Part shown: positions 1 to 64,000 of the stretch, one piece after another | Numbering within the stretch: position 1 is the first letter of the stretch | Layout of the letters: each line of letters starts with the position of its first letter | IMG/VR virus record: IMGVR_UViG_3300033146_003395 | Span: 17,736-81,735 of that record | DNA length: 64,000 nucleotides | Direction: 5' to 3' (one strand) | DNA from: a virus | Notes under the pieces: generated by a model | What the model was told of the DNA's origin: nothing | Database searches by the model: none | The model's input: the letters and a program-made list of their open reading frames with translations, nothing else | Made by a program: the position numbers and the translations under genes

Positions 1-90
1 TTAAAGACCTTAGTAGCTGTCTCGAAATATTAGAAAATAATAAACAGAATTGTCCAGAGTTTTTTGTATAATATTTAATAAAGGATAATA

Positions 91-372
91 ATGAGCAAAA
101 AAAGTAATATACGATTTATCATTAAAATTGCTAAATATAATACAAATAATTGGCAAATTAATAAAGTTATGACAAAATATTATATACGTAAAAGATATGT
201 TGATAAGTATTTTAGAGAAAACTGTTCATGTAAAATAAAATTAGTTGAGTTTTCTACAGGTATAGAAGACCGCGATTTTAATAATTTAATTGAGATTGCT
301 TTTGATGAATATAATAAAGGGTCAGATTTAAGTAAGTATATCGAGGAAAATTATCCTGAGTGGTTAATTTAA
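91..372 (+). CDS. hypothetical protein, PEYFV-tag family (ends YPEWLI)
   Basis: AAGGA RBS; C-terminal tag variant. Confidence 0.7.
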   Translation: MSKKSNIRFIIKIAKYNTNNWQINKVMTKYYIRKRYVDKYFRENCSCKIKLVEFSTGIEDRDFNNLIEIAFDEYNKGSDLSKYIEENYPEWLI

Positions 373-391
373 CCACCCAGGAAAAAGGCAT

Positions 392-420
392 AAAAAAAGC
401 CCTTCTAATAAAAGAAGAGC
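392..420 (-). terminator. rho-independent terminator after major capsid gene
   Basis: Minus strand GCTCTTCT-TTTATT-AGAAGGGC followed by T7, about 30 nt after gp23 stop. Confidence 0.8.
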
Positions 421-451
421 TTAAGATTTAAGTTAAAACTTAATCCGAAGA

Positions 452-1897
452 TTAAGCTAAAACAGTGTTACTAAAGTCTACACCAATCATTGAAGCATAA
501 GGAGATTTCTCACCCATTTGTGCAGCAGAATCCTGCCATGGGTTGGTAGTGATCCCATATCTCGTCATTGCGATTAACGCTGGTTGACCAGTAGAAACGT
601 GAGTTACTTTTTGAATTTGAACTGGAGTATATGGAGCATAAACACCAATTGAATCTTGATTAGAACCTTTGTAAACAACAGTCGCATATTCAGAAGTAGC
701 GAAGTTATCAACGATTACTGAAAATTTGTTATCAAATCTACCAACAACACCACCATTAGCGATTTGAGGGTTAACTGTAGAGTCTACATTAGATGCAGTA
801 AATCCACCAATTTGCTCTAACATTGTAACAACTTTTGGAGATACAAGTAATTTATTACCAGCACCACGACGGTTTAATCTACCAATTTCACGACTCATGT
901 CAGAAAGTTTAGCAGCAAACATACGATATTTTTCAATTTCCCATCTACCATCTTGAACACCAGAACCATCATTGATTTTGAATTCAGAAGCTTCAACAGA
1001 TGCGTTAGTGTTAACAAAGTCAACTACTTCACGGTCAGTTTGTGCTTTAATTTCGTAACCCATAAGACTCATAAGTTCTTGGTCTGCAAGAACACCATGC
1101 ATAGCTTTAAGATCTTGGTACATTTCAATTGTATATTCAGCACGTAATTTACGAGTTCTAGCTTCGATTTGTTTACGTTCAACAGCGATACCAACTTCAT
1201 TCATTTCATTTCCAACAGTACCACGGATTTCACCATTAGCAGTTGTATAAGAACCAGAATATTGAGGTAATAGACCTAACCATGTAGCTTCGCTTGAGAA
1301 AGTTCTAACAGCAACAACACCGTCACCTGAACCAGATTGAGTAATAGCTTCACCATTTTGAATGAAAGCATCAACACCAGCTAATTCAACAAGTACACGA
1401 CCTGCAAAAGTATCAGCACCAGCAATAGAAGCATTTGGAGATTGCGCTTTACCAGGTTTTTCACCTTGACGAGTAAACTCAGTAGGTTCAACATAAACAA
1501 CAGTACCAACAGCACCAGAAGTTCCACCAGTTAAAGTATCACCAATTACAGGTGCAACAGTACCGTCTAAATCAACGATTTGAGCTTTAACATTTGGATT
1601 AATAGGATTAGCTTGGTTACCAACAAAACGATTAGTTAAGTTATAGATAAAACCAGTTGGTCCAGACATTGGCTGTACACCTAGTAATTCATTAGCAATA
1701 AGTGCTGGATAAATTCTACGTAACATAGGCATTAAGAATGGAGTAAATTGAGCAACATCAGAAGCTATAGTTCCCTCTGCAATCATTTGTTCAGTTTCAC
1801 GTTTTGTATTAGCCATAACAGCTGCAAGAGTACCTTTATCTAGTTCAGATAATGGTGCATATTTAGTGCTTTCTAAAAGCGCTTTAAATTCAGACAT
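452..1897 (-). CDS. gp23: T4-like major capsid protein
   Basis: GVQPMSGPTG, ARTRKLRAEYTIEMYQDLKAMHG, YAPYTP and MTRYG motifs; downstream of scaffold and protease. Confidence 0.97.
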   Translation of the reverse strand: MSEFKALLESTKYAPLSELDKGTLAAVMANTKRETEQMIAEGTIASDVAQFTPFLMPMLRRIYPALIANELLGVQPMSGPTGFIYNLTNRFVGNQANPINPNVKAQIVDLDGTVAPVIGDTLTGGTSGAVGTVVYVEPTEFTRQGEKPGKAQSPNASIAGADTFAGRVLVELAGVDAFIQNGEAITQSGSGDGVVAVRTFSSEATWLGLLPQYSGSYTTANGEIRGTVGNEMNEVGIAVERKQIEARTRKLRAEYTIEMYQDLKAMHGVLADQELMSLMGYEIKAQTDREVVDFVNTNASVEASEFKINDGSGVQDGRWEIEKYRMFAAKLSDMSREIGRLNRRGAGNKLLVSPKVVTMLEQIGGFTASNVDSTVNPQIANGGVVGRFDNKFSVIVDNFATSEYATVVYKGSNQDSIGVYAPYTPVQIQKVTHVSTGQPALIAMTRYGITTNPWQDSAAQMGEKSPYASMIGVDFSNTVLA

Positions 1898-1955
1898 TTA
1901 AGTCTCCTTATTTTTTAAAAATTTTTATATACTTACCTTTTACGGCAAGCGTTAC

Positions 1956-2007
1956 CAATATAAGCTGTCCCAATGACATTTCAGCTATTTCATCTCTACT
2001 TATATTA
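1956..2007 (-). ncRNA. putative structured 5' leader of gp23 (copy 1 of 2)
   Basis: Stem UAAUAUAAGU/GCUUAUAUUG enclosing AGAGAUGAAAUAGCUGAAA and hairpin UGUC/GACA; same architecture upstream of gp22. Confidence 0.6.
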
Positions 2008-2039
2008 GCTAGTAATGATATTTAATATCGTTACTGTTT

Positions 2040-2047
2040 TATTTATA
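2040..2047 (-). promoter_or_regulatory. T4-type late promoter TATAAATA for gp23
   Basis: Exact gp55-type consensus; context aaacTATAAATAaaacag shared with the gp22 promoter. Confidence 0.8.
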
Positions 2048-2067
2048 GTTTGTGTAATCCTTAGGGA

Positions 2068-2805
2068 TTACACATACTGAGAAAAATCTGTTGCAGCTTT
2101 AACGTCTACAACTTCTGATTTATATGCACCTTTTGGAAGCTCAGTTTCTTTAGATTCAATTGATTCATTGAATGTTTCAGAACGAGAATCAACGATTGAT
2201 TCTTTAAGAGTTTCAAGAGCAGTAACATAACCTTCTGAACGTTCAAAAGTAATCATTTCAGATAGTTTTTCGAATTTATCAGCTTCAACGATTGAAAGGC
2301 CTTTAGCAGTTTCAGCAATGATACCAGCTTTAAGATATTTATCAGACTCTCTACGAGCTTCAGCTAAATCAGATTCTTTTTCAGCAAGACGGCTAGTTGC
2401 GCGGTCAAGTTGGTTTTCAATAGAATCAGCATCTTCTTTAATATCTCTTTCAGAACGAGCTTCTTGAATATCTGTAAGTGTAACACCACCGATAACCAGC
2501 ATAGCATCAAACATTTCTAAAAGTTTTTTAGCTTTTTCGTCTAAGATTTCTGCTTCATACATAGGTGCATTTTGAGCAACAAATTCTTCAACTACAGAAG
2601 TCATATAACCATCAAGAGTGTCTTCAAGGTTTTCTACTTTTTCAGCATATTCTTCTTCAAGAAGTTCAGCTTTTTCAGCAACTTTAGTTTCAACATGTTC
2701 GTCCATCATTTCAACTGATTTAGCCATTACAGCTTTATCGAAAGACTCAGATAGTTGAGCTTTCATTTCGTCATTAATTTCTAATGATTCAAATAATTCA
2801 TTCAT
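2068..2805 (-). CDS. gp22: prohead core scaffolding protein
   Basis: Very acidic coiled-coil, LDGY..SVVEEF motif, immediately upstream of gp23. Confidence 0.85.
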   Translation of the reverse strand: MNELFESLEINDEMKAQLSESFDKAVMAKSVEMMDEHVETKVAEKAELLEEEYAEKVENLEDTLDGYMTSVVEEFVAQNAPMYEAEILDEKAKKLLEMFDAMLVIGGVTLTDIQEARSERDIKEDADSIENQLDRATSRLAEKESDLAEARRESDKYLKAGIIAETAKGLSIVEADKFEKLSEMITFERSEGYVTALETLKESIVDSRSETFNESIESKETELPKGAYKSEVVDVKAATDFSQYV

Positions 2806-2840
2806 TTTTTAGTTCCTTGTTTTTATCCACTTGGGATTTT

Positions 2841-2894
2841 ATTAAGTCTTGCTCGTATACCAGCAATTTCAATCTATTTCAGCTCTAACTTAAT
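2841..2894 (-). ncRNA. putative structured 5' leader of gp22 (copy 2 of 2)
   Basis: Stem AUUAAGUU/GACUUAAU enclosing AGAGCUGAAAUAGAUUGAAA and hairpin UUGCU/AGCAA. Confidence 0.6.
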
Positions 2895-2903
2895 CTTCTG
2901 TTT

Positions 2904-2911
2904 TATTTATA
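2904..2911 (-). promoter_or_regulatory. T4-type late promoter TATAAATA for gp22
   Basis: Exact consensus upstream of the leader. Confidence 0.8.
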
Positions 2912-2977
2912 GTTTAAGAAATTCTTAACTTGAAAACAAATTAAGAATCTATAAACTATATTTTAACTATATTTAAC

Positions 2978-3529
2978 TTATACTTCCGAGATAGTCTTAA
3001 CACTGAAAGATAGACCAACTTTTTTTTCAAGTTTGTCAGCAATTTCAGTAGTATTAGCACCATCGAATTTTTTAACTTCAGGCCAAATTTTATCACCAGA
3101 ATTATTGTAACGATTATATAAATCATCACCTTTAATCTTCATATTAGGGTTATCTCCCGGAATAGCGTATAATAAATCACCAGATTTAGATAAGAATAAC
3201 TTATCAGTTCCAGCAGGATTACCTATATATACTATATAAGAAGCTTTACCTTCGTGTAAATATGAACCTCTTTCAAAGTCAGAAAGTTTAATACCTTCAT
3301 TTACAGCAAGTGATTTAACTTCTGTAATAGCATCCATATCAATAAGATAATGAAATCTACTTTGATCTTCCATAATGTTATTATCAGTGTCATATATAAT
3401 GTTATTAAACGTATCTAATACACAAACCACTTCATTTGTTTGTGTATTAGCATAATGTTTTCTAACACCTTTAGTTTGTACTTCACTTACTGCTTTAGTA
3501 AATGAAGCTTCAAAATCAAATATACCCAT
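2978..3529 (-). CDS. hypothetical head-module protein (possible internal protein)
   Basis: Coupled to gp21 stop; candidate cleavage sites VNE-G and LHE-G. Confidence 0.6.
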   Translation of the reverse strand: MGIFDFEASFTKAVSEVQTKGVRKHYANTQTNEVVCVLDTFNNIIYDTDNNIMEDQSRFHYLIDMDAITEVKSLAVNEGIKLSDFERGSYLHEGKASYIVYIGNPAGTDKLFLSKSGDLLYAIPGDNPNMKIKGDDLYNRYNNSGDKIWPEVKKFDGANTTEIADKLEKKVGLSFSVKTISEV

Positions 3530-5223
3530 TAGTAATCCTTACCGTTTTCAATTTCATCATATTTTTCATATGTATCAAACGCTTTTTTAGATTCTTTAGT
3601 AAATTTACCTAATAAAGAACTTCCATCACGTTTCATAGCTTTTTCGCAAGCCATCATAGCATCAGAAAGTTCACCTAGTAAGTCACCTGCTTGAGTAGCT
3701 TCTTTAAGTGATTCTGCATCCCATTTAGCAAGTGCTGCTAATTCTTTACCTCTAGCAACCCATTTACCATCAGTAAAATATACAGTGTTACCATTAGAAA
3801 GTTTAGCTGATACTGCAATATCGTCTTCTTTTTTCATACTAGTTACAGATACAGATTCATCTAATCTGTATCCTTTTAAAGTTTCAGTTTCAACATCATT
3901 ATCAAATTGGTCAATACCAACGAAATAACCATCGTCAAAATCAGTAAAAGATACTAAGATTTCATCTGGGTTAATTAACATAACCTCACCATCTTTCTTA
4001 AGACGTTTTTGAACTTCTTTAGAAATATCTTTGCCTTCAGTAACAGGTTTATTCATATATGAGTCAAATTTAGCTTTTAAATCAGCTTCTTCTTTTATAT
4101 GTGCATCTGTTTCAGCTTTATTTGCGAATTTTTCGAATGCTTCTGTTAATTCTTTAGCTTTACAACCACAAGATTTCTCGGATTTAGGTTCAGGTTCAAC
4201 TACAGCAGCCACTTCATCTAAGTCAGTGTCTTGCTTGATAACATCATCAATATCATTAGCAATTTTTTCTAAGTATTTTGCAGCTTTTTTAGAAGAATCT
4301 TTTTTTAGCTCAACATATGCAGCCCAAAATGCATCCACTACTTCTTCAGCAGCTTCATTAGTTTCTTTAGTTCCATTATCCATATGATCAGCATCAATAA
4401 CTTCTTTCTTTTTAACACATACAGGACATTCACAATTTTCTTCATGGTCTTCACCATCTGAATTTTCTATAATTTGTTTTTCTAGTTCATTAACTGCAGA
4501 ATATGTATCACATTCATTACACTTAAGTTTTAGGTCGCCATCTTCTACAATAAATGAAACAGCAGCAGCTTTACAACTAGGGCAAGTAACATTTTTAGCT
4601 TCTAACATTGCTGTTAGTTTTTCTTTTTCTTCTTTTTTACTTTCCGCAACCATTGTACAACCAGTAGGGGTACAAACCCATTTACCTTTAGCATCCACTT
4701 CATAATCTACACTTTCAAAAAGCATACTTTCATTGAATCCTGTTAAGTTAGCATTATAATCTGAAGGGGTACTAACAATATCATAAGTAGTTAAATGAAA
4801 TTCTTCAACTATTTCGCCAACCAGTTTACCAACACCACGAGAGCTAACACCAATTTTAACACCTTTGTCAATTAATGCTCTCATAACCATAGTTTCTGGG
4901 ATATTTAATAGTTCAGCTTCACCATATACCATACCTTCTCTCATTTCCAGTTTACGGATTTGAGCTACAGCTTTCCAAGGGTCAACTGTATTTCTTTGAG
5001 GGTGTTCTTTTTCCATTAGAGTGTTGCTAGTTTTACCAGAAATTTCTTTTTGATAAAGATCTACTGTATCTTCCCAAAGTTTTTTCGCATATATACGACC
5101 ATTTCTGTTCTTCTTATCGGGAGTTGAGAATGTACCTTTAATTACATACGTCTTCTGATTTGTTGATTCGTTAAGTTCAATAACGTTCTCTAAATCAAAA
5201 GTTTCTTCGAGAATTAACTTCAT
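3529..5223 (-). CDS. gp21: prohead protease with long C-terminal extension
   Basis: KNRNGRIY, EHP, IGVSSRGVG, YDIVSTPS motifs in the first ~165 aa; ~400 extra aa with Cys clusters. Confidence 0.92.
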   Translation of the reverse strand: MKLILEETFDLENVIELNESTNQKTYVIKGTFSTPDKKNRNGRIYAKKLWEDTVDLYQKEISGKTSNTLMEKEHPQRNTVDPWKAVAQIRKLEMREGMVYGEAELLNIPETMVMRALIDKGVKIGVSSRGVGKLVGEIVEEFHLTTYDIVSTPSDYNANLTGFNESMLFESVDYEVDAKGKWVCTPTGCTMVAESKKEEKEKLTAMLEAKNVTCPSCKAAAVSFIVEDGDLKLKCNECDTYSAVNELEKQIIENSDGEDHEENCECPVCVKKKEVIDADHMDNGTKETNEAAEEVVDAFWAAYVELKKDSSKKAAKYLEKIANDIDDVIKQDTDLDEVAAVVEPEPKSEKSCGCKAKELTEAFEKFANKAETDAHIKEEADLKAKFDSYMNKPVTEGKDISKEVQKRLKKDGEVMLINPDEILVSFTDFDDGYFVGIDQFDNDVETETLKGYRLDESVSVTSMKKEDDIAVSAKLSNGNTVYFTDGKWVARGKELAALAKWDAESLKEATQAGDLLGELSDAMMACEKAMKRDGSSLLGKFTKESKKAFDTYEKYDEIENGKDY

Positions 5224-5247
5224 TTTATACCTTTTATATTAAGTTGA

Positions 5248-5727
5248 TTACAGTTTTAATTTTTTTAAAGCTGATTTAATAGAACTTATTGCTAAATCAA
5301 CTGCTGGAGCTGGCTCAGTTCCATTTTTTTCATAATTTTTCTTTAAATCTGATTTTAAAGTGCTTTTAATCTCAGCACCACTATCGCCAACACTATTATC
5401 GATTGAATGAGAAACTATTGTATCTAGTCCTGAGTCATCAATAAGACCAAAAAATTCTTCATATTTTTCATCATTATCTAGTTTTTTATCTAAACTAGCT
5501 ATTAAATTTGCTAACTCTTTTATATCGCCAAAATCTGTACCTTCGGTAATTGATCCACCAGCATTCATTTCAGCTAAAAGTTGACGTGCAACTGTTTTAC
5601 CACCAATTTCTTTAACAATTTTTTTGAACTTAGCTCTTAGCTCAGCTCCAACGTGCGCTTTTGCATCAGCTGCACCAGTACGACCAACCATACCAACTGC
5701 AGATTCAAACAATACTCTTAAACTCAT
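5248..5727 (-). CDS. putative prohead core/internal protein (gp68 position)
   Basis: Between portal and protease; LFES N-terminus; ITE-G site. Confidence 0.5.
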   Translation of the reverse strand: MSLRVLFESAVGMVGRTGAADAKAHVGAELRAKFKKIVKEIGGKTVARQLLAEMNAGGSITEGTDFGDIKELANLIASLDKKLDNDEKYEEFFGLIDDSGLDTIVSHSIDNSVGDSGAEIKSTLKSDLKKNYEKNGTEPAPAVDLAISSIKSALKKLKL

Positions 5728-5966
5728 TATTTCTCACCTTTTCCGTTTTCCCAGCCAGCAGAAATATCTTCAGATTCTGGATTATCTCCATCGGCTTCAA
5801 CAATTGGGTTTTTGCTAACATTTTGAGCTACATCTAACCTGTCTATATAACTTTTCATTACAGGGTTTTCTTGAACTTTTGTACGTAAAGCATCTAAAGC
5901 CATATCTTCAAATTTGATATAACTTCTATCTTGTGCAGCTTTTACTAAATCTACAGTATTTGACAT
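5727..5966 (-). CDS. putative prohead core protein (gp67 position)
   Basis: Small acidic protein after portal with late promoter at 5993-6000; paralog of 10116..10427. Confidence 0.55.
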   Translation of the reverse strand: MSNTVDLVKAAQDRSYIKFEDMALDALRTKVQENPVMKSYIDRLDVAQNVSKNPIVEADGDNPESEDISAGWENGKGEK

Positions 5967-6030
5967 TGGTGTTTCCTTTTATTTTATTAATTTATTTATA
6001 AGATACGATATTATAAGTTAAAATTCTAAC

Positions 6031-7587
6031 CTAAAATCCATCATCTTGTTTCTCGTAAAAGCTTCTATATAATGGATTATTAGTTTCGGCTTTAATTCGT
6101 TCCATTTCTTCCTGAAGTTGTTCATTAGTCCAACCAAAAGTCATCTTAACAGCGGTTTCAAGTGATACCATAACACCAATTTCTTCTTTAATCTCTTGGA
6201 AGTTGCCAACAGATTTAATGAATAAATCTTTTTCCATATTCTCAAGGAATATAGAACGACATTGAAATTCAATTGTTATTTTTTCTTTGTATTTATCCCA
6301 CTCACCTTCACTCATAACACCAGTAGTGATTAATTCTCTTTTAAGAAGTTGTTTAATCATTTTTGTAACTGGAATACGAAGTCTGTCTACATGTAAATAA
6401 AATCCCATATCTTCATTTGAGATAGAGTCAGTTTCGTAACTGAAATCTCCACCATTTTCATCGGCATAAGGATTTCTATTAGTGGGTATTTTCATAGATG
6501 TGAATAATTTTTTAGATGTATGAATAATATCTTCCATATCCATAAGACCACCAGCTTCATCCATAGTTTCAACAGTTGTACCTCTTGAACCACTTCTGTT
6601 ACTCATCCAATAATCTTCAACTAAAGGTTGAGTACTTTGCATATTACGTATAGTACCTGATTCAGTATCATAAGTCTTTTTATATTTGAATTCTGAACGG
6701 ATTTTGTCCATTAATTCCTTGGCTTTCTTAGGTGGTAAATCAGCTACATCTATATTAAACATTCTACGAGAAACTGAACGAGAGTATCTCATAGGTACTA
6801 ACATATTCTCTAATGTATCTAATTGATTGGCTGATTTAAAAGCATTTTCTAGGTAACCTAGATTAACTTTACCTCTTTGATTTTCTGAAACACTAATCTT
6901 AGATGTTAAACCATAATCAACATGAATTAATTCATCTTTTGAATACTCTTCATTATATAATAATTCTTGTTGTAACTCATTTTCGTATAGGCAAGAACCA
7001 AGTTTTTGATCATCTGGTGCATATTTCCATACAGTATTTTCTTCATCAAAATATAAACCAAATGGCTCAAGTATTTGTACTTTTTTAATACCTGCTTTCA
7101 TGTTAGCTTCATCAAAAGTTAAAGCTACATTAAGTTGACCATCTACATACATTTGACGACAAATTGGGTGTATATTCTCAGTCATATTTAATAGATTTAA
7201 TACTTTGTCAAATACTTCGCCGATTCTTTCTTTAATTTGATTATTTTCTTCATCAATATTAATCTTGAATTCTTTTTTATCAACTGTAAAAGCCATTTCA
7301 TTAATAATTAAATCTATAGCATAATTTACATCAGAATCTTTAGCAAGTTGACGATACATCTCAATTACTTTAGACTGATATTTTAGTAATGAACTTTCGT
7401 TACCACCATATTGCCACTCGTAAGTGTCCAGGTCTCCAAAAACCATAGTTCCTTCAAAATCATCATCTGATAAAGTTTTAACTACATGCAAATCATCTGT
7501 TGTATTAGATGGCTCTTGAATATTATCGGCTGGATTACCTTTTAGAAACGGTTTCTTTAACGCTTCGGTAATGTTGTTTAAAGTCAT
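6031..7587 (-). CDS. gp20: portal vertex protein
   Basis: YVDG, RRMFNIDVADLPPKKA, EDYW..R..SRGT.VETM motifs of T4 gp20. Confidence 0.95.
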   Translation of the reverse strand: MTLNNITEALKKPFLKGNPADNIQEPSNTTDDLHVVKTLSDDDFEGTMVFGDLDTYEWQYGGNESSLLKYQSKVIEMYRQLAKDSDVNYAIDLIINEMAFTVDKKEFKINIDEENNQIKERIGEVFDKVLNLLNMTENIHPICRQMYVDGQLNVALTFDEANMKAGIKKVQILEPFGLYFDEENTVWKYAPDDQKLGSCLYENELQQELLYNEEYSKDELIHVDYGLTSKISVSENQRGKVNLGYLENAFKSANQLDTLENMLVPMRYSRSVSRRMFNIDVADLPPKKAKELMDKIRSEFKYKKTYDTESGTIRNMQSTQPLVEDYWMSNRSGSRGTTVETMDEAGGLMDMEDIIHTSKKLFTSMKIPTNRNPYADENGGDFSYETDSISNEDMGFYLHVDRLRIPVTKMIKQLLKRELITTGVMSEGEWDKYKEKITIEFQCRSIFLENMEKDLFIKSVGNFQEIKEEIGVMVSLETAVKMTFGWTNEQLQEEMERIKAETNNPLYRSFYEKQDDGF

Positions 7588-7618
7588 ATTTTTCCTTTTA
7601 CTCTTTTCCTATTTAAGT

Positions 7619-7632
7619 TATTTATATAAATA
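7619..7632. promoter_or_regulatory. overlapping divergent late promoters
   Basis: TATTTATATAAATA gives TATAAATA on both strands between gp20 and the endonuclease/gp13 unit. Confidence 0.65.
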
Positions 7633-7661
7633 TTGTAATTAGAAAAGATATAAGGGTTTAG

Positions 7662-8315
7662 ATGTTTGTTGTATATTTAACAATGTATAAAGGTAATTTA
7701 TTACCTCAATGGTATGTAGGTTCATCTAATGAGACAAGAATAAATAATGGATATAATGGTTCAGTTAAATCTAAAAAATATAAATCTATATATTTAATAG
7801 AGCAAAAAGAAAATAAAATATTATTTAAGACTCGCATTTTGAGCCAACACTCAACCAGAGAAGAGGCATTAATAGAAGAATTACGTCTTCAGAAACTTCA
7901 TAATGTAGTGAAAAATGATAAATATATTAATATGAGTTTTGCTTCTATAAATGGATTCTTTGGAAGAGATGTATCTGGTAAACTAAATCCTAGTTATGGC
8001 AGGAAAATGACAATAGAACAGAAAGAAAAAATTAGCAAATCTTTAATAGGTAAGTTTACTGGCGAAAAATCTGCTAATTATGATAGAGAATTTAGTAATG
8101 AATGGAAAGAAAACATTAGTAAAGCTAAAAAAGGCTGTAAAAGTCCTTTTAAAGGAAAGACTCACTCTAAAGAGTCTATAGAATTAAATAGAATTGCAGC
8201 AAAAAATAGAGAAAAGTTAGAATGCCCATATTGTCAGAAAGTATTAGATATTTCTAATGCTAAGAGGTGGCATTTTGATAATTGTAAATTTAAAGAGGAA
8301 GTAGAAAATGGATAG
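7662..8315 (+). CDS. GIY-YIG-like homing endonuclease with NUMOD3-type repeats and C-terminal Zn finger
   Basis: VYLT...WYVGS N-terminus; KGKTHSKES; CPYC..KRWHFDNCK; paralog of 41020..41835. Confidence 0.75.
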   Translation: MFVVYLTMYKGNLLPQWYVGSSNETRINNGYNGSVKSKKYKSIYLIEQKENKILFKTRILSQHSTREEALIEELRLQKLHNVVKNDKYINMSFASINGFFGRDVSGKLNPSYGRKMTIEQKEKISKSLIGKFTGEKSANYDREFSNEWKENISKAKKGCKSPFKGKTHSKESIELNRIAAKNREKLECPYCQKVLDISNAKRWHFDNCKFKEEVENG

Positions 8316-9189
8316 AAATCAACCACAAGTAGTTAATCAAAAACAACGTTCTCGTAAAGTTGATAGTGAAGAAAAGCTAGTTGATTACATAAGAACTATG
8401 TTAGGCGAACCAATGATACAAGTAGATGTTTCAGATAACCAAATTCTATTAAATATTGATGAGACAATCAGAAAGTTCAGTGACTTCGCTTTCGGTGGGG
8501 AAGAAACAATAGCATTTGTATATGAAGGGCAAGAAGATGTACAAGATTATAGATTAGACTCAAGAGTCCAAGCTATATTATCAGTATCATGGGCTAATAG
8601 TTTAGGTACTATTAATTATGGAAATGGTGCTGGCGGTGTAAACTTAGGTCCAGGTTGGGGAACAATCGGAATCGGATATGTGCCACATGTTGATTCAATG
8701 GGTAATGTTTCGTCTTTAGAAGGTGGAATGGCTTCAGGTTCTTGTTCAACAGAAGTTTCTGGTGCTGCTGGTGGTGTTGGTAGAGGCTCAAGAATGGATA
8801 GTATGAGTAATGCTTACGCTTCTTTGGCTCAAAGAGATACAATGCAAGCATTATTTGGTAGAGGTGTTAATTTTGAATTCAATAGTAATACAAAAATACT
8901 TCGTGTATTTGAACCAATTGCTGGACCATTTATGATAGAAGCATCTGTGGAATATCAACCAAACCCAGAATATGATGAGATATATACCCATGATTTTATT
9001 AAAAGATATTCTGTAGCATTAACAAGAAGATTATGGTCAACCATTACTGGTAAGTATGATTCTGCTCTTGTTGGAGGAGCAACTATAAATTATGATAAGA
9101 TGCAATCGGAAGCCGAAGCAGAACTTGATAAATTAGATGATGAATTATTAACTAAATGGGCACCAGCGTTAGGAATTTTCAGTGGTTGA
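8308..9189 (+). CDS. gp13: neck protein
   Basis: LVDYIRTMLGEPMIQVDV N-terminus; KY...LVGGATINY C-terminal motif. Confidence 0.85.
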   Translation: MDRNQPQVVNQKQRSRKVDSEEKLVDYIRTMLGEPMIQVDVSDNQILLNIDETIRKFSDFAFGGEETIAFVYEGQEDVQDYRLDSRVQAILSVSWANSLGTINYGNGAGGVNLGPGWGTIGIGYVPHVDSMGNVSSLEGGMASGSCSTEVSGAAGGVGRGSRMDSMSNAYASLAQRDTMQALFGRGVNFEFNSNTKILRVFEPIAGPFMIEASVEYQPNPEYDEIYTHDFIKRYSVALTRRLWSTITGKYDSALVGGATINYDKMQSEAEAELDKLDDELLTKWAPALGIFSG

Positions 9190-9975
9190 TTTTGTAAATA
9201 ATTCTTCTAAAGAAATTGATGAATTTGCTTTTTTATTATAATTTTCTTCCCAGGGTATCATTTCCAAATTATGAATATTACCAATATATATTGGTAATAT
9301 TCCATTATTATATCCCTGCAATATACTAAATTTATGATCTAGATGATATTTTCCGTTTACACCAGCCATACCTCTTTTATCTATATTATTTAAGCTTGAT
9401 ATATTCATAGAATTTGTTATTCTATATACTTCTCGCTTATATAATTTATATAACGATAAATTTTCTAAAGTAACCCAATGATTTAATTTTTCTCTTGTCT
9501 CTCTGGTCTTTATCATTGCTTTATTTCTAACTTCTGGTATTTTACTAATATTATTTACGCCATACTTTATTAAACAAGTATTTTTATATTTTTCGATATT
9601 ATTATAATTTTCATCCCCATACCTGTTTAATTTTGTCATTTTAATTTTGTCTACATTACAATAATTTTCATCACCATACCTGCTTAATTTTGTCATTTTA
9701 ATCTGTTCGTTTGATTTTTTTATTTTATCTTTATCATTTTCCCTACATCTAGCACAACAAAATATATTATATCCGTTTTTGAATGATTTGAATTTGACAA
9801 TATTATAATTACATTTCTTACATTTAGGAGGTGATACTAAATTATTATTGAAAGCAAAATAATATTCTTGTTTAGAATTACACCAAGAATACTTAATAGG
9901 TACGGTTATTCTTTTGGACCTATTACTATTTATTTTTCCAGAGGGGCCTATTAACCATTTTATTAGTTTTTTCAT
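9169..9975 (-). CDS. HNH-like homing endonuclease
   Basis: CKKC/CCARC, tandem KMTKLxRYGDENY repeats, YHLDHKFS..NLEMIPWEENYNK. Confidence 0.75.
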   Translation of the reverse strand: MKKLIKWLIGPSGKINSNRSKRITVPIKYSWCNSKQEYYFAFNNNLVSPPKCKKCNYNIVKFKSFKNGYNIFCCARCRENDKDKIKKSNEQIKMTKLSRYGDENYCNVDKIKMTKLNRYGDENYNNIEKYKNTCLIKYGVNNISKIPEVRNKAMIKTRETREKLNHWVTLENLSLYKLYKREVYRITNSMNISSLNNIDKRGMAGVNGKYHLDHKFSILQGYNNGILPIYIGNIHNLEMIPWEENYNKKANSSISLEELFTKSTTENS

Positions 9976-9994
9976 TTTTATAATCCTTTTAGAT

Positions 9995-10087
9995 TATAAG
10001 AGGACTTCGACGGTCAAATTATAAATGTAGAAGGACCGTCGAAAGAGCTTCTACATTTATAACATCTCTTATAGTATTTTATTTATA
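9995..10087 (-). ncRNA. endonuclease-associated structured element copy 1 with late promoter
   Basis: TATAAATA, P1 UAUAAGAG, 15-bp P2, loop CUCU-UUCGACGGUC complementary to downstream GACCGUCGAA, P1', RBS, ATG. Confidence 0.75.
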
Positions 10088-10115
10088 AATATAATAATTA
10101 AAACAAAGGACAAAC

Positions 10116-10427
10116 ATGTCAAAAGTAGATTTAGTAAAAGCTGCTCAAAGTAGAAGCTATATAGAATTTGAAGATTTAGCTCTTCAAGCACTTAAAGAAA
10201 AAGTTCAAGAGAACCCAATTATGACTCAATATTTAGATAAATTAAATATTGCTTCAGGTATAGTTAATGAAGAAGGTGTTTCTAAAGAAGACTTAGCAAA
10301 AGAGTACGGAGTTTCTGTAAAAGAAGTTTCTGATGCTTGGAGTAAAGCTGCTGGTATGGCTAAAGCCGCTGGAAAAGGTTCTAACTTTGGTTATATTGTT
10401 TCTATCGTTAGAGGTATGCTTAAATAA
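10116..10427 (+). CDS. paralog of putative prohead core protein
   Basis: VDLVKAAQ.RSYI.FED.AL...KVQENP shared with 5727..5966; TATAAATA at 10084-10091. Confidence 0.65.
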   Translation: MSKVDLVKAAQSRSYIEFEDLALQALKEKVQENPIMTQYLDKLNIASGIVNEEGVSKEDLAKEYGVSVKEVSDAWSKAAGMAKAAGKGSNFGYIVSIVRGMLK

Positions 10428-10768
10428 ATCTCTATACATACAAAATAAAAGAAATTACTAAAATCTATGATGGTGACACAGTTACTGCAATTATAGATTT
10501 AGGTATGAAAATGTATATTGAAAAATCTATTCGTTTATATGGAATAGACACACCAGAAATTCGCGGTGAAGAAATACCTGAAGGTTTAATTTCACGCGAC
10601 TGGCTTAGGGAAAAATTAAATAATGCTACTGAGATTTATGTTTCAACACATAAAGATAAGAGTGGTAAATATGGTAGATTATTAGGAACTTTATTTATTG
10701 ATAAAGAAATAATTTCTATTAATAATCAATTAGTTCAAGAAGGTTTAGCAGTTTTTAAAACTTACTAA
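10424..10768 (+). CDS. thermonuclease (SNase-like); true start probably upstream of 10505
   Basis: IYDGDT (upstream of called ATG), IRLYGIDTPE, GKYGRLLG, INNQLVQEGLA. Confidence 0.85.
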   Translation: MNLYTYKIKEITKIYDGDTVTAIIDLGMKMYIEKSIRLYGIDTPEIRGEEIPEGLISRDWLREKLNNATEIYVSTHKDKSGKYGRLLGTLFIDKEIISINNQLVQEGLAVFKTY

Positions 10769-10772
10769 CTTA

Positions 10773-11084
10773 CTAATCTGTTGAATTATTTTCTAAACTC
10801 TTCAATAAACTGTAATTTTCTTCAGCCCAAGTTTTATATTGTAACCAATTATTCTTTAAAATAGTTCCATCTATTCTTGGAATAGCGTAATAATCTTCTC
10901 CATTAAAATTAACCATAATAGTTGTATAAGGAACAAACTTCGGTTTGTCTTGTATTGTAGGCAATATACGATTTATATAAACTGTATTTGTAATAATTTC
11001 TGGTTCTATCGGCTCTGGGCAATCTGTACAACCCGTAAAACTAATTACCAATATTGCTGATAATATTAAAAGTACTGTCTTCAT
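10773..11084 (-). CDS. putative o-spanin lipoprotein
   Basis: Signal peptide with lipobox FTGC; Pro-rich; overlaps upstream TM coiled-coil gene. Confidence 0.7.
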   Translation of the reverse strand: MKTVLLILSAILVISFTGCTDCPEPIEPEIITNTVYINRILPTIQDKPKFVPYTTIMVNFNGEDYYAIPRIDGTILKNNWLQYKTWAEENYSLLKSLENNSTD

Positions 11085-11478
11085 CTTCTACCTTTGTTTT
11101 GATTTTTACTTTACACTCTTTATACACAATTGTTTCAGGATACTGTACAGGTTTTTTAAGCTCTTTAATATCATTTCTTAATGTTAGTATTAATTTATCT
11201 TTTAATACTAAACTCTTATTATAAAAACCTTTAAGCACTATTGAATCTCTCTTCATGTCTTTGATAACATAGTTATTACTATTATTAACATGTTTACATG
11301 CTCTAACATTTAAATTTAATGTATTATTATTATTTCTTAATAGTAATATAATTGAATCTTTTTTATTAATAGTAGACTCTAAACTCAAAATATTTGTAAA
11401 TTGGTATAATATATATCCAATTAAAAATATAATACCTAGAACCTTAGGGTCTTTTAATAAATTTAATATAACACTCAT
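11041..11478 (-). CDS. putative i-spanin
   Basis: N-terminal TM helix plus coiled-coil; position in lysis cassette. Confidence 0.65.
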   Translation of the reverse strand: MSVILNLLKDPKVLGIIFLIGYILYQFTNILSLESTINKKDSIILLLRNNNNTLNLNVRACKHVNNSNNYVIKDMKRDSIVLKGFYNKSLVLKDKLILTLRNDIKELKKPVQYPETIVYKECKVKIKTKVEDEDSTFNIISNIGN

Positions 11479-11690
11479 TTGTCATCTGCTCCTTGTGAAG
11501 GTTTGCTAAATAAATTAGCACCTATAATACCAGCCATAGATGTAAAAAATGTTCCAGCTATCATTGCTAAATCTATTACACTTTTATCTACAGCAACTAA
11601 ACCCATTAATCCAAACATTACTGCAATCATTGCAAATAATGCTAACCAAACGAGTTTTTTACGTTGCTCTTCTTTTTGAGATTTAGTCAT
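11475..11690 (-). CDS. putative holin
   Basis: 71 aa, two TM helices, charged termini, next to endolysin. Confidence 0.65.
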   Translation of the reverse strand: MTKSQKEEQRKKLVWLALFAMIAVMFGLMGLVAVDKSVIDLAMIAGTFFTSMAGIIGANLFSKPSQGADDK

Positions 11691-11698
11691 CTTATTCC

Positions 11699-12106
11699 TT
11701 ATGAGTAAAAACTAAGTAAAGTATCTGAGTTCCTAACATCTATATGTAACCAGCTAATTCCTAGTTCAATTCCTTTGATATATGGAAATTCTTCCGGGTT
11801 ATCTAAAATATATTGTCTAACTTCTTCAACATTGTACTTACTAAAAATTGCATCTATGGCATTTCCTAATGAATGCTGAGATGTAGAAGAATAATATTGG
11901 CTAGTAGGTGTTCTTAAACCGGAATCTACTCGTGAGCCATTCCATTTCCAAGTATTAATACTCATTGAGCCATCTGGAAATTTTTCTTTAATTGTATCTA
12001 TTGTTTTAAGTAATAGTGGATTAATTAACTGCCATGCTCTCTGCCCGCGTTTATTAAAAATATCTTCGGGTACTAATTCTTCTATAATAAAATGTTTAGA
12101 TTTCAT
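11699..12106 (-). CDS. endolysin, peptidase M15 family
   Basis: SGLR, SQHSLGNAID, WLHID zinc-peptidase motifs; TATAAATA at 12121-12128. Confidence 0.85.
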   Translation of the reverse strand: MKSKHFIIEELVPEDIFNKRGQRAWQLINPLLLKTIDTIKEKFPDGSMSINTWKWNGSRVDSGLRTPTSQYYSSTSQHSLGNAIDAIFSKYNVEEVRQYILDNPEEFPYIKGIELGISWLHIDVRNSDTLLSFYS

Positions 12107-12130
12107 AATTTTCCTTTAATTATTTATAAA

Positions 12131-12175
12131 TTTAAGCTCGGTTTAATATTAAACATGTTATAATATAGTATATAA
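12131..12175 (+). promoter_or_regulatory. early promoter repeat 1
   Basis: TTTAAGCTCGGTTTAATATTAAACATGTTATAATATAGTATATAA; extended -10. Confidence 0.8.
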
Positions 12176-12188
12176 AGAAGGATATTAC

Positions 12189-12602
12189 ATGGATGATTAT
12201 AAAGATACTATGACTGAATTTGAATTGTTAACTGAAGTGCAAAAGAACTATAAAAGTTTTCTTGATATTGATAAAGCCTTAGCTATTTTTGAACTTGAGA
12301 ACGGCTATAGACCTGATATTATTATAGAAGACCCAAATGATTTTGAAAATGGTTTAGTTGTTCAAGAAACAATTGATAAAATTAATGAAATTAATGGTAA
12401 TGATTTTTGTACAGTAGAAGCAATGGTTTATATGAAAAAACTGGAAAAACTGCAAGAAAGTGGTGAATGTAATATGATCGCTGGTGATGTGAGAGCACGT
12501 ATACAAAGTTATTTATTAGTCGATTATATTGAGGCATCGGTTATTCACCATGCTTATATTGAACATTATTCTGAACTATATCGCCCAGAGACTACAATAT
12601 GA
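12189..12602 (+). CDS. hypothetical protein (weak tag RPETTI)
   Basis: RBS after early promoter. Confidence 0.7.
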   Translation: MDDYKDTMTEFELLTEVQKNYKSFLDIDKALAIFELENGYRPDIIIEDPNDFENGLVVQETIDKINEINGNDFCTVEAMVYMKKLEKLQESGECNMIAGDVRARIQSYLLVDYIEASVIHHAYIEHYSELYRPETTI

Positions 12603-12847
12603 TTTTTGAATTTACAAATTTACAAACATACAGGGTAGAAAATAATTTATATGAATTATTAATTATTCCGCCAAATCATAATATCGTTGCTATGATGAGT
12701 AAAAATGAATTTACAATTACCGTAAGTGTTAATAATTTTAATTACTTGGGAGTTTTCCCTGATGCACAACGAGCACAAGAAAATTTTAAAAGATTATCTA
12801 TAGCTTTATGTTATAATGAAGAAGACCACCCAGAAAGATTTGTATGA
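12599..12847 (+). CDS. PEYFV-tag family protein (HPERFV)
   Basis: ATGA overlaps at both ends. Confidence 0.7.
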   Translation: MIFEFTNLQTYRVENNLYELLIIPPNHNIVAMMSKNEFTITVSVNNFNYLGVFPDAQRAQENFKRLSIALCYNEEDHPERFV

Positions 12848-13014
12848 TAATTGATGAAATGAAATTCCTTACTTTTTTACAAGGATTAACTGAACAACAA
12901 TTAAAAACGGCAATTAATTTAGTTAAAAGAGATTTGTATGTATTTAATAATGTACAAAGTGACATAGAAAAAATGGAAATAATTGCAGAATTTTTTCCGG
13001 AGTATTTGGTTTAA
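12844..13014 (+). CDS. PEYFV-tag family protein, 56 aa (FPEYLV), not in ORF track
   Basis: MIIDEMKFL...AEFFPEYLV; ATGA overlap. Confidence 0.7.
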   Translation: MIIDEMKFLTFLQGLTEQQLKTAINLVKRDLYVFNNVQSDIEKMEIIAEFFPEYLV

Positions 13015-13058
13015 TATAAATTTAATATTAAGATGATATAATAAGTAAAAGGATAAGA

Positions 13059-14933
13059 ATGTCATTAAAGAAATTACAACCCGAAACAATTTATGAAGAA
13101 ACCCAACGTGAGGCTATTGTAAACAGACCGCACAATCTTGCTGGTTCAGTGAAGAGAATGAAAAAAGAGCGTTTTACTATTTCAAAAGACGAGATTAAAT
13201 TACAAGAAACAAATACAATCCCAGCATTACTTAAACTGTTTATGGAAGCATTAGATAATCCTATCGATGTTGCTATCAAAGGTGGTTGTAATCTTATTCA
13301 AGTTAATGTAGATGCTAAATCTATTAGAATTCGTGATAATGGTTATGGTATTTCATCAGCGATAGGAGCAAATGGTGAATATGTTTTATATAAAGCAATG
13401 TGTAAATATAACACATCTGCAAATTATGCTAAAGATGTAAAAGGTCAAGGGCAAAAAGGTGTAAATGGTATTGGTATTAAACTTTGTACGACACTAAGTT
13501 CTTACTTTAAAGTTATTTCAGATGATGGAGTAAAACAAGTAACTGTTATTGCAAAAGATAATAACTTCGTTCACGAAGTTGATGAAGCAAAAACAACAGG
13601 TCAAACTGGAGTTGAAATTAAATTCAAACCAGATTTTAACTTATTTGATACTAATGAAATTGATGAAGAGCATTTAGATAGAATGTATGAATATACATTA
13701 ATCCAAGCATTGACATATCCTGATATTACTTTTAAATTCAATAATAGAGTTATTAAATATACACCAAAGAAATTTCTAGATTTATTTAAAACTGATTATA
13801 TTTCTGATAATCAAGATGACTATTTTATTAGTATCATGCCAAATGCAATGGATGATTTTAGACAAGTATCATTTATTAATGGGCTAGAGACATACAAGGG
13901 TGGTTCTCATATCGATTTTGTTATGGATAAAATCGTTGCTGGAATTAGAACTAAACTTATTAGAAAGCACAAAGGTATTAAACCAGGTGATATTAGGAAT
14001 AAGTTACAGTTAGTTCTAATCGGGAAGGGTATGAAAAATATTGACTGGGAAGGTCAAACTAAATCTGAAATGTCAACACCTAATTCTATATTAGCCGATT
14101 ATTTTAAGAATACAGATTTTGATAAGTTCATTGCTCGTATTTTAAAGAACCCAGATATTATCGACCCAATTACTGAGATTTTTAAACTTAAAGAAGAAGC
14201 TAAGAAAAACTTAGAGCTTAAAAAGTTAGATAGAAAAGGTAAAAAGAAACCTAAATCAGAAAAATTTATGCCTCCAATTGGAGCATGGAAAAATTGTTTT
14301 GTTTGTGAGGGAGACTCTGCAGCAAACTCTGTTTCTAAAATTTTAGGTAGACAAGGTAATGGATTTTATGCAATGTTTGGTGTTCCACCAAACGCTTATG
14401 ATATGGCAATGAAAGATATTATTAAATCTAAAAAAATGTTAGACTTAAAAGACATTCTAGGTTTAAAATTTTCTGAAACTGTTCAAAATGAAATTAATTT
14501 TGATAATATTGTTATCACAACCGATTTCGATTTACCTGGACATTTTATTACTGGTCAACTTATTGGACTATTATATAAATTTGGTAAGAATTTATTTGAA
14601 GAAGGTAGAGTACGTAGATTTATTACTCCTCTTTTAATAGCTACAGATAAAAAGGAGAAGATTGTAGAATGGTTTTATAGTTTCGATGATTATAAAGAAT
14701 TTGAAAAGAAAAATAAATCTAAAAATTATAATTATGACTATAAAAAAGGGTTAGGTAGTTTTGACCCAGAAGAACTAGAGGTAGTTATTGCAAAAGATGG
14801 CCTAGAAAATATGATGGAAATATTCACATTGGATAATATAGCACCTAAGACAATAGATAATTGGCTAGGCGGGGATTCAACACCAAGAAAAGAATATTTG
14901 GCAGATTATAAGTTTGATATTATGAGTATGTAG
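13059..14933 (+). CDS. gp39: DNA topoisomerase II large subunit (ATPase plus TOPRIM, gp39/gp60 fused)
   Basis: EALDN, DNGYGI, GVNGIGIKL, EGDSA, DFDLPGHFI, YKKGLGS. Confidence 0.95.
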   Translation: MSLKKLQPETIYEETQREAIVNRPHNLAGSVKRMKKERFTISKDEIKLQETNTIPALLKLFMEALDNPIDVAIKGGCNLIQVNVDAKSIRIRDNGYGISSAIGANGEYVLYKAMCKYNTSANYAKDVKGQGQKGVNGIGIKLCTTLSSYFKVISDDGVKQVTVIAKDNNFVHEVDEAKTTGQTGVEIKFKPDFNLFDTNEIDEEHLDRMYEYTLIQALTYPDITFKFNNRVIKYTPKKFLDLFKTDYISDNQDDYFISIMPNAMDDFRQVSFINGLETYKGGSHIDFVMDKIVAGIRTKLIRKHKGIKPGDIRNKLQLVLIGKGMKNIDWEGQTKSEMSTPNSILADYFKNTDFDKFIARILKNPDIIDPITEIFKLKEEAKKNLELKKLDRKGKKKPKSEKFMPPIGAWKNCFVCEGDSAANSVSKILGRQGNGFYAMFGVPPNAYDMAMKDIIKSKKMLDLKDILGLKFSETVQNEINFDNIVITTDFDLPGHFITGQLIGLLYKFGKNLFEEGRVRRFITPLLIATDKKEKIVEWFYSFDDYKEFEKKNKSKNYNYDYKKGLGSFDPEELEVVIAKDGLENMMEIFTLDNIAPKTIDNWLGGDSTPRKEYLADYKFDIMSM

Positions 14934-14976
14934 GTCTGGGTTGTTGGGAATTATAAATAATGAAAAGGATAAAATA

Positions 14977-15642
14977 ATGAAATCCAATATTTATAAAGTA
15001 ACATCTAAAACCTCTGGTAAATCTTATATAGGTAAAACTATCAAATCAATATTAAAAAGATTTGATGAACATGTATGGCATAGTTTAAATGAAAATTGCT
15101 TGAAGACACATTTTCATAATGCTATAAAAAAATATGGTAAAGGTGACTTTATTATTGAATTATTAGAATGTGCAGAGAATACTTTAGCAAGTGAGAGGGA
15201 AATATATTGGATAGATTACTTTGATACATTTAATGGCGAAGGCTATAATATGACTGTAGGTGGAGAAGGGTTTGGCATAGGAGAAAATCATCCAATGTAT
15301 AATTCAGCTAGATTCGGAGAATTAAATCCATTTTTTGGTAAAGAACATTCCGAAGAAGCTAAGAAAAAAATTTCAGATGAAGCTAAAGGTTTAGTAGTAG
15401 CAAGAAATAAGGTTACAGGGGAAGTTACTAAAATATTAAAAGAAGAATTTGATTTAAATAATAATTTGGTAGGTATTACTAATGGAATTAAATTACCAAA
15501 ATCTCACAGAGATAATATATCTAAAAGCACCATAGGTAAGAGTAAACCAAGAGTTATATGCGATTTATGTGGATTAAGTATAGATACTAGTAATTTAAAA
15601 AGACACAAAAACGGTAAAAATTGTAAAAAGGAAACACAATGA
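14977..15642 (+). CDS. GIY-YIG (Seg-like) homing endonuclease
   Basis: NIYKVT..GKSYIGKT, GYNMTVGGEG, NPFFGKEHSEE; own TATAAATA at 14952-14959. Confidence 0.85.
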   Translation: MKSNIYKVTSKTSGKSYIGKTIKSILKRFDEHVWHSLNENCLKTHFHNAIKKYGKGDFIIELLECAENTLASEREIYWIDYFDTFNGEGYNMTVGGEGFGIGENHPMYNSARFGELNPFFGKEHSEEAKKKISDEAKGLVVARNKVTGEVTKILKEEFDLNNNLVGITNGIKLPKSHRDNISKSTIGKSKPRVICDLCGLSIDTSNLKRHKNGKNCKKETQ

Positions 15643-16973
15643 AAAAAAGAGACGTAACACATTTTTTTGATAAAGAGTTTACTGACCAAGCAGCTTATAT
15701 AAACTTTAGTAAAATCTCATCAATTATGGGATATAAAGTTACAGCTAATAAAGTATTAAATACAATACTATCTGAGAATATTACTAAGTGGCAAAAAGTA
15801 GAAGTTATTTCGAGCCTAACAGCTCTTAAAACTTTATATCTAGGTGGTTCATCTAATATTGATGGAGTTATTGTAAATAATTCTACTACTTATGTTGGAG
15901 CTAATAATATTTCTGTTATTGATACTAAGGGTGACTTTGGTGGTAGACTGGATAATTTAGCGGCCGCATCAAGATATATTTTCGCTCGTAAAGGTGAAGA
16001 TTTCGATAAATATTTTAATAAAGAAGATTTGAATGTTCTAGAACGTTACAATTTTGAAGGTCAAGACATTGAGTATCAATTCTTAACTTTTAATATTCCA
16101 ATTATTCTATGTAATGGTGGGAAAGGTTTAGGTTCTGGCCACTCATTTAATATTTTTCCTCGTAACCCAGACGAGATTACTAAGTATCTTAAATATAATT
16201 TAGAAGGTAAAAACAAATCCAATAAACCATTTAAGAATAAACCATACTATAAAGGTTGGACTGGTGATATTTCTGCAGGTGAAGAAGAAAACCAATGGGT
16301 GATTGCTGGAAAATTTACTAGAAAAACTAAAGCATTAATTGAAATTACTGAAGTGCCTATTGGTGAAAGTTATAAATCTTATATTAAGAAACTAGATAAA
16401 CTTGTAGAAGCTGGTACTATTAAAGACTACGAAGATTTATGTGATACTAAGGCTGATACATTTCTTTTTAAAGTTAGAACTGATATTGCATTTTCTAAGA
16501 GAACTGATGAAAATATTATGAAGACACTGAAGCTTATCACTACAGATAAAGAAAACTTTACACTGAATGATGAGAATAATGCTATCCGTGTTTATAAAGA
16601 TGCTAATGAGGTTTTCTGGCACTATTATGAAATTAAAATGAAATATTTACAGAAACGTAAAGATTATTTAATTAAGAAAATCACTCAAGATATTCATATT
16701 GATGCAAGTAAATATTTATTCATTAAAATGATTGTTGATGAGAAACTAGTTATTAATAAACGTAAAAAAGATGCAATTGTTAAAGACCTTGATAAAGTAG
16801 AAAAAATATTAAAGCAAGAAGACAGTTATAATTATCTTCTGAATATGAATATTTTATCTTTAACTAAAGAACGTTTAGAGAAATTAATGCAAGATATTAA
16901 AGCCAAAAAAGCTAAACTTGATTTAGTAAAATCTCAAACATTAGAAGCGATGTGGCTTGAGGATCTATCATGA
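15639..16973 (+). CDS. gp52: DNA topoisomerase II medium subunit
   Basis: GDFGGR...AAASRYIF catalytic Tyr motif; NGGKGLGSG. Confidence 0.93.
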   Translation: MKKRDVTHFFDKEFTDQAAYINFSKISSIMGYKVTANKVLNTILSENITKWQKVEVISSLTALKTLYLGGSSNIDGVIVNNSTTYVGANNISVIDTKGDFGGRLDNLAAASRYIFARKGEDFDKYFNKEDLNVLERYNFEGQDIEYQFLTFNIPIILCNGGKGLGSGHSFNIFPRNPDEITKYLKYNLEGKNKSNKPFKNKPYYKGWTGDISAGEEENQWVIAGKFTRKTKALIEITEVPIGESYKSYIKKLDKLVEAGTIKDYEDLCDTKADTFLFKVRTDIAFSKRTDENIMKTLKLITTDKENFTLNDENNAIRVYKDANEVFWHYYEIKMKYLQKRKDYLIKKITQDIHIDASKYLFIKMIVDEKLVINKRKKDAIVKDLDKVEKILKQEDSYNYLLNMNILSLTKERLEKLMQDIKAKKAKLDLVKSQTLEAMWLEDLS

Positions 16974-17173
16974 CATTAATTTTGAAAGATAAACCTATGA
17001 CACTCAATGAGTTTAATAAAGTTGAGCGAAATGTAAGCCGTAAGCTTACAAATTGGCCTGAAGTAATGTTTAATTCTTGGTATTATAAGGGCACAGTCCA
17101 TTTTAAAATATCAGAAAAACATATAGAGATTTTAAGTTTAGAACTTTATATGGTAGGAGATTTAAATGAGTAA
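16970..17173 (+). CDS. hypothetical protein
   Basis: ATGA overlap with gp52. Confidence 0.6.
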   Translation: MTLILKDKPMTLNEFNKVERNVSRKLTNWPEVMFNSWYYKGTVHFKISEKHIEILSLELYMVGDLNE

Positions 17174-17588
17174 ACTTTATGCAAACCCATTTAAGTTGCA
17201 AAACCCATTTGAACCCAATAATCCATATCCAGGTTATAATCAAAGAGATAATGCAGTTGGTACTAAAAAAGTACAAGTTGAAATGAGATTTAGTGACGTT
17301 GTTATGAGTGAGTTGCCGGAAGAAATCAAAGATGAAAAAATTAGAAGACAACTGATTGATAACTTAGTTCAAGAACTTTATAAAAGTGAATTTATAGAAT
17401 TTAAGAAACAGAAACGACCTCAAGATTTTGGATTAGAAACTGATTATGCAGTATCTGTAAATGTTGCTGATAAACAATTTACTAATACAATAGTATCTGA
17501 AAATTATTTTTTCTGGAAAGGCCGTGAATGGTCAGAAGCAGAAATTATTGAAGGACTTAAACAAGCCAACCCCCAATATATAGTTTAA
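17166..17588 (+). CDS. PEYFV-tag family protein (NPQYIV)
   Basis: GGAG RBS; tag variant. Confidence 0.7.
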   Translation: MSKLYANPFKLQNPFEPNNPYPGYNQRDNAVGTKKVQVEMRFSDVVMSELPEEIKDEKIRRQLIDNLVQELYKSEFIEFKKQKRPQDFGLETDYAVSVNVADKQFTNTIVSENYFFWKGREWSEAEIIEGLKQANPQYIV

Positions 17589-17610
17589 TATTAGTGTAAT
17601 TCTTTTCAAA

Positions 17611-17655
17611 TTTAAGCTCCGTTTAATGTTAAACATGGTATAATATAGTATATAA
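17611..17655 (+). promoter_or_regulatory. early promoter repeat 2
   Basis: Near-identical to 12131 copy. Confidence 0.8.
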
Positions 17656-17661
17656 GAAGGA

Positions 17662-17865
17662 TTGAAAATGACAAAAACTAAAATTGAAGAAAAAATCGTT
17701 AAATATACAACAATGTTGAAACATAATCAAGAAATTTTTGATGGTTATGCCCCTTTCGATGATACCAAATGTAATGAAAGAACAGCAGCATTAACAACTG
17801 TTCGCTTATGTGAAAATCTTTTAGAAGAACTAGAAGAATTACATTTAGAGCATGATTATGTTTAA
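17662..17865 (+). CDS. hypothetical protein
   Basis: First ORF after promoter. Confidence 0.6.
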   Translation: MKMTKTKIEEKIVKYTTMLKHNQEIFDGYAPFDDTKCNERTAALTTVRLCENLLEELEELHLEHDYV

Positions 17866-18478
17866 GAGTATTTGGAATAGACTTAAAGGAGATTTTAGCG
17901 AAGAGCATGATAACACTTTACCAGAAATAAAATCTAGACCTCCAATGCCTAAAAATGTAAAAGCACCTAAGATTAAAGTTAATATTATTCCGGTTTTTAA
18001 CCCAACCCAAGCTAATATTGACAAATATTCTAAGGGTGCTAGTTATTCATATACAGATGAGCATAAAGAGCAAGTAGATGGATTTATTAATATTCTGTTT
18101 GAAAATTTTGATACATTAGTTATCGACCATTATAATATTAAATTTAAAGGTACCGCTAAAAAAAGTGCCGCTCATAAATTTCAGATTGAAACTTGGATTG
18201 CAAATGGTGCTTACGCTGTTAAATTCGATTACATTATGAAAAGTGGAAAGACATTTACAACTCGTGTTAATAGAGAACAAGCTGCTAAAGTAATGTTCTT
18301 AAAAGAAAAATTGTTAGATCATAAAGCTAAGAAACTTAAAGATGAACTTAATGCTGAACTTAATATCGAGAGTAAATCATTCACAACTATGGTGACATCA
18401 TCAGGTAAAGAAATTAAAATTACCCAAAAAGATATTATTGATAGTTTAAGAATTACATCACCGGAATATTTTGTATAA
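17852..18478 (+). CDS. PEYFV-tag family protein (SPEYFV)
   Basis: C-terminal tag. Confidence 0.75.
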   Translation: MIMFKSIWNRLKGDFSEEHDNTLPEIKSRPPMPKNVKAPKIKVNIIPVFNPTQANIDKYSKGASYSYTDEHKEQVDGFINILFENFDTLVIDHYNIKFKGTAKKSAAHKFQIETWIANGAYAVKFDYIMKSGKTFTTRVNREQAAKVMFLKEKLLDHKAKKLKDELNAELNIESKSFTTMVTSSGKEIKITQKDIIDSLRITSPEYFV

Positions 18479-18708
18479 TGGAATTACTAGAAAACTTAAA
18501 GGATTTAAAAGGATTTTTAGGACCTAGATTTAAAGAGTTCATTGATGGAAAATATTATGTTCATCGTAATAATTTTTGTAATATAATTGGAGCGGAAGGT
18601 TGTGATGGTTGTGCTTTTGAACCTGTTTGTGATAGTATAGATGAGCTGGAAGAAAATAAGAAACTGGTAAATATTTTAAATCAAGAATATCCAGAATATA
18701 TGGTATAG
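18478..18708 (+). CDS. PEYFV-tag family protein with Cys cluster (YPEYMV)
   Basis: TAATG overlap; C..CDGC...C. Confidence 0.7.
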   Translation: MELLENLKDLKGFLGPRFKEFIDGKYYVHRNNFCNIIGAEGCDGCAFEPVCDSIDELEENKKLVNILNQEYPEYMV

Positions 18709-18716
18709 GAGAAAAA

Positions 18717-19049
18717 ATGAAAAGATTTGATACATTACAAAATAATATTGTTTATATTGAAGCCTATTGGTTTTCTCAAGGTGGAATTGTATTAGCATTT
18801 GATACACTAACAAAAGAGCATAAGTGCTATATTGAAGGTGGAAATAATGTAGGAGATTCTATGGATAAAGATGTTTTACATATTGCTGGATATGGGAGTT
18901 CATTTCCGTTAGAAGCTGCTAAAGGTATTTTTCCAAATTTGGATTTAGATGAGGACTACACAGAAACAAATGCAGAGTATTTTATAGTTTTTGCTTTTAT
19001 AAATATTATGTTATTCAGTTTAACTGGTGTAGCAATACCAATAATATAG
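18717..19049 (+). CDS. PEYFV-tag family protein with read-through extension (NAEYFI + 20 aa)
   Basis: Tag is internal; extension spans the late promoter of the next gene. Confidence 0.65.
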   Translation: MKRFDTLQNNIVYIEAYWFSQGGIVLAFDTLTKEHKCYIEGGNNVGDSMDKDVLHIAGYGSSFPLEAAKGIFPNLDLDEDYTETNAEYFIVFAFINIMLFSLTGVAIPII

Positions 19050-19056
19050 GATTTAT

Positions 19057-19920
19057 ATGAGAATTAAAACACATGAAGATTATTTGATAAAATTAAAATA
19101 TAAAAATATAGAAGTTATACCATTAGAAATGTATACAGCTTCTAAGACTGCGATTTTACATAAATGTATATGTGGGAATGAGTGGGATGTAAAGCCAAAT
19201 ATAGTATTGAATAATCATAAATGTGGATGTATTACTGGGCGAAAAAACAATACTAATGAATGGTATCTAGAAAAGTTAAAAGAAAAAGATATAAAAGTTA
19301 TACCATTAGAAATATATGAAGGTAGCAGTAATAAAATTCTTCATAAATGTATATGTGGAAATGAGTGGAGAACATCACCAGATGTAATTTTTTCTGGAAG
19401 TCTTTGTGGATGTGTATTAGGCCCAAAAAATAATACAAACATATGGTATCTAGAAAAGTTAAAAGAAAAAGATATAAAAGTTATACCATTAGAACCTTAT
19501 ATAGATTCTAAGTCTAAAATTTTACATAAGTGTTACTGTAATAATGAATGGTTAGGTAGACCAATGGATGTACTAAAAGGAATGGGTTGTGGATGTAAAC
19601 GTAACTATTCTTTAAGAGGAGCAGAATTTTATAGAGATAAGAAAACAATCTTATATTATATAAAGATTAAAGGATTAAATAACGAAGATTTATATAAAAT
19701 CGGTGTTACTTTATATAAAGATTCAATAGAGAAAAGTCTAAAGAAAAGATTCTATAGACAAGAATATGAGGTTATAGAGACTGATATATTCGAAGATGGA
19801 AGTGAAGCTTTCACACTAGAACAGTCAATATTAAAATTTAATAGAGAATACAGATACCTAGGTGAAAAAGTTTTATCATCAGGTAATACTGAATTATTTA
19901 TTAAAGATATAAAGGATTAA
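19057..19920 (+). CDS. putative homing endonuclease: three Zn-ribbon repeats plus GIY-YIG-superfamily-like C-terminal domain
   Basis: ILHKCxCxNEW...CGC x3; LYYIKI..YKIGVT..KRF..LEQ..GNTELF; TATAAATA at 18998. Confidence 0.7.
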   Translation: MRIKTHEDYLIKLKYKNIEVIPLEMYTASKTAILHKCICGNEWDVKPNIVLNNHKCGCITGRKNNTNEWYLEKLKEKDIKVIPLEIYEGSSNKILHKCICGNEWRTSPDVIFSGSLCGCVLGPKNNTNIWYLEKLKEKDIKVIPLEPYIDSKSKILHKCYCNNEWLGRPMDVLKGMGCGCKRNYSLRGAEFYRDKKTILYYIKIKGLNNEDLYKIGVTLYKDSIEKSLKKRFYRQEYEVIETDIFEDGSEAFTLEQSILKFNREYRYLGEKVLSSGNTELFIKDIKD

Positions 19921-19921
19921 A

Positions 19922-20287
19922 ATGGGTTATTTAGAAATTATTGGAATCGGATATGCAGTGAACATATTAGCTTATGTTTTTATTATATTAATATCGATAT
20001 TAAATGTGATAGTTAATATGTTATATGGTAATGCTATAGACTTAATGGCTGAGTCTACTGTATTAAAAACATTACATGCAGAATATTACGAACTTAAGAA
20101 ATTAGTCCCTAAGAATATTTCAGGAACACCAGAAGATAAAGCCTTATTCTTTCCGTTTATGTTATTAGTGCCTACATTTAAATTATTTTTCTTTTCTATG
20201 AAATATGGAATGAATAATTATCTAGCTTTAAGGATAATAAAGAAAAATACTGAAATGAAAGAGTGGATAAAAGCAAATGAGAAATAA
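19922..20287 (+). CDS. hypothetical membrane protein
   Basis: Hydrophobic segments; RBS. Confidence 0.65.
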   Translation: MGYLEIIGIGYAVNILAYVFIILISILNVIVNMLYGNAIDLMAESTVLKTLHAEYYELKKLVPKNISGTPEDKALFFPFMLLVPTFKLFFFSMKYGMNNYLALRIIKKNTEMKEWIKANEK

Positions 20288-20691
20288 TGGCTGATAGATT
20301 TGATAAATTAAGTAAACGTTATAAGATAGAAGAAGATGAAAAGTGGAGAGAACATTCACATGATATGCCAGCTCTTAAACTAAAACCTGGATATGGAATT
20401 AGTGTAGTCCCAGCTTTTGGTGGAGCTATGTTAAGAATGAATATCGAAAAAGGTCCAATTAATTTCTCAATATATTATGATACTCAAGATGCCTTAGGTA
20501 TTGTTGGCAAAGCTTATTGGGAAATATTTCCTTTTGTGAAATATGGAACTGAGCAAGATGGTACAATTAGAGCAGAGGAGGACACAGGTAGGTATTATAC
20601 AGATGAATTCAATGAAATGATTGAAGCGATGTATAAGAACACAGAGTATCAGGAAGAATTTCGCGAGAAATTCCCTGAGAATTTTATTTAA
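20287..20691 (+). CDS. PEYFV-tag family protein (FPENFI)
   Basis: TAATG overlap; tag variant. Confidence 0.7.
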   Translation: MADRFDKLSKRYKIEEDEKWREHSHDMPALKLKPGYGISVVPAFGGAMLRMNIEKGPINFSIYYDTQDALGIVGKAYWEIFPFVKYGTEQDGTIRAEEDTGRYYTDEFNEMIEAMYKNTEYQEEFREKFPENFI

Positions 20692-20700
20692 GGAGAAAGA

Positions 20701-21213
20701 ATGGAATTATTTACAGGAGTAGGTATTTTACTTGCAACAGTTTTAGGGTTAGCTTGGTATTGGTCAATTGGGATTGTGGTACTTATTTTAATAAGTATAG
20801 CATTTAGTAATGATGCAGATATTGGTAATGAAACTTGGTTATTTGTTGGAATCTTAGGATTAATTACATGGGCACTTTGGGGTCAGATTACAATTGGAGC
20901 ATCAATTTTATTTACGATTTATTACTTAGCAATTGGTTCAGTTTGGAGTGTATTAAATTATGCAAGAACTATCAAGGGTAAAATTACTCAAGCTAAGATT
21001 GACGGTTACACGACTACAGATTTACCTCTAAGTCACTTTCAAAAGATGATTAAGAAAAATAGAATCGCTCGTTGGATTGCTTACTGGCCTTTCAGTATTG
21101 TGAACTATATAATTGGAGATTTCCTTGGAAATGTTTTCAATAAAATTATTGGTATGCTTGGTAACACTTACTCAAGAATTACTAAACATTATTACGACAA
21201 GCTATTTGCGTAA
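20701..21213 (+). CDS. hypothetical multi-pass membrane protein
   Basis: 3-4 hydrophobic segments; AAGGAG RBS. Confidence 0.7.
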   Translation: MELFTGVGILLATVLGLAWYWSIGIVVLILISIAFSNDADIGNETWLFVGILGLITWALWGQITIGASILFTIYYLAIGSVWSVLNYARTIKGKITQAKIDGYTTTDLPLSHFQKMIKKNRIARWIAYWPFSIVNYIIGDFLGNVFNKIIGMLGNTYSRITKHYYDKLFA

Positions 21214-21773
21214 TGTCTAAAGTTGGAATTTTAGATTCAGGGGATTTTAACCCCTGTACACTGAGCAAATTAGAGTTACCAAAACGGGAACAAATCTCAG
21301 AAGAGGGCGAAAAAAAATTTAGATATGATGATAAAAAACTTTCAGTTGTTATTTACGATTACGATGAGATGGAAATTCTTTCTGATTATATCGGGATGGA
21401 TATTAAAACTTACCTAGAATATTCTTCTTGGAATACGGGGAGAATTAAAAAAGATATTAAAGGTAATTATATATATGTTAATAAAGATAATATAGTTAAA
21501 TATATTAATAAATTAGAACTTAATATATATTTAGAAGATGGTTGGATAAAAGGTAATCTATGTAAATCGACAAAAGGCAAAGTAAGGGTTTATAAAAATA
21601 ATAGGAATACAACAATAGATGAAAATTTATTAGATGAATATATTACAAATGGTTGGAAAAAAGGTGCATATAAAGTACGATGTGATGATTGTAATAAAGA
21701 ATTAAGTTCTTTAGGCAAACAAAACCATAAATGTTTAGGAAAAGAGCATAAATATATTTTTAATTTAAGCTAG
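21213..21773 (+). CDS. homing-endonuclease-like DNA-binding repeat protein (possible remnant)
   Basis: YLEDGWIKG / YITNGWKKG repeats as in 41020..41835; CDDC...HKC; no catalytic motif seen. Confidence 0.5.
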   Translation: MSKVGILDSGDFNPCTLSKLELPKREQISEEGEKKFRYDDKKLSVVIYDYDEMEILSDYIGMDIKTYLEYSSWNTGRIKKDIKGNYIYVNKDNIVKYINKLELNIYLEDGWIKGNLCKSTKGKVRVYKNNRNTTIDENLLDEYITNGWKKGAYKVRCDDCNKELSSLGKQNHKCLGKEHKYIFNLS

Positions 21774-21808
21774 AATTAATGTAAATTATGGTATAATATA
21801 GTATATAA
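21764..21808 (+). promoter_or_regulatory. early promoter repeat 3
   Basis: TTTAAGC...ATGGTATAATATAGTATATAA. Confidence 0.8.
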
Positions 21809-21819
21809 AGGATTAATAA

Positions 21820-23199
21820 ATGATAAAAAAGATACTAGATGAATTTAATAAAACAAATTCGACGAATGATAAAAAAATTGTATTAGAAAAACATAAAGAT
21901 AACTTACAATTAATTGAAGTGTTTCAAAAAGCATTAGATAAAGTTAAATGGACTTATGGGATAACTTTAAAAAATATTCCAGAGTATAAATGTTCTAACA
22001 AACAGGATTTGCAATGGGCTCTGACTTCTTTAGAACTATTAGCTGATAGAACATATAGTGGACATGCTGCCCTTGATTATATACATAATATTTTAAGTTC
22101 TATATCTGAAGATAACGCCTACATTATCGAAAGAATTTTGGATAGAGATCTAAAAATTAGATTTGGTAAAACTGAATTTAATAAGATAGTCGATAAAGGA
22201 TTACAATGTACTCGTCCTCCATACACTAGATGTGAAATTGGTACTAAAGCAAATATTCTTAAAAATATGCCAGTTGATAAAGATGGTAACTTCAAAAATA
22301 AAGTATACAGTGAAGTTAAAATGGATGGTACATTCCGTAGAGCAGTTGTTGATGGTACAGATGTTGAAATTACTTCAAGACCAGGTATTGCTGGTTCATT
22401 TCCATTAATCGAAGCACAATTAAAAACTATACCTTTTGAGGGTTATGTTTATATTGGTGAAATGACTTTAAGAGGCGAACAAGACCGTTCAAAAGGTAAT
22501 GGTCTTATTAATTCTGATGATATTCCACATGACGATGTTTTATTTACTGTTTGGGATATGATACCTATTCAAGAATATGCTATGACTAAAGATGAAATTA
22601 AGAAAGCAGAAAAAGCTGGAACATTAAGTCATTATGAAGATAGATTTAATTTATTAGAACATGCTATCAAAAATATCCCTGGTGGATTAGCAAATGTTGA
22701 ACTTATTGAATACAGAATTGTTAAAAACATGACTGAAGCTTATGAGCATTTCCAAGAAGTTACTCTAAGAGGTGACGAAGGTACAGTTATTAAAGCTCAC
22801 GATATGACTCACAAAGATGGTAACAGTAAAAAACAATTAAAAGTTAAACTTGTTATTGAATTAGATATGAGAATTACCGGATTTAATGCTGGTAATAAAG
22901 GTTCTAAAAATGAAGCATATTTCTCAGGAATTAATTTTGAGAATGATGAAGGTACTATCAAAGGTTCAGTTGGTGTTACATCATTAACAGAAAAAGATAG
23001 AGACTACTTTCATGAAAATAGAGAATTTGTTATTGGACAAGTTATGTCAATGGTTTGTAACGATATTACACAAGCATCTGGAAATGATTTTAAAGCGTTA
23101 TCACATCCAAGATATGATAAACTTAGAGGTAAAGAAAAAGAAACTGATACTCTTGAAAGAGCATTAGAACAAAAACAAATGGCAATGGAGTTAAAATAA
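21820..23199 (+). CDS. gp30: ATP-dependent DNA ligase
   Basis: EVKMDG adenylation motif, YIGE, VWD, EGTVIK, LKVK, LSHPR. Confidence 0.93.
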   Translation: MIKKILDEFNKTNSTNDKKIVLEKHKDNLQLIEVFQKALDKVKWTYGITLKNIPEYKCSNKQDLQWALTSLELLADRTYSGHAALDYIHNILSSISEDNAYIIERILDRDLKIRFGKTEFNKIVDKGLQCTRPPYTRCEIGTKANILKNMPVDKDGNFKNKVYSEVKMDGTFRRAVVDGTDVEITSRPGIAGSFPLIEAQLKTIPFEGYVYIGEMTLRGEQDRSKGNGLINSDDIPHDDVLFTVWDMIPIQEYAMTKDEIKKAEKAGTLSHYEDRFNLLEHAIKNIPGGLANVELIEYRIVKNMTEAYEHFQEVTLRGDEGTVIKAHDMTHKDGNSKKQLKVKLVIELDMRITGFNAGNKGSKNEAYFSGINFENDEGTIKGSVGVTSLTEKDRDYFHENREFVIGQVMSMVCNDITQASGNDFKALSHPRYDKLRGKEKETDTLERALEQKQMAMELK

Positions 23200-23399
23200 T
23201 GGCTAAGTGGTTAAAATATAAAAACTTTAATCAATATAATGAAAGAATATCTGAAACAATGTTACATAAAGCAATGAATGATAAACTTTATAAAAATATT
23301 GTTAAAGAAAATATTTTAAGAAATGTTAGAGAAGACTACAATAAAGATAGTGAACTTACTGAATATATGTTAGATCACTATGCTATGTATTTTATATAA
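23199..23399 (+). CDS. hypothetical protein (degenerate tag YAMYFI)
   Basis: TAATG overlap. Confidence 0.65.
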   Translation: MAKWLKYKNFNQYNERISETMLHKAMNDKLYKNIVKENILRNVREDYNKDSELTEYMLDHYAMYFI

Positions 23400-23408
23400 G
23401 GATAAATA

Positions 23409-23660
23409 ATGGCTAAAGATTTTGACCATCTAGCGAAAGCTAGAGCCCGTGAAGAAAAAGAACACAATTATTATACTAGATGGAGTTATGATGATGCCTG
23501 GGGTTATTTATCAGCACAAATAAAGGGTAAAACTAAGTGGGAAAGGCAAGCTTCAAAGTTAAAACAAGAAATTGATAATACTACTTATCCTAAGAGACTT
23601 AAAAAGCTCCAGAAAAAACTCCAGATTATTGTTGATGAATATCCTGAATATTTTGTATAA
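23409..23660 (+). CDS. PEYFV-tag family protein (YPEYFV)
   Basis: RBS; tag. Confidence 0.75.
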   Translation: MAKDFDHLAKARAREEKEHNYYTRWSYDDAWGYLSAQIKGKTKWERQASKLKQEIDNTTYPKRLKKLQKKLQIIVDEYPEYFV

Positions 23661-23671
23661 TTTAATCCAAA

Positions 23672-23716
23672 TTTAACCTAGAACTAATATAAGTTATGGT
23701 ATAATATAGTATATAA
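23672..23716 (+). promoter_or_regulatory. early promoter repeat 4
   Basis: TTTAACC...ATGGTATAATATAGTATATAA. Confidence 0.8.
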
Positions 23717-23725
23717 AGGATAATA

Positions 23726-24046
23726 ATGATGATACAATATTATGAAACTAAATTAGAGAATTTTGATTACGAAATTTCTAATCCCAAAAAAATACAAAAA
23801 CCTAAAAGTATTAGATGCAGATTTAAAGTTGGTGATACTATTATTAATATTAACAGATTGCAAGTCGAAAAGAAACCGCAAAATTGGGAAGTCATAAAAA
23901 TTAATAAGAATTCTATGACTGTTGCAGGATTAGTTGAAAGTCGTTGGTACAAAACACAACGTCAAACAGATATTAACCAAGATGGTTATAAATTTTATAA
24001 AACATTAGATGAATATAATGAAATGTTTCCAGAATATTTTGTATAG
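23726..24046 (+). CDS. PEYFV-tag family protein (FPEYFV)
   Basis: RBS; tag; FKVGDT motif. Confidence 0.75.
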   Translation: MMIQYYETKLENFDYEISNPKKIQKPKSIRCRFKVGDTIININRLQVEKKPQNWEVIKINKNSMTVAGLVESRWYKTQRQTDINQDGYKFYKTLDEYNEMFPEYFV

Positions 24047-24053
24047 GAAAAAG

Positions 24054-24311
24054 ATGAAAAAGAAAAGAAATCCAGAATTTTTAGTCTATCGTTTTGGTGA
24101 TGCACCTGAAGGGTCTATTCAAATCGTTATGAAATATACTGGAATATCAAATAATGAAGATTTTGATTATGTCGATACAGTTTATGGTAATTATGGTAAT
24201 TATAGTAATTATGGTAGCACCTATAGTTTTTGTGAAGATTATGTTTTACAAAAAACTGGTTGCAATACTATAGAAGCATTCCATGAAAAATATCCAGAGT
24301 ATTCAATATGA
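24054..24311 (+). CDS. PEYFV-tag family protein (YPEYSI)
   Basis: Start moved to ATG after AGGA; tag. Confidence 0.7.
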   Translation: MKKKRNPEFLVYRFGDAPEGSIQIVMKYTGISNNEDFDYVDTVYGNYGNYSNYGSTYSFCEDYVLQKTGCNTIEAFHEKYPEYSI

Positions 24312-24736
24312 TGGGTTCAAAAGGAGAAACTTTGTTAAAAGTAGAAACAACATCAACAGAAAAAAACTTAGCTATATTATTCTTAGAACGTCCACCAGAG
24401 GGATATTCATTTAATTCCTTAGATGAAGCTTTTGCATATGCTGAGCAGTATATGAGAGAATCTAAAGAGACAAAAGAATATTATGTTTGTACAATGTTTC
24501 CGTATGATTTACGTGATATTGTAAAAGCGAGAGTTAAAACACCCGCTAAATATTTTACTAGTTATAAACAAGCTAGAATTTTTCAACTACAGTTAGCTTT
24601 TAAAAATGATATTGAGCAAAAGAAACAAGATGATGAAGGTTATTTTACAGTAGATGGAAAATATAAATTATTATCTGAAGGTGATATGGGCGAGTATTAT
24701 GAGTACCATAAAACTGAACCAGAGTATTTCGTATGA
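24308..24736 (+). CDS. PEYFV-tag family protein (EPEYFV)
   Basis: ATGA overlap; tag. Confidence 0.75.
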   Translation: MMGSKGETLLKVETTSTEKNLAILFLERPPEGYSFNSLDEAFAYAEQYMRESKETKEYYVCTMFPYDLRDIVKARVKTPAKYFTSYKQARIFQLQLAFKNDIEQKKQDDEGYFTVDGKYKLLSEGDMGEYYEYHKTEPEYFV

Positions 24737-24939
24737 AAAAATTATCAGATTTAATAATAGGTGATTTAGTTGAATTTAAACTTGAAGCATTTAATCAAAG
24801 AGTTTATAAAGTAACAGATTTTAGAGATAACTGGAATATTATTAAATTACTAGATTTAACATACGGTGGAGAAACTTGGTGGCAAAAAGATAAGCTTAAA
24901 GAAATAACACCTGAAGAATGGCCGGAGTATTTCGTATGA
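24733..24939 (+). CDS. PEYFV-tag family protein (WPEYFV)
   Basis: ATGA overlap; tag. Confidence 0.75.
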   Translation: MKKLSDLIIGDLVEFKLEAFNQRVYKVTDFRDNWNIIKLLDLTYGGETWWQKDKLKEITPEEWPEYFV

Positions 24940-25166
24940 AAAAATTAGAAGATTTTCCAATAGGAACTGAAATAGTTTATATACCAAATCTGATTAAACA
25001 TAAAGCAATCCATAAGAGTTGGATTGTACAGAATATTTCAGTAAATAACAATTTAGTTTGTGGAGTAAAAGATTCAGAAGGTTGGACTGGTATTCAAGAA
25101 AAAGATTTAGATAATTATATGGTTATTGATGATGTAAAAATAAATTACCCGGAGTATTTCGTATGA
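24936..25166 (+). CDS. PEYFV-tag family protein (YPEYFV)
   Basis: Start moved to ATGA overlap; tag. Confidence 0.75.
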   Translation: MKKLEDFPIGTEIVYIPNLIKHKAIHKSWIVQNISVNNNLVCGVKDSEGWTGIQEKDLDNYMVIDDVKINYPEYFV

Positions 25167-25402
25167 TAGAACAAGAATTAGAGATGTCATTTGATGCTGA
25201 TATGCACATGAAAGTATTAAATGATGCTAAAGATGCTTTACTCGAAAATGCTAATATTCATGATGTTAAAAGCTTAATTCAAATCCGCCAATATTGTAAT
25301 AATCCTGGAGAATTCCAGATAGTAGACTGTTACGATAAAGTCGCAATTGACTTAGACTTATATAATAAATTAAATAAAGATTTCCCGGAGTATTTCGTAT
25401 GA
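25163..25402 (+). CDS. PEYFV-tag family protein (FPEYFV)
   Basis: ATGA overlap; tag. Confidence 0.75.
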   Translation: MIEQELEMSFDADMHMKVLNDAKDALLENANIHDVKSLIQIRQYCNNPGEFQIVDCYDKVAIDLDLYNKLNKDFPEYFV

Positions 25403-25617
25403 AAAATAAAGAATTAAAAGATAATTATGAAGAGCTTACAGAAGAGCTAAGATATTATAAAAACAGAGTTAATGAGCATAGTCAAATCAGACCGTCTGAA
25501 CCAGGTAAAAGACTTGACCAATGGAGATTAGGTTGGAATATATTTCATAATAATGTTGCTAGACTTGAAAAAATAGTGCAAACATTCAAAGATGAACACC
25601 CGGAGTTTTTTGTATGA
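25399..25617 (+). CDS. PEYFV-tag family protein (HPEFFV)
   Basis: ATGA overlap; tag. Confidence 0.75.
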   Translation: MKNKELKDNYEELTEELRYYKNRVNEHSQIRPSEPGKRLDQWRLGWNIFHNNVARLEKIVQTFKDEHPEFFV

Positions 25618-25868
25618 GACCAGAAATAAATAGTTTCAGTGTCGATGAAAAACAGTTTTGGTATGTTACAACTAACCTAGATGATAAAAACGTTAATATG
25701 TCTAACCTAGATTATCTTTGTAATGATTTTGTGATAAGAGGTTGGAAAGATACTGTTACTAATTATGGAGCTGATGAAGCTAACAATATGATTATTCACG
25801 AAGATTTATCAGCAATTAATAATTTTTTAGAACAATTTAGAGAAGATTGTCCTGAGTATTTTGTATAA
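25614..25868 (+). CDS. PEYFV-tag family protein (CPEYFV)
   Basis: ATGA overlap; tag. Confidence 0.75.
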   Translation: MRPEINSFSVDEKQFWYVTTNLDDKNVNMSNLDYLCNDFVIRGWKDTVTNYGADEANNMIIHEDLSAINNFLEQFREDCPEYFV

Positions 25869-25876
25869 GAGATATT

Positions 25877-26170
25877 ATGGGAAATGAAATTTTAGAAATG
25901 ACATTTGGAGATATAATAAATGACCCCGTAAAAGTGCCTGAGTATGATTATAAGATTTACTTATACTATAACGAAACATTAGCGAAACTTAAATCATTAG
26001 ATTCAATAACAATATTAGTTAGACTTGAAAATGAAGAATCTGCTAATCACTCTGGTGTAGCACTTGGCATTATTTTAGATACCGAAAAAAGAAAAGCAAT
26101 AAACCCAAAGTACCTAAAATTTCTTTGTTTAAATTCTGAACGTGATGAGTTCCCGGAGTATTTCGTATGA
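25877..26170 (+). CDS. PEYFV-tag family protein (FPEYFV)
   Basis: Tag. Confidence 0.75.
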   Translation: MGNEILEMTFGDIINDPVKVPEYDYKIYLYYNETLAKLKSLDSITILVRLENEESANHSGVALGIILDTEKRKAINPKYLKFLCLNSERDEFPEYFV

Positions 26171-26493
26171 TTAAAAATGAACATGGATTTGGTAACACAC
26201 ATCTGAAACTTAATAATAAAAGAGATAAAGTAAAACTGCACCCTCATGAATATTTCAAAAAGAACTATGATTTCGATGGAGTAACTTATAATTTCTTTCC
26301 AGAGCCTTTTACAAATGCTTTAGAAGGTGTTACTCCAGCAATGACTGGTGAAATATATGAAGTAGTTGAAGAAGGCTCAAACGGTACTATAATAATAATT
26401 AAAACTGAACTTGGAAATATTACAAAACCTGTAGGCAAATGGGCTATTGAAGAATTATATACTTTAGAAGATAATCCTGAATATTATGTCTAA
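26167..26493 (+). CDS. PEYFV-tag family protein (NPEYYV)
   Basis: ATGA overlap; tag. Confidence 0.75.
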   Translation: MIKNEHGFGNTHLKLNNKRDKVKLHPHEYFKKNYDFDGVTYNFFPEPFTNALEGVTPAMTGEIYEVVEEGSNGTIIIIKTELGNITKPVGKWAIEELYTLEDNPEYYV

Positions 26494-26504
26494 TTCTTTT
26501 GGAA

Positions 26505-26549
26505 TTTAAGCTCCGTTTAATGTTAAACATGGTATAATATAGTATATAA
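26505..26549 (+). promoter_or_regulatory. early promoter repeat 5
   Basis: Identical core to 17611 copy. Confidence 0.8.
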
Positions 26550-26566
26550 GAAAAGAAGGATATTAA

Positions 26567-26827
26567 ATGACAATTAAAGAAATAACTAAAATTGAGATAA
26601 CAGAATTAAATATAGCAATCATTGATAATTGTAATAGTAGTGAAGATACTGCTAAAACTATTGAAGCAGTTGCAGAAGTAATTATTAAAAATTCTAAACT
26701 TATGTTAGAAAGAGAAACTCAATTACAAATGAGAATTGAAGCACTTGAAGAAAAACTTCGTAAAAATCGAGAAGAAGAAGTTTATACACAAGCTGAAATT
26801 GATTCATATAATGGGATGGGTAAATAG
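26567..26827 (+). CDS. hypothetical coiled-coil protein
   Basis: RBS after promoter. Confidence 0.65.
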   Translation: MTIKEITKIEITELNIAIIDNCNSSEDTAKTIEAVAEVIIKNSKLMLERETQLQMRIEALEEKLRKNREEEVYTQAEIDSYNGMGK

Positions 26828-27253
26828 ATGGAAAGATTATTTGCGGATAACACACCTACTTTGTTAGGATTTGAAATTACTTTAGAAATAGCAAGAGAAT
26901 ATGATTGGTCAATGGAGCGTACGATGGCCGAACTAAGACTTACTTTGTATAACAGTTTAGATTTAGCTTCTGAAGATAAAACAATGGCTTTAGATGAACT
27001 TCAAGAGATTAAAGATACTGAAGAAAATGAATCAGTATTAGCAACTATTCACGAATTAAGCAAAAAAGAAGCTAAAATTTCTTTAGAAATGTCAGATACT
27101 TGGTATGAAATTGATACATTAAAAAGAGAATATCCGGAAATATATCAAGCACTTGAAGATGATATTCCAGAAGGAATTAGAGGTAATGATTTTTATAAAG
27201 AAATGCACGTTCGCTTAAAAAGAGAGTTCAGAGAAATTTGGAAGGAACTATAA
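26828..27253 (+). CDS. hypothetical acidic protein
   Basis: Abuts neighbours; internal EYPEIY. Confidence 0.65.
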   Translation: MERLFADNTPTLLGFEITLEIAREYDWSMERTMAELRLTLYNSLDLASEDKTMALDELQEIKDTEENESVLATIHELSKKEAKISLEMSDTWYEIDTLKREYPEIYQALEDDIPEGIRGNDFYKEMHVRLKREFREIWKEL

Positions 27254-27600
27254 TGTTAGAATTTAATGCTGAACAAAATAAATTTGTAGCAACTCAACTA
27301 ATGAATAAATACCCAGAGATTTATGAAGAATTAACTGAAGATTTTGATAGACTTCCTGCTGGAGATTTGCAAGCGATATTAGCTGTTATTAAAGAAATTA
27401 AATTGGGGAAGAAAATCCAGGCTATTAAAGAAGTTATAAGTATCTTAGGGCTAGGCTTAAAAGAAGCTAAAGACTATGTGGAAGCACTAGAAGGTCCAAT
27501 GCAAGAAACTTCAGATGGTACAAGAATTCGTACAATTAAACCTGAGATATTAACTCGATTAGCATATTATCAGGAGAAATACCCAGAGTATTTCGTATAG
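27253..27600 (+). CDS. ribosomal protein L7/L12 C-terminal-domain-like protein with PEYFV tag
   Basis: KKIQAIKEV...GLGLKEAKDYVE matches bL12 CTD; ends YPEYFV. Confidence 0.75.
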   Translation: MLEFNAEQNKFVATQLMNKYPEIYEELTEDFDRLPAGDLQAILAVIKEIKLGKKIQAIKEVISILGLGLKEAKDYVEALEGPMQETSDGTRIRTIKPEILTRLAYYQEKYPEYFV

Positions 27601-27608
27601 GAGATAAT

Positions 27609-27941
27609 ATGAAAAATAAATTAAGTGATTTAGAAGTAGATGATGTATTTCTTGTAAATTACAAATATGAAGACCAAGATTTTGATATTATTTGTGCAGT
27701 TATGGAAACAGATAATATAGAAGTTGATGGAATGCCAGGTATTAAAATTTCAGATTTGAAAACATTCAATGGTGAAGATTTAGATTATGAATATAATATT
27801 TCTTTAGAAGGATATGATAGTGGTTTTATGGGAGATAAGAAGCCAGAAATTACAAATCAATTTACATTCAAAGAGTTCTTATTCAGTCACCAAAGTGTTT
27901 TAGGGAGATTAGAAGAAGAAAGACCAGAATATTTTGTTTAA
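27609..27941 (+). CDS. PEYFV-tag family protein (RPEYFV)
   Basis: GGAG RBS; tag. Confidence 0.75.
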   Translation: MKNKLSDLEVDDVFLVNYKYEDQDFDIICAVMETDNIEVDGMPGIKISDLKTFNGEDLDYEYNISLEGYDSGFMGDKKPEITNQFTFKEFLFSHQSVLGRLEEERPEYFV

Positions 27942-27949
27942 GGAGAATA

Positions 27950-28144
27950 ATGAAAACAATACTTTTAAGTATTCCTGAACATGTAAAAAGAGTAAATTCT
28001 TTTTACCTAAGAAAAAATCATTATTTAATAAATGATGAAAAAATACCTCACAATTATGAAATAGATGATTATGAAATGTATGATTTTCATGTAATTATAA
28101 AAGCGGTGTTAGTTACTTTGTATAAAGAAGAAAATATATTATAG
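27950..28144 (+). CDS. hypothetical protein
   Basis: AAGGAG RBS. Confidence 0.6.
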   Translation: MKTILLSIPEHVKRVNSFYLRKNHYLINDEKIPHNYEIDDYEMYDFHVIIKAVLVTLYKEENIL

Positions 28145-28227
28145 GAGATTTAATGTCACTTTGTATGATAGAGCCTGAATAGTTCGGAGAGAAATTTGAA
28201 GACGTAGGAAATACAGAAATTATTTCA

Positions 28228-28449
28228 ATGAATTATGATAAGAGTTTTTTCAAAAATTGGAATGGGCATTATTTAGTTGGTATCGATTATTTGGATAATA
28301 CTGATTGTACTTATTATGTATTTTCACCTAAGAGAGCAATCTCAAATTCACGATTAACTATTAAAGTTAAGCATGATACAAAATATGAATTTACACCTGA
28401 AATCGCCGAGAGAATAATCCCAGAATTATTCCCAGAGCATTTAATTTAA
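28228..28449 (+). CDS. PEYFV-tag family protein (FPEHLI), possibly 5' truncated
   Basis: Tag variant; strong RBS-ATG at ~28153 runs into an early stop. Confidence 0.55.
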   Translation: MNYDKSFFKNWNGHYLVGIDYLDNTDCTYYVFSPKRAISNSRLTIKVKHDTKYEFTPEIAERIIPELFPEHLI

Positions 28450-28464
28450 TCTTAAGGAGATGAA

Positions 28465-28761
28465 ATGAAAAACGAAATAGTAGAAAACGGAGTTGAAGTA
28501 GAAGTATTAGAGACTGATGAAGACTTTAATAACTTTCAAAAACTAGCCGAAGGTATCAATGATGGATTAGCACAAGTTGCTATGGAAAACCAAATGACTC
28601 AAGACAATAAAGAACAACCTATTTTTTATGGTGAGTATGATGGTGAAACTATCGGTGAAATGATGGGTGAATTTTATGAAGCAACTCAATTTTTACCTGA
28701 AAATAAAGATGGATTTGTTGATGGAACATTCGTAGTTAATGTAACATTTATTAAAAGCTAA
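28465..28761 (+). CDS. hypothetical acidic protein
   Basis: AAGGAG RBS. Confidence 0.7.
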   Translation: MKNEIVENGVEVEVLETDEDFNNFQKLAEGINDGLAQVAMENQMTQDNKEQPIFYGEYDGETIGEMMGEFYEATQFLPENKDGFVDGTFVVNVTFIKS

Positions 28762-29231
28762 TGAGACGGCTACAAACTCTCAAGGGTGTCAAATACCTAA
28801 ATGATAGAGTGGGCGAAACCTTCTATCATGTAAAATTACAGGGGATTACGAAATATACTTTAAAAAGTTTCTCTCTGGATTTTGCAATATTTGATGGCGG
28901 CAGGTGTAAAAGAAAAGCACCAAGAGGGAATGAATTTTATAGAGATAAGAAAACAATCCTTTATTATATAAAGATTAAAGGATTAAATAACGAAGATTTA
29001 TATAAAATCGGTGTTACTTTATATAAAGGATCTATAGAAAAAAGTCTAAAGAAAAGATTCCATAGGCAAGAATATGAATTAATTCAATCGGAGATATTTA
29101 AAGACGGAAGTGAAGCTTTTGTTTTAGAACAACAAATATTAAAATTTAATAGAGAATATAGATACTTGGGTGAGAAAGTACTTAAAGCCGGTAACACTGA
29201 ATTGTTTATTAAAAATTTAATATTAGATTAA
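28761..29231 (+). CDS. chimeric endonuclease: unrelated N-terminus plus C-terminal nuclease-like domain of the 19057/37041 family
   Basis: Near-identical to 19057..19920 from EFYRDKKTILYY onward. Confidence 0.7.
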   Translation: MRRLQTLKGVKYLNDRVGETFYHVKLQGITKYTLKSFSLDFAIFDGGRCKRKAPRGNEFYRDKKTILYYIKIKGLNNEDLYKIGVTLYKGSIEKSLKKRFHRQEYELIQSEIFKDGSEAFVLEQQILKFNREYRYLGEKVLKAGNTELFIKNLILD

Positions 29232-29264
29232 AGTTATTATAGTATAATAGTACAAGGAGTTAAT

Positions 29265-29426
29265 ATGCACTGTATAGATAAAATCGCCGATAAAATTAAT
29301 GATTTAAAAATAGAGCTTGATATTAACCGGAGCGACCTCGGCGGAGATGAAGATAAGTTATATACTAAATCTATTCTCTTAGAATTAAAAAAATTAAAAG
29401 AGGAATACCCAGAGTATTTCGTATAA
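29265..29426 (+). CDS. PEYFV-tag family protein, 53 aa, not in ORF track
   Basis: AAGGAG RBS; MHCIDKIAD...KEEYPEYFV. Confidence 0.75.
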   Translation: MHCIDKIADKINDLKIELDINRSDLGGDEDKLYTKSILLELKKLKEEYPEYFV

Positions 29427-29435
29427 GGAAAAAGA

Positions 29436-29693
29436 ATGAATGAATGGATTAAATTAATATTTGGTGGAATGTTAGTATTATTAGGGGCTTTCTTAACTTG
29501 GGTTTCTGCAGTTTCAATAAGTTTAGCAGCATACACTTTCGTGATATTATTAATATTGAATATTACAGGTTTAATTGCGATTGGTTGGTGGGTCTTATGG
29601 GCACCATTATTAATGTTTTTCGGTGGATTTCTTGCAATAGGAATTAATTTATTTTTAACTTTCCTTGGTGTTGCAATTGCATCGGACGTATAA
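29436..29693 (+). CDS. hypothetical membrane protein
   Basis: Almost wholly hydrophobic; WWVLWAP. Confidence 0.7.
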   Translation: MNEWIKLIFGGMLVLLGAFLTWVSAVSISLAAYTFVILLILNITGLIAIGWWVLWAPLLMFFGGFLAIGINLFLTFLGVAIASDV

Positions 29694-29887
29694 TGATAGT
29701 TAAAATATATGATTACACGGATGCAAGTGGAGAATTAATCTTAGAAGATTACGAATATAATAAGAATGATGCAATGTTATTATGTAATGTAGACTTGATT
29801 ACAGTTGAAGACCAAGATTATGAAGTATTTGAAACAAAAATAAGAGCGTATGCAACAGTGCTCGAAATAGCAGTAAGGAAACATTAA
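29693..29887 (+). CDS. hypothetical protein
   Basis: TAATG overlaps. Confidence 0.65.
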   Translation: MIVKIYDYTDASGELILEDYEYNKNDAMLLCNVDLITVEDQDYEVFETKIRAYATVLEIAVRKH

Positions 29888-30087
29888 TGGAATTAAATAT
29901 TGTTTATATTGAAGACCACGATGAAGAAGACCAAGAGGCGAAATTTGTTTGTCCTCAATGTCACGGCATCGTAGAGTATCAAACATTTGAGAGAAAATCA
30001 AGTAATCCAATTTATGATTGGAATTGCGGAAGTTGTTTCAGTGCTGTACCAGTAGAAGAATTACACCTAAAATTGAAGGAGAAATAG
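29887..30087 (+). CDS. small Zn-ribbon protein
   Basis: CPQC...CGSC. Confidence 0.65.
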   Translation: MELNIVYIEDHDEEDQEAKFVCPQCHGIVEYQTFERKSSNPIYDWNCGSCFSAVPVEELHLKLKEK

Positions 30088-30329
30088 TGAAAGAACAATA
30101 TCAAGAAACGTGGCAAAGAAAATGGGGATTTAGTAAACTAGAATTTCACCCACTATTACTAGCAGCAGTATTCGGATTTACTGGATTATTTCTTGGTAAA
30201 GTATATTTTGATATGGCTTTATTATTTTTATTCTACACTGTAGTGTATTTCATTATAGATGTTGTATTAATTGGTGCCAGAATATTCTGGGCAGGTTATA
30301 AAGAAATGAAAAAAGATACTGAGATTTAA
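30087..30329 (+). CDS. hypothetical membrane protein
   Basis: GTG start after AAGGAG; two TM segments. Confidence 0.6.
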   Translation: MKEQYQETWQRKWGFSKLEFHPLLLAAVFGFTGLFLGKVYFDMALLFLFYTVVYFIIDVVLIGARIFWAGYKEMKKDTEI

Positions 30330-30379
30330 TCTCGGTCTAATAATATTATAGTATAATAATATAAACAGGCAGGAATGAA

Positions 30380-31783
30380 ATGGACGAAATAATCTACCTA
30401 TGTATGGGATATTTTGAAGCAAAAGGTGCAAATTTTATTACAAACACTGGAAAAGCTGTTCAAGTAGAATATCAAAATGATAACTCATGGTTTTGGTACA
30501 GTGATTACCCATATAAATTGCATCACCATGATAAGTGGAAATCAATTGATGCTTTCTCTGAAATCACGAAACTTAAAGAACATAAAAAATTATGGCAAAT
30601 TAAGTGTGACCAAGATATGACAGATTTACTACAATCTGACGAGCAGGAGTTCTATCAGATTCAGGTCGATACACAAGACTTAACTGCTCATTCAAAAGAT
30701 GTAAGTTGTTTCCTAGAAAATTATAATATACTAAAAGTTAAGTCTCCAATGGCTACAAGAAAATCTAACATTATTGAAGAGACAATTAAACAGTGTAACA
30801 CACAAAATAAAAGTGTACTGTTTATTACAAATAGGGTTTCACTTTCTCACGATATAGCTGACAAATATGCTCAATATGGACTTAAGCATTATCAGAAAAG
30901 AGAGTACAATAAAGGTGATAATCTTGTTGTACAATTTGACTCGTTATTTTATTATAATCCAGATGATTTTGATGTTGTTATTTTAGATGAGGTCTCATCA
31001 CTAATTTTATATATGACTGATACTTATCAAGGTAAAGAAGAAAGATTTAACGATAACCTGAATACTTTTTCAGCCTTAAAAACTAAGCAGTTCTTAATAT
31101 TAGATGCTTTCATTATTAACTTTCCTTTTCATGGGAAAACTCTAGGAATTTATAACAAGTTTAGAGAAGAGCTGCAAGTAATTGAGTACTCAGATAAACC
31201 AAATTTTGAGGCTAAGATTGTTCGTGAAACTGGTAAAGGTTTAATCTCAGTGTCAAGCAATGAGAAAAGATTCTTAACTAATTTAGAAGCTAAACTCAGA
31301 AAACGCGGTTATAAAGTTTTAATGTTAACAGGTGACACAAAAGATAAGCCCAGGGTTTATAAAACGCTAGAAATGCGAACCATTCCTTATGATGCAATTC
31401 TGTATAGTCCAACATTAACAGTTGGTGTAAGTATTTTCGCTGAGATTAAACATCATTTTCACTATGATAACTCAGGAACTATATCAGTGATTGACTCTAT
31501 GCAAATGACCAGAAGAGTTAGGAATGCTAAAGAACTTCACTATTTTATCAGAGGTAGAGCATCATATAAAGCAACAGATATTAACAATATTGAACGTAAT
31601 TTAAAAGAGTTCAGAATTATGAATGAGTATGGTGTAACTTTCGGGATTACTAATACTGGTAAAATGCTAGCCGAATTTAGAAGGACTAAAAATATCCTAG
31701 CAAATTCTCACAAGTATGCTTTCCGTTCATTATTGTTATATCAATTTAAAGCAGTAACTTATAATAATCAGAGGGTTTATTAA
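30380..31783 (+). CDS. SF2 helicase-like / origin-binding-protein-like protein
   Basis: KSPMATRKS (degenerate Walker A), ILDEVSS, YSPTLTVGVS, QMTRRVR. Confidence 0.7.
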   Translation: MDEIIYLCMGYFEAKGANFITNTGKAVQVEYQNDNSWFWYSDYPYKLHHHDKWKSIDAFSEITKLKEHKKLWQIKCDQDMTDLLQSDEQEFYQIQVDTQDLTAHSKDVSCFLENYNILKVKSPMATRKSNIIEETIKQCNTQNKSVLFITNRVSLSHDIADKYAQYGLKHYQKREYNKGDNLVVQFDSLFYYNPDDFDVVILDEVSSLILYMTDTYQGKEERFNDNLNTFSALKTKQFLILDAFIINFPFHGKTLGIYNKFREELQVIEYSDKPNFEAKIVRETGKGLISVSSNEKRFLTNLEAKLRKRGYKVLMLTGDTKDKPRVYKTLEMRTIPYDAILYSPTLTVGVSIFAEIKHHFHYDNSGTISVIDSMQMTRRVRNAKELHYFIRGRASYKATDINNIERNLKEFRIMNEYGVTFGITNTGKMLAEFRRTKNILANSHKYAFRSLLLYQFKAVTYNNQRVY

Positions 31784-31821
31784 TCCTCTGAATCCTCTAA
31801 TTCTTTTTAAAACTTAAGGTA

Positions 31822-31866
31822 TTTAAGCTCCGTTTAATGTAAAACATGGTATAATATAGTATATAA
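31822..31866 (+). promoter_or_regulatory. early promoter repeat 6
   Basis: Same consensus. Confidence 0.8.
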
Positions 31867-31884
31867 AGAAAAGAAGGATAAATT

Positions 31885-32220
31885 ATGGAAGCTAAAATAT
31901 TACATTTTAACGATACAATCCGTAGAGATATAAACGGAGCTGGAAGTAGATTAGAACTTAAATCATTAGCCTTTGAGGGTTATTTAAACTTAGGTTATAA
32001 TACAGTTGCTAGAGTCCTGGTATCTGGTAATACTGATGAGATCTTAAGAAATTCATTTAAACTTACAAATTCATTCGATACTTTCTGGGGAGATAATGCA
32101 GATGTAACTTGTTATAATCCTAAATGTCGTTCAACTTCAGTTGGTGATTTAATCCAGGTAGGAAATGAAATTCATATTGTTGCATCAGCAGGATTTGAAT
32201 ATCTTTGTGAGGTAAAATAA
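31885..32220 (+). CDS. hypothetical protein (RSTSVGD motif, possibly YodL-like)
   Basis: RBS after promoter; motif only. Confidence 0.6.
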   Translation: MEAKILHFNDTIRRDINGAGSRLELKSLAFEGYLNLGYNTVARVLVSGNTDEILRNSFKLTNSFDTFWGDNADVTCYNPKCRSTSVGDLIQVGNEIHIVASAGFEYLCEVK

Positions 32221-32927
32221 TGCAAGAATTAGACACTTATAATAAATACGTTAAAGAGTACGCTCATTTATTTGATAGAGATTTTGAAGGTGGTTTAAGT
32301 AACCCTGAGATTATTGAGCTTGCTAATGCTGTTAAACAAGTAAATTATATGATTAATAATAAGGCAAAAAATCTTAGAAATATTTACGATTACCAAAAGA
32401 AATGTTTAACATTTCCAGAGTATGATGAAAGACATAGCAAAACATTTAAGGGATATGGTAGAATATATTTTGATAGATTTGTTGAAAATATTAATTCAGT
32501 AAATTTCTTTGAATTGCTTACATCAAAACGTAAGAAAAATTCTAATATCATTTTTAAAACAGATAATCATAGAGATGAATTTAATGCTAAAACATTTAGT
32601 GATATGTTTAATCAATTCAAATTAATTTGTGATGAGTATGATGATTATTTTAATAACCAAGAATTTTATATTAAGAGATTCTTAGATACTGGTGATTCTA
32701 CTAAAGATAAAGTAGTATCTTATGATAGACAATCACTTTATATTGGATATTTTGACGAGAGTGCAGCAGATATTTCTGGACTAGTTTATAATATTAACCA
32801 TGATAAGGATAGTGTTTTCGATTTTCATACAGTAGAATTTTCAGTTCCTTTAGAAAAAATAGATAACAAATATTATCAAGGTCTAAATGATTACATGAAA
32901 AACTTTTTTCCAGAGTATATAGTATGA
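32220..32927 (+). CDS. PEYFV-tag family protein (FPEYIV)
   Basis: Tag. Confidence 0.75.
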   Translation: MQELDTYNKYVKEYAHLFDRDFEGGLSNPEIIELANAVKQVNYMINNKAKNLRNIYDYQKKCLTFPEYDERHSKTFKGYGRIYFDRFVENINSVNFFELLTSKRKKNSNIIFKTDNHRDEFNAKTFSDMFNQFKLICDEYDDYFNNQEFYIKRFLDTGDSTKDKVVSYDRQSLYIGYFDESAADISGLVYNINHDKDSVFDFHTVEFSVPLEKIDNKYYQGLNDYMKNFFPEYIV

Positions 32928-33187
32928 TTAAAAACCCAACAGAACAACAATTGCAAGCTTTAGATTTTAATGTTATTGTATATATTACAGTCCGTAAAGA
33001 AAAGATTAAGTGTTTCTCTGGAAATTCATTACCAGATAATCTAAGAGGTACAACTTTTAAAGCATCTCGCACTGGCTCACATACAATACAACCTAATAAA
33101 CCATTAGGTGGATATTGGCATGACATTGTAGCTGAGCAGATAGAAGAGATTTATACTAAGGATGAAGATACTGAGTATTTTGTATGA
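32924..33187 (+). CDS. PEYFV-tag family protein (DTEYFV)
   Basis: ATGA overlap; tag. Confidence 0.7.
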   Translation: MIKNPTEQQLQALDFNVIVYITVRKEKIKCFSGNSLPDNLRGTTFKASRTGSHTIQPNKPLGGYWHDIVAEQIEEIYTKDEDTEYFV

Positions 33188-33540
33188 TTAAAGAATGGGA
33201 CCAATATCACCAGTATTTTTATACCCCTACAGATATTAATAATATCAAACCTGGTGATGTAATTTACAGAATCAAAATAAAAATGATGGACTATATTGAA
33301 GAGACTTATAGAGTCCTAGAAATTGATGAAAATGGTTTACATTCAAGAGCTATAATCTGTAATATGTTTGATGGTCCAGTGGAGAAAGTGGCCTTAGGCA
33401 TACTTCCAAGGTTTTATATAACGTACGAACAGATAGTTGAACATAATGTAAATCTAGCAAGGGATGGGTTTCCGTGGGATAGACCATACAATTTAATAGT
33501 AAAAGGGGACCAGTTAGAATTCCCTGAATATTATATATAA
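33184..33540 (+). CDS. PEYFV-tag family protein (FPEYYI)
   Basis: ATGA overlap; tag. Confidence 0.75.
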   Translation: MIKEWDQYHQYFYTPTDINNIKPGDVIYRIKIKMMDYIEETYRVLEIDENGLHSRAIICNMFDGPVEKVALGILPRFYITYEQIVEHNVNLARDGFPWDRPYNLIVKGDQLEFPEYYI

Positions 33541-33548
33541 GGATTAAA

Positions 33549-33797
33549 ATGAAAACAGTAGATGTATTACTAGAAGACCAAGATTTTATGGATAAGTATT
33601 GTACAGCATCAATTAGTGCACATTTTTGGAAATCAGACCATAGAATAGTAATAAACAAACACCTAGTGGGAAAAGGTTTATTAAACTGTAGAATGATAAG
33701 TGTAAGACTTTTAGAAACACTAGATGGATATCAATTTGATTGGAAATTCGTTAAGCAAGAAATTAACCAGTTAGAATTCCCTGAATATTACGTATAA
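33549..33797 (+). CDS. PEYFV-tag family protein (FPEYYV)
   Basis: RBS; tag. Confidence 0.75.
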   Translation: MKTVDVLLEDQDFMDKYCTASISAHFWKSDHRIVINKHLVGKGLLNCRMISVRLLETLDGYQFDWKFVKQEINQLEFPEYYV

Positions 33798-33814
33798 ATA
33801 ACAAAAGGATTAAA

Positions 33815-33988
33815 ATGCAAGGATTAAGTATAGATGTTAAAGACATCGAAAAGTTAAGTGATGAGGAGATGGAGAAGTTATTTGAAGTCTTAGATATAGT
33901 AGAAGAAATTACAGTTACTAATGGTGCTACACCTGTTTCTAAATTATTGAGTGTAGAGTATTACAATATATTAATGGAGGGAATGTAA
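33815..33988 (+). CDS. hypothetical 57-aa protein, not in ORF track
   Basis: TATAAATA at 33793, AAGGA RBS, TAATG overlap with next gene. Confidence 0.65.
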   Translation: MQGLSIDVKDIEKLSDEEMEKLFEVLDIVEEITVTNGATPVSKLLSVEYYNILMEGM

Positions 33989-34257
33989 TGAAACAATTAC
34001 AACTAGATTTAAACATTGATTTAATCACAATGCAATGTAAACCAGATGATAACTTTGAGATTTATAGTTATATAGATTTTAATCGTAAAAAATTAGAAGT
34101 CTATGTTAATGATGAGCAACCAATTAAAATTAATATTGAGAAGCTTGCAAAAAAGCGTTTAAATATTAAGAATTTCTGGGATAAAGTTCAAGACGTAAAA
34201 TTCCAAGTGGATTTTACTAAAGAGGAATTCGCAGCAATTTATTATATAAAGGATTAA
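33988..34257 (+). CDS. hypothetical protein
   Basis: GGAGG RBS. Confidence 0.65.
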   Translation: MKQLQLDLNIDLITMQCKPDDNFEIYSYIDFNRKKLEVYVNDEQPIKINIEKLAKKRLNIKNFWDKVQDVKFQVDFTKEEFAAIYYIKD

Positions 34258-34259
34258 TA

Positions 34260-34571
34260 ATGGAAATAAGAATACAATATAGAACAAGTACGCATGAGGG
34301 TGATGACTTTTTTGATAGCACAGCCGAAGCGATTGAGTATCTAATGGGATTAGAGGCAGAAATAGAAGAAGAAATTGCAGCAGATGAAGAAGAATATATG
34401 ACAGAATCTGAAGAAGAAGAATTTGCGTGCTTACCAGATAGAGTAAGTGTTTCTAAAGTACAAAGAAGTTATAACAAAACTACTATAGAAGTTGAACTAG
34501 CAGAATATAAAGAAAACGGTTTTGAAATTACGTATGAAGGTAAAACGGGTTATACACTGGAGAGAAAATGA
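34260..34571 (+). CDS. hypothetical very acidic protein
   Basis: RBS; Glu-rich. Confidence 0.65.
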   Translation: MEIRIQYRTSTHEGDDFFDSTAEAIEYLMGLEAEIEEEIAADEEEYMTESEEEEFACLPDRVSVSKVQRSYNKTTIEVELAEYKENGFEITYEGKTGYTLERK

Positions 34572-34939
34572 TTGTTAAAATCAGTACATACAAAAACCGA
34601 AAAGGCTTAGCGGAGCTTTTAATACCTGAACTTCCGTTTTATGTGCTGGATAAAGAGGAAGATGAGCCTAGTCATTATTTTAAAGCCGTTTCAATGTCTA
34701 AGAAATATTACTGGGATACACCTTATAAATTAGATAAGAATGGCCAGAATTTTCATAGCGGAAACTCTAAAAAACTTGCAGTCATGGCTGGACAAGAAAT
34801 TTACAAGACTGTAGAAGAAGTCCAGAATGCTTTAATTAAAAGAAAAGTAGAAACAGTAAAAGAATTGTTTCCAGAAATTTTATATCTTTATAATGATTAT
34901 ACAAAATTCATGGAAGAATACCCAGAGCATTTTCTATAA
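34568..34939 (+). CDS. PEYFV-tag family protein (YPEHFL)
   Basis: ATGA overlap; tag. Confidence 0.7.
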   Translation: MIVKISTYKNRKGLAELLIPELPFYVLDKEEDEPSHYFKAVSMSKKYYWDTPYKLDKNGQNFHSGNSKKLAVMAGQEIYKTVEEVQNALIKRKVETVKELFPEILYLYNDYTKFMEEYPEHFL

Positions 34940-34958
34940 ATAAACTAAAAGGAACACT

Positions 34959-35174
34959 ATGACATTTAAATCAATTTTTGAGAACAAGAAATCTGATGTA
35001 GATACTATATACGATTTTATAGAAAAAAGCGAAGATAACGAACAAAAGGTTTGGGATTATGTATCATACGAATTTGATATTTATTATAATGATGGAAATG
35101 ATATAGAAACACTAGATGATTTAATAGAGTTTTTATCTAAGAAACAACTAAAAGAATTAGCTGCTTCTATATAA
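34959..35174 (+). CDS. small acidic late protein, candidate capsid-internal protein
   Basis: TATAAATA at 34935; N-terminus MTFKSIFE. Confidence 0.55.
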   Translation: MTFKSIFENKKSDVDTIYDFIEKSEDNEQKVWDYVSYEFDIYYNDGNDIETLDDLIEFLSKKQLKELAASI

Positions 35175-35924
35175 GCTATCGTTATAGTCTATCATGAATT
35201 TCGTTAATTCATGACTTTTGATACTTTCAAAAGATGCTAAATCTTTTGGGAGACAAGCTCCATCAAATCCTCTAACTCCATCCATACCAACTTGAGTATT
35301 TTCACCTAGTGGAATATTCTCTAACATCTGAGCAAGCTTACGAGCATTACCCGTACGGTCTTGTACAAATTCCCAGAATAAAACTTTATAAGCCGAGTAG
35401 ATATTTCTGATGTATTTAAAATCTGATGCTAGCTCTTTAGTAGTACACTCAAATTCAATTTCTGCTGTATTTAATATAGTATCACTTTTATAAAACATTT
35501 TAGCTTTTCTGATAAAATCTATATCTCCACCTAACACAATATAATCCTGTAAAGCGAAATCATTAACTGCTGTATTCGCATTCAAGAATTCTGGATTATA
35601 TACGAAATTAAAATTTGGGGGAATTGCCTCTTTTGGTAAAGTACTTTTAATTAATACTAATCCATTAAAATCTTTTATATCTTTATATACAGATAAGAAT
35701 TGCGATATATTACAACTACCGTCTGAATTTTCTGGTGTTCCCACACAAACTATTATAGTTTTTATTCTACTTCCACCGAATCCTTCTTTTTCTGCAATTA
35801 AATCTTGGAATCTTTCATCTTTAGTTGTAGTACCTCTTTTAGGGTCGACTATTATTACTTCATCATGTTTAATTACACTGTGAACAGCTTGACCCACAAA
35901 CCCATATCCAATTATAGCTATCAT
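35157..35924 (-). CDS. UDP-glucose/GDP-mannose dehydrogenase family protein (short form)
   Basis: IIGYGFVG, VCVGTP, IKST, YNPEFL, GFDGACLPKD. Confidence 0.88.
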   Translation of the reverse strand: MIAIIGYGFVGQAVHSVIKHDEVIIVDPKRGTTTKDERFQDLIAEKEGFGGSRIKTIIVCVGTPENSDGSCNISQFLSVYKDIKDFNGLVLIKSTLPKEAIPPNFNFVYNPEFLNANTAVNDFALQDYIVLGGDIDFIRKAKMFYKSDTILNTAEIEFECTTKELASDFKYIRNIYSAYKVLFWEFVQDRTGNARKLAQMLENIPLGENTQVGMDGVRGFDGACLPKDLASFESIKSHELTKFMIDYNDSLYRSS

Positions 35925-36472
35925 ATTAAATCCTCTATTGCTTTTCTAGAGCCATCATAAATTTTAGTGACTCCATTTTTCTTAACTATCCCTCTTTGAA
36001 TCTCACACATATAATTGTATGGCTCACAAAAATCTTTAATCTTTATATTATGCTTTTTGAATTCGCTGAACATTTTTTTACAGTCTTGATTAATTAGAGT
36101 AAATCTTTCTCTGAGTCCTTTAGTTTCCCAAAGTTTCAGATGATTATGACCGTGCCCACCAATGAAGCAGAAAGGAGAATTTTGTATTTCTTTAATTTCA
36201 GTCCAACTCATATAATCACTATAGTCGCCTGTAAAAGCATTGATATGAGCATCAGAGCATTTAATAAATTCTTCAGAAGCTTGTACTGTTTCTGGTCTGA
36301 TAATTGCAGTAGAAATAAAAAATATTTTTATTGTACTGAGAGTTTTCAAGAATTCTAGGGCTCTATACTGGCTCACTAGCCCATCATCGAAGCTGAGGAT
36401 AAAATTTTCTAAGGTATCTTTCATATCGTAGAATTTATCGTCCCACTCATGTATCATTAAAACTTGTTTCAT
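35921..36472 (-). CDS. polysaccharide deacetylase (NodB/CE4) family protein
   Basis: LSFDDG, MSWTEIKE, IGGHGHNH, EPY. Confidence 0.85.
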   Translation of the reverse strand: MKQVLMIHEWDDKFYDMKDTLENFILSFDDGLVSQYRALEFLKTLSTIKIFFISTAIIRPETVQASEEFIKCSDAHINAFTGDYSDYMSWTEIKEIQNSPFCFIGGHGHNHLKLWETKGLRERFTLINQDCKKMFSEFKKHNIKIKDFCEPYNYMCEIQRGIVKKNGVTKIYDGSRKAIEDLI

Positions 36473-36531
36473 ATACTATTATAACTAATTAAGATTAAAC
36501 TAGTATTAAAATATATTAAATTCTTTTCAAA

Positions 36532-36576
36532 TTTAAGCTCGGTTTAATGTTAAACATGGTATAATATAGTATATAA
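36532..36576 (+). promoter_or_regulatory. early promoter repeat 7
   Basis: Same consensus. Confidence 0.8.
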
Positions 36577-36586
36577 AGGATAAAAC

Positions 36587-36670
36587 ATGAAATTAACAGC
36601 ATTACAAATAGCAATGCAAATGCCTCGCCGTAGAGGTGATGTATCAGAATCAGGTCGTGATGGTAACTAA
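36587..36670 (+). CDS. 27-aa mini-ORF
   Basis: AAGGA RBS directly after early promoter. Confidence 0.45.
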   Translation: MKLTALQIAMQMPRRRGDVSESGRDGN

Positions 36671-36713
36671 GTTTATCATCTTAATAAAAACTAAAATAAA
36701 AGAAGGAGTTCTT

Positions 36714-36788
36714 ATGAACTACATTTACAACAAAGCATTAACACTAGCACTATTTTTAAGTTACTTAGGTTATACTTACTTTCAGTAA
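36714..36788 (+). CDS. 24-aa hydrophobic mini-ORF
   Basis: AAGGAG RBS; MNYIYNKALTLALFLSYLGYTYFQ. Confidence 0.5.
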   Translation: MNYIYNKALTLALFLSYLGYTYFQ

Positions 36789-36796
36789 GAGATAAA

Positions 36797-37021
36797 ATGG
36801 ATATTAAAAACAACCGAGTTTATCGCTTAGAAATAGGTGATAATGAAACATTGGTATATACAGTTAAACAAGTAGCAGAAACCTTATGGGATTGTCAGAT
36901 ACTTGAAACTGGCAATAATATGTATCTGAATAAAGGTGAAATAGGTCGATTTGATATTGGGTGGTTCGCTGAAGAATTAGGTACTAAAGCAGAATATGAG
37001 GAGTATTTCGTATTTTTATAA
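36797..37021 (+). CDS. PEYFV-tag family protein (EEYFV + FL)
   Basis: Tag with 2-aa extension at endonuclease junction. Confidence 0.65.
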   Translation: MDIKNNRVYRLEIGDNETLVYTVKQVAETLWDCQILETGNNMYLNKGEIGRFDIGWFAEELGTKAEYEEYFVFL

Positions 37022-37040
37022 ATATATTATAAGGATAAAA

Positions 37041-37931
37041 ATGCCTAAGAAGAAAACGCAAGAAGATTATTTATTAGAATTAATTAATAAGTCAATATAT
37101 ATAATTCCATTAGAGACATATATTAACTTTAATACAAAGATTTTACATAAATGTATATGCGGAAATGAATGGGAAGTTATGCCTAAGTTAATATTAAGAG
37201 GTGTTTTATGTGGGTGTAAAGGTACGGCTAAACCAAATACTAATAATTGGTATTTAAATAAGCTTATAAAAAACAAAATAACTGTTATTCCATTAGAGGC
37301 GTATATTAACTCTAATACAAAGATTTTACATAAATGTATATGTGGAAATAAGTGGTTTATTACCCCAAACGATATAATAAAAGGGGTAAAGTGTGGGTGT
37401 ATTAATGGTTTATCCCAAATTAAATCAAACAAATGGTATCTAGAAAAATTAGAAGAAAAAGATATAAAAGTAATACCATTAGAACCTTATATTAAATCAA
37501 GGACTAAAATTTTACATAAGTGTTACTGTAATAATGAATGGTTAGGTAGACCAATGGATGTGCTAAAAGGAATGGGCTGTGGATGTAAACGTAACTATTC
37601 TTTAAGAGGTGTAGAATTTTATAGAGGTAAGAAAACAATCTTATATTATATAAAAATTAAAGGATTGAATAACGAAGATTTATATAAAATCGGTGTTACT
37701 TTATATAAAGAATCAATAGAAAAAAGTTTAAAGAAAAGATTCTATAGACAAGAATATGAGATTATACAGACTGATATTTTCAAAGATGGTAGCGAAGCGT
37801 TCACATTAGAACAACAGATATTAGAATTTAACAGAGAATACAGATATTTAGGCGAGAAAGTTCTTAAATCTGGAAATACTGAATTATTTATTAAGGATAT
37901 AACGTATGAAAAAAGTACCCAAAAAAACTGA
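37041..37931 (+). CDS. putative homing endonuclease, paralog of 19057..19920
   Basis: Same Zn-ribbon repeats and C-terminal domain; TATAAATA at 37017; AAGGA RBS before ATG 37041. Confidence 0.7.
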   Translation: MPKKKTQEDYLLELINKSIYIIPLETYINFNTKILHKCICGNEWEVMPKLILRGVLCGCKGTAKPNTNNWYLNKLIKNKITVIPLEAYINSNTKILHKCICGNKWFITPNDIIKGVKCGCINGLSQIKSNKWYLEKLEEKDIKVIPLEPYIKSRTKILHKCYCNNEWLGRPMDVLKGMGCGCKRNYSLRGVEFYRGKKTILYYIKIKGLNNEDLYKIGVTLYKESIEKSLKKRFYRQEYEIIQTDIFKDGSEAFTLEQQILEFNREYRYLGEKVLKSGNTELFIKDITYEKSTQKN

Positions 37932-38142
37932 TTTTGTTCTAGCTGCCAATAAAGAAGTATATCTTTATTGGGGTGGTGTAGCAGGCGGAGAAGCAATTAT
38001 CGTAAAAGATAGAAATCAGTTCACTACACAAATGGCTAATAAATATATTGTAGCTACTTGCACTGTTCAAGATGTACAAAACCACGGCTATGATTCAGCT
38101 AATGAATATTTCTCAGAACAATATCCCGAGATGTTTGTATGA
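37906..38142 (+). CDS. PEYFV-tag family protein (YPEMFV)
   Basis: Tag. Confidence 0.75.
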   Translation: MKKVPKKTDFVLAANKEVYLYWGGVAGGEAIIVKDRNQFTTQMANKYIVATCTVQDVQNHGYDSANEYFSEQYPEMFV

Positions 38143-38474
38143 AAATAAATTCAGAAATTAACACAGGTAAATTATTTGTCTTAAAATCTAAAGAATATTG
38201 CACCAATAATAATTATCTTTTTGATGAAGACAATGATTGTTTCCTTAACAAAGAAGAACATCTATTTTGGTTTAATAGTACAATAGATGAAATTTGTCAA
38301 GTAGGATTTATTGATGTTAATTGTTATGGGAAAATCGTTGAGGTTTTTAACGTAGTTACCGGAGACCAAATAAATTTGTGTTACCGTGTAAATAATGCAG
38401 CTGATTATTCAATAATTGATGATTGGATGGGAAAATATGTTGACCCAGAAAAAGAACCGGAGTATTTTGTATGA
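38139..38474 (+). CDS. PEYFV-tag family protein (EPEYFV)
   Basis: ATGA overlap; tag. Confidence 0.75.
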   Translation: MKINSEINTGKLFVLKSKEYCTNNNYLFDEDNDCFLNKEEHLFWFNSTIDEICQVGFIDVNCYGKIVEVFNVVTGDQINLCYRVNNAADYSIIDDWMGKYVDPEKEPEYFV

Positions 38475-38686
38475 CAAATTTTCAAAAGAAAATAATTGGT
38501 GCAATTTTTTATAAAAGACCTGCAAAAAGAGGAAACTTATTAGTAAGTTATATGGCTGAGCATGAGAAATATTATGAATGTCTCTATGCTACAGGTGCGA
38601 CTTATCTTATAGAAAAAGATGACGTGATATGGGTTGGAGAATCTGAAGAACAATTTAAAGATGAGCACCCGGAGTATTTTGTATGA
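38471..38686 (+). CDS. PEYFV-tag family protein (HPEYFV), tandem paralog of next gene
   Basis: IFYKR..RG...EKYYEC...IEKD.V.WVG.S.EQF. Confidence 0.75.
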   Translation: MTNFQKKIIGAIFYKRPAKRGNLLVSYMAEHEKYYECLYATGATYLIEKDDVIWVGESEEQFKDEHPEYFV

Positions 38687-38895
38687 AAACAGATTTTATG
38701 ACAATAGGGTATATCTTTTATAAGAGGACAAATGATAGAGGCACAAGGTTATCAAAATATATTAATGAATTTGAAAAACATTATGAATGTGCTTTTATAA
38801 CTGGTGGAAGTTATATGATTGAAAAAGATACTGTTCTATGGGTTGGAAAATCTGTAGAACAATTCGAAGAAGAAAATGCAGAGTACCTAATATGA
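38683..38895 (+). CDS. PEYFV-tag family protein (NAEYLI)
   Basis: Paralog of previous gene. Confidence 0.75.
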   Translation: MKTDFMTIGYIFYKRTNDRGTRLSKYINEFEKHYECAFITGGSYMIEKDTVLWVGKSVEQFEEENAEYLI

Positions 38896-39128
38896 AATTA
38901 ACTAGAATGAAAAAAGTTGAAGATATTTACGAAAAAGATTATTGTCTTGTTAACGATGAGTTATTTTGTGTTACTAGTGTTTATTCAGGATTTAATAACA
39001 CTATAATTATGGCTTATAATGAAGAATCTCATAAATATCAGCCATCGCTTTCTGAGGTTCAATATAACTTTGGACCAGGAACTAGTTTTGAAGATATTAA
39101 AAGAGTATTTGCGGAGTATTTTGTATGA
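38892..39128 (+). CDS. PEYFV-tag family protein (FAEYFV)
   Basis: Start moved to ATGA overlap. Confidence 0.7.
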   Translation: MKLTRMKKVEDIYEKDYCLVNDELFCVTSVYSGFNNTIIMAYNEESHKYQPSLSEVQYNFGPGTSFEDIKRVFAEYFV

Positions 39129-39370
39129 AAACAGATAAAGGTCAAAATTTCTATGCCTTAGAGTACAATGATACTGAGTGGATGACACAAAACGGTTTGG
39201 TATTAGAAATTAAAGATATGGACAAAATGCATGTGTTTAATAGTGTAAGGTTACTGCAAAGACGTAACAAAATTTTAGAACAAAGTGGGGAAGAACTCTA
39301 CAAAATTCCTAGGTTATTAATAGCTTCTTACGAAAAATTTGAAGATGAGATGCCGGAGTATTTTGTATGA
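39125..39370 (+). CDS. PEYFV-tag family protein (MPEYFV)
   Basis: ATGA overlap; tag. Confidence 0.75.
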   Translation: MKTDKGQNFYALEYNDTEWMTQNGLVLEIKDMDKMHVFNSVRLLQRRNKILEQSGEELYKIPRLLIASYEKFEDEMPEYFV

Positions 39371-39630
39371 TTAAATTTGGGGTAGGTGATACTGTAATCT
39401 ACAAATATAGGGATACATTAATCCTTGCGAAGATCAAAGAAGAAAAAGAATGGCAAGATTCTTTATGTGCATACGATACAGAAGTTATTTGTGGTAATCA
39501 AGATATTTATGGGGAACATTGGGAAATAGCTAAAGTTATTGAGAGGGGTAATGTCGAAGTATTAGCTGTTGTAAACACTGAATTTGATTATCATACTTGG
39601 ATTCAAGACAACCCAGAGTATTTTATATAA
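39367..39630 (+). CDS. PEYFV-tag family protein (NPEYFI)
   Basis: ATGA overlap; tag. Confidence 0.75.
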   Translation: MIKFGVGDTVIYKYRDTLILAKIKEEKEWQDSLCAYDTEVICGNQDIYGEHWEIAKVIERGNVEVLAVVNTEFDYHTWIQDNPEYFI

Positions 39631-39661
39631 ATATACCAAATATATAATACAAAGGTATAAT

Positions 39662-40021
39662 GTGATAAAATATAGTGATTTAAATCAAAAACAAAAAGAC
39701 AGAATTACCAATGGATGTGGCACTAAAGGCGGATGGATTAAACCACCAAATTTTATTTTCAAAGCATCTTGTAATCAACACGATTTTTATTACTGGAGAG
39801 GTGTAACCGAGCACCAAAGAGAAATAGCGGATACTTCATTTTACAAATACATGAAACTTGATATTAAAAATGCTAATTATGGGTTCTTAAAAAGAAGTTG
39901 GTACAGTACTTGGGCTTTTAGTTATTATAAAGCAGTAAGAATATTTGGTAAGAAAGCTTTCAATTTTGAAAGAGAAATGACTCAGGCAGATTTACAAATT
40001 ATTACTCAAACATACTCATAA
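39662..40021 (+). CDS. phospholipase A2-like / DUF1353-like protein
   Basis: NGCG...CNQHDFYY...ADTSF...YYKAVRIFG; TATAAATA at 39626; GTG start inferred. Confidence 0.6.
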   Translation: MIKYSDLNQKQKDRITNGCGTKGGWIKPPNFIFKASCNQHDFYYWRGVTEHQREIADTSFYKYMKLDIKNANYGFLKRSWYSTWAFSYYKAVRIFGKKAFNFEREMTQADLQIITQTYS

Positions 40022-40904
40022 TTAGTTTCTCAAGTCCATATTTAGGCTCGTAGATTGTTCGCATCTTAGAGATATCTGGAATCCTAGAAGTAATCTCAGC
40101 ATTAGTTCTAGCATCTGGAATACTTACAATCCTATGAAAATCCCCTGATACTTTTCCAACTAATGAAGCCAATTCATTCATAGTAATTGTATTATTATCA
40201 TTACCTATATTAAGTATTTCGCCATTCATTTCTGTTATAAGTAATTCTAATACATTTACAGCATCTCTAATATCACAGAAACTTCTTACTTGTTCCCCTG
40301 ACCCATATACTTCTATATCTTCTTGTGTTTTTGCAGCCATAACAAATCTAGGTAAAACCATACCATAATTTGGAAGTTGCCCAGGCCCAGTAACATTAAA
40401 AAATCTTACAACTGTAAAAGGGAATGTATAAGTTTTAATTAAGAATTCACTCATAAGTTTCTGACAAGCATACCCCCATCTCATTTGGTCCGGTGCACCT
40501 ATTGTAAGCATATCTGTTTCTTTCATGGGAGTATCACTTGAGCCATATACCTCACTTGTTGAAGCATAAATTACTTTAGGCTGGTGCTTCTCAAATAATG
40601 GAAACAAGTTGTTATTAATATTGAAAGAATTTTGCAGTGTTTCATTAGGGTTTTCACCAATTAAATCTACACCTATACTTGAAGCAAAGTGATAAACTAT
40701 ATCAGCTTTTGCTACTATGGTTTCAATCATAACATTATCTGTTAAGTCTCCTAAATCTATATTATACACATCTTTTGTATTTTCTTCGTTTGAAGTTTTA
40801 AAATTATCTATGCGATAAACGTTATGTGTTTCTTTAAGTTGATTGTACAAGTGTGTGCCAATAAAACCCGCACCACCCGTGATAATTATATTAAGTTTTT
40901 TCAT
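40002..40904 (-). CDS. NAD-dependent nucleotide-sugar epimerase/decarboxylase (extended SDR)
   Basis: TGGAGFIG, ASTSEVYG, RWGYACQK, RFFNVTGP, QVRSFC. Confidence 0.9.
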   Translation of the reverse strand: MKKLNIIITGGAGFIGTHLYNQLKETHNVYRIDNFKTSNEENTKDVYNIDLGDLTDNVMIETIVAKADIVYHFASSIGVDLIGENPNETLQNSFNINNNLFPLFEKHQPKVIYASTSEVYGSSDTPMKETDMLTIGAPDQMRWGYACQKLMSEFLIKTYTFPFTVVRFFNVTGPGQLPNYGMVLPRFVMAAKTQEDIEVYGSGEQVRSFCDIRDAVNVLELLITEMNGEILNIGNDNNTITMNELASLVGKVSGDFHRIVSIPDARTNAEITSRIPDISKMRTIYEPKYGLEKLIMSMFE

Positions 40905-41019
40905 ATTTTATTATAACGTATTATTATTAAATGAAGATTAAAGAAGTGAGCAGCCTGTCTATATAGACTTTAGGAAAAAGTAGGAGATAACGTATAAACT
41001 GCTCATGATATTTATAAAA

Positions 41020-41835
41020 TTATGATTTTCTTAATCTTCCTTTAGAAAATCCATCATATAGGTAAAATTCTGTAGGGTTGATAAGTTTAGATATAATTTT
41101 GTTATTTATCCAAATTCTATCCTTTACATTTGAAGAAAGTTTTTCTCTAGTTTCTTGTGAAATTTTATATATTACACCTTGCTGCCACCCATTATTTAGA
41201 TAATAATCTAATTCATATATTTTAACCTTCTTTTGTTTTTTATCTATTTTATTAAATATAAAAACTCTTCCTTTCTGCTCATTAGATATAGCCAATTTTC
41301 TTTCTTGTGTAAGTTCCTCTCTACCAATAGTATAATTTACTAAATCTATATCATTTATATTATCTCTAATATATTCACCTGTTATATTATTTCTCGCCCA
41401 AACTGTATTATAAACAGCCGATTTATCTTTAAGTTGTGAACTAGAATTCATAATATTACTTTTTATATTATGTAATTTACCATACATAGGATTATTTTTA
41501 CCTGAAACATCTCTTCCAAAAAAGCCATTCTTTTGCGCATAACTCATATTGATATAGTTATTATTTTTGACAACTTGATGTAATTTCTGAACTTTAAGTT
41601 CATGAATTAAAGCTATTTTTCTTCTATAAAATTTCTTTAATATACGAGTCTTAAATAAATGTGGGTTATTCTTTCTCTCGTGAATCCATATAGACTTATA
41701 TCTTTTTGATGTAACTGTTCCATTATATCCATTTAATATTTTTTCTATTGATGTAGATCCTATATACCATTCAGGAAGTTTATCACCTGTATAATGAGTT
41801 AAATATGTGCAGTATTGTTTATTTGATGTAGACAT
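41020..41835 (-). CDS. GIY-YIG-like homing endonuclease
   Basis: N-terminal half paralogous to 7662..8315 (YLT.Y.G..LP.WYIGS); YLNNGWQQG repeat. Confidence 0.75.
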   Translation of the reverse strand: MSTSNKQYCTYLTHYTGDKLPEWYIGSTSIEKILNGYNGTVTSKRYKSIWIHERKNNPHLFKTRILKKFYRRKIALIHELKVQKLHQVVKNNNYINMSYAQKNGFFGRDVSGKNNPMYGKLHNIKSNIMNSSSQLKDKSAVYNTVWARNNITGEYIRDNINDIDLVNYTIGREELTQERKLAISNEQKGRVFIFNKIDKKQKKVKIYELDYYLNNGWQQGVIYKISQETREKLSSNVKDRIWINNKIISKLINPTEFYLYDGFSKGRLRKS

Positions 41836-41856
41836 TGAAGTCTCCTATAATTAAAT

Positions 41857-41949
41857 TATAAGAGTGAATTACTAGGTTCAAATTAAATGTATATAGAGGA
41901 ACCTAGTAGAGCTCTATACACATTTAATATCTCTTATACTTTATTTATA
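41857..41949 (-). ncRNA. endonuclease-associated structured element copy 2 with late promoter
   Basis: Loop CUC-UACUAGGUUC complementary to GAACCUAGUA; 17-bp P2; P1 UAUAAGAG. Confidence 0.75.
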
Positions 41950-42773
41950 CTTTGTGCCCTTTTAAAATATTCTATTTTTTGATTTATCTTATCATAATTT
42001 TTATCATATAAAATATGTTCATGCCAAAAATATACATTTTCTAATTCATCATTAGTTAGTGTAGATATATGTGCATAACCTTCGCCAATTTGATACTTCT
42101 CAATATATTCCATCTCAATTAAATTATTGGCATAGATATAATCCATTGCAAATTCTTCTATATCTTGTTGTGGCCTATCATGACAATATTCTGCCCATAT
42201 AGGCCCAGGATTTTCAGTGAGTCTCTCAAGTTCATTATGAAATAGTGTATAGAAACCAGAATCTTTCTTTGAAATGGTGAAACCAGTATCGAATGTTTTC
42301 CAACCTTCAGGTAAAGGTCTCTGATCCTTAACTGAAACAGTATCATAAACACCACAAATAGGTTTATTATAATTAACAATTGGGCTTGGTAAAGGTTTTA
42401 TCAAACTCATATCACAATCTATATGAATCATAGTTTTAAAATTTAGATTTTCTTCACACCATTTACCAACTAATGGAACTGACCAATAGCCACAAAAGAA
42501 ATTCTCTGTTTCCTTCATATATTCTTCCATATATATTACATCCATCTCTTTAAGTTTCTGGGCATCTTCAGTTTTAAGTGTATTGTTAGTAGGACAAATA
42601 GCATAGATTGGAATATCTTTATATATTCCTCCATTTTCTCGCCAGGCTTTAACAGATAAAATAATTTCATCAGCATATAATCTTTGGTTACTATATACTC
42701 CTTGTTGATTATTTAAATTGTCTTCATTATTTTCAACAACATACATTAATATTGTTTCTTCTATATTATTCAT
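41934..42773 (-). CDS. putative GT-A glycosyltransferase
   Basis: IHIDCDM DxD motif; motif pattern shared with 49256..50185. Confidence 0.55.
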   Translation of the reverse strand: MNNIEETILMYVVENNEDNLNNQQGVYSNQRLYADEIILSVKAWRENGGIYKDIPIYAICPTNNTLKTEDAQKLKEMDVIYMEEYMKETENFFCGYWSVPLVGKWCEENLNFKTMIHIDCDMSLIKPLPSPIVNYNKPICGVYDTVSVKDQRPLPEGWKTFDTGFTISKKDSGFYTLFHNELERLTENPGPIWAEYCHDRPQQDIEEFAMDYIYANNLIEMEYIEKYQIGEGYAHISTLTNDELENVYFWHEHILYDKNYDKINQKIEYFKRAQSINKV

Positions 42774-43386
42774 TATTTTCCTTAAAATATTTTATTACCG
42801 ATAAGTCTTTATAGTCTCTGTATGATCCTGCATTGTCAGGTCTTAAATCTATTTGATTCAGAATTAGTAATCCTTGCGCTGCCATCTCTGGTGACATATT
42901 CATATGAAAACCTTGTACCCAATCTTCCATTTCTATAATAGGACTACGCCCATCAAATGCCATCATTTTAAGTCTTTCATAAGTATCTGCATCATCTGTT
43001 AAAATTGCCCCACCTTTTCCGATATTAAGTCTCTTCTTCTGATGAAAGCTTAAGCACTGAATAAATCCAGGTCTATACATACCTCTATGAAAATCTACTG
43101 CTGAGTCTATAATATTAGTCCCTTCAATTTCATAAGAGCCTTTCCATTTCTGGTCTGTGAACTCTACATTAAATCCAGCATTTACAATACTGTGTGGAAC
43201 ACCGACATAAGTACTCTTAGGTACATATAATGTGTTAGCCTCAACAGGTATATATGCTGTTTTATTTAATAAACTTAAGCTTAAAAATATTGCATTAGTA
43301 CAACTATCAGTTAAGACACAATACTTAGCTCCTGTATATCTACAAATTTCTTCTTCAAATTTGTCTATAAAAAATTGATTATTCAT
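42766..43386 (-). CDS. DegT/DnrJ/StrS-family PLP sugar aminotransferase (short form)
   Basis: FEEE...GAKYCVLTDSCTNA, IIDSA, LSFHQKKRLNIGKGGAILTDD. Confidence 0.85.
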   Translation of the reverse strand: MNNQFFIDKFEEEICRYTGAKYCVLTDSCTNAIFLSLSLLNKTAYIPVEANTLYVPKSTYVGVPHSIVNAGFNVEFTDQKWKGSYEIEGTNIIDSAVDFHRGMYRPGFIQCLSFHQKKRLNIGKGGAILTDDADTYERLKMMAFDGRSPIIEMEDWVQGFHMNMSPEMAAQGLLILNQIDLRPDNAGSYRDYKDLSVIKYFKENNE

Positions 43387-43387
43387 T

Positions 43388-44653
43388 TTACTTTTCCTTT
43401 ATTCTTTGAATATCTAGACTCGAACAATGTAGTGACCCAGCAAATATATGCGAATGTCTTAATTGCACTGGAATAACTTCAAATCCATTTTCTTCTAAAA
43501 CTTCAATTGTTCCTAAAGCATCTTCCTGAACTATTACAGTTTTTTTATCAATGCTTAATATATTAACTGACATTCCTTCATCACTAGCTAGTCTTAAATT
43601 TTTATTAGTTAAATATTTAATTTCTCTTTCTGGTGTATTCTTTGGATATAAGTAAATATATCCATTATTAGGATGGAACTTACTTGGTAATTTCTTCCAT
43701 ACTTCTGGATAATTAGGATTAACCAAAAAAGTATTCTCATTTAAACTGACCAATACACCATCAATGTGAGAATCACATAATTTTACTATATGAAATTCTT
43801 TATTAGGAAAGAAACTTTTTAACCATAAAAATCCAAGATATTGATTATAATTACTTATGTTAACTATAATATCATCATTAAGCCTTAAAAAATTAGCCCC
43901 GTCAATTGCAGCTTCATAACTACTAGGAATATTATTAAAATCTCTATTCTTTTCCCAATCTTCAATATCAACACTACTCTCGGTTAATATCGTTAAGGGG
44001 GCTTTTATCCATTGGGTTTTAAAATTATTAGTAACCTCTTTAAATATATTATACATAGCTAAATTTTCAAAAGCTCTATTTCTGACAATTACCGGGGTTT
44101 CTATTAATTTATCATCAATGACAATTGTTATATCTCTTACATTATTTGCTGGTGATAATTCAGATTTAAAAGTGGTTGTTTTAAAAGGTATAACTTGTTT
44201 TAGAATATCAGGTCTATAAACAGTTATTCCCAATTCTTGTAATATAGTAGCTAAGTTATTTAAATCTTCAATGCGTTCTTTTAATATTATATCATTAATT
44301 ATATACTCATCACCTAAATCATTATATTCATATACAGATTGACCAAGATTTGACTTATAAAAATTTTTAAATGTAAAATCTATTACACGTTTAGATAATT
44401 CTAGTTCATTGCCAATTATAACTGCTTTTAATGTATCATAACTATTAGAACTATTAACTTCTATTTTTTTCTTTTTACAATTATCAAAATGCCATCTTTT
44501 AATTGCTCTAGGGTCTCCTTCTAAAAAACAATGTGGGCATTTAACTTTTTCTGTAAATCCTCGAGGTTTACCAATTTTACTATCTGATATTTTTTTTCTA
44601 GTTTCTTTGGTTAAGGTCTTTCCTTTATTGCCATTTGAAATCTTTTGTTTCAT
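43388..44653 (-). CDS. amidinotransferase with N-terminal endonuclease-derived segment
   Basis: NVRD, DGAN, HIDG, VNILSID, GSLHC of the Gly/inosamine-P amidinotransferase fold; first ~62 aa NUMOD3 plus CPHC..KRWHFDNCK. Confidence 0.85.
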   Translation of the reverse strand: MKQKISNGNKGKTLTKETRKKISDSKIGKPRGFTEKVKCPHCFLEGDPRAIKRWHFDNCKKKKIEVNSSNSYDTLKAVIIGNELELSKRVIDFTFKNFYKSNLGQSVYEYNDLGDEYIINDIILKERIEDLNNLATILQELGITVYRPDILKQVIPFKTTTFKSELSPANNVRDITIVIDDKLIETPVIVRNRAFENLAMYNIFKEVTNNFKTQWIKAPLTILTESSVDIEDWEKNRDFNNIPSSYEAAIDGANFLRLNDDIIVNISNYNQYLGFLWLKSFFPNKEFHIVKLCDSHIDGVLVSLNENTFLVNPNYPEVWKKLPSKFHPNNGYIYLYPKNTPEREIKYLTNKNLRLASDEGMSVNILSIDKKTVIVQEDALGTIEVLEENGFEVIPVQLRHSHIFAGSLHCSSLDIQRIKEK

Positions 44654-44672
44654 TATAATTCCTAATTTTGAA

Positions 44673-44763
44673 TTATAAGAGGACTTTCCACGGTCAGATT
44701 AAAAGTGTAGATGGACCGTGGAAGAGCATCTACACTTTTAATATCTCTTATAACTTATTTATA
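44673..44763 (-). ncRNA. endonuclease-associated structured element copy 3 with late promoter
   Basis: Loop CUC-UUCCACGGUC complementary to GACCGUGGAA; 16-bp P2. Confidence 0.75.
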
Positions 44764-44816
44764 TTATAACGGATTAATATTAAAATAATCTTAAATTGCC
44801 TGAAATTTAGTCCAAA

Positions 44817-44861
44817 TTTAAGCTTGTTTTAATGTTAAACATGGTATAATATAGTATATAA
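44817..44861 (+). promoter_or_regulatory. early promoter repeat 8
   Basis: Same consensus. Confidence 0.8.
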
Positions 44862-44871
44862 AGGATTTAAT

Positions 44872-45270
44872 ATGAATATTTTAGATAAAATCAGAGAATA
44901 CGTAGATACAGATGTTATTATTGTTTTAGACAATGAGCAAATTACAGAAATTGATGAAGATAGCAAAGAGATTCTTTGTGTAGAAGGTGGAGTATATTCA
45001 TTTGAAAGTATTGAAGACCGTTATGCTGAAGATATAATGTTTTATAAATCTTATGAATTAGAAATGACTTATGATATTCGTGATTTTATCAAAGACCTTA
45101 AAAGATCTGAAAAAGACTTAGATAAATCTAAAGCTAAAAAAATGTTAGTATTAGAAATTAATGAAAGATATTTATTAAATCCTACTGAATTAGAAGAGTG
45201 TTATAACTTTGAATTTTTTGAAAATTTAAATGCAATTACAACACATAAATTTACACGAATGAAAGACTAA
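44872..45270 (+). CDS. hypothetical protein
   Basis: RBS after promoter. Confidence 0.7.
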   Translation: MNILDKIREYVDTDVIIVLDNEQITEIDEDSKEILCVEGGVYSFESIEDRYAEDIMFYKSYELEMTYDIRDFIKDLKRSEKDLDKSKAKKMLVLEINERYLLNPTELEECYNFEFFENLNAITTHKFTRMKD

Positions 45271-45584
45271 TGAAATTATTTACATACGGTACACTTACTG
45301 GAGACCATTATACAATGGGTAATGCTACTTTTCTCGGTAAGTCAACAACAGTAAAAGAATATCATAAAGGTCAAAATAATTGGTATCCATATCTGCTAGA
45401 AAAATCACAGTTGAGCACTGCAATTATTAGTGGTAACTTGTGGGAAATACCTGAAGAAGATTTCGGTGAAATTGATAGATATGAAGGTGCACCGGATTTA
45501 TTTGATAAGAAACTTATTGAAGTCAAAAATGGAGATATTGTAGTACAGGCTTATTGCTATTTTATAGACCCAAAGGAAATTTAA
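45270..45584 (+). CDS. gamma-glutamylcyclotransferase (AIG2-like) family protein
   Basis: LFTYGTL, YP.L, ISGNLWE, IDRYEG, AYCY. Confidence 0.8.
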   Translation: MKLFTYGTLTGDHYTMGNATFLGKSTTVKEYHKGQNNWYPYLLEKSQLSTAIISGNLWEIPEEDFGEIDRYEGAPDLFDKKLIEVKNGDIVVQAYCYFIDPKEI

Positions 45585-46058
45585 ATGAATAATATGATAG
45601 AGTATACCGGAAGATATTTTGTATTGTATAATAATACTGGAGATATGTTCAGAAAAGAAAATCCTGTAGATTTCGGACCGGCTTTCAGTAACAATAGTAA
45701 TAATCGGGAATATTCATGTTATAAACCTCACAGAGTACAGGGAGATTTTTATCACAATGATAAAGAAATTCGCTTATATGACTCAAGAAGGTTACATCGT
45801 TATATGAAAAAAGAGGAAGTACAGGAACTTTATCCTGAGATGTTTACACCTTATGATGATGACAAGATAGATGATAAGTATTATCGATTACGATTAAATG
45901 GTCATGGCATGATAGAGTATATTGTAACTGAAGTTTTTAATAAAAAGATATGTATTAAGAGACCATTAAGAGCACAGACTATAACACTTAGCGAAAAAAG
46001 CGAAGCTTGGATGAAAGAATCTGTAGCACGTGAAAAATATCCGGAGATGTTTATATGA
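45585..46058 (+). CDS. PEYFV-tag family protein with two tags (internal YPEMFT, terminal YPEMFI)
   Basis: Motif occurs twice. Confidence 0.7.
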   Translation: MNNMIEYTGRYFVLYNNTGDMFRKENPVDFGPAFSNNSNNREYSCYKPHRVQGDFYHNDKEIRLYDSRRLHRYMKKEEVQELYPEMFTPYDDDKIDDKYYRLRLNGHGMIEYIVTEVFNKKICIKRPLRAQTITLSEKSEAWMKESVAREKYPEMFI

Positions 46059-46293
46059 GTTTAAAAATTAAAAAAAAAGTGGACCTCTTTATAATAAGTT
46101 AAGAGCATCTAAAAAACAAATTCAGAATTATCAAATAGATATAGTATATCTGAAAAAAGATTTTGACCCTTTTTCTGGTCTGTTAGATAGGATAAAACAC
46201 GAGGAACAAATTGCTGAAATTGAAGAGAAAATAGATGAAGAAAAGAAGTATTATGACAAATTAATATTTGACCACCCAGAGTATTTTATATGA
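46055..46293 (+). pseudogene. PEYFV-tag family gene frameshifted in an A9 tract (ends HPEYFI)
   Basis: ATGA overlaps at both ends; frame restored by one extra A at 46070-46078. Confidence 0.65.
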
Positions 46294-46604
46294 TGTTAGC
46301 ACCTATAATAGTATTATGTGAAACTTATGAAGATTTATATGAATGTGAACAACAGACTGGTAAAATATATTTTACCAAAGATATTTATGCTGGTAATTTT
46401 ACATTTCCTGTTGTGTATTTTCGTTATATAGATAAAGATAGTCCAGCTTTAAGTGATTACGATATATATGAATTTAGTGTTATGCGGTATGCCAATAGAG
46501 AACAGTTCTTAGAAGAATATTATTATAACACAATGAAAAGATCCAACTTAACCCCAGTAAAACCTACAGAAATCAGAGAAGAATTTCCAGAGTATTTCGT
46601 ATAA
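46290..46604 (+). CDS. PEYFV-tag family protein (FPEYFV)
   Basis: ATGA overlap; last gene of array. Confidence 0.75.
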   Translation: MMLAPIIVLCETYEDLYECEQQTGKIYFTKDIYAGNFTFPVVYFRYIDKDSPALSDYDIYEFSVMRYANREQFLEEYYYNTMKRSNLTPVKPTEIREEFPEYFV

Positions 46605-46639
46605 TTATATAATAAAATCCAAATAATCCTTATCCAGAT

Positions 46640-46714
46640 ACGGCTAAATTATAAGTGTAGATGAGCCGTGGAAGAGCATCTACACTTATAAAATCTCTTA
46701 TTATATTATTTATA
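46640..46714 (-). ncRNA. endonuclease-associated structured element copy 4 (3' truncated, orphan)
   Basis: Promoter, P1 5' arm, P2 and loop CUC-UUCCACGGCU intact; only AGCCGU of the complement remains. Confidence 0.65.
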
Positions 46715-47606
46715 TAATATAATCTAAATCTTTATCCTTACACATTTGTACAATGGATTTTTCACATAGACGGCAGGCTTCGTACTTCATACTTAATACT
46801 TCTTCCCAAGTCCAATCAGGGTCTATTTGTGCTTCTAACGTTAAGTAACAAGGCCATTCTTTTCCGTTGACATCAATTTGTAAACTGCCAGCATTATAAG
46901 ATTTACACTTTGCAATTTTACTTAAACCTTTACTGAACTTCAGTGTAGCTATTTTTTCTATGTTCAAGTACTGTTCAATTTTGTCTTGATAAGGCTTTAG
47001 TTTATTTAAGTTATTTTTATTTTTATAATTACTTGAGTCTTTTAATAAGAATGTTTCAGTCCAATAAACATTTGTAAAATCTTCTAACATTTTAGCCATT
47101 TCGGGGCTATCAAAATCTTTATCGTTGTAATCAAAACGAATCATCTGTACATAATCTATGGGGTTAGCAATTCTGAAAAATTTAGCATTATCTAATATCT
47201 TCTCTAATGATGTACCACTTCTATACGTTTCATGTAATTCTTGAGTACTTCCCGTAATTGTGAAATATACCCTGTCATTTTTATCTAAAAGATTACCTAA
47301 GGTGCTCCACCATAAATGAGAATGAGTACTACCATTTGTACAAATTTCTATATTAATTTTACGTGTTTTAATAAATTCAACTAACTCTAAAAAGTAATTA
47401 TATAATGTAGGTTCACTAATACTACCAACAAGTCTTATCCATTCTAAATCAGGATATGATTTTATTTGCTCTTTTAACTCATCAAAATCTCTATGAAAAT
47501 TATCTGGGTAGTGTTCATCAAATGTGTTATAATTTCTATAACATAATTGGCAGGCAGCATTACAAAAAGTACTTAACTCAAATTCTATATCTTTTACTTT
47601 GTACAT
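46710..47606 (-). CDS. radical SAM protein (GSTQELHE subfamily)
   Basis: CNAACQLC; SEPT; C-terminal twitch-like Cys. Confidence 0.9.
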   Translation of the reverse strand: MYKVKDIEFELSTFCNAACQLCYRNYNTFDEHYPDNFHRDFDELKEQIKSYPDLEWIRLVGSISEPTLYNYFLELVEFIKTRKINIEICTNGSTHSHLWWSTLGNLLDKNDRVYFTITGSTQELHETYRSGTSLEKILDNAKFFRIANPIDYVQMIRFDYNDKDFDSPEMAKMLEDFTNVYWTETFLLKDSSNYKNKNNLNKLKPYQDKIEQYLNIEKIATLKFSKGLSKIAKCKSYNAGSLQIDVNGKEWPCYLTLEAQIDPDWTWEEVLSMKYEACRLCEKSIVQMCKDKDLDYII

Positions 47607-47614
47607 ATTAAACC

Positions 47615-48424
47615 TTAATCATTATATCTATAAGCATTACAGGTAGCACAAATCCCACTAAAGATTTTATTATCTTGTAATGTCTTATAAAAATTCATTT
47701 TTTTACGTAGCTTATCTACACCATCAGTATAATGTCCCAGCGAAGTATCACCATTAATATCTTGCCAAGAACAAAATACCACTTCACCATCATAATTTAT
47801 TCCAACATCATCGTCCATCCATTTACAGTGGCCAGCTCTTTCAACTTTTGTAATAATATCTGAATTGCCTAAATCCCATTCAAAATCAACAACTTCAGGT
47901 ATATCAAAATTACCTGTTAGCTCGTTATCTATATATTTATTTGATGCATTTGTCCTATTATTTATTTCTAAATTTATATTGTTACACTTTTTTAAATAAT
48001 TAATAGTTTTCATAACATTATTATATTTATCTTTACCAGTTCTGGTTTGAAAATGTGTTTTATCATACCCATAAAAACTGATAGTAACAAGTGGGTTATT
48101 AATACTATTTACTAAGTCAAATATTCTTTCATTATAAAACTCACCAGATGTAAAAAATTGAATTTCTAAATTATCAAAAGTATTACAGTAGTCAACTATT
48201 TCTACAAAACCATTATATGGATATAAAAAACTGTCGCCTATTAATGAGCCTAATTCTATACTTTCTGCGCCCCACTCTACAGCAAAATCAATATATTTTT
48301 TAACAGTTTCTACTGGAACAATTATTTTATTTTTTTGATATTCATCACTATTTTGACAAAATGTGCATCTTAAATTACATATATTTATCATTGGTACTTG
48401 AAATTCGCTCTTATCTACATCCAT
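47615..48424 (-). CDS. radical SAM protein with twitch/SPASM-like domain
   Basis: CNLRCTFC; C...GEVVFC...CATC. Confidence 0.9.
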   Translation of the reverse strand: MDVDKSEFQVPMINICNLRCTFCQNSDEYQKNKIIVPVETVKKYIDFAVEWGAESIELGSLIGDSFLYPYNGFVEIVDYCNTFDNLEIQFFTSGEFYNERIFDLVNSINNPLVTISFYGYDKTHFQTRTGKDKYNNVMKTINYLKKCNNINLEINNRTNASNKYIDNELTGNFDIPEVVDFEWDLGNSDIITKVERAGHCKWMDDDVGINYDGEVVFCSWQDINGDTSLGHYTDGVDKLRKKMNFYKTLQDNKIFSGICATCNAYRYND

Positions 48425-49272
48425 ACATTATCTCCATTTATTATATTTAATAGTTTCTGAGTATTAATATCACACTCTCTACAAAAATCATAATTACCAT
48501 TCTCTATATTTGTAAAATCTAAATTAAAAGTATCTTTTGTTTGCATTTTAAATAAATCACATGGACTCAAACTCCCATCACAATTTATTATTAAAAAATT
48601 ATCTAATTTTGCAGGGCATACTATATTTTTATCTTTATTTATTTTCAATATATTCAAATATTTCTTTCTTAAATTATCAACCATATTAAATTCATTATCT
48701 TTATTATAAACATACTCATTAAATTGCGCTGTATCATTAATAATAAACTCATTAAATTTATTATTATAAACAGATAAATCATCAAATTCATTATATTTAA
48801 ATCGTAAATAACTAACACAATTAATAGGGTTAATTTTTTCAAAAGCTAATATATTTCTAATAACAGTATCTAAGTTACTATTAACTCTATATTTTTCATG
48901 TAGCTCTTGGGTACTTCCACAAACTGTGAATGTAATACTATCATTTGAACTCATAATATTTGCTAATTTTTCCCACCATTTCTCATCATGTAAATCACCA
49001 TTGGTAAATATTTCTACAATAATATTAAGACTTTTAATAAATTCAATTAGTGGTAATATATCTTTAAAAGTTGTAGGTTCACTTATAGCACTTGATAAAG
49101 TAATTTTTTTAACGTTCTTAAATTTTAATATATCACTTTTAATCTCTGTTAATGAGCGAGAACTAATATTTTCAAATTCTATATTTTCTCGCAAGCATAA
49201 CGGGCATTTTAGATTACATGCTGTTGTTGTTTCTAATTCGATATGCTCGATATTTTCATACTTTGTTTGCAA
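48415..49272 (-). CDS. radical SAM protein (GSTQELHE subfamily)
   Basis: CNLKCPLC. Confidence 0.9.
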   Translation of the reverse strand: MQTKYENIEHIELETTTACNLKCPLCLRENIEFENISSRSLTEIKSDILKFKNVKKITLSSAISEPTTFKDILPLIEFIKSLNIIVEIFTNGDLHDEKWWEKLANIMSSNDSITFTVCGSTQELHEKYRVNSNLDTVIRNILAFEKINPINCVSYLRFKYNEFDDLSVYNNKFNEFIINDTAQFNEYVYNKDNEFNMVDNLRKKYLNILKINKDKNIVCPAKLDNFLIINCDGSLSPCDLFKMQTKDTFNLDFTNIENGNYDFCRECDINTQKLLNIINGDNVWM

Positions 49273-50185
49273 TATTTTCCTTTATTTGTGAGTATTTTAA
49301 GTTTAGACCAGCCAGTGTCGCTTCGAGCCCAATATGTTTAATTAGTTTTTTCGCCACAATATCTAAATTTCTTAATGGGTATTTAACACTCTGGTGAAAA
49401 TCTTCATAATCATCGTAATGATAGATAGCTGTATTTTTATTACAATTATACTTTTCATTTAATTCATGATCATCTCCCTCATGAAAAGAAATTGAAGATT
49501 TAAAATCGGTAATATCAATAAATTGTTCGGGATAAGCGTGATATATTATACTTGCTGCTATTTCTTCGCACATTATTTCTAACTCTAGCTCTGGTTTGTT
49601 TACTTTCTCTGAAACTTCTAATAGTTTAAAAGTTACTTCTTTATATAATTTCCAAAACATATGATCTGTTTTTGCATATATAAACCAAGTATTAACAAAT
49701 TTAGTTAAGTGCTTTACTTCAATATCAAAACAATCCAGTATATCTTTTTTAAAATATTTATTGTAATATTCATCCCATAAAAAGACATTCTCGAATTGGT
49801 CAGTTTCTTTACTATCTAATATTGTTATAACACATCTATCTGTTTTACCCAATATTAGCTCGTCAAAATATATAACATCTAAATCTGTAAATAATGTATA
49901 TTCTGTATCTACCTTATCTATTATATAATCTAAAACTATGGGTACATTTGTATAATTAACAACCTTATTTGGTTGTGGGTTGTAAATATCCTTTATTATA
50001 TATTGTATCGCATTAATCTTAAAGTAATCTTGACATTCAGCATTAATATCATTTTTATTTGGTTGGACCATAATAATATTTTCAATCTTATTAAAACTTG
50101 AAAAAGAATCAATATATATTCTAGCATCTCTTTCAAATCTTCCATTTTTCCCTTCTATACAATGAACCATAGTAGTATTTAGCAT
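49256..50185 (-). CDS. putative GT-A glycosyltransferase
   Basis: LFTDLDVIYF DxD motif; IYHY. Confidence 0.6.
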   Translation of the reverse strand: MLNTTMVHCIEGKNGRFERDARIYIDSFSSFNKIENIIMVQPNKNDINAECQDYFKINAIQYIIKDIYNPQPNKVVNYTNVPIVLDYIIDKVDTEYTLFTDLDVIYFDELILGKTDRCVITILDSKETDQFENVFLWDEYYNKYFKKDILDCFDIEVKHLTKFVNTWFIYAKTDHMFWKLYKEVTFKLLEVSEKVNKPELELEIMCEEIAASIIYHAYPEQFIDITDFKSSISFHEGDDHELNEKYNCNKNTAIYHYDDYEDFHQSVKYPLRNLDIVAKKLIKHIGLEATLAGLNLKYSQIKENIANKV

Positions 50186-51069
50186 ATAAACTCCAAACCA
50201 AATTTTTCTATTTTATTTATTGTTTGTTTCTCACATGCAAAACAATCAGGGTAATTAAAGTCTATTATTTTTGTATAATCAAAAATATTGCCAGTAAAAG
50301 CTTCACCTGGATTATATTCAAAATGTGTATAACAAGCACTGATATTTCCATCTTGTGATATATAAATTTTTTTATACTCTAAACTTTTACATAGAAGAGT
50401 ACCAGTTTTTCTTCTATTTTTAATTAGCCATTTAATTGTTTTATCTCTAATTTCTTCCGGTTTAATATTTGAATCTGGTGTTTTAACTTTTGAATTTATA
50501 ATACGGTCGCCTTCACTATTAACAGTATAATGGTTACTAAAGTTTAATTTATTTACATTGTCTTCGTCATTTTTATTATATTCAAATTTAATAAACTGAC
50601 AATAATCATTATTTTTGTTGCTTTTTTTATAACTCATTGCGTTTTGTAAGACTGTTTCTAAGTTACTATTAACTCTATATTTTTCATGTAACTCTTGGGT
50701 ACTTCCACAAATAGTGAAATGAACAGCATCATCATTATCTAGTACTGACCCAAGCTCTTCCCAAAAAGCTGCATCTCTAGTGCTTCCATTTGTGAATATT
50801 TCCACCATCATACCTCTGGCCTTTAAATATTGTATATATTTGATAAAGTCAGGATGAAGTGTAGGTTCAGATACTTGTCCGGCAACATAAGCCCTTTTAA
50901 GATTTGGAAATGTATCAAGTTGCTTTATAATATTTTCCAACGGTCTAACATTCTTATGTACCATGTGCTGTGCATGAATATAATTACGGCTGCATAAAGG
51001 GCAACTAAGATTACAAGTCCCCGTTAAATCTAATTCAAACTCTTCATAAAAATCTTTACTTACTTGCAT
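50179..51069 (-). CDS. radical SAM protein (GSTQELHE subfamily)
   Basis: CNLSCPLC. Confidence 0.9.
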   Translation of the reverse strand: MQVSKDFYEEFELDLTGTCNLSCPLCSRNYIHAQHMVHKNVRPLENIIKQLDTFPNLKRAYVAGQVSEPTLHPDFIKYIQYLKARGMMVEIFTNGSTRDAAFWEELGSVLDNDDAVHFTICGSTQELHEKYRVNSNLETVLQNAMSYKKSNKNNDYCQFIKFEYNKNDEDNVNKLNFSNHYTVNSEGDRIINSKVKTPDSNIKPEEIRDKTIKWLIKNRRKTGTLLCKSLEYKKIYISQDGNISACYTHFEYNPGEAFTGNIFDYTKIIDFNYPDCFACEKQTINKIEKFGLEFIC

Positions 51070-51101
51070 TACAAATCTCTATTACTAAAAATAGTACAGG
51101 A

Positions 51102-51992
51102 TTATCTATCACTTTCAAACCTTAACTGCTCACCAGAATATTCATCTTCTGGCTCTGCAACTTTATATATTTTATTAGATCTTAATGTTTTGGCATTTAA
51201 CGAACTACATTCGTAACAATGAGCATCTCCATATAAATTAAATAGAATGCACGGTGATGTTTTCCCAGTAAAATCAACCAGTTGAAACTTATAATTTATT
51301 GCTGGACACGATATATTTTCAAAATCAGTCTTTATTATCTCGGATTTGTAAATATTATGAAGTTCATTTACTAAATGTATACCTTCTGGAACATCTGTTA
51401 AATTAAAGTGCTCTACCATAGGAAGGGTATTAAAAGATTCAAGATCATATTTTGTGAACTTATGATAGTTTTTTTCGTAATCTTCTTTATTATACTCAAA
51501 TAATATCCAAGTTAATTTAGCGCTAGATGAATATTTTTGTACTATTTCTAGTCTTCTAATAACAGTATCTAAGTTACTATTAACTCTATATTTTTCATGT
51601 AACTCTTGGGTACTTCCACAAATAGTAAAATAAATAGACCCTATGGCACCATTAAAAACACTACCTAATTTTTTATAATATAAATCATCGTGCGTACCAC
51701 CATTAATGAATAAAGATATATCTATTTTTCTACGTTTTAAATATATTATTAATTTAAAAAGATCGGGGTGAAGCGTTGGCTCGCTTATTGCACCAGCAAT
51801 AGATATAAATTTTAAATTTGGGTATGAATCAATTTGTTCTATTATGTCTTCTATATCTCTAAATATTGTATCAGTTTTAGTATAGTCTGGATTAATTTGT
51901 CTTATGCATAATGGGCACTTTAGGTTACAAGTACTAGTCAACCCAATCTCCAGTCTATCAATATCTGCATTATTTAAATCATTATATACCAT
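51102..51992 (-). CDS. radical SAM protein (GSTQELHE subfamily)
   Basis: CNLKCPLC. Confidence 0.9.
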   Translation of the reverse strand: MVYNDLNNADIDRLEIGLTSTCNLKCPLCIRQINPDYTKTDTIFRDIEDIIEQIDSYPNLKFISIAGAISEPTLHPDLFKLIIYLKRRKIDISLFINGGTHDDLYYKKLGSVFNGAIGSIYFTICGSTQELHEKYRVNSNLDTVIRRLEIVQKYSSSAKLTWILFEYNKEDYEKNYHKFTKYDLESFNTLPMVEHFNLTDVPEGIHLVNELHNIYKSEIIKTDFENISCPAINYKFQLVDFTGKTSPCILFNLYGDAHCYECSSLNAKTLRSNKIYKVAEPEDEYSGEQLRFESDR

Positions 51993-52818
51993 GTCTATCC
52001 TTTATTTCTTTATATACTTTATAATTTTTAATTGTCCCAGTTTTATTTTCAAATATATCACAATTAGAGCAAGACTCATTATAAATATTTTTAGTTTGGT
52101 TTGTAAAAATCTCTAATCTTTTTTTACTAAAATATACATCCTCTAAAGAAGTCTTATAAATGTTACCTAATAGTAACTCTGTATCTACTGTTAATTCGCT
52201 TTCTCCGCACAGACAGTAAACCATATTTCCATTCATATTTAATCTTGGGATAAATTGTAAACTACAGACACCAGTGCGTGTCTTATTTTTTTCTCTAATA
52301 TTTTTTGTAAACTCTTCTTTATCAATTATGTCTACACCATTATAAAAGTCATAATTAATACCGCGATATGATATTTCAATTGGTAAGTTTATTTTCTTAG
52401 CGTATTCTAAATTATTTCTATATATATTCCAATCATTTTCCGTTTTTCGTGTTAATGTTATAAAATCCTCTAAACACCCATCACCATAATCGCTTATTCT
52501 TATATCCAACTTACCTTGATACTTTTCAGTTAGTTTTTTTAACTTGTCTTGCACAGCTTCATTACACTTACTAAAATTGGTATAAAAACTAACCGAAAAA
52601 TCAGGCAAGACATAATTTAATTTTTCAATAAATTCAGGATCGATAAAAACTTCACCATCTATAGGAGTTAAATCTAATTCATCAATACCTATTTTCTTAG
52701 CGTCATCAATAATTTTAAAAAATACATCATTAGAAAGAATCTTGTGCTTATTAACATATTGAGATCCGCAGAAGTAACAGTTATAATTACAAATATTTAT
52801 TATTTCTATTCCTAACAT
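51982..52818 (-). CDS. radical SAM protein with twitch/SPASM-like domain
   Basis: CNYNCYFC; LLGNIYKTSLEDV; CSNC. Confidence 0.9.
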   Translation of the reverse strand: MLGIEIINICNYNCYFCGSQYVNKHKILSNDVFFKIIDDAKKIGIDELDLTPIDGEVFIDPEFIEKLNYVLPDFSVSFYTNFSKCNEAVQDKLKKLTEKYQGKLDIRISDYGDGCLEDFITLTRKTENDWNIYRNNLEYAKKINLPIEISYRGINYDFYNGVDIIDKEEFTKNIREKNKTRTGVCSLQFIPRLNMNGNMVYCLCGESELTVDTELLLGNIYKTSLEDVYFSKKRLEIFTNQTKNIYNESCSNCDIFENKTGTIKNYKVYKEIKDRHGI

Positions 52819-53438
52819 AACATCTCTAATGTGATTTCTTTTATTACTGCATTATCATTTTCCATTATAAAGATTTCTTGTTCCATAATTGACTCTGAAA
52901 AATCAGAATCAACAACATTTACTATTCTTAATAATGGCAAGTCAACTTCCTCATCATACTCATCAAAATAAATAAATTTACTTGGTTTACTAATTCGTAA
53001 AGAATCAATATCAAAAAAATAAATGATATTATTTTTAACTATTAAATTTTCATTATGTAAGTCTTGGAAAGAAATATCACTTTCCCAATCAGATATAATT
53101 TTTTTATAATCTAATAAATTTAACTCAGGGATATCCCGAGGTATATTACCATCTATAAATTCAAAAGTAAACCATTTTTCATCTTCTTCTAATAAATTTA
53201 TTGTATTGCTAATATTATTAATATTTTTAATAAATTTAAAAATCCGCATAGTATCTTCATGTGAATAGCATATTTTCTGTGTATAAAAATTATACAAGTA
53301 TTCCTTAAAAATATACTTTTTATTTTCAAATAGTATACTTCTTGGTGTTGTATCACCTAAAAATGTGACCTCGGTGGTTCCAAACTTTGTTTGAAGTTCT
53401 TTGCGATATTTATGATCTATTTCACTATTTAACAACAC
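52812..53438 (-). CDS. kinase-like protein (protein kinase/APH fold)
   Basis: IFKEY, FEFIDG, DLHNENLIV, FFDID. Confidence 0.65.
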   Translation of the reverse strand: MLLNSEIDHKYRKELQTKFGTTEVTFLGDTTPRSILFENKKYIFKEYLYNFYTQKICYSHEDTMRIFKFIKNINNISNTINLLEEDEKWFTFEFIDGNIPRDIPELNLLDYKKIISDWESDISFQDLHNENLIVKNNIIYFFDIDSLRISKPSKFIYFDEYDEEVDLPLLRIVNVVDSDFSESIMEQEIFIMENDNAVIKEITLEMLC

Positions 53439-54444
53439 TTGTTTCCTTTCTGAACTCTATTATATTTTTAATGTGCTCGCCTTCTATTATTTTAATACCT
53501 GAATTATTATATTGTTTTTCAATACCATCACAGATAAGAAAAAATTTACATTTAGAGCATTCTCTTGGTTTACTATAAGTATTAACTCTATTGGTTTGTG
53601 CTTGCTCATAAGCATTCTCAATTGTATTTTTAATTGGAGCTTCAGCATCATAAGTTAACAAATTCCAATCACCTAAATCATAGATGTGTTGGAATGTTCC
53701 TACAACATACTTCTCATATCCTTTCATAAAACAATAAGGGATATAACGAACATTAACTTCTATATCGGTTTCTACTAAATAATCAATACAAACTTTTATA
53801 CCTTCACTTAATATGTCGTAACTAGATACTTTCATATCTTTAGCGTCACTCCAGTAATTTAGTGGCAACAAATTTAACTGTTTGGGGCTAAAACTTCTTA
53901 CTAAATTTGCGTATTGTAACATATCATTAACGTTATTTTCCGTTACTGTGCAATTAATTCTAACCTTAATCCCTAGTATATTACAATTCTCAATAGCTTG
54001 TATAATATGTTGAAAAGCTTTATTGTGCCCTACAATTTTGTCATGTGAATCTGCATCCCACCCGTGTAAGCTAAATAATACTTCATTTAAACCGTGCATT
54101 TGTGACATCTCGGCAAAAGCGAAATCTTTTAATTTACTTCCATTGCTTAAACAAGAAACACTCATAAATTTATCTCTACAATACTCAAGTATATCAAACC
54201 AATCGGGGTGAATTGTACTCTCACCACCACTTAAGTCAACTTCCTTCATACCAGATTTAAAAAGTATATTTGCCCTTGCTTTAATTTCTTCTAGGGATAA
54301 ACTGGGGTCATTTAAATTATTTTGATAATAGCAAAATCCACATTTGTAGTTACATTTTAATCCGGTATCTAGTTTACCTCTGGAATTAATTGGTAGCTGC
54401 ACGTGGGTTTGTATCTGTGGTTTACTTATTGTATTATAATTCAT
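53425..54444 (-). CDS. radical SAM protein with C-terminal CxxCxxxxxC
   Basis: CNYKCGFC; SGGEST; IPYCFM; CSKCKFFLICDG. Confidence 0.9.
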   Translation of the reverse strand: MNYNTISKPQIQTHVQLPINSRGKLDTGLKCNYKCGFCYYQNNLNDPSLSLEEIKARANILFKSGMKEVDLSGGESTIHPDWFDILEYCRDKFMSVSCLSNGSKLKDFAFAEMSQMHGLNEVLFSLHGWDADSHDKIVGHNKAFQHIIQAIENCNILGIKVRINCTVTENNVNDMLQYANLVRSFSPKQLNLLPLNYWSDAKDMKVSSYDILSEGIKVCIDYLVETDIEVNVRYIPYCFMKGYEKYVVGTFQHIYDLGDWNLLTYDAEAPIKNTIENAYEQAQTNRVNTYSKPRECSKCKFFLICDGIEKQYNNSGIKIIEGEHIKNIIEFRKETSVVK

Positions 54445-54454
54445 TTTAATATCC

Positions 54455-54584
54455 TATATTGTTACAATTTTCTTGTAGATTTTCTGATATACTTCTTTTG
54501 GCCCATTTATACGTGAATGGGTTTCACATTGTTTTTCCAAAATATTTAAGACTTGTAATGAGTTTTAATATACAAATATATCAT
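54455..54584 (-). pseudogene. decayed GIY-YIG endonuclease 5' fragment
   Basis: RBS-ATG MIYLYIKTH, frameshift, then LKYFGKT-stop-NPFTYK. Confidence 0.6.
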
Positions 54585-54654
54585 TTGTATCCTTATAAGT
54601 AAATTATAAGAGTACAAATATATCATTTGTATCCTTATAAGTAAATTATAAGAG
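54571..54654. repeat. exact 42-bp tandem duplication
   Basis: tacaaatatatcatttgtatccttataagtaaattataagag x2. Confidence 0.95.
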
Positions 54655-54747
54655 TGTAAGAATTCGAAGGCTTACATTAAATGTATATAGATGAAGCCTT
54701 CGAGAGCAACTATATACACATTTAATATCTCTTATAATTTATTTATA
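54643..54747 (-). ncRNA. endonuclease-associated structured element copy 5 with late promoter
   Basis: Loop CUC-UCGAAGGCUU complementary to AAGCCUUCGA; 12-bp P1. Confidence 0.75.
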
Positions 54748-54750
54748 ATC

Positions 54751-55647
54751 TCAAATTATTTCCTTTAATATATTAACTATTTCGTCATTTTGGGTGAGTT
54801 GAATACTTTGAAAATTATTTTCAATATCGTAACGTCTCCAAAATAACCCTTTATCTTCTAACCAATAATCAACATCATATACTACTTGTTTATTGAAGTA
54901 GTGACACTCTGCGATAAATCTTGGAGAGCAGTCAAATTTTCTTGGTACTGGTGTATAAATATAAGTGTTGAACTCTTCCATTAAGTTATTATACGGTAAT
55001 AACTTAAAAGTAATATTAGAGTAAGTCTCTAATGGAATTTCATTGACTAAACATAAAATATTATCACATGGTAAATTTTTGCTAAGCATTTTGAAGTAAT
55101 TGTCATCAATAGCTCTGCAATTTTTTGTAGCATATAATAATATGTTATCCTTAGGGTTTTTAGGTTTAGTCATTCTGCTGAATAACATTTTCTTTTTATA
55201 GTTAATACCATTTTTCAGTACTGAATCATATACTCTATCATCCTGTAAAATATAAACGTTATCTTTGTTATTATCTTGAATCTCTTTATTACCGCAAGCG
55301 AAATAAAATATATTATCAAATATTAGCGTAGTGTTACGAGTGTTAACTATTCCACCATCAGTAAAAATAATATTCTTACCCTTAAGCAGCTTAGGTCTAT
55401 TCTCAAATCTCGTATTAATTTTAATATCTTGTATCTCGACTTCATCAAAATCGTATTTAGACCGGATAGCTTTTTCAAATGTACTCCAGCTAATATCTTC
55501 ACATAATAAAATCTCAGTGTCATATTTGTTTTTCAAAATCATATAGTAATCGATAACTTCAAAAGTATGACCACAAATTCCATGATTATTTGTTGACCAA
55601 GAATATGTTAAAGTTAATTGTCTATTAGTTTGCACTATTTTACTCAA
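54751..55647 (-). CDS. putative GT-B-like glycosyltransferase
   Basis: Paralog of next gene; D..PRFIAEC pattern; sugar-gene context. Confidence 0.4.
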   Translation of the reverse strand: MSKIVQTNRQLTLTYSWSTNNHGICGHTFEVIDYYMILKNKYDTEILLCEDISWSTFEKAIRSKYDFDEVEIQDIKINTRFENRPKLLKGKNIIFTDGGIVNTRNTTLIFDNIFYFACGNKEIQDNNKDNVYILQDDRVYDSVLKNGINYKKKMLFSRMTKPKNPKDNILLYATKNCRAIDDNYFKMLSKNLPCDNILCLVNEIPLETYSNITFKLLPYNNLMEEFNTYIYTPVPRKFDCSPRFIAECHYFNKQVVYDVDYWLEDKGLFWRRYDIENNFQSIQLTQNDEIVNILKEII

Positions 55648-56434
55648 GCATATCCTTAATTATTGGTGTATCTATTTGTAGTTGATACTGACTAATACCA
55701 TTTTTCATTATGTCACTGAATCTTAGATAAACTGAATCTTCTTCATCTGAATTATCAATAACTACTATACTCTTATCATAATGGAAACACTCCACTATAA
55801 GTCTATTATTAGTATCTCTAAATCCATTGTGATAATAATATAATGTATCGAATTGCTCAAATAAATTATCTAAAGGTTTATCAACATTTTTAGTTAATAT
55901 ATTGCTTTCTTGAATATCTATTTTATCGATTATTTTATTATAGTTAATACTAGGAGAAGTTATATAAGCAGTATCTGTATAAACCTCATCAATCTCTTTG
56001 TAAATATTAAAATTGAATCTTAATTTATCTTCAATATCATATTCTTGATAATCGTAAGTGCCATAATATGTTATCTTCTTATTATTGCTGTATACTTTTT
56101 CATAATACGTATTTGCATATACCAAAACATCAGATTTTAAGAATCTAAACATCTTCTCGAAGCTATTAGTATCTAAGAATAAAGATTTTGTACTTTCTAT
56201 CTCATAGAGTTCACTGATAGTATCAACAATTTTAATATTATCTAAAATCTGGTGGTCGAAATTATACTTATTTTTGAAAGTATCTTTAACCATAACCAGG
56301 TCTTCTGGACTGATATTTTTAATATAGAACGTGGTATTCTTATGTCTATTTAAATATTCAAAATACTCAAAGCAATAGAATAACGTCCCATTAATTTTTC
56401 TACCAGGTAGAAAATAATAAAAAATATTAATCAC
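55640..56434 (-). CDS. putative GT-B-like glycosyltransferase
   Basis: INGTLFYCFEYF and NRLIVEC parallel ICGHTFEVIDYY and PRFIAEC. Confidence 0.4.
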   Translation of the reverse strand: MINIFYYFLPGRKINGTLFYCFEYFEYLNRHKNTTFYIKNISPEDLVMVKDTFKNKYNFDHQILDNIKIVDTISELYEIESTKSLFLDTNSFEKMFRFLKSDVLVYANTYYEKVYSNNKKITYYGTYDYQEYDIEDKLRFNFNIYKEIDEVYTDTAYITSPSINYNKIIDKIDIQESNILTKNVDKPLDNLFEQFDTLYYYHNGFRDTNNRLIVECFHYDKSIVVIDNSDEEDSVYLRFSDIMKNGISQYQLQIDTPIIKDMLE

Positions 56435-56976
56435 TAGATGCTGCTTGAAATCTTATCTAATTCTTCAACATCATCTTCTGTTAGTTTATAAACAGACTGT
56501 AATACTCTATTAAAATCTTTCTTAGCACTTTTAACTACTTGCAATTCATCTTTAGCTTCAAGAAAAGCTTCAAGTAGATCAATTAAATTTTCATCACCAA
56601 TCTCTAATATTTCGAGATATTTTTCTTCTCTATTATTATTGGTTATGAATATTCCATGAGAACTTAATTCATTATTAATATCAATATAATTAATATATGT
56701 TATCATATCAACTTTCTGTACTAGACTTTCTACCTTAAGCTTGGCTTCTTTAATAATTGAAACTCTTTTGATGTCTTTAACTGGTATATTATAATACTTT
56801 TCATCTTTGAATAAGATGTTTCCTTCGCTATCTATTATAATTGTCTTATCTGAAATATTTGCAGCGATAAAATTATTTATTTCAACCTCATCTATAACTA
56901 TAGTATTTTCAGACTCCATATCTACAATTTTATCTATGATTATATGTGCATCTTCGTTTATTATTTGATATATCAT
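56434..56976 (-). CDS. hypothetical acidic protein
   Basis: AAGGA RBS; coupled to next gene. Confidence 0.7.
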   Translation of the reverse strand: MIYQIINEDAHIIIDKIVDMESENTIVIDEVEINNFIAANISDKTIIIDSEGNILFKDEKYYNIPVKDIKRVSIIKEAKLKVESLVQKVDMITYINYIDINNELSSHGIFITNNNREEKYLEILEIGDENLIDLLEAFLEAKDELQVVKSAKKDFNRVLQSVYKLTEDDVEELDKISSSI

Positions 56977-57053
56977 TAATTTCCTTTATCTTATATAATA
57001 ACATAATAAACTTAAAGTAATATTAGAGGGTATTAGAGGAGTATTAGAGGAAG

Positions 57054-57079
57054 TTAAATAACACCAAAGTGTTATTTAA
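57054..57079. terminator. AT-rich hairpin, possible terminator
   Basis: TTAAATAACAC-CAAA-GTGTTATTTAA. Confidence 0.5.
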
Positions 57080-57087
57080 ATTTTTAG

Positions 57088-57119
<32 letters not shown>

Positions 57120-57127
57120 AATTACAG

Positions 57128-58408
57128 TTACAAGTAATTACAGTTACAAGTACAAGAATAATTACAGTTACAAGTACAGTTATTACAATTACAAGCACAA
57201 AAGTTACAATTACAAAAACACGACCCTGCAGATGAATTTATTTCAGCAATTAATGCATTTATTTGTGCTGCTGTTATAATAGTTCCAATTGGAAGTTCAC
57301 TAAAATTACCACCTGGTTGTCCAGCATTTGTTTCTGTCCAAGTTACTATAGCTTTACCTGAACCACCATGGCCGCCTCTTGCCATAGATACATTTCCACC
57401 AGTAGCGCCTCCACCGCCGCCACCACCAATATTACCAGGTAATCCATTGACATGAACAGCATCTCCAGCACCAGCACCACCGCTACCGAGGCCGCCACCG
57501 CCTCCACCGCCGCCACCCCAAACAAAGGCCACAGTATGTCCCCTTACACCCCCAGGATTCACGCCGCCACATCCAGCATTTGAAGGAACACCATCAGAGT
57601 ATATTATAACATTATCCCAAGAGCCATTTCCACCGTTACCACCACCGTTTGCACCAATTCCAGGCTGACTTGGCCATAACCCATTACCATTAATCGCGCC
57701 AGCACCACCACTAACAGAAAAGCTACCTCCAAATGATGATGTACCACCTGAGCCGGCTTGTGCACCACTTATATTAGTTCCAATTCCGCCTTTGCCAATA
57801 ATGACAGTGATCCTTTGATCTGGTTGTACGTCAATAGTTCTGGTTGAAGCACCAGCACCACCACCCCCGGCACCACTTTGCCAGTTTCCACCAGTATTAT
57901 ACCATTGAGAACCACCGGCACCACCACCACCACTTAGACAAACAGTTACTGAATTGGTATTTGGTGGAACAGTAAAAGTCGATGTCGCTGTAAAAATCTG
58001 AGAACCTGGTGATGTACTAGGTGGAACAGAAGCAGCACCATTTAAAGCTACAACTAAAGAATTATAATGAGCAGCAGTTATTAAAGTTCCAGTTGCTGGC
58101 CTTATACTTGGCAATATTGGGCCCGTGGATAATCCCACTCGTTGTCTCTCCGCAATAATATCATTTTCTATAGAAATCCATAAAGGGTCGTCTATAAGAA
58201 TTCCAGTTGTTACTTCGTTAGAACTCACATTACCACTGTCATCTCCAGCAGTTCCATAAGGGTCTTTATCCCATTTACAACCAGTTTCTAAATATGAATC
58301 ACATATTAGTATTGAAGATGTTGATGGCGTCTGTGGTAAATTTGTAGCACTACATTTGCCATTTAAATTTGCATGGCCTTGACAATAGTTTATGCAGTAT
58401 CCTGACAT
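57128..58408 (-). CDS. Gly-rich fibre-like protein with C-terminal (CxCNCNx)4 repeat; candidate radical SAM substrate
   Basis: FTVP..V.VCLSGGGGAGG Gly-rich domain flanked by two GT.ITAA..N.L repeats; 12 Cys in last 30 aa. Confidence 0.7.
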   Translation of the reverse strand: MSGYCINYCQGHANLNGKCSATNLPQTPSTSSILICDSYLETGCKWDKDPYGTAGDDSGNVSSNEVTTGILIDDPLWISIENDIIAERQRVGLSTGPILPSIRPATGTLITAAHYNSLVVALNGAASVPPSTSPGSQIFTATSTFTVPPNTNSVTVCLSGGGGAGGSQWYNTGGNWQSGAGGGGAGASTRTIDVQPDQRITVIIGKGGIGTNISGAQAGSGGTSSFGGSFSVSGGAGAINGNGLWPSQPGIGANGGGNGGNGSWDNVIIYSDGVPSNAGCGGVNPGGVRGHTVAFVWGGGGGGGGGLGSGGAGAGDAVHVNGLPGNIGGGGGGGATGGNVSMARGGHGGSGKAIVTWTETNAGQPGGNFSELPIGTIITAAQINALIAEINSSAGSCFCNCNFCACNCNNCTCNCNYSCTCNCNYL

Positions 58409-58409
58409 A

Positions 58410-58817
58410 TTAGTCCTTTAGGTATTTATTAATATTTTTTTTAATATTATCTAATAAATCTGTATTTATCTTATTTATATTATTATCTTTTATGTTTTCG
58501 GTGTTCTGCTCATTAATTATATTAGTTATAATATCTTTTGCCATTTTTTCTACTTCTTCAGATATATTAATATCAAACATTTGTTCAAAAATAATTATTT
58601 TTGATTCGGCATCGGGTTCGCTAACATTTGAATGATTATATACTAATTTTTGGGCTTTTATAAAACCTAATAATGCATCCATATAAAAATCTTTAATATC
58701 TGGAGAAATCTCTTCATACTGAGTACCAACTTTAATTAATTCTTTAGTTATTTCCTGAAATCTTTGTCCTCTTTCTTCTGGTGTTGCCTCTATCTCTAAG
58801 TCTTGCTCTTTTTTCAT
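58410..58817 (-). CDS. hypothetical protein in radical SAM operon
   Basis: Coupled ORF. Confidence 0.7.
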   Translation of the reverse strand: MKKEQDLEIEATPEERGQRFQEITKELIKVGTQYEEISPDIKDFYMDALLGFIKAQKLVYNHSNVSEPDAESKIIIFEQMFDINISEEVEKMAKDIITNIINEQNTENIKDNNINKINTDLLDNIKKNINKYLKD

Positions 58818-59629
58818 ACTTTTTCCTTTTTTTTAAAATCACTAAATTCACCTGATGAAACTAATGTTCTACTTATTTGTTTAGTTGAAGTATACAAAGA
58901 CAAATTATCTCTATGTATTTCACACCCATTACAAGTATCACATACCAGTTCACAAATTGGCACTTTAATTTTTTGACTGTTCCACATATCAATTATTTTT
59001 GCTTTTCCGTGTTCAAAAATATTAATATCTATTTGCTCAGTAACAGCTCCTAATATTATTCTTGATGGGTTAAAAGAGTCTATTAAATTAGTAATATCAT
59101 CTACAAATACTCCAATATTATGTGTATGAACCGTATATCTAATTCTATACGGCATATTTATCGCTTTAAATAATGATAATACATACAAAATATCTGTTGT
59201 AGATTCTTTATTGCTATGAAATATTCTTTCTTGGTTACCTTTTCCATCGAAACTAATATCTAACGTTATTTTCCCTGCTTTATAATGTACATTATTTATA
59301 TAATCCGACACAAATTTATCATCTTTAAATTTTAACCCATTAGATATTATATTAAATTGTACATTCTCTTTTTTTGACACGGCATAATCCATAAAGTATT
59401 TTAGTTTATCCCATTCCAATAATGGTTCTCCACCAAATAAGATGAAAAACGTTTGTTCATTTATAACCTCTCTTCCTATTACTTCGTCTGCTGCCTCCCT
59501 TAATTTTTCTAATGAGATAGTTGACTTCTCAACATCTTTTAAGTTCTCATAACAATAAGTGCAGTTTAATTGACAATCACTAGTAAAATACACTATATTA
59601 GTTTTGTTATCGCTTATATTTTTAAACAT
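58814..59629 (-). CDS. radical SAM protein
   Basis: CQLNCTYCYE; FGGEPLL; ISFDG; CELVCDTCNGC. Confidence 0.9.
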   Translation of the reverse strand: MFKNISDNKTNIVYFTSDCQLNCTYCYENLKDVEKSTISLEKLREAADEVIGREVINEQTFFILFGGEPLLEWDKLKYFMDYAVSKKENVQFNIISNGLKFKDDKFVSDYINNVHYKAGKITLDISFDGKGNQERIFHSNKESTTDILYVLSLFKAINMPYRIRYTVHTHNIGVFVDDITNLIDSFNPSRIILGAVTEQIDINIFEHGKAKIIDMWNSQKIKVPICELVCDTCNGCEIHRDNLSLYTSTKQISRTLVSSGEFSDFKKKEKV

Positions 59630-59827
59630 TTATTGGCTATCAGTATCAGCTGCTAATATTACCGATATGTCTTCTAAAAATACTTCAAAGTCTATCTTAT
59701 AATCAAACAAGTGCCCAGGATTATTATACATTACATATTTCTTATCTACTAATGATTTCTTGGCATCATCTAGTTTTTCCTCTATTTCTTTAATACTTAA
59801 TTTATTTTCTTTTGTATCACAACTCAT
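59630..59827 (-). CDS. small hypothetical protein
   Basis: Fills operon; AAGGA RBS. Confidence 0.6.
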   Translation of the reverse strand: MSCDTKENKLSIKEIEEKLDDAKKSLVDKKYVMYNNPGHLFDYKIDFEVFLEDISVILAADTDSQ

Positions 59828-60557
59828 TAGAATCCTTTTCTATTTCTTGAATAATTTTATTTATTTTTTCAGGGTCATATTTAAAAAATTTCTGTACAAT
59901 ATTAATTAAAATTAATATCTGTTTTTTATCTTTAATCGTATTTCTTTGTTCACATAATCTTTTCTTTATAAGAGTCTCTAATTTTTCTTTTTCAATATCA
60001 CTTACAGTATCTAATACATAAGCGATTAATTTATCGAAGAGATCAAAATCGAATTGTTCCTGTTCTAATAAAAATATTATAGTAAATCTATTTTTCATTT
60101 TAATTAAAAATTCAGATATATCATTTTTTAAAGTTATATTATCAGGATCAATACTATCAGAATTAGTATAATAATTATATAATATAGCAGATTTAGATGT
60201 TTTTGCACAATCATTATTTAACAATAATCTTATTGACTCTTTGGTCTTGTCTAGTTCTATATCATTTAATAAATGTAGAAATTTAGTATTAATATTTAGA
60301 TGAAGATCATCCCAAGCACCTTTATAAATATATCTATCAAATCTTCTCTTACCAAATTTATTCATATATATTCGAGAACATTCGAATGTATAACAATTTA
60401 GATCAAGAATTTTCTCTATACTAGGCTTCTTCTCAAAAATTTTTAAATATCTTATATTCTCATATAATGAATGGGGTTTAGAATATTTTCTTTTATACTT
60501 CTTTCTAGAACATTTTATATTTTTCTTTTCAAACTTCCCTTGAATTTCCCAAATCAT
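59817..60557 (-). CDS. hypothetical protein in radical SAM operon
   Basis: ATGA overlap. Confidence 0.65.
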   Translation of the reverse strand: MIWEIQGKFEKKNIKCSRKKYKRKYSKPHSLYENIRYLKIFEKKPSIEKILDLNCYTFECSRIYMNKFGKRRFDRYIYKGAWDDLHLNINTKFLHLLNDIELDKTKESIRLLLNNDCAKTSKSAILYNYYTNSDSIDPDNITLKNDISEFLIKMKNRFTIIFLLEQEQFDFDLFDKLIAYVLDTVSDIEKEKLETLIKKRLCEQRNTIKDKKQILILINIVQKFFKYDPEKINKIIQEIEKDSNEL

Positions 60558-61657
60558 CCCATATTCCTTAATAAATCATGCACTAAATTTTGAAAAATAG
60601 GATTATCTTTTAACTCATGTACAACTCTTTGAGTCTCTTCTTGTATCATATGAAATAATTCACAAACACTATCAACAGGTTTATTATCATTTCTAATTTG
60701 AGAATAAGTACAACCCGCATTACAAACAGAATATAAATCACAGCTCTGACATTTGTCAAAATTTGCCGGTTTAAACTTCTCTTGCCAATACGCAAAATTA
60801 TGATTTTCATCCATCTCCATAACTTTCTTATCGCTAAATCTAGCGCAAGGATAAAACTTACCATCAGTTGTCATAACAGCACCATTAACACCTGCGAAAC
60901 AACCAAAATCTCTCTTCTGATATGTTAGTCCAAAGATATTATCTAAAATACATAAGCTAAAGAAACCAACATTTAGTTTTATGCCTTCTTTTATATAATG
61001 AATATATCTATCTCCGAGACTTTTAATATCTGTTCTGAAATTTCTTAAGTCTTGTGCACTCCAAATATCATCTCTAACAATACTATAATCTGGTGACATT
61101 ATTCCATTATTTACGAAAAAATCCAGGTTAGCTGTCATCTCTGAACTATTTCCTGGCCATACCATAACTTTACAGCCAGATGTAAGTTGTTTAATTAGTG
61201 GCATTTTATCTTGAAATAATTCCATTGTATTGGTGTAACTTGTACCATCTTCTTTAGGATTAATAAATTGAGTTGCTAAAGGTCTTGACTCGTTGCTTCC
61301 CATACCATCGAAACTCCAAGATACACCAACCTCATTATCTTTAATCCACTGAAGTTTTTCTTCATCTATTAATGTCATATTAGAAATAATAACTAAGTTT
61401 AATTTCAATGGTAATTTTTTAAGGATACCTGTAGCATACTTTATTAAATCAAAATTCATCATTGGTTCACCGCCGAAGAATGATAAGTTAAGATTTTTAG
61501 TGCCCGATGCTTTCATCATATCAATTAGTTTAGGTAACATTTCATTAAATACTTCTTTGGTCATATAAGTATCTGTAAATGTTTCATAACAATAAGTACA
61601 TCTCATAGAGCATTGATCCGCGACTTTTAATTCTAGTGTAAATGTATCAAAACCCAT
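60554..61657 (-). CDS. radical SAM/SPASM maturase-like protein
   Basis: CSMRCTYCYE; FFGGEP; GCFAG...FYPC; CQSC..YSVCNAGC...C. Confidence 0.92.
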   Translation of the reverse strand: MGFDTFTLELKVADQCSMRCTYCYETFTDTYMTKEVFNEMLPKLIDMMKASGTKNLNLSFFGGEPMMNFDLIKYATGILKKLPLKLNLVIISNMTLIDEEKLQWIKDNEVGVSWSFDGMGSNESRPLATQFINPKEDGTSYTNTMELFQDKMPLIKQLTSGCKVMVWPGNSSEMTANLDFFVNNGIMSPDYSIVRDDIWSAQDLRNFRTDIKSLGDRYIHYIKEGIKLNVGFFSLCILDNIFGLTYQKRDFGCFAGVNGAVMTTDGKFYPCARFSDKKVMEMDENHNFAYWQEKFKPANFDKCQSCDLYSVCNAGCTYSQIRNDNKPVDSVCELFHMIQEETQRVVHELKDNPIFQNLVHDLLRNMG

Positions 61658-61875
61658 TAATAAACTCTCAATAGTTGAATATTTTCTACACCTGTACAGA
61701 TGGTGTCCTCAATATTATTCTGGTGAACTATAAATGTAACAGTTCCATAAGGTTCTGCAAAATTGTTATTTAAATTACTATTAATAAATGTACCAAAATA
61801 GTGCTTCTCATTATAAGTGAAACCAACCTCTTTACTATCTTTAATTAAGTTTTCTATTAAAGTTCTAGTTATCAT
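61657..61875 (-). CDS. small hypothetical protein between two SPASM enzymes
   Basis: TAATG overlaps at both ends. Confidence 0.65.
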   Translation of the reverse strand: MITRTLIENLIKDSKEVGFTYNEKHYFGTFINSNLNNNFAEPYGTVTFIVHQNNIEDTICTGVENIQLLRVY

Positions 61876-62984
61876 TATTTTCCTTTGCTTTGCATTGCAT
61901 ATCTAATTGTCTTATTATATTTATCCATAAATTTAAATAAACTACAAGTCTGATTACTTTGATAATCAGTCCATTTTTCTTCGTATGTTTCTTTTGTTGA
62001 ACTGAAAAAATTAGATGCCTCACACTTCATACAAAAATTTACATCACAAGTTTGGCATTCAGTTGGTTTATATTCATATAATGGTTTGAATTTTTCTACA
62101 CCTGCTAAAAAATCTTCAGTAAAATTATCAATAGTACCAATATTATGCTCTTTACTTTCACGATATAAAAATCCGTGGCAAGGCTTCATTGAGCCATCTA
62201 AATCAATTGCGGTCATATTTACACCTACTGAGCACATCGCTTTATGGTGTGAAAACCAAGTAAATATATCTGGATTTAAATCGTTAGCATAAATGTAACT
62301 CGCTATTTTTTCCAGTTGTTCTCCAAGAATTTCAGAATCTTTTTGAAGTTCTTCTGTAGTTCTATTACTCCACATATCTGGCGTAGGTCCATAAAATCCT
62401 TGTTTTTTAAATAAGTCTAAAAAGCTATCAAATAAATGCGGAAACCCATCATTAGATATGACAGATTTTAATGATGTTTTAATTCCAATTTCTTTTAACG
62501 TATTGAAACCTTCTATTGTTTGTTTAGATGTTCCAGCACCGGATTTATCAACTCTAATATTATTACTTAAATATTCTCCATCATAAGATACTTGAATTTC
62601 TAAACGATTTCCTAATATTTTATGTAGCTCAATTAATTCAGATTTATATTTTGTGATAAATCCACCATGAGTATAAAAGAAAAATGAAAATGCTTCATCA
62701 TCTTTATATGCTTGTAAAACCGCATTACAGAAATTCCAGTTTAAGAAAGGTTCGCCGCCCCAGAAATTAATTTTTTTAGTCTTTGAACTATCAGTATTAA
62801 GTTTTTCTATCAGTGTTTCTACAGATACTTCTGTATTTTTCATATAAAATGTACTTAAATTACACCCTTGTTTTTCAAGAGCTGCATCATTTTCTAAACA
62901 ATATGTACATGCCAGGTTACAAGAACTTGTAACGTTTAAATCTATATTAATATTATCTTGTATATTCATTTCGCATAATGCCAT
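61875..62984 (-). CDS. radical SAM/SPASM maturase-like protein
   Basis: CNLACTYC; FWGGEP; CSVG...KPCHG; CQTC..FCMKC...C. Confidence 0.92.
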   Translation of the reverse strand: MALCEMNIQDNINIDLNVTSSCNLACTYCLENDAALEKQGCNLSTFYMKNTEVSVETLIEKLNTDSSKTKKINFWGGEPFLNWNFCNAVLQAYKDDEAFSFFFYTHGGFITKYKSELIELHKILGNRLEIQVSYDGEYLSNNIRVDKSGAGTSKQTIEGFNTLKEIGIKTSLKSVISNDGFPHLFDSFLDLFKKQGFYGPTPDMWSNRTTEELQKDSEILGEQLEKIASYIYANDLNPDIFTWFSHHKAMCSVGVNMTAIDLDGSMKPCHGFLYRESKEHNIGTIDNFTEDFLAGVEKFKPLYEYKPTECQTCDVNFCMKCEASNFFSSTKETYEEKWTDYQSNQTCSLFKFMDKYNKTIRYAMQSKGK

Positions 62985-63063
62985 ACTTTTCCTTTTACTT
63001 ATTATACAGAGTTTACATTAAAATAATATTAAAATTTGCAAATTCTTTTAAAACTTAAGGTGT

Positions 63064-63107
63064 TTTAAACTCTATTTAATGTTAAACATGGTATAATATA
63101 GTATATA
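63064..63107 (+). promoter_or_regulatory. early promoter repeat 9
   Basis: Same consensus. Confidence 0.8.
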
Positions 63108-63118
63108 GAGGATGAGAG

Positions 63119-63361
63119 ATGACAAAAGCAAAAGCAAATAGAATTTATGAGATTATTACAGAAGTGTTTGATGCTAATAACGAAGTATCATGGGAATTAC
63201 TTGTTAAATCAATTAAGTCACATACTAAGATTACAAATTGGTTAGAAGTACGTAATGTATTACAATATGCTATTGAAAATGATGGCGTTCGTAGAACAAG
63301 AAAATTAAAAGATGAGACTTATATTAGATTAGTTCAAATAGTTAACCTAGAACTAATCTAA
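63119..63361 (+). CDS. hypothetical protein
   Basis: GAGGA RBS after promoter. Confidence 0.65.
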   Translation: MTKAKANRIYEIITEVFDANNEVSWELLVKSIKSHTKITNWLEVRNVLQYAIENDGVRRTRKLKDETYIRLVQIVNLELI

Positions 63362-63385
63362 GTTATGGTATAATATAGTATATAA
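63341..63385 (+). promoter_or_regulatory. early promoter repeat 10
   Basis: Matches the 23672 variant. Confidence 0.8.
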
Positions 63386-63423
63386 AGAGTGAAGGCTCTA
63401 AAAAGAAGGATGAAGGATAAAAG

Positions 63424-63696
63424 ATGAAAAGATATTTAGTAAATTGTAAAGAGTATAACGGTTATAAAAATGTGTTGTTTATGATGGATAAGAAAGATTC
63501 AAGATTAAGTTATGAAGCTGCATATAATATGTATAAACATAAAGGTGATGCATTTGCTTCAAAAGCTGCAAAAGAAACTGTAGCTAATTATGAAATTATT
63601 GCTGAATGTGATTATAAAAAGAAAGTATTAACTACACCAGAAGGTATTCAATATGATGTATTTTCTGATCGGTCGGTAAGACTTATTAATGAATAA
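63424..63696 (+). CDS. hypothetical protein
   Basis: AAGGA RBS. Confidence 0.65.
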   Translation: MKRYLVNCKEYNGYKNVLFMMDKKDSRLSYEAAYNMYKHKGDAFASKAAKETVANYEIIAECDYKKKVLTTPEGIQYDVFSDRSVRLINE

Positions 63697-63979
63697 GATA
63701 AAAGCTAAAGTTGTTATGTATTCTCCTACCGAATACTCTACAAAATATGCTATTGAAATTAAAATATCAGGTTTCTGGAAAGAAAGTATTCCATTTTTTG
63801 GGAAGAAATTTAAAGACCAAGACTATGAAGTTTTAACATATAAAGACGAAATTGGTTATCCCACAATATATCTATATGATGAGCACGGTGAAGCGATAAG
63901 AGCTATTAATAAAATTGTACGTAGTTATGAGCAAAGAGGAGACTTTAAAGTTCCTCTTCCTATTGATGGTTTAGATTAA
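63689..63979 (+). CDS. hypothetical protein
   Basis: Overlaps previous gene. Confidence 0.6.
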   Translation: MNKIKAKVVMYSPTEYSTKYAIEIKISGFWKESIPFFGKKFKDQDYEVLTYKDEIGYPTIYLYDEHGEAIRAINKIVRSYEQRGDFKVPLPIDGLD

Positions 63980-64000
63980 ACCTTAAACCTTAAACCTTAA
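63976..64000. repeat. (TTAAACC)n tandem repeat running off the window edge
   Basis: 3.6 units visible. Confidence 0.85.

Follow-up and report, generated by a model that had tools for sequence, protein, structure and literature searches.

A short C-terminal peptide, typified by P-E-Y-F-V, closes 40 ORFs (near variants counted) of the window, by which we mean the whole 64-kb stretch of uncultured T4-like phage DNA analysed here, and seven related phage records carry it too. We found no published description of this tail in the literature; it is apparently an undescribed shared C-terminal peptide of T4-like phages. Our preferred reading, held tentatively and a little short of probable, is that it is a portable C-terminal address label on the small accessory proteins of one T4-like phage clade.

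The pattern P-E-x-x-[VILMF] precedes 36 plus-strand stops in the 64-kb window and no minus-strand stop; one of the 36, the stop at 5053 (LPEISF), is spurious because it lies inside a minus-strand gene. Counting P-E-x-Φ-[V/I]-stop together with the near variants NPQYIV, YAMYFI, DTEYFV, NAEYLI and FAEYFV gives the 40 tagged ORFs, all on the plus strand and 53–235 aa long, against 0.1 expected by chance; the original prediction had said about 40. In the whole 81.7-kb contig, the strict pattern ends 36 called genes versus 0.10 expected from composition (binomial P ~1e-79), and the tag is present on 41 of the 105 genes of the plus strand and on none of the 49 of the minus strand. It is densest between 12 and 40 kb of the window, where 32 of the 49 plus-strand genes of ≤150 aa bear it. 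Within plus-strand frames of the window the core motif occurs 31 times at a C-terminus versus 3 times internally. The conserved unit proved longer than the 5–6 residues first proposed: information content reaches about −15, and the full module, E-x-[I/L]-E-x-Φ-[K/R]-[E/D]-[E/K]-[F/Y/H]-P-E-Y-F-[V/I]-COOH, is amphipathic and spans 12–15 residues. Upstream of the tip only the physico-chemical class of the residue is conserved, back to −15, in a pattern that looks like the surface of a folded helix.

The tagged ORFs begin with the 3′ end of one that starts upstream of the window (1–71, NCPEFFV-TAA) and with 91–372 (93 aa, NYPEWLI), which is followed by a convergent capsid gene. Two ATGA-coupled ORFs, 12189–12602 (137 aa, YRPETTI; NPQKCI in the G002 orthologue) and 12599–12847 (82 aa, DHPERFV), precede 12844–13014 (56 aa, FFPEYLV). 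Further on lie 17166–17588 (140 aa, variant ANPQYIV), which has orthologues in G002, G005 and phiKT1024, then 17858–18478 (206 aa, TSPEYFV), 18478–18708 (76 aa, EYPEYMV) and 20437–20691 (84 aa, or 134 aa if the first ATG, at 20287, is the start; KFPENFI). The variant 23199–23399 (66 aa, HYAMYFI) stands before 23409–23660 (83 aa, EYPEYFV; downstream gap 65 nt), 23726–24046 (106 aa, MFPEYFV) and 24054–24311 (85 aa, KYPEYSI), whose Y-P-x-Y is kept in orthologues (G002: AYPQYFI). After the ATGA-coupled 24332–24736 (134 aa, TEPEYFV), the same coupled junction, CCGGAGTATTTCGTATGA, recurs at 24733–24939 (68 aa, EWPEYFV), 24936–25166 (76 aa, NYPEYFV) and 25163–25402 (79 aa, DFPEYFV); 25399–25617 (72 aa, EHPEFFV) and 25898–26170 (90 aa, EFPEYFV) are also ATGA-coupled, 25614–25868 (84 aa, DCPEYFV) lies between them, and 26167–26493 (108 aa, DNPEYYV) is followed by a gap of 73 nt. 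The 115-aa product of 27253–27600 (KYPEYFV) has an L7/L12-CTD-like motif and a tail conserved in orthologues; beyond it are 27609–27941 (110 aa, ERPEYFV), 28228–28449 (73 aa, LFPEHLI) and 29265–29426 (53 aa, EYPEYFV). The longest, 32220–32927 (235 aa, FFPEYIV; HYPQYLV in the G001 orthologue), is succeeded by the variant 32924–33187 (87 aa, EDTEYFV) and by 33184–33540 (118 aa, EFPEYYI). Another run comprises 37906–38142 (78 aa, QYPEMFV; ATGA-coupled), 38139–38474 (111 aa, KEPEYFV; KDPEYFI in the G001 orthologue), the variant 38892–39128 (78 aa, VFAEYFV) and 39125–39370 (81 aa, EMPEYFV; ATGA-coupled). Last come 45585–46058 (157 aa, KYPEMFI; ATGA-coupled), the reading frame 46055–46293 (DHPEYFI) and 46290–46604 (104 aa, EFPEYFV), which faces a convergent gene; 46055–46293, first taken for an intact carrier, has its ATG at 46055 out of frame, the frameshift lying in an A9 run at 46070–46078. 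Five further ORFs are described below.

The tag is a feature of a whole T4-like clade with cultured Vibrio phages, not of this phage alone. Among the seven related records, the cultured Vibrio phage phiKT1024 has about 87 tagged genes, in the dialect PE[L/E/Y][F/L]I, and we counted 56 in G001, 31 in G002, 14 in G003, 18 in G004, 7 in G005 and 9 in G006; the share of genes tagged per phage in the clade is 11–27%. T4, KVP40 and Campylobacter phage CP220 were examined and have no tag. Dialects differ by genome (PEYFV, PEYFI, PE[L/E]FI, PQYFI), even within orthologous families; one lineage has switched genome-wide to P-Q-Y-F-I, orthologues included, and position −4, which is E in members from other genomes, is Q, F, H or Y in the G002 member of five families. 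The dialect tracks the genome, not the protein family; such genome-wide shifts could also reflect common descent of the carriers within a lineage.

Codon usage separates selection on the peptide from selection on its DNA. In uncoupled tags (n=174, no coupled downstream start), synonymous codons approximate background usage (CCG 4/160; GAA:GAG 89:32, and in phiKT1024 42:8 versus a background of 0.79:0.21), Pro codons have an entropy of 1.55 bits at the third position versus 0–0.43 at positions 1 and 2, and Leu at −2 and −3 is encoded by both TTR and CTN. Because these synonymous sites are free while the residues stay, the target of purifying selection is the peptide and not its DNA, and the proposal of protein-level selection withstood a DNA-only account. 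Coupled tags (n=79) use CCG in 40/70 and GAG in 70/75 cases (Fisher P ~1e-21 each); the rare CCG-GAG pair is confined to ATGA-overlap junctions, where the stop lies over the next start (GTATGA), and there places a GGAG Shine-Dalgarno 8 nt ahead of the next ATG, within a recurrent 18-nt sequence, CCGGAGTATTT[CT]GTATGA. The tag DNA thus doubles as the next gene’s Shine-Dalgarno at ATGA junctions, a second coding layer that is real. Certain tag ends with their stop spell the late promoter TATAAATA: at 33549–33797 (82 aa, EFPEYYV) GTA-TAA-ATA forms that of the next, untagged gene, and 34568–34939 (123 aa, EYPEHFL) and 39367–39630 (87 aa, DNPEYFI) end likewise. In G002, many tags adjoin a conserved promoter cassette.

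These junctions, promoter ends and cassettes are what one would expect if conservation were purely of DNA or RNA (Shine-Dalgarno and spacer, promoter, operator or recombination junction) with the peptide a by-product, which we consider most improbable. As sole cause such an element is contradicted by the free synonymous sites of the 174 uncoupled tags, at constant amino acids; moreover, upstream positions are conserved by residue class only, the motif is never out of frame and is C-terminal by 31 to 3, it tracks gene orientation on both strands of G001, and it is kept across 27–39% GC with shifted codons.

Peptide selection with free synonymous sites would also fit a nascent peptide that acts in the ribosome at the stop, on termination, recycling or re-initiation in long polycistronic early operons, the tag having no role in the mature protein. 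The tag is indeed the last residues before the stop, and 74 of the 263 tagged genes of eight genomes overlap the next gene, with 77 within 30 nt of it. We nevertheless regard this account, taken whole, as very improbable. Of the tagged genes, 47 lack a neighbour in the same orientation within 100 nt (29 are followed by a convergent gene, 18 by a gap of >100 nt), so the tag, as originally claimed, is independent of downstream genes; the amphipathic conservation to −15 resembles a folded helix surface, and KVP40, a related phage also on Vibrio, lacks the tag.

The window’s tagged proteins are soluble, without any TM-like segment, and most are acidic, and the tag is missing from every structural gene and from the topoisomerase, ligase and helicase genes; the exclusions first noted (minus-strand, structural, replication and membrane genes) were borne out. 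Nineteen genes directly follow a TATAAATA late promoter and not one is tagged; judged from their strand and promoter context, the carriers are early or middle proteins. Their bodies, described at the outset as mutually unrelated, are so by BLASTP: the contig’s 41 tagged proteins form 40 BLASTP clusters, and all 263 form 218, with 195 singletons and a few detectable paralogue clusters. The sole detectable pair in the window is 38471–38686 (71 aa, EHPEYFV) and the variant 38683–38895 (70 aa, ENAEYLI). Against this, bodies stripped of their last 30 residues gave 58 weak mutual matches (1e-3<E<0.1) versus ~12 expected, and an excess persisted when 12 or 20 residues were removed, so some of the carriers counted as unrelated may be paralogues from an old family that have diverged strongly, the tail being its best-conserved piece.

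Extended to every carrier, this would mean one ancient paralogous superfamily of tandem-duplicated small genes with bodies diverged past recognition, its C-terminal helix being the most conserved structural or self-association element, with no external common reader. Besides the weak similarity and the few paralogue clusters, tandem arrays of like-sized tagged genes agree with it, as does the sole reasonably confident AlphaFold model (pLDDT 68), in which the helix before the tip packs into a compact domain; because of that placement, only the last 5–6 residues may be free. We judge this combined proposal unlikely, since clearly different architectures are tagged (an LRR-like repeat family of 182–430 aa, the L7/L12-CTD-like protein, a β-rich 85-aa protein in a low-confidence model and proteins of 235–331 aa), singletons make up 195/263 carriers, and a structural element need neither be exactly terminal nor shift together across unrelated families of one genome.

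Selection preserves the peptide and not its DNA, which makes the tag look like an address label. Under the address-label reading, it would form the extreme end of accessory proteins that are small, acidic, soluble and turned over fast, where one common partner would bind the free hydrophobic tip and the helix before it and treat all carriers as a single class. The most plausible reader would be a proteostasis or remodelling machine (AAA+ unfoldase/protease or chaperone) of phage or host, which, if so, would remove or process early proteins on schedule. We count against the label the weak body similarity, the helix inside the model domain, dialects explicable by descent, a polymerase tail unlike the tag, a comparison of clade-specific conserved proteins in which no reader of the tag was found, and the candidate pair’s presence in tagless phages.

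That pair, a MoxR AAA+ ATPase and a zincin-vWA protein, comprises the only proteins with informative domains among those shared by phiKT1024, G001 and G002 and absent from T4, KVP40 and CP220. As reader, it would remodel the docked carrier or clip its tail, by analogy with FxSxx-COOH peptide-processing modules (PMC7159879) or with NorD docking on NorQ (PMC13036017). The pair is also in G006, its HExxH and its MIDAS motif DxSxS are both kept, and in G002 a tagged gene lies between the two genes. We still find this assignment distinctly unlikely, because the same adjacent pair occurs in five cultured phages without C-terminal tag enrichment (an N4-like phage, Vibrio phage D515, an rV5-like coliphage, cyanophage S-TIM66 and Aeromonas phage 2L372D), MoxR homologues occur in 609 phage records, the association with the clade is a single phylogenetic event, and the pair was not seen in G000 (44%-complete).

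Among known systems, T4 gp43, gp55 and gp33 bind the clamp gp45 via C-terminal tails, a case of several unrelated phage proteins meeting one hub through a common hydrophobic C-terminal peptide; the tails we observed, ...SLDFLFG (gp43) and ...SLDFLYEAND (gp55), share SLDFL[F/Y]. The T4 set is three replication/transcription proteins, however, whereas the tag is on dozens of ORFans and replication proteins of this phage are untagged; because [D/E][D/E](P)W, not the tag, closes the clade’s DNA polymerase, the phage clamp, one of the hubs first suggested, is now an unlikely reader. C-terminal degrons such as the ssrA tag and non-polar tails, read by ClpXP, ClpAP, FtsH or Tsp, likewise give unrelated proteins a common fate through a short hydrophobic free-carboxylate end, but they are added by tmRNA or present on single proteins, and none is known that covers a quarter of a genome; P-E-Y-F-V does not match LAA-type motifs, and degradation of the carriers would be hypothetical. 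The T4 capsid-targeting sequence, too, is a short common peptide that directs a number of unrelated phage proteins to a single destination; it is N-terminal, cut by the prohead protease and found on late-expressed packaged internal proteins, whereas the tag is C-terminal and on no late-promoter-proximal gene.

The NorD C-terminus docks on the hexamer of NorQ, a MoxR AAA+ protein (PMC13036017), so a MoxR ATPase can read a partner’s extreme C-terminus; NorD is one dedicated vWA partner rather than many phage clients, the sequences bear no resemblance, and docking in the phage would be hypothetical. The FxSxx-COOH-type modules linked to vWA-MoxR systems (Kaur, Burroughs, Iyer and Aravind 2020, PMC7159879) resemble the tag in that small, fast-diverging proteins conserve nothing but a short C-terminal peptide, and resemble the clade in that the same genomes encode a MoxR/vWA pair together with a zincin metallopeptidase; radical-SAM/SPASM enzymes, also encoded in the window, are a further likeness. 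The tag is a different motif, its cleavage would be hypothetical, and the clade’s pair occurs in tagless phages too. Those modules have one or a few precursors adjoining the peptidase in bacterial conflict islands (PMC7159879), whereas the phage tag is carried by 11–27% of genes, scattered through the genome and mostly away from the peptidase.

Within the window, P-E-x-x-[VILMF] precedes 36 plus-strand stops and no minus-strand stop; strict matches among the called genes of the whole contig also number 36, where composition predicts 0.10 (P ~1e-79). Counting near variants of the shared C-terminal peptide (…[F/Y]-P-E-Y-F-V-stop, hereafter the tag), 40 open reading frames in the window and 41 in the 81.7-kb contig are carriers, in agreement with the roughly 40 originally predicted. 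The core motif is found at gene ends far more often than internally (31 terminal and 3 internal occurrences on the plus strand), and in the block between 12 and 40 kb it closes 32 of the 49 small plus-strand genes. With their tails trimmed, the 41 carrier proteins still form 40 BLASTP clusters; they are mostly acidic, none has a TM-like segment, and the tag is absent from the replication enzymes and structural proteins of the window.

A tagged frame (…DHPEYFI) at window 46055-46293 lacks an in-frame start: the only coupled ATG, at 46055 and overlapping the stop of the preceding gene as ATGA, lies in a different frame. The switch falls within an A9 run at 46070-46078 and comes either from an error of assembly or from slippage during transcription or translation. 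The 110-aa protein at window 18717-19049 is 37% identical to a tagged protein (…EKYPEYFV) of the related phage record G001, yet has a hydrophobic end (…IMLFSLTGVAIPII) and no tag.

Conservation is not confined to the PEYFV pentapeptide first described: this core motif is indeed terminal, but it is not the full unit, since information content climbs from about -15 when 260 carriers from eight genomes are pooled. The module reads E(-15), I/L(-13), E(-12), Φ(-10), K/R(-9), E/K(-8), Y/F/H(-6) and P(-5), followed by a tip of E(-4), Y/L(-3), F/L(-2) and I/V(-1). Its hydrophobic spacing points to an amphipathic helix ending in a Pro-initiated turn, and AlphaFold drew a helix-turn in both carrier models made. 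The pre-tip helix looks part of a compact domain in the better model (pLDDT 68), so that perhaps only the last 5-6 residues are free; a fold search with this model returned weak winged-helix-like matches only (Z ≤6.2). The second model (pLDDT 54) was too poor for fold comparison, and nothing usable came from searching the ESM Atlas with the final 30 residues. Most carriers end in [Y/L/F][F/L][V/I], and the tag has the non-polar terminal residues and free carboxylate of a C-terminal degron. Membrane targeting by a C-terminal amphipathic helix of the MinD/FtsA type was rejected because it needs a basic-hydrophobic helix and the module is acidic (E/D at -15, -12, -8 and -4, in proteins that are mostly net negative); processing by a prohead protease of the T4 type (Φ-x-E↓) was rejected because the version of the tag in the related record G002 has Q and carriers are not late genes.

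A pure translational-coupling or Shine-Dalgarno element would be conserved irrespective of codon position and only at coupled sites, where the stop overlaps the next ATG (ATGA). At the 79 pooled coupled junctions, Pro is encoded by CCG in 40 of 70 cases and Glu by GAG in 70 of 75, and CCG-GAG spells GGAG, 8 nt before the ATG. This choice is restricted to ATGA junctions: the peptide is kept in 174 uncoupled tags whose codons follow background usage (CCG in 4 of 160, GAA:GAG 89:32; for the cultured Vibrio phage phiKT1024, 42:8 against a background of 0.79:0.21), and both the CCG and the GAG contrast between coupled and uncoupled tags are significant at Fisher P ~1e-21. In uncoupled tags the Pro codon has an entropy of 0-0.43 bits over its first two positions but 1.55 bits at its third, and the last codon has 0 at its second position and 1.70 at its third; both TTR and CTN codons encode Leu at -2 and -3, residues further upstream in the module are conserved only in class, and the tag is retained across 27-39% GC with shifted codons. 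The peptide is therefore what selection keeps. Comparing codons between homologous carriers pair by pair was uninformative, a single 19-member LRR family outweighing the rest. The tag is also independent of the downstream gene, because a convergent gene follows 29 carriers and a gap of more than 100 nt follows 18; for these 47 any co-directional neighbour is more than 100 nt away. Selection thus acts on the peptide, with the Shine-Dalgarno sequence and late promoter as overlays; the original prediction of protein-level selection has passed the DNA-only test, and conservation of DNA alone is now barely credible as an explanation. Conservation of the peptide through a nascent-chain effect at termination is also highly unlikely in our judgement.

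The late-promoter overlay occurs at four sites where a gene end plus its stop (for example GTA-TAA-ATA) spells the T4-type sequence TATAAATA, 15-29 nt before the next gene. The upstream gene is tagged at window 33793-33800, 34935-34942 and 39626-39633 and ends EEYFVFL at 37017-37024, and the gene that follows is untagged at all four. The coupled junctions are a clean case of multi-layer coding, the same 18 nt serving as tag, as Shine-Dalgarno sequence and start codon of the next gene and sometimes as late promoter. Elsewhere, TATAAATA late promoters precede minus-strand structural genes; carriers lie on the same strand as replication genes, and none of the 19 genes directly downstream of TATAAATA is tagged (chance ~0.003 at a tag frequency of 27%). 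Many carriers in the related records G002, G005 and G006 are followed by a repeated intergenic cassette, yTTTAAGTyTTATTA-N3-TATAAT-ATATTATATAAAGAGAAAAGGATAGAAAGATG, which comprises a TTTAAG box at about -30, TATAAT, a leader, AAGGA and ATG (examples in G002 (L026-L035) at 1831-1885 and 12373-12430, and others in G005 and G006). This cassette looks like an early or middle promoter, resembling T4 middle promoters and mobile promoter cassettes in its box near -30 plus a -10 element, and we infer from such sequence features that carriers are probably expressed early or middle.

The contig itself (29% GC, CheckV completeness about 44%; window, bases 17736-81735) is that of a T4-like phage. The window encodes a gp23-type major capsid protein, portal, prohead protease, topoisomerase II, ATP-dependent ligase and helicases; a gp45-type clamp (contig 1907-2596, phrog_223), primase and exonucleases lie upstream of it. 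One of these, a PD-(D/E)XK-type exonuclease (phrog_69, L304:11692-12480), ends in …SEDDIPF, the canonical tip motif of bacterial SSB C-termini, and its orthologues in related phages have no SSB-type tip. The contig end (window 63975-64000) holds three tandem AACCTTA copies (…TTAAACCTTAAACCTTAAACCTTAA), which may represent either a terminal repeat or the edge of the assembly. By capsid protein, the nearest cultured relatives are the Vibrio phages of the phiKT1024/pv27/Va1 group, at 45% identity, and Campylobacter phages, at 42%; at the DNA level, 7 kb searched by blastn had no match among cultured phages. Of the words sampled from a 4-kb stretch of the window, two sediment metagenome runs contained fractions of 0.45 and 0.23, and no RNA run was among the public runs listed for it.

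Relatives were fetched by capsid protein and DNA patterns, and whole records were then examined for the tag; exact-pattern scans of IMG/VR yielded mostly single chance matches, with several per record in members of this clade only. G001 (235 kb) has 56 carriers on both strands, matching gene orientation, and there are 14 in G003, 18 in G004 (39% GC) and 7 in G005. Each genome has its own version, or dialect: G002 and G006 use [F/Y]-P-Q-Y-F-I or F-P-Y-H-F-I, never P-E, and phiKT1024 uses [F/Y/H]-P-E-[L/E/Y]-[F/L]-I on about 87 carriers, which make up a quarter of its genes and are all labelled 'hypothetical protein' within the 100 kb of annotation examined. T4, KVP40 and the Campylobacter phage CP220 have no tag, the 'NSI' C-termini of CP220 being an artefact of a 97-bp tandem DNA repeat. 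Orthologue tails track the dialect of the genome, not the protein family, as in the sets AEMPELFI / EAFPEVFI / KNYPFIFI, EKYPEYSI / RAYPQYFI and NNPERFI / YSEFFI / NHPQYFI. Carriers appear to turn over very fast: only 9 of the 41 in the contig have a detectable homologue in G001, G002 or G003, despite 80% identity between the capsid proteins of the contig and G001. A literature search on the motif and its dialects, which did not extend to the genome papers of phiKT1024, pv27 and phiTY18, returned papers on microcin J25 and other unrelated work, and no published description.

Shared tails could also mean that carriers are a diverged family, or that the tag is a self-association element. The 263 pooled carriers form 218 clusters (195 singletons), and marginal BLASTP matches among carrier bodies are several-fold above those to untagged small proteins, even with 30 residues trimmed (58 matches at 1e-3<E<0.1, where ~12 were expected); some of the carriers may be old tandem paralogues. 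What speaks against a single family is the presence of the tag on four quite different protein kinds, namely a multi-copy LRR-like family of 182-430 aa, an L7/L12-CTD-like protein, a β-rich 85-aa protein and proteins of 235-331 aa, and we regard the diverged-family or self-association explanation as unlikely. The LRR-like family varies in its number of ~20-aa repeats (…FxCSxNxLTSLEGxP…) and occurs in seven copies in G001 (for example, 12845-13573), at least eight in G002 (for example, 538-1830), and at 32789-33463 in G003, 9087-9647 in G006 and 140797-141054 in phiKT1024; it could be a binder-plus-label adaptor family.

The common-hub interpretation originally proposed stands as regards peptide-level selection and portability; the common reader itself we infer. 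Our leading reading, held tentatively and at a little under even chances, is that a single partner recognises the tag as an address label, the most plausible such partner being a machine of proteostasis or remodelling. A phage clamp, one of the hubs first suggested, fits poorly, as polymerase and gp55-like tails do not resemble the tag. Clade DNA polymerases (G001 29896-33096; G002 28834-31854; phiKT1024 150095-151225, where the gene is seemingly split into two ORFs) end in [D/E][D/E](P)W, and so does that of CP220, which has no tag; these are acidic, Trp-terminated tails such as …ADEPW, …EIDEW, …LDDW and …LEEW, and the gp55-like protein ends ..ITRAEEPK or similar. In T4, by contrast, gp43 and gp55 share SLDFL[F/Y] (polymerase end SLDFLFG), unlike the clade tails, which are also unlike the tag. 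Because the clade polymerase tail is not the tag, clamp-type reading is unlikely. The GroEL-like chaperonin of phiKT1024 (OM249648.1; chaperonin and GroES-like co-chaperonin are annotated at 51689-53269 and 43478-43783) and its trypsin-like protease were rejected as readers, neither being conserved in G001 or G002.

Only five proteins are common to phiKT1024, G001 and G002 without a BLASTP match in T4, KVP40 or CP220: a MoxR AAA+ ATPase (PF07728), a DUF2201_N zincin plus vWA-like protein with conserved HExxH and DxSxS, a 172-aa acidic/basic protein adjoining gp41 without family assignment, and two tagged families. The zincin-vWA gene is present in G001, G002, G006 and phiKT1024, far from most tagged genes, and was not found in our ~44% complete contig. 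An adjacent MoxR/zincin-vWA pair does not predict tags: five cultured phages that have it (N4-like YL2, Vibrio D515, rV5-like PDX, cyanophage S-TIM66 and Aeromonas 2L372D) are tagless. Their summed C-terminal information is 0.23-0.64 bits, similar to T4, compared with 0.8-2.5 for genomes that bear the tag. At best, then, the pair is required for the tag without being enough for it, and its association with the clade amounts to a single phylogenetic event. That MoxR/zincin-vWA is the reader, a specific case of the address label, is a doubtful proposition.

Equally speculative, and improbable as a whole, is the fullest version of the address-label reading: a T4-like clade with proteome-scale addressing, in which a ninth to a quarter of genes, fast-turning-over early effectors, would be labelled, one dedicated machine (MoxR AAA+/zincin-vWA being the best candidate) would clip, remodel or clear the class on schedule, and label and reader would co-evolve into dialects. 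If one partner reads the label, as much as a quarter of a phage's proteins, mostly ORFans from the 'dark matter' of phage genomes, would have their fate set by one short peptide. It would then offer a handle to pull down, stabilise or mis-sort host-takeover proteins as a class, a portable tag ready for use in phage engineering and a sequence rule to spot early effectors in metagenomic phages. Cultured Vibrio phages (phiKT1024, pv27, phiTY18 and Va1) bear the tag on about 87 genes, which makes the address-label reading open to direct test.

Among known systems, FxSxx-COOH systems pair conserved C-terminal peptides with rSAM/SPASM enzymes. Radical-SAM genes are densely clustered on the minus strand at window 46710-62984 (one confirmed, the others from the original prediction); we found no link between this block and the tag, 100 kb of phiKT1024 annotation has no gene named radical SAM, and CP220 is tagless. 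The MoxR/zincin-vWA pair brings to mind the modules for FxSxx-COOH peptide processing that belong to vWA-MoxR systems (PMC7159879), and also the docking of the NorD C-terminus on NorQ (PMC13036017). In FxSxx-COOH modules a zincin metallopeptidase gene adjoins the precursor, which is not the arrangement of most carriers; what carriers share with those precursors is that they are small and fast-diverging, with a conserved C-terminal peptide.

Follow-up and report, generated by a model that had tools for sequence, protein, structure and literature searches.

The window, a 64,000-nt stretch of an 81.7-kb viral record, carries a repeated leader element in four intact copies and one truncated copy, all on the minus strand; a sixth true copy lies outside it in the same record (G000:C1:212-303, minus strand). 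The architecture that a sequence-only reading had proposed for five minus-strand sites is present at all five. From 5′ to 3′ it consists of TATAAATA, a 3-6-nt spacer, UAUAAGAG (the 5′ arm of helix P1), AU, the P2 hairpin, the segment C′, CUCUUAUAAU (P1′), the RBS and ATG (Table 1). P2 is 16-17 bp long in the window copies, or 17-20 bp when wobble and closing pairs are counted, and its loop is made up of CUC(U) and a 10-mer (C), the exact complement of which (C′) begins 0-3 nt after P2. The five loop 10-mers differ and read as that first account gave them. The motif ATAAGAGATNTTA, with at most one mismatch, occurs 9 times where 2.7 occurrences are expected, a number reached in none of 100 shuffles. 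Six matches are exact; five of them mark the elements, and the other, a plus-strand match at 25865, was rejected, being coding sequence with no hairpin.

Table 1. Positions of the leader copies, their parts and their downstream genes in the window
Feature	Position	Strand	Details
Copy 1 leader	9973..10087	-	TATAAATA 10080-10087; P1′ CUCUUAUAAU 9993-10002; ATG 9973-9975; loop 10-mer UUCGACGGUC
Copy 1 downstream ORF, 268 aa	9169..9975	-	DUF7487/phrog_5104
Copy 2 late promoter box TATAAATA, T4-type	41942..41949	-	
Copy 2 P1 5′ arm UAUAAGAG	41931..41938	-	resembles RBS region in sequence
Copy 2 P2 hairpin	41882..41928	-	5′ arm 41912-41928; loop CUC + 10-mer UACUAGGUUC 41899-41911; 3′ arm 41882-41898
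Copy 2 C′ GAACCUAGUA	41870..41879	-	exact complement to loop 10-mer
Copy 2 P1′ CUCUUAUAAU	41855..41864	-	partner is P1 5′ arm or RBS region (anti-RBS arm)
Copy 2 RBS region UUAAUUAUAGGAGACUUCA + ATG	41833..41854	-	10-bp hairpin with P1′ in predicted centroid fold
Copy 2 downstream ORF, 271 aa	41020..41835	-	homing-endonuclease-like: NUMOD3, phrog_10820 (labelled 'HNH endonuclease')
Copy 3 leader	44651..44763	-	TATAAATA 44756-44763; P1′ 44672-44681; ATG 44651-44653; loop 10-mer UUCCACGGUC
Copy 3 downstream ORF, 421 aa	43388..44653	-	nuclease remnant + amidinotransferase
Copy 4, truncated	46637..46714	-	E 8.3e-7; promoter, P1 5′ arm, P2 and loop intact; C′ ends after AGCCGU
Copy 5 leader	54624..54747	-	TATAAATA 54740-54747; P1′ 54645-54654; ATG 54624-54626; loop 10-mer UCGAAGGCUU
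Copy 5 nuclease gene remnant, 26 codons	54546..54623	-	tandem duplicate, then MIYLYIKTHYKS + stop

Intact genes follow copies 1 and 2 and gene remnants follow copies 3 and 5; copy 4, which is without P1′, RBS or gene, is followed by none. The copy 1 ORF has a C-terminal HLDH...NLEMIP motif that is HNH-like (by eye only) and the N-terminus of the copy 2 ORF is GIY-YIG-like (also by eye). In the copy 3 product, residues 2-102 match the DNA-binding parts of homing endonucleases, the remnant being about 60 aa, and the match to an amidinotransferase (PDB 1jdw family, E 5e-28) spans residues 62-417. The copy 5 remnant includes a 42-bp tandem duplication of the P1′-RBS-start segment, with a second P1′ at 54603-54612. 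The claim that the element precedes nuclease genes of different families holds here and also elsewhere, as for 54 of the 59 downstream ORFs the representative scanned from their N-terminal group has a match in a homing-endonuclease or endonuclease family, several families being involved. Eight other nuclease-like genes in the same record have no leader.

A covariance model recovered 79 copies, of which 76 are distinct, from contigs of viral and metagenome origin, and none among 50,697 isolate phage records or in 185,579 prokaryote species (one genome each); the leader family is spread through an uncultured T4-like phage lineage. Its suggested novelty withstood comparison with Rfam: in Rfam 15 no match at or above the gathering threshold was obtained over the whole window, and between 41700 and 44900 the best sub-threshold matches had E values of 2.4-6.5 and scores of 18-23 bits against thresholds of 48-94 bits.

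The box TATAAATA is present in 6/6 copies of the record and in 61/61 curated copies, for which the search pattern required it, and lies 6-9 nt from AAGAG in all 61. The T4 late promoter box is described as spanning -13 to -6 (PMC2988020). Within the record 15 of 31 boxes are situated 5-130 nt upstream of a same-strand ORF start, compared with a mean of 17% and a maximum of 31% for 8-mers of the same composition. The element does, as had been suggested, lie directly behind a late promoter, which is predicted from its T4-type box. By analogy with T4, transcription would start 1-4 nt before AAGAG, so that the message would begin with the P1 5′ arm. No second TATAAATA was seen inside the leaders read. 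Sigma-70-type sites numbered 136 against 121 ± 12 in shuffles; among the best 60 of the 136, none uses the TATAAT of any P1′, the scan covering promoters with a -35 element. The region 40000-56000 has two terminator-like sites, neither at an element.

P2 covaries strongly. Across the 76 distinct covariance-model hits 98.4% of its cells are paired and 15 of 15 pairs change on both sides. The covariation score is 0.725, whereas shuffles give 0.156, none of 500 scoring as high, and sliding the partners gives no more than 0.126. The RNAalifold consensus fold is P1 plus P2, with compensatory changes in 14 of 22 pairs. In P2, G-U/U-G pairs (61) are far more numerous than A-C/C-A pairs (2), and the fold is therefore in the sense-strand RNA, in agreement with the covarying RNA-level element first proposed. 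P2 is AU-rich without a U-run; few of its leader's unpaired nucleotides are conserved (AU and CUC(U)), and a decoy pairing of the CUC(U) loop with AAGAG is predicted at only 0.00-0.14.

These features bear on the possibility that the element is mainly a DNA-level recombination cassette. Two of its blocks, TATAAATA..UAUAAGAGAU and CUCUUAUAAU..RBS, are conserved and would provide the homology by which nuclease genes are shuffled among sites and phages, the RNA fold being secondary. Similarity among copies begins at the promoter and stops at the start codon, and contigs carry several copies. Indirect hints of recombination between copies are that, of 10 multi-member groups formed from leaders with similar cores, 7 mix nuclease classes, and that breakpoints lie inside the element (the truncated copy 4 and the duplicated P1′-RBS segment of copy 5). 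There is also a precedent in T4-type phages, the promoter-early stem-loops or PeSLs (PMC2839356, PMC4122927). However, recombination needs sequence identity rather than compensatory changes, and here the core varies yet the pairings are kept; the excess of G-U over A-C indicates selection on one RNA strand, and no 3′ partner repeat flanks the genes. A mainly DNA-level role is therefore improbable, and recombination is compatible with the explanation preferred below as a side effect, not a rival. The DNA mobility end that had been entertained likewise lacks support, there being no conserved 3′ partner motif and G-U pairs far outnumbering A-C. As described, PeSLs resemble the element in being repeated intergenic modules that run from promoter to Shine-Dalgarno and start codon with a stem-loop inside, and in adjoining variable genes whose shuffling they may plausibly aid (PMC2839356). 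They are described as flanking ORFans, with early promoters that are sigma-70-like and stem-loops that are GC-rich terminators (PMC2839356), whereas the element has a late promoter, an AU-rich leader hairpin without a U-tract and a second, competing helix, and precedes nuclease genes; no terminator-like site (in 40000-56000) or, among the best 60 of 136, sigma-70-like site lies at the elements.

Almost every copy has a private, exact 9-12-nt match between its loop and its 3′ flank, including, as had been noticed, the four intact copies of the window. The mean uninterrupted Watson-Crick match of C:C′ is 9.8 nt, compared with 3.6 nt for shuffled loops and 3.8 nt for non-cognate loop-flank pairs, and 56 of the 61 C sequences are distinct. 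When intact hits were chosen without use of this pairing, 24 of 26 had a match of at least 7 nt by script and a 25th has 12 nt. Clean compensatory pairs are seen between near-identical leaders (copy 3 and the sixth copy; L049 and L067). The suggestion that the loop 10-mers are nuclease target sites found no support; each is confined to its own element in the 81.7-kb record, bar one extra match for one of them.

The junction between C and the P2 3′ arm (P2b) is 0 nt in 50/61 copies, and that between P2b and C′ is 0 nt in 52/61; therefore P2 and C:C′ cannot both be present in one molecule. The two helices have no nucleotides in common; they are sterically exclusive because the P2 3′ arm is exactly the loop of C:C′. 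Mutual exclusivity, or else pairing between molecules, had been judged probable from a linker of 2-3 nt, and the 0-nt junctions are stricter still. Loop 3 of a pseudoknot must be long enough to cross the first stem, and an H-type pseudoknot with both helices in cis was rejected on this ground, with no linker between P2b and C′ in most copies and a stem of 17-20 bp to be crossed. The two hairpins are comparable in strength (-17.5 ± 3.4 kcal/mol for P2 and -13.3 ± 3.3 kcal/mol for C:C′), although co-tuning of their energies is not significant (r = 0.21, p = 0.11). In whole-leader folds the median difference between the states is 4 kcal/mol, the C:C′ state being the more stable in 10/62.

The strict clash in cis could instead point to pairing between molecules, in which leaders of the same gene dimerise or chain via loop-bulge contacts, or an excised P2 top targets C′ in the mRNA that it came from, in the manner of a small antisense RNA, in either case as a dose-dependent brake. 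The loop is asymmetric, with 3-5 nt before C in 48/61 copies and, mostly, none after it, and in pseudoknot geometry such asymmetry fits a helix stacked on P2. Furthermore, the linkers around C′ (0, 0 and 2-7 nt) would suit a three-way junction, and the copy-specific codes, with their short non-cognate matches, would prevent cross-pairing of different leaders. The phi29 pRNA, a component of the packaging motor with 4-nt intermolecular loop-loop contacts, likewise has complementary segments that are unable to pair in cis within one RNA and covary between relatives; in the element, by contrast, the partners are a loop and a bulge of 9-12 nt within the leader of an mRNA, and intermolecular association is putative. 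Were it true, the loop and its complement would form a self-recognition code, a concentration-dependent private brake for each nuclease gene and a new kind of control by self-association of phage mRNA. Against this, the lengths of P2 and C do not compensate (sum 22-34 bp, r +0.28), so that no fixed dimer geometry is evident, and the alternative cis hairpin is energetically plausible alone. We regard pairing between molecules as quite doubtful. Less likely still is a role as a self-cleaving ribozyme or as an RNA bound by a protein (the nuclease): the element always adjoins nuclease genes and its topology is pseudoknot-like, but a 3.2-kb stretch with two copies matched no Rfam ribozyme family, even with E values of up to 10 admitted, few unpaired nucleotides are conserved and, since leader cores are common to differing nuclease families, no single protein partner is implied.

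The RBS had been taken to lie outside the structure, which is wrong. P1′ is also complementary to the RBS region; complementarity of at least 7 nt between P1′ and the RBS-proximal motif is found in 57/61 copies as against 29/115 control ORF leaders, and the motif UAUA(A/G)GA in 46/61 elements as against 11/115 ORF leaders. A P1′:RBS hairpin is present in the predicted folds. One variant (L229:3233-3369) shows concerted changes at three sites, the P1 5′ arm (AAUAAGAG), P1′ (CUCUUAUU) and the region of the RBS (AAUAAGAGG). From this complementarity and from folding, an RNA helix is predicted to sequester the RBS. P1 itself is near-invariant, with a single C-G change among the modelled pairs and a second compensated change, in the variant just described, immediately outside them, so that each is supported by a single variant. 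In thermodynamic modelling P1 has a probability of 0.21-0.43 when P2 is imposed and of 0.02-0.12 when C:C′ is imposed, and that of an unpaired SD is 0.31-0.38 and 0.27-0.28 respectively, a modest shift in which the SD is mostly paired in both states.

The reading that we prefer, with about even confidence, is that the element is a portable late-promoter leader which gates the translation, and probably also the stability, of homing-endonuclease mRNAs. It would be the cis-acting 5′ leader of late mRNAs from free-standing homing endonuclease genes, moving as a module from promoter through start codon, and would make two choices. In the first, the AU-rich P2 (17-20 bp) would compete with the GC-rich C:C′ (9-12 bp) that joins its loop to the 3′ flank; in the second, the alternative partners of P1′ would be the P1 5′ arm UAUAAGAG and the RBS region that resembles it (UUAUAGGAG or UUAUAAGGA). 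Formation of P2 would bring the P1 arms together, so that P1 competes for P1′ and the RBS is freer, and would bury the 5′ end in a helix of about 27 bp. Formation of C:C′ would leave the P2 5′ arm (P2a) single-stranded, disfavour P1 and leave the RBS covered by P1′. We infer that the two choices are coupled and act on translation or decay; through them the leader would restrain nuclease translation and probably mRNA life.

Alternatively, the element may be concerned with RNA processing or stability and not with translation, a 5′-terminal, near-continuous P1+P2 duplex of about 25-28 bp blocking 5′-end-dependent decay or serving as an RNase III-type site while the pairing at the RBS is incidental. 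The predicted start would leave the 5′ end paired, P1 and P2 abut (0 nt on the 5′ strand) in 45/61 copies, and the helix is long and well conserved. A comparable case is seg43(25) of Aeromonas phage 25, a free-standing nuclease gene described as having a very stable hairpin that lies immediately upstream of its RBS and leaves it uncovered; that description mentions neither a loop-flank complement nor a multi-copy family (PMC2988022). However, such a role leaves the exact, copy-specific C:C′ complement unaccounted for, as well as the P1′-RBS complementarity and its triple covariation, and we consider it unlikely.

The leader is a real, undescribed-looking variant of a known phage means of restraining homing endonuclease genes. 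The T-even genes (I-TevI, I-TevII, I-TevIII, segB and Aeh1 mobE) are described as having leader hairpins that sequester the RBS and in which a late or middle promoter is embedded (PMC2988022). In both cases a cis RNA structure precedes homing endonuclease genes in T4-type phages, the unit includes a TATAAATA late promoter, an arm complementary to the RBS lies over it, and the presumed role is to restrain nuclease translation (PMC2988022). The element differs in having an extra RBS-mimicking arm (the P1 5′ arm) that competes for the anti-RBS arm, a second, mutually exclusive helix pair of copy-specific sequence between the arms, and one leader family, in many copies per genome, for several nuclease families. 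Homing endonucleases need late and sparing expression, for which the T-even solution is a simple hairpin bypassed by the promoter; the leader would be a more elaborate and mobile solution, a module of about 100 nt in which two pairs of competing helices interlock and which several unrelated nuclease families have in common. Its dozens of pairing-preserving natural variants provide a ready compensatory-mutation series for the switching of sterically exclusive helices that share no nucleotides. Furthermore, the variable, copy-specific core probably keeps the repeats too dissimilar for ectopic recombination, and a multi-copy regulatory repeat could thus persist in a highly recombinogenic genome with its structure kept and its sequence scrambled.

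A last difference from the T-even hairpins is that the promoter lies not inside the hairpin but upstream of every arm, P1′ following the predicted start after about 75-95 nt; the late transcript is therefore not freed by missing an arm. Late and read-through transcripts alike carry every arm, and no trigger or transcript class was found that would select between the two states. A co-oriented ORF lies closely upstream in only 22 of 50 copies, at no fixed distance. In copy 2 the upstream ORF ends inside the P1 5′ arm, its stop codon being at 41934-41936.

The sequence was read at each of the five proposed sites, all on the minus strand, and the single common architecture claimed for them was found. 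In the minus-strand reading the element starts with TATAAATA, which is followed by a short spacer, the 5' arm of an outer helix (UAUAAGAG; P1), AU and an AU-rich hairpin (P2) whose loop is made up of CUC(U) and a GC-rich 10-mer (C). C is matched 0-3 nt after P2 by its exact complement, here called C'; a few nucleotides past C' come the 3' arm of the outer helix (CUCUUAUAAU; P1'), around 17-21 nt containing the RBS, and ATG. The element motif has 9 matches in the window compared to 2.7 expected, and none of 100 shuffles scored as high. An exact match at 25865 (+) was rejected as an element copy, being a chance match in coding sequence.

Positions of element copies, neighbouring genes and related features (window coordinates unless stated)
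Feature	Position	Strand	Description
Sixth copy, intact	212-303 of the 81.7-kb record		ahead of a GIY-YIG-like ORF
Nuclease-like gene	7662-8315		no structured leader
Two TATAAATA boxes	10080-10091	both	overlapping on opposite strands (TATTTATAAATA)
Homing-endonuclease-like gene	14941-15642	+	plain TATAAATA leader; between topoisomerase II subunit genes (13059-14933 and 15639-16973)
Nuclease-like gene	19057-19920		no structured leader
Nuclease-like gene	36996-37931		no structured leader
Copy 3 ORF	43388-44653	-	amidinotransferase fusion
Exchanged stretch	46580-46779		contains copy 4 (truncated) and the end of its neighbouring radical SAM gene
Copy 4, incomplete	46637-46714	-	ends within C'; without gene
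Radical SAM enzyme gene	46710-47606	-	flanks copy 4; Pfam PF04055, E 1.7e-13
Radical SAM enzyme gene	53425-54444	-	flanks copy 5; Pfam PF04055, E 3.1e-19
Copy 5 duplication	54571-54654	-	exact 42-bp tandem repeat of P1'-RBS-ATG-first codons

A covariance model trained on 19 copies detected 6 in the 81.7-kb record and, in four further viral records, 4, 3, 1 and 2; over 65 loci it found 79 copies, 76 of them distinct. A strict pattern scan gave 12 stretches, a loose scan of IMG/VR 114, of which visual inspection accepted 13 matches (12 loci) as true elements and put the remainder down to coding coincidence, and one metagenome scan 112. A script that asked for 10 bp or more in P2 and 7 nt or more in the loop-flank match retained 57 of 148 pattern matches (53 unique) and dropped 91; among prokaryotes (one genome each of 185,579 species) 31 stretches matched the pattern and none passed this filter. 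In a second set put through the same filter 55 of 120 rows were dropped, and 4 of the other 65 were then removed as antisense or no-ATG artefacts, leaving 61 copies. The element was absent from isolate phage records, where megablast gave no match and blastn only partial ones (at most 40% cover, E at least 0.4). Nor did it match a known Rfam family, either at gathering scores or at E up to 10; the sequence-only reading had called it undescribed.

It is clear that P2 covaries, as had been claimed from a handful of copies. In the 76 distinct sequences all 15 pairs changed on both sides, 98.4% of cells were paired, and the covariation score was 0.725 compared to 0.156 after shuffling and no more than 0.126 when partners were slid, these values coming from an alignment fitted to the model and so favouring structure. 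RNAalifold recovered both P1 and P2; P1 is almost invariant, with one C-G change within the modelled pairs and a second compensated change in a variant. P2 holds 61 G-U or U-G pairs compared to 2 A-C or C-A pairs, which argues for selection on the sense strand as RNA rather than on the antisense strand or on DNA as a duplex. A ribozyme or a protein-bound RNA is a rival reading of such an element.

The complementarity of C to its flank likewise held. In the 61 copies, preselected on a match of at least 7 nt, C and C' share a mean of 9.8 uninterrupted Watson-Crick pairs, compared to 3.6 for shuffled loops and 3.8 for 3,660 non-cognate loop-flank combinations; 56 distinct C sequences are found among them. 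Since these copies had been filtered on the loop-flank match, 26 intact model hits chosen without it were also checked: the script found at least 7 nt in 24, one locus that it misparsed (L121) has 12, and in one the match is bulged and counts 5. Clean compensatory changes separate near-identical leaders, namely copy 3 from the sixth copy and locus L049 from L067. At three metagenome loci (L215, L226 and L246) P2 is extended in some copies by a second helical segment past an internal loop, and the apical loop retains CUCA or CUCU and a 10-mer matching the 3' flank. The suggestion that the 10-mers are nuclease target sites was not borne out in the record (81.7 kb, CheckV 44% complete), where each is confined to its own element and complement; the sole exception among them is the 10-mer of the sixth copy, with one extra plus-strand match.

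The steric argument raised against a simple pseudoknot was right, and even understated. P2 is 17-20 bp long, wobble pairs included; C joins the P2 3' arm with a junction of 0 nt in 50/61 copies and that arm joins C' in the same way in 52/61, and the last base of C pairs with the first of C' though the two lie at opposite ends of P2. Therefore, P2 and the C:C' helix cannot coexist in one molecule. The two hairpins in isolation are of similar strength (-17.5 +/- 3.4 and -13.3 +/- 3.3 kcal/mol); in whole-leader folds the median difference is 4 kcal/mol, with C:C' the more stable in 10 of 62. Co-tuning of the two was not significant (r = 0.21, p = 0.11). Alternatively, the loop-flank pairing could form between molecules; the constant helix length expected of a closed dimer was not seen.

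The RBS had been thought to lie outside the structure, and this is contradicted. P1' has complementarity of at least 7 bases in the leader in 57/61 copies compared to 29/115 control ORF leaders of the genome, and RNAfold repeatedly pairs it with the RBS region, for example as a 10-bp hairpin in copy 2 (CUCUUAUAAU/AUUAUAGGAG). An RBS-proximal motif, UAUA(A/G)GA, is present in 46/61 leaders and in 11/115 ORF leaders. The P1 5' arm resembles the RBS region (UAUAGGAG or UAUAAGGA), and the two are predicted to compete for P1'. In a variant (L229:3233-3369) the P1 5' arm, P1' and the RBS region have shifted in concert (AAUAAGAG, CUCUUAUU, AAUAAGAGG), and at L086:2596-2718 a P1 pair has changed from U-A to C-G, the new G also being paired in the predicted RBS hairpin.

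In modelling, the probability of P1 was 0.21-0.43 with P2 forced compared to 0.02-0.12 with C:C' forced, and downstream pairing of P1' was 0.66-0.77 with C:C' forced compared to 0.46-0.67 with P2 forced; predicted exposure of the RBS changed modestly (0.31-0.38 with P2 forced, 0.27-0.28 with C:C' forced). Because of these shifts in P1 and P1' pairing the leader is read as a two-state gate. P2 together with P1 would bury the 5' end and leave the RBS freer; C:C' together with pairing of P1' to the RBS would expose the 5' arm of P2 and cover the RBS. The coupling of the two choices and the output of the gate are what we infer, and no trigger for it emerged. Alternatively, the element may serve mRNA stability or processing. 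Two other schemes were rejected: read-through control by ribosomes ending on P1 (a co-oriented open frame ends within 30 nt of the box in only 22/50, at scattered offsets), and a decoy in which AAGAG pairs with CUCU of the loop, for which the prediction was only 0.00-0.14.

The proposed gate would be transcribed late. The record (81.7 kb, IMG/VR, 29% G+C, CheckV completeness 44%; the window is its bases 17736-81735) encodes a T4-type major head protein, prohead protease, portal, both topoisomerase II subunits, ligase and helicase. No isolate phage has a head protein more than 45.5% identical to the one encoded here (Vibrio and Campylobacter T4-like phages come nearest), and the virus therefore represents a deep, uncultured T4-like lineage. 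TATAAATA is in no excess over chance in the genome; 15 of its 31 boxes in the record lie 5-130 nt upstream of a same-strand ORF start, compared to a mean of 17% and a maximum of 31% for 55 8-mers of the same composition, a placement that fits use as a T4-type late promoter. The T4 late promoter box spans -13 to -6 according to passages of a review of T4 late transcription (PMC2988020), and the spacer between TATAAATA and AAGAG is 6-9 nt in 61/61 copies; this would place a T4-type start 1-4 nt ahead of AAGAG and make the P1 arm the 5' end of the message. The overlapping boxes near copy 1 appear to be divergent late promoters for its nuclease gene and for a plus-strand gene starting at 10116. 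A promoter of host type within the element, at the TATAAT of P1', was rejected for hosts whose promoters have a -35 element, since none of the 60 sigma-70-type sites listed (of 136 scored, the other 76 being weaker) uses it. In copy 1 a -35-like TTGACC is only 13 nt from this TATAAT, a spacing that differs between copies.

Among known systems the nearest is a hairpin that masks the RBS and has a promoter embedded in it, described for I-TevI, I-TevII, I-TevIII, segB and mobE (passages of PMC2988022); the promoter inside the hairpin is the bypass that defines I-TevI-type systems, whereas it is absent from this leader. PeSL (promoter-early stem-loop) cassettes, as outlined in parts of their literature, are likewise modules from promoter to start codon, but with another promoter class, stem-loop type and set of neighbouring genes. 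Literature searches led to the T4 reviews and PeSL papers and yielded no account of this leader; a catalogue listing 8,495 candidate structured RNAs of viruses from IMG/VR may include it by number (PMC10690425).

The element had been said to precede nuclease genes of different families, and this holds among 59 downstream ORFs, with classes assigned by scanning one or a few members of each N-terminal BLAST group as representatives, not all of them. These comprise HNH-type (HHILP) ORFs (18/59), a group made up mostly of LYIKTHNKTGLKYFGKT-type proteins (phrog_314; 15/59), YxYxxT GIY-like (10/59), canonical GIY-YIG (6/59), DUF7487/phrog_5104 (3/59, two ending in an HNH-like motif) and DUF723/phrog_681 (2/59), singles (among them a Vsr-like DUF559 protein carrying zinc fingers, one T5orf172 and one phrog_15427 protein), one amidinotransferase fusion and one unknown. 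Where leader cores are similar, nuclease classes are mixed in 7/10 groups. Eight further nuclease-like genes of the record have no structured leader; four of these, in the window, have plain TATAAATA-RBS leaders, UAUAAGGA being present in one, and thus the structured part resembles an insertion placed between the promoter and the RBS. A recombination cassette is a rival reading of the element; the 3' end has no conserved motif, the best-shared 8-mer occurring in at most 6/54 downstream flanks, and for indel boundaries in relatives the four other contigs were too diverged (30-60% protein identity, little synteny).

In copy 3 the nuclease leader may have been taken over by a host-phage gene: residues 62-417 of its ORF match PDB 1jdw-type L-arginine:glycine amidinotransferase (E 5e-28), and around 60 N-terminal residues come from the NUMOD3-type DNA-binding region of a nuclease. 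The nuclease gene of copy 5 is a short remnant only, ahead of a radical SAM gene. The stretch around copy 4 is exchanged for 87 other letters in one contig of sediment DNA run X2, one of three DNA runs compared as contigs, both sides matching, which is possibly a relative without the copy 4 remnant. The two radical SAM genes are part of a long block on the minus strand whose ORFs measure around 270-340 aa.

Follow-up and report, generated by a model that had tools for sequence, protein, structure and literature searches.

Radical SAM enzymes beside a cysteine-repeat fibre protein: a candidate phage system for modification of the fibre tip

What might a phage do with ten radical SAM enzymes, gathered around a single fibre-like protein? 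The question is raised by a 64,000-nucleotide stretch of viral DNA (the window; positions 17,736 to 81,735 of IMG/VR record IMGVR_UViG_3300033146_003395) from a phage that is large and T4-like. Ten radical SAM open reading frames lie within 16 kb, each scoring above the Pfam cut-off for PF04055, and when all six frames of the complete 81.7-kb record were searched, the same ten genes came up and none more. They surround a Gly-rich protein of 426 aa that ends in four CxCNCNx heptads. The genes named by a first-pass annotation of the DNA were all found, on the minus strand and with identical coordinates. No published description of such a pairing of a Cys-repeat fibre with radical SAM enzymes was found in the literature. 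The first module has the following features:

61875..62984, minus strand: r1, radical SAM enzyme, 369 aa (PF04055, 50.6 bits)
61657..61875, minus strand: s72, 72-aa translated open reading frame, function unknown
60554..61657, minus strand: r2, radical SAM/SPASM enzyme, 367 aa (PF04055, 46 bits)
59817..60557, minus strand: u246, 246-aa translated open reading frame, function unknown
59630..59827, minus strand: s65, small conserved protein between r2 and r3 (synteny)
58814..59629, minus strand: r3, short radical SAM enzyme, 271 aa (PF04055, 35.9 bits; phrog_19488)
58410..58817, minus strand: u135, acidic, 135 aa, immediately upstream of the fibre gene (synteny)
57128..58408, minus strand: Cys-repeat fibre-like protein, 426 aa, proposed substrate (translation)
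57338..57985, minus strand: Gly-rich domain, residues 142-357 (Pfam PF21722, Gly_rich_2)
57131..57220, minus strand: four Cys/Asn heptads with 12 Cys at the C-terminus, residues 397-426 (translation)

The translated protein has the Cys-bearing N-terminus described earlier (five Cys within the first 44 residues), the two GT.ITAA..N.L motifs and, letter for letter, the quoted tail. The Gly-rich domain (34% Gly; 46.3 bits against a cut-off of 24.3) is inserted between the two copies of the GT.ITAA..N.L unit, and the copy before the tail, which had been taken for a leader-like site, is one of the two to three copies of a structural repeat that runs through the whole family. Among 50 distinct heptad proteins none approaches the window protein in length, and most, at 140-300 aa, are too short for the Gly-rich insert; Gly_rich_2 had no match in the ten longer relatives that were scanned. 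Residues 370-425 match phrog_863, a family of the tail category annotated as ‘tail fiber assembly’, and phrog_26958, to which gp140 of Campylobacter phage CP220 belongs, and no Pfam or NCBIfam model matched the heptad region. The family comprises 290 representative clusters, none of which is named by any source. Among 22 aligned relatives the heptad layout is fixed at 7-7-8-7 with 12 invariant Cys. The family logo of the heptad reads C, T/P, C, N/D/Q, C, N, Y/F, with D at position 4 in 26% and an aromatic residue at position 7 in 92% (Y 72%, F 20%). Every Cys of the heptad has N or D after it.

The relatives indicate where in the fibre such a repeat belongs. In all seven that were tested the last heptad is followed at once by Peptidase_S74 (PF13884, ‘chaperone of endosialidase’), matched from position 1 of its profile, and PF13884 is also precomputed in several family rows. 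Other heptad relatives end at most three residues past the last heptad, and the window protein, unlike S74 fibres, has no S74 domain and ends after the repeat. The S74 family is one of trimeric fibres whose chaperone is cut off; we know of no report that they need radical SAM enzymes. The placement of this chaperone directly after the repeat implies that the repeat stays on the mature fibre, at its far end, and is not set free as a peptide. The N-terminal parts of the family are built of repeated helical units, as in fibres, and the repeat-bearing fibre is probably trimeric. Two products had been envisaged in the first-pass annotation: the crosslinked, possibly glycosylated virion fibre is favoured, and the released peptide is unlikely, since in relatives the repeat either directly precedes the chaperone or forms the very C-terminus.

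The association of repeat and enzymes extends well beyond the window. Among 2.9 million viral contigs, no more than 50 stretches have two CxCNCNx heptads in succession, and radical SAM genes, usually 7 to 10 of them, are present in 45 of the 49 heptad-bearing viral records that could be searched. Homologues of r1, r2 or r3 were found in the fetched flank of 37 of the 50 heptad loci, separated from the repeat gene by a median of 370 bp (1541 bp at most) and on the same strand in every one of the 37. In the reverse direction, 64 of 77 loci found with the r2 profile have a same-strand Cys-dense reading frame, in all but one case within 3.5 kb; the proposed co-occurrence of repeat and enzymes is therefore strongly positive both ways. 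Gene order varies (repeat-r1-r2-r3, r2-r1-repeat or r1-r2-r3-repeat) and the repeat gene may be present in tandem (four copies in locus L015, three in L021), with adjacency kept throughout. Such conserved pairing in many phages implies that the fibre tip is probably hardened or decorated enzymatically. Counted against this reading are the 13 r2-anchored loci that have no Cys-dense reading frame under the rule applied, and four repeat-bearing records that have no radical SAM gene. One of these four (L019) encodes an Asp/Asn beta-hydroxylase two genes away from the repeat gene.

Most carriers are related large phages, and shared descent inflates these counts. A Gp23-type capsid gene is present in four of the eight carriers that are at least 90% complete and absent from the other four, so the cassette is not confined to one backbone. 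In the r2 tree, loci with heptads are separated from loci with hexads in supported clades of their own, and on this phylogeny repeat type tracks r2 clade. The r1-r3 genes and heptad tail of the window group with L058-L060 (99 SH-aLRT), and its u298, r7 and r10 have their nearest relatives in the hexad clade (53-60% identity). By these groupings the window is a natural recombinant, although the argument concerns a single event and the placement of u298 has a support of 92-93, below 95.

What the three adjacent enzymes might do is suggested by their relatives. As the first-pass annotation had anticipated, they are closest to thioether-forming peptide maturases, PapB among NCBIfam models and CteB in the PDB. 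PapB is the best NCBIfam match of r1 (86.7 bits), r2 (130.4 bits) and r3 (66.1 bits), all of these scores being far under the family cut-off (340 for r1 and r2), which counts against the thioether reading; further matches are the SCIFF and QhpD models and the cyclophane-forming maturases YhhB, AmcB and DynA. The r1 protein has CX3CX2C at residue 22, its C-terminus is SPASM-like with seven Cys, and in other phages its orthologues adjoin Cys-repeat genes. Conservation within the cassette is highest for r2, which has 295 viral relatives and an invariant seven-Cys SPASM pattern; its family profile matches CteB (5wgg) with an E-value of 2.6e-29, residues 9-321 aligning to CteB 99-420, and anSME is its third-best solved relative. 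The shorter r3 has one C-terminal CX3CX2CX2C cluster motif. The SPASM call made earlier for the first two enzymes thus stands on the seven-Cys pattern, and the Pfam SPASM model misses an E-value of 0.01. An RRE/PqqD-like helper, also suggested, was not recovered: Pfam gave no PqqD match among the small neighbours at an E-value of 10, and the N-terminal recognition domain of CteB is absent from the enzymes, the r2 alignment starting at CteB residue 99. Both results count against the favoured reading.

The ranthipeptide/SCIFF systems CteB/CteA and PapB/PapA (NF047865, TIGR03974; PDB 5wgg) offer the closest comparison. As in r1 and r2, a radical SAM core is combined with a seven-Cys SPASM region, and the substrate is a Cys-rich repeat protein, encoded next to the enzymes, with a residue of Asp or Asn type after each Cys. 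By contrast, the phage cassette scores far under the family cut-offs, has no N-terminal RRE domain, is phage-encoded, supplies three enzymes per substrate and has Asn as its main candidate acceptor, and in place of a short leader-core peptide its substrate is a fibre protein of 170-430 aa that carries an S74 chaperone or a Gly-rich domain. The CXXX-repeat system (TIGR04115; r1 and r2 score 59-61 bits against a cut-off of 350) likewise pairs a radical SAM/SPASM maturase with a strictly periodic Cys protein, but with Cys at every fourth residue, whereas the phage heptad has it at every second residue of a seven-residue unit with an invariant Asn. There is precedent for Cys-Asn links. In the available part of PMC12373016, PapB is described as joining Cys to an acidic side chain lying C-terminal to it, at i+1 to i+7, and the heptad, in which Cys is followed by N or D, is compatible with such thioether chemistry. 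The acceptors described there are acidic residues and not Asn, which counts against Asn as the acceptor.

The account that we favour, with moderate confidence and from sequence comparison, is that the fibre tip is enzymatically modified, most likely by Cys-to-Asn/Asp thioethers and possibly also by glycosylation. The island would be a phage system that matures a virion fibre, its substrate being the 426-aa fibre or adhesin protein, whose mature C-terminal tip would be the four-heptad Cys/Asn block. The three adjacent enzymes, two SPASM-type and one short, would act on the tip before or during fibre assembly. Thioether formation is the likeliest reaction by homology: after each Cys, the Asn or Asp would have a hydrogen abstracted at its beta carbon by the enzyme, and the Cys sulphur would be bonded to that carbon, giving a ranthipeptide-like ladder of covalent staples. 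This would mean that phages harden or decorate a fibre tip with enzymes like those that cross-link antibiotic peptides.

A second module, of two GT-B paralogues, u180 and seven further radical SAM enzymes, would probably add or build a sugar-type decoration, or make further modifications:

56434..56976, minus strand: u180, conserved partner whose gene directly follows that of the fibre (53 of 77 loci)
55640..56434, minus strand: u264, probable GT-B glycosyltransferase (distant paralogue of u298)
54751..55647, minus strand: u298, GT-B fold glycosyltransferase-like protein (AlphaFold2 model)
53425..54444, minus strand: r4, radical SAM enzyme, 339 aa (PF04055, 70.2 bits; phrog_27238, E 3.5e-81)
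52812..53438, minus strand: k208, 208-aa open reading frame (Kinase-PolyVal, 16.5 bits against a cut-off of 27)
51982..52818, minus strand: r5, radical SAM enzyme with SPASM match (PF04055, 33.2 bits; PF13186, 29.7 bits)
51102..51992, minus strand: r6, radical SAM enzyme, one of four phrog_21308 paralogues (PF04055, PHROG)
50179..51069, minus strand: r7, radical SAM enzyme, phrog_21308 paralogue (PF04055, PHROG)
49256..50185, minus strand: u309, 309-aa translated open reading frame inside the module, function unknown
48415..49272, minus strand: r8, radical SAM enzyme, phrog_21308 paralogue (PF04055, PHROG)
47615..48424, minus strand: r9, radical SAM enzyme, SPASM match at cut-off (PF04055, 52.9 bits; PF13186, 21.8 bits)
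46710..47606, minus strand: r10, radical SAM enzyme, phrog_21308 paralogue (PF04055, PHROG)

The glycosyltransferase-like genes called in the first pass hold up on structural grounds. The AlphaFold2 model of u298 (pLDDT 91.7) has CalG3 (7.6e-5), OGT (2e-4), an Actinobacillus glucosyltransferase (3.4e-4) and EarP (6.6e-4) as its top Foldseek matches and aligns with PimA over 257 residues (VIA-align; Z 15.5, rmsd 3.5), so that the modelled protein is GT-B glycosyltransferase-like. Its neighbour u264, merged with it by jackhmmer at 17-21% identity (alignment A2), is probably a GT-B glycosyltransferase too, and these paralogues belong to the conserved core of the cassette. Homologues of u180 occur in the distant clade as well; its model (pLDDT 91.5) gave no informative match in structural searches. 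The r4 enzyme, with weak NCBIfam matches to MoaA, NirJ and viperin-like models, is usually paired with u298 in related cassettes (synteny), and r6 has a four-Cys pattern at its C-terminus. Homologues of u309 occur in three of the 77 loci, and family searches with it found no match. The kinase call for k208 did not hold, its sole match being the sub-threshold one listed, with no PHROG match and no homologue in the 77 loci. Genes for an epimerase, part of a DegT aminotransferase and a UDP-glucose dehydrogenase-like protein lie nearby.

The same phenomenon is seen in cultured Campylobacter phages, with the parts dispersed where those of the window are clustered. The T4-like phages CP220 and CPt10 have 11-12 radical SAM genes (Timms et al. 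2010, PMC2853527), and CPT_0180 holds an internal 21-bp repeat (PMC2853527), which encodes the same Cys heptads. In the available part of that account, metabolic fitness roles are proposed for the expansion and the repeat gene is not tied to the enzymes. In CP220, the r1 orthologue gp136 (28% identity, E 4e-42) lies 2.2 kb from the repeat protein gene, gp140. Homologues of r2 and u180 are also encoded by this phage, as are three GT-B homologues, and its radical SAM genes total 11. The u180 homologue, gp015, adjoins genes annotated as baseplate hub and tail assembly. That the parts occur together even when dispersed counts for the favoured reading, and their scattered positions count against it.

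Scattered genes are in keeping with heptads that are purely structural, binding metal ions (the main alternative named in the first-pass annotation) or forming disulfides within the trimer, with the radical SAM enzymes serving some other purpose, such as an unusual nucleotide sugar for the glycosyltransferases or a DNA base modification. Such an arrangement is unlikely, though the strongest of the alternatives. A tip that binds metal or is locked by disulfides would be expected to have the same appearance: 12 invariant Cys in a fixed 7-7-8-7 block, followed at once by a trimerising S74 chaperone. The needle of the T4 long tail fibre, where His-x-His iron sites stabilise the tip, likewise has a short periodic metal-ligand motif at the distal end of a trimeric fibre, with His where the heptads would offer Cys. 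The GT-B paralogues in the conserved core and the nearby sugar-nucleotide genes are in keeping with it, as is the known role of phage radical SAM enzymes in DNA hypermodification (available part of PMC8989533). However, a metal site that assembles by itself would have no use for the dedicated enzyme set conserved beside the heptad gene; r1-r3 look like enzymes that mature peptides (PapB, CteB, SCIFF, QhpD) rather than enzymes that act on sugars or nucleotides; these three genes stay close to the repeat gene, and on its strand, through rearrangements; and in the recombinant window repeat type tracks the r2 clade and not the glycosyltransferase module. This explanation suits the second module (r4-r10) better than the first.

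Rather less probable still is that r1-r3 modify the repeat by other chemistry, such as conversion of Cys to formylglycine (as by anaerobic sulfatase maturases), epimerisation, methylation or C-C bonds with the position-7 Tyr or Phe. The rank of anSME among the solved relatives of r2, a Campylobacter phage record that labels the homologue ‘arylsulfatase regulator’, the cyclophane maturases among the NCBIfam matches, the predominance of aromatic residues at position 7 and the provision of three different enzymes for a three-Cys heptad would all suit it, but the best matches are thioether formers and the invariant Cys and Asn do not make a sulfatase motif. That the tail is a classical RiPP core, cut off as a free bioactive peptide from a long leader, is very improbable: enzymes beside a Cys-rich C-terminal repeat and tandem precursor-like gene copies recall RiPP logic, but Pfam and PHROG searches of the cassette gave neither a protease nor an exporter, the S74 chaperone cuts C-terminal to the repeat, so that the repeat stays on the fibre, the N-terminal parts are fibre-like (with Gly_rich_2 in the window), and the family is almost wholly phage-borne, with five pattern matches in 185,579 species genomes.

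The first module also contains four small reading frames. No match to s72 was found in Pfam, PHROG or NCBIfam, nor by jackhmmer in the 77 related loci, and u246, which is not conserved in sequence, likewise had no family match and no jackhmmer match there. For s65 there was no Pfam match at an E-value of 10, hence no PqqD/RRE signal, and family searches with u135 found none. Both are conserved in place, with homologues at the same position in 34 (s65) and 26 (u135) of the 77 loci.

Ten of the 20 ORFs in the island at 46710–62984, in which all genes lie on the minus strand, score above the Pfam PF04055 cut-off for radical SAM (rSAM) enzymes (33–70 bits versus 29.5). All ten carry a CX3CX2C motif at residues 10–31, and a six-frame search of the whole record returned the same ten and none further. 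The first-pass annotation, which described ten rSAM genes around a Gly-rich protein tailed with heptads of the form CxCNCNx, is borne out by these scores, by a Gly_rich_2 domain and by the translation. A kinase that it proposed is not confirmed, as the Kinase-PolyVal match reaches only 16.5 bits against a cut-off of 27 and spans 26 residues. The window, which forms the final 64 kb of an 81.7-kb IMG/VR record with a CheckV completeness of 44%, also has genes for a major head protein of T4 type, a portal, a prohead protease, topoisomerase II and DNA ligase. Its capsid protein shares 45% identity with the capsid proteins of some Vibrio phages and 42% with the one from Campylobacter phage CP220. 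Sugar-nucleotide genes are found immediately outside the island. The features concerned are:

46710–62984 (−): island with rSAM genes r1–r10, numbered from the 62984 end; r1–r3 and the small ORFs s72, u246, s65 and u135 form the first module, and u180, u264, u298 and r4–r10 follow
57128–58408 (−): fibre gene, encoding the 426-aa Cys-repeat protein
52812–53438 (−): ORF formerly read as a kinase
45270–45584 (+): GGACT/AIG2 (gamma-glutamyl cyclotransferase-like) gene, just beyond the island
42766–44653 (−): region with a 206-aa ORF matching the DegT/DnrJ/EryC1 sugar aminotransferase profile at N-terminal positions 26–94 only; the next ORF upstream (43388–44653) begins with a homing-endonuclease-like region, and the aminotransferase gene may be interrupted by a mobile endonuclease

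The fibre protein is the longest of 50 distinct heptad proteins. It has five Cys within residues 1–44, a Gly_rich_2 domain (PF21722; residues 142–357; 46.3 bits versus a cut-off of 24.3) with one GT.ITAA..N.L unit on each side, and a C-terminus of four heptads holding 12 Cys. Across the 50 proteins, Cys occupies heptad positions 1, 3 and 5; position 2 is T (62%) or P (18%), position 4 is N (65%), D (26%) or Q (6%), position 6 is N (89%) and position 7 is Y (72%) or F (20%). There are 3–28 heptads per protein (median 4), and in the four-heptad form the 7-7-8-7 layout is fixed and the 12 Cys are invariant among 22 aligned relatives. In the N-terminal parts of the family a short helical unit, I.A..N.L, recurs two or three times, in many cases with E..RRG after it, and the motif before the tail that had been called leader-like is the last of these copies. 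We take the Gly_rich_2 domain of the window protein to be a putative insert between helical units two and three. Many family members begin with a short Cys/His-rich M-A-C-x-G-H motif and further Cys (window 58277–58408; also loci L006, L024 and L109 and the representative P0010), and another subgroup opens M-G-S-P-C-P. The protein thereby has a further conserved Cys site, at the end away from the heptads.

The family comprises 290 representative clusters at E ≤0.001 among 1.84 billion representatives, and its members are named only 'hypothetical protein' across the annotation sources checked. The heptads have no matching model in Pfam or NCBIfam, NCBIfam is blank for the fibre protein and three relatives, and Pfam shows no informative fusion domain in ten longer family members; the Pfam matches of P0090 look like those of a chimeric or false family member. 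Megablast of window 56000–63000 and tblastn of the fibre protein gave no match in 50,697 phage records, a search in which the protein may have been hidden by the low-complexity filter. A reading of the heptad as the Asp/Asn hydroxylation consensus of EGF domains was discarded, the two differing in spacing. The heptad departs from the targets of CXXX-repeat enzymes, having Cys at positions 1, 3 and 5 rather than at every fourth residue as required.

Co-occurrence of the repeat with rSAM genes, a check suggested in the first-pass annotation, is positive in both directions: rSAM genes (typically 7–10, up to 16) are present in 45 of 49 whole-searched repeat-bearing records and a Cys-dense ORF in 64 of 77 r2-anchored loci, counts that are inflated by relatedness, several loci being near-identical contigs. 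The first set derives from a degenerate DNA pattern for two adjacent heptads run on 2.9 million viral contigs, which matched 50 stretches, 49 of them in loci having an ORF with at least two heptad motifs. Homologues of r1, r2 or r3 lie inside the fetched flank in 37 of the 50 loci, on the same strand as the repeat gene in 37/37, and separated from it by a median of 370 bp and at most 1541 bp. The four rSAM-free records are 13–60 kb fragments in which about 2 kb or less separates the repeat gene from an end of the contig; for one of them, L019, truncation is not the sole explanation. The second set was obtained with an r2 profile built from 14 homologues, which found 295 relatives in viral contigs, of which 77 loci were kept; a scan of viral contigs with the single r2 sequence had found no relative. 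Here 'Cys-dense' follows an ad hoc rule (same strand, four or more CxC motifs in a 40-residue stretch), and all such ORFs except one lie within 3.5 kb. Of the 13 r2 loci that lack one, four stop less than 1.5 kb beyond the enzyme gene, and L108 has a Cys repeat of a different kind. At L061 (12674–12889), where r2 is 53% identical, the fibre gene is reduced to a heptad-free 71-aa N-terminal fragment while r1, r2, s65, r3 and u135 are kept; either the substrate gene has decayed here or the repeat has collapsed in the assembly.

The adjacency of repeat gene and enzymes is kept across at least three gene orders and through tandem multiplication of the repeat gene (four copies in L015, three in L021). 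A scan for capsid relatives gave 12 loci, of which two carry the cassette of r1/r2/r3-type genes with a Cys-repeat gene and the remainder are short fragments, so that no cassette-free control set came of it. Among eight carriers that are at least 90% complete, a Gp23-type capsid gene is present in four and absent in four, so that more than one backbone carries the pairing or distant forms of it. Among 185,579 prokaryote species, each represented by one genome, the heptad pattern gave five matches only: two are low-complexity strings (L135, L136), two adjoin an ORF with an rSAM motif (L137, L138), and the fifth (L139) is a single 835-aa heptad protein. Collectively these results show that PapB/CteB-like rSAM enzymes and a Cys/Asn-repeat fibre tip form a conserved pairing, kept in the same orientation and through rearrangements. 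They speak against the alternative that the Cys-rich tip is held purely by metal or disulfides and that the neighbouring enzymes have nothing to do with it, which we regard as unlikely.

In a quick maximum-likelihood search, the r2 tree places heptad loci and the loci of a distant clade with a two-Cys hexad (C.CN.., then a Peptidase_S74 domain) in separate supported clades, and the repeat label changes 7 times on it compared with 19.8 in shuffles. The glycosyltransferase (GT) tree, likewise from a quick search, agrees for the most part with that of r2, which means that shared descent accounts for much of the clustering by repeat type. The window is an exception to this agreement, its island being a mosaic. 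Its r1, r2, r3, s65 and heptad tail are nearest to those of L058–L060 (r2 58–72% identical, clade support 99), and its u298, r7 and r10 are nearest to the hexad clade (L109–L127; 53–60%, 33–51% and 27–58% identical), the u298 placement having an SH-aLRT of 92–93, under the 95 mark. The r2-like gene of the hexad clade is 23–27% identical to window r2. To judge from these sequence relationships, in this single natural swap the repeat type travelled with r1–r3 and not with the glycosyltransferase module.

The best NCBIfam match of r1, r2 and r3 is the PapB ranthipeptide maturase NF047865 (86.7, 130.4 and 66.1 bits, respectively), which is the closest family, yet all three are non-members because they fall below its equivalog cut-off of 340. 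Matches to SCIFF, QhpD, CXXX-repeat maturases and cyclophane formers come next; those of r1 and r2 to the CXXX-repeat maturase TIGR04115 reach 60.8 and 59.4 bits, well below the membership cut-off of 350. Among solved structures, the r2 profile finds CteB best (E 2.6e-29), then an unnamed entry, an anaerobic sulfatase maturase and SuiB. The r2 protein begins at its cluster motif and its profile aligns to CteB residues 99–420 only, indicating that the N-terminal recognition domain is missing; CteB-type ranthipeptide/SCIFF maturases have an N-terminal RRE, whereas r2 has none. A stand-alone RRE/PqqD helper, which had been sought among the small neighbours, did not materialise: Pfam gave no PqqD or RRE match at E 10 for the small and unknown ORFs, nor any other meaningful match, and NCBIfam gave nothing for the unknown ORFs. 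Both r1 and r2 have seven C-terminal Cys with SPASM-like spacing, invariant across 14 r2 homologues; PF13186 (SPASM) falls short of E 0.01 on these two and matches r5 (29.7 bits), r9 (21.8 bits) and distant r2 relatives. A single four-Cys C-terminal motif is present in r3 and in each of r5–r10, four of the latter being phrog_21308 paralogues, and r4 usually comes after u298 in related loci. A separate enzyme for each Cys position is unsupported, because L097 and L099 have three-Cys heptads and show just r1 and r2 nearby. Candidate roles for r4–r10 are sugar tailoring, further protein modification and DNA modification.

According to the available text of PMC12373016, the residue whose side chain PapB couples to a Cys is acidic and lies on the C-terminal side, between i+1 and i+7. 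Each Cys of the heptad is followed by N or D, either one or three residues on (i+1 or i+3), and a quarter of heptads have D in place of N at position 4. The proposal is that the rSAM enzymes would act on the repeat while the chain is still unassembled, and would form a thioether between each Cys and the beta carbon of a following Asn or Asp. On balance, we think it slightly more likely than not that the fibre tip is modified enzymatically, thioethers being the first candidate for the chemistry. That the same substrate undergoes chemistry other than thioethers appears decidedly unlikely.

A protein of the Asp/Asn beta-hydroxylase family is encoded at L019:19–825 (−) (PF05118, 26.9 bits versus a cut-off of 22.6), two genes downstream of a Cys/Asp/Asn heptad gene in this rSAM-free 16-kb record; a gene for a 254-aa protein also lies downstream. 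The cassette region of L014 encodes such a hydroxylase too (contig 14238–14474), and the family occurs in only 4 of 44 cassette-bearing records. The hydroxylase may reach this same beta carbon of Asp/Asn by a route that uses oxygen, and its location beside the repeat gene or in the cassette region points to the carbon at which the thioethers are proposed.

The endings of the 50 distinct proteins, sorted by regular expression, fall into a long tail starting SDxRLK after the last heptad (8/50), a short stub of this start (15/50), termination at most three residues past the last heptad (11/50) and other endings (16/50; 14 short, two long). Ten relatives were scanned for Peptidase_S74 (PF13884), which is a self-cleaving trimerisation chaperone of phage fibres and spikes. 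In all seven long-tailed SDxRLK relatives, which were chosen by eye, position 1 of the Pfam domain is the first residue after the repeat, and the domain is absent in 3/3 scanned relatives without the SDxRLK start. Pfam detects no PF13884 domain in the window protein, which stops at the point where the chaperone would start. Since S74 starts right after the repeat, or the protein ends there, the mature protein in all such forms, that of the window included, ends with the repeat, which would thus be the distal end of the fibre. The segment after the heptads of P0094 (520 aa) starts like a Hint/intein-type self-cleaving domain in place of S74; it has no Pfam match at E 0.001, making this likeness a reading of the sequence by eye only. 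The precursor is 426 aa in the window and 170–300 aa in most relatives, longer than the short precursors by which RiPPs are recognised, and no protease or exporter gene lies within the cassette. Release of the repeat as a peptide, one of the products first envisaged, is not borne out and is highly improbable, because the S74 boundary places the repeat at the distal end of the mature fibre.

The partner genes are retained to different degrees. Across the 77 loci, s65 is kept in position at 34 and u135 at 26, s72 and u246 are not conserved, and u180 lies directly downstream of the fibre gene at 53. A confident model of u180 found nothing informative in PDB Foldseek, VIA-align wide or BFVD, the best VIA-align match (Z 8.1) being a designed helical protein. 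The u264 and u298 genes are a paralogous pair. The u298 product has no Pfam match, and its model (pLDDT 91.7) has two Rossmann-like domains in a GT-B arrangement, aligning with PimA at Z 15.5 and rmsd 3.5 over 257 of 298 residues. Foldseek gives a probability of 1.00 to CalG3 and OGT, and the top matches include the protein glycosyltransferases OGT, Actinobacillus glucosyltransferase and EarP. By its model u298 is a predicted glycosyltransferase of the GT-B fold, upholding the first-pass call of GT-like genes for this ORF. A GT-B pair and a u180-type partner protein are conserved beside the repeat, and putative glycosylation of the fibre tip by this pair is plausible. It is possible, if rather short of an even chance, that in many large phages a trimeric fibre used for host recognition is covalently stapled at its distal tip by a dedicated set of rSAM enzymes, which would convert the Cys/Asn heptads into a thioether ladder, and is glycosylated there by GT-B enzymes.

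A literature search covering few subscription journals found no description of Cys heptads, of a link between repeat and rSAM enzymes, or of an rSAM-modified virion protein. New here are the definition of the heptad proteins as a family, the position of the S74 boundary, the conserved GT-B core, the argument drawn from the recombinant window, and the link to the CP220 rSAM puzzle and to cultured phages. If true, the proposal would answer a 15-year-old puzzle, the presence of roughly ten rSAM genes in Campylobacter phages of the CP220 type and in many large phages that are uncultured. Enzymatic cross-linking would join the known modes of virion stabilisation, RiPP-type chemistry would extend to the maturation of a virus structural protein, and peptide-modifying rSAM enzymes would gain a large undescribed substrate family, the 290 clusters. 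Fibre tips decide host range and particle stability, so such chemistry would matter for phage biology and for the engineering of stable receptor-binding proteins.

Homologues of r2 (33% identical) are present in 15 Campylobacter Firehammervirus records, including CP220, CPt10, CP21, IBB_35 and F379. The CP220 protein gp140 (534 aa) has seven heptads and further CxC motifs and is CPT_0180, the '21 bp repeat' gene in the available portions of Timms et al. 2010 (PMC2853527), where 11 rSAM genes are given for CP220 and 12 for CPt10 and a metabolic role is suggested. An r1 orthologue (gp136; 28% identical, E 4e-42) lies 2.2 kb from gp140, the r2 homologue is gp023, the u180 homologue gp015 follows genes annotated as baseplate hub and tail assembly protein (NC_027997.1), and one of three GT-B homologues adjoins an rSAM gene. 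The scattered presence of repeat protein, r1, u180 and GT-B homologues in CP220 indicates that the parts travel together even when unclustered. As CP220-group phages are cultured and have the full set of parts, the proposal is testable at once in the laboratory. The CP220 regions concerned are NC_027997.1 11829–12527, 121571–122811 and 160932–165911, and the gene next after gp140 is annotated 'RNA ligase and tail fiber protein attachment catalyst'.

Scans for sigma-70 promoters and terminators gave no excess over shuffled expectation, and the T4 late-promoter word TATAAATA occurs 25 times in the window compared with 26.6 expected. One copy, at 58472–58479 (−) inside u135 and 64 bp upstream of the fibre gene start, is given no weight; similar copies precede the portal and head genes. 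Contigs from public runs cover the fibre region in pieces, none spanning the heptad tail, so repeat number is neither confirmed nor questioned. Within window 56900–59700, short low-depth contigs match parts of the fibre and u135 genes with an identity of 99% or more, in runs labelled hydrothermal vent metagenome and in an unlabelled 2025 study. Runs labelled hydrothermal vent and sediment contain pieces of the locus with the same minimum identity, and no RNA run is among those listed. With shares of at most 0.30, a habitat at vents or in sediment is only hinted at. A host among the Campylobacterota would agree with the G+C content of 28% and with the relationship to Campylobacter phages.
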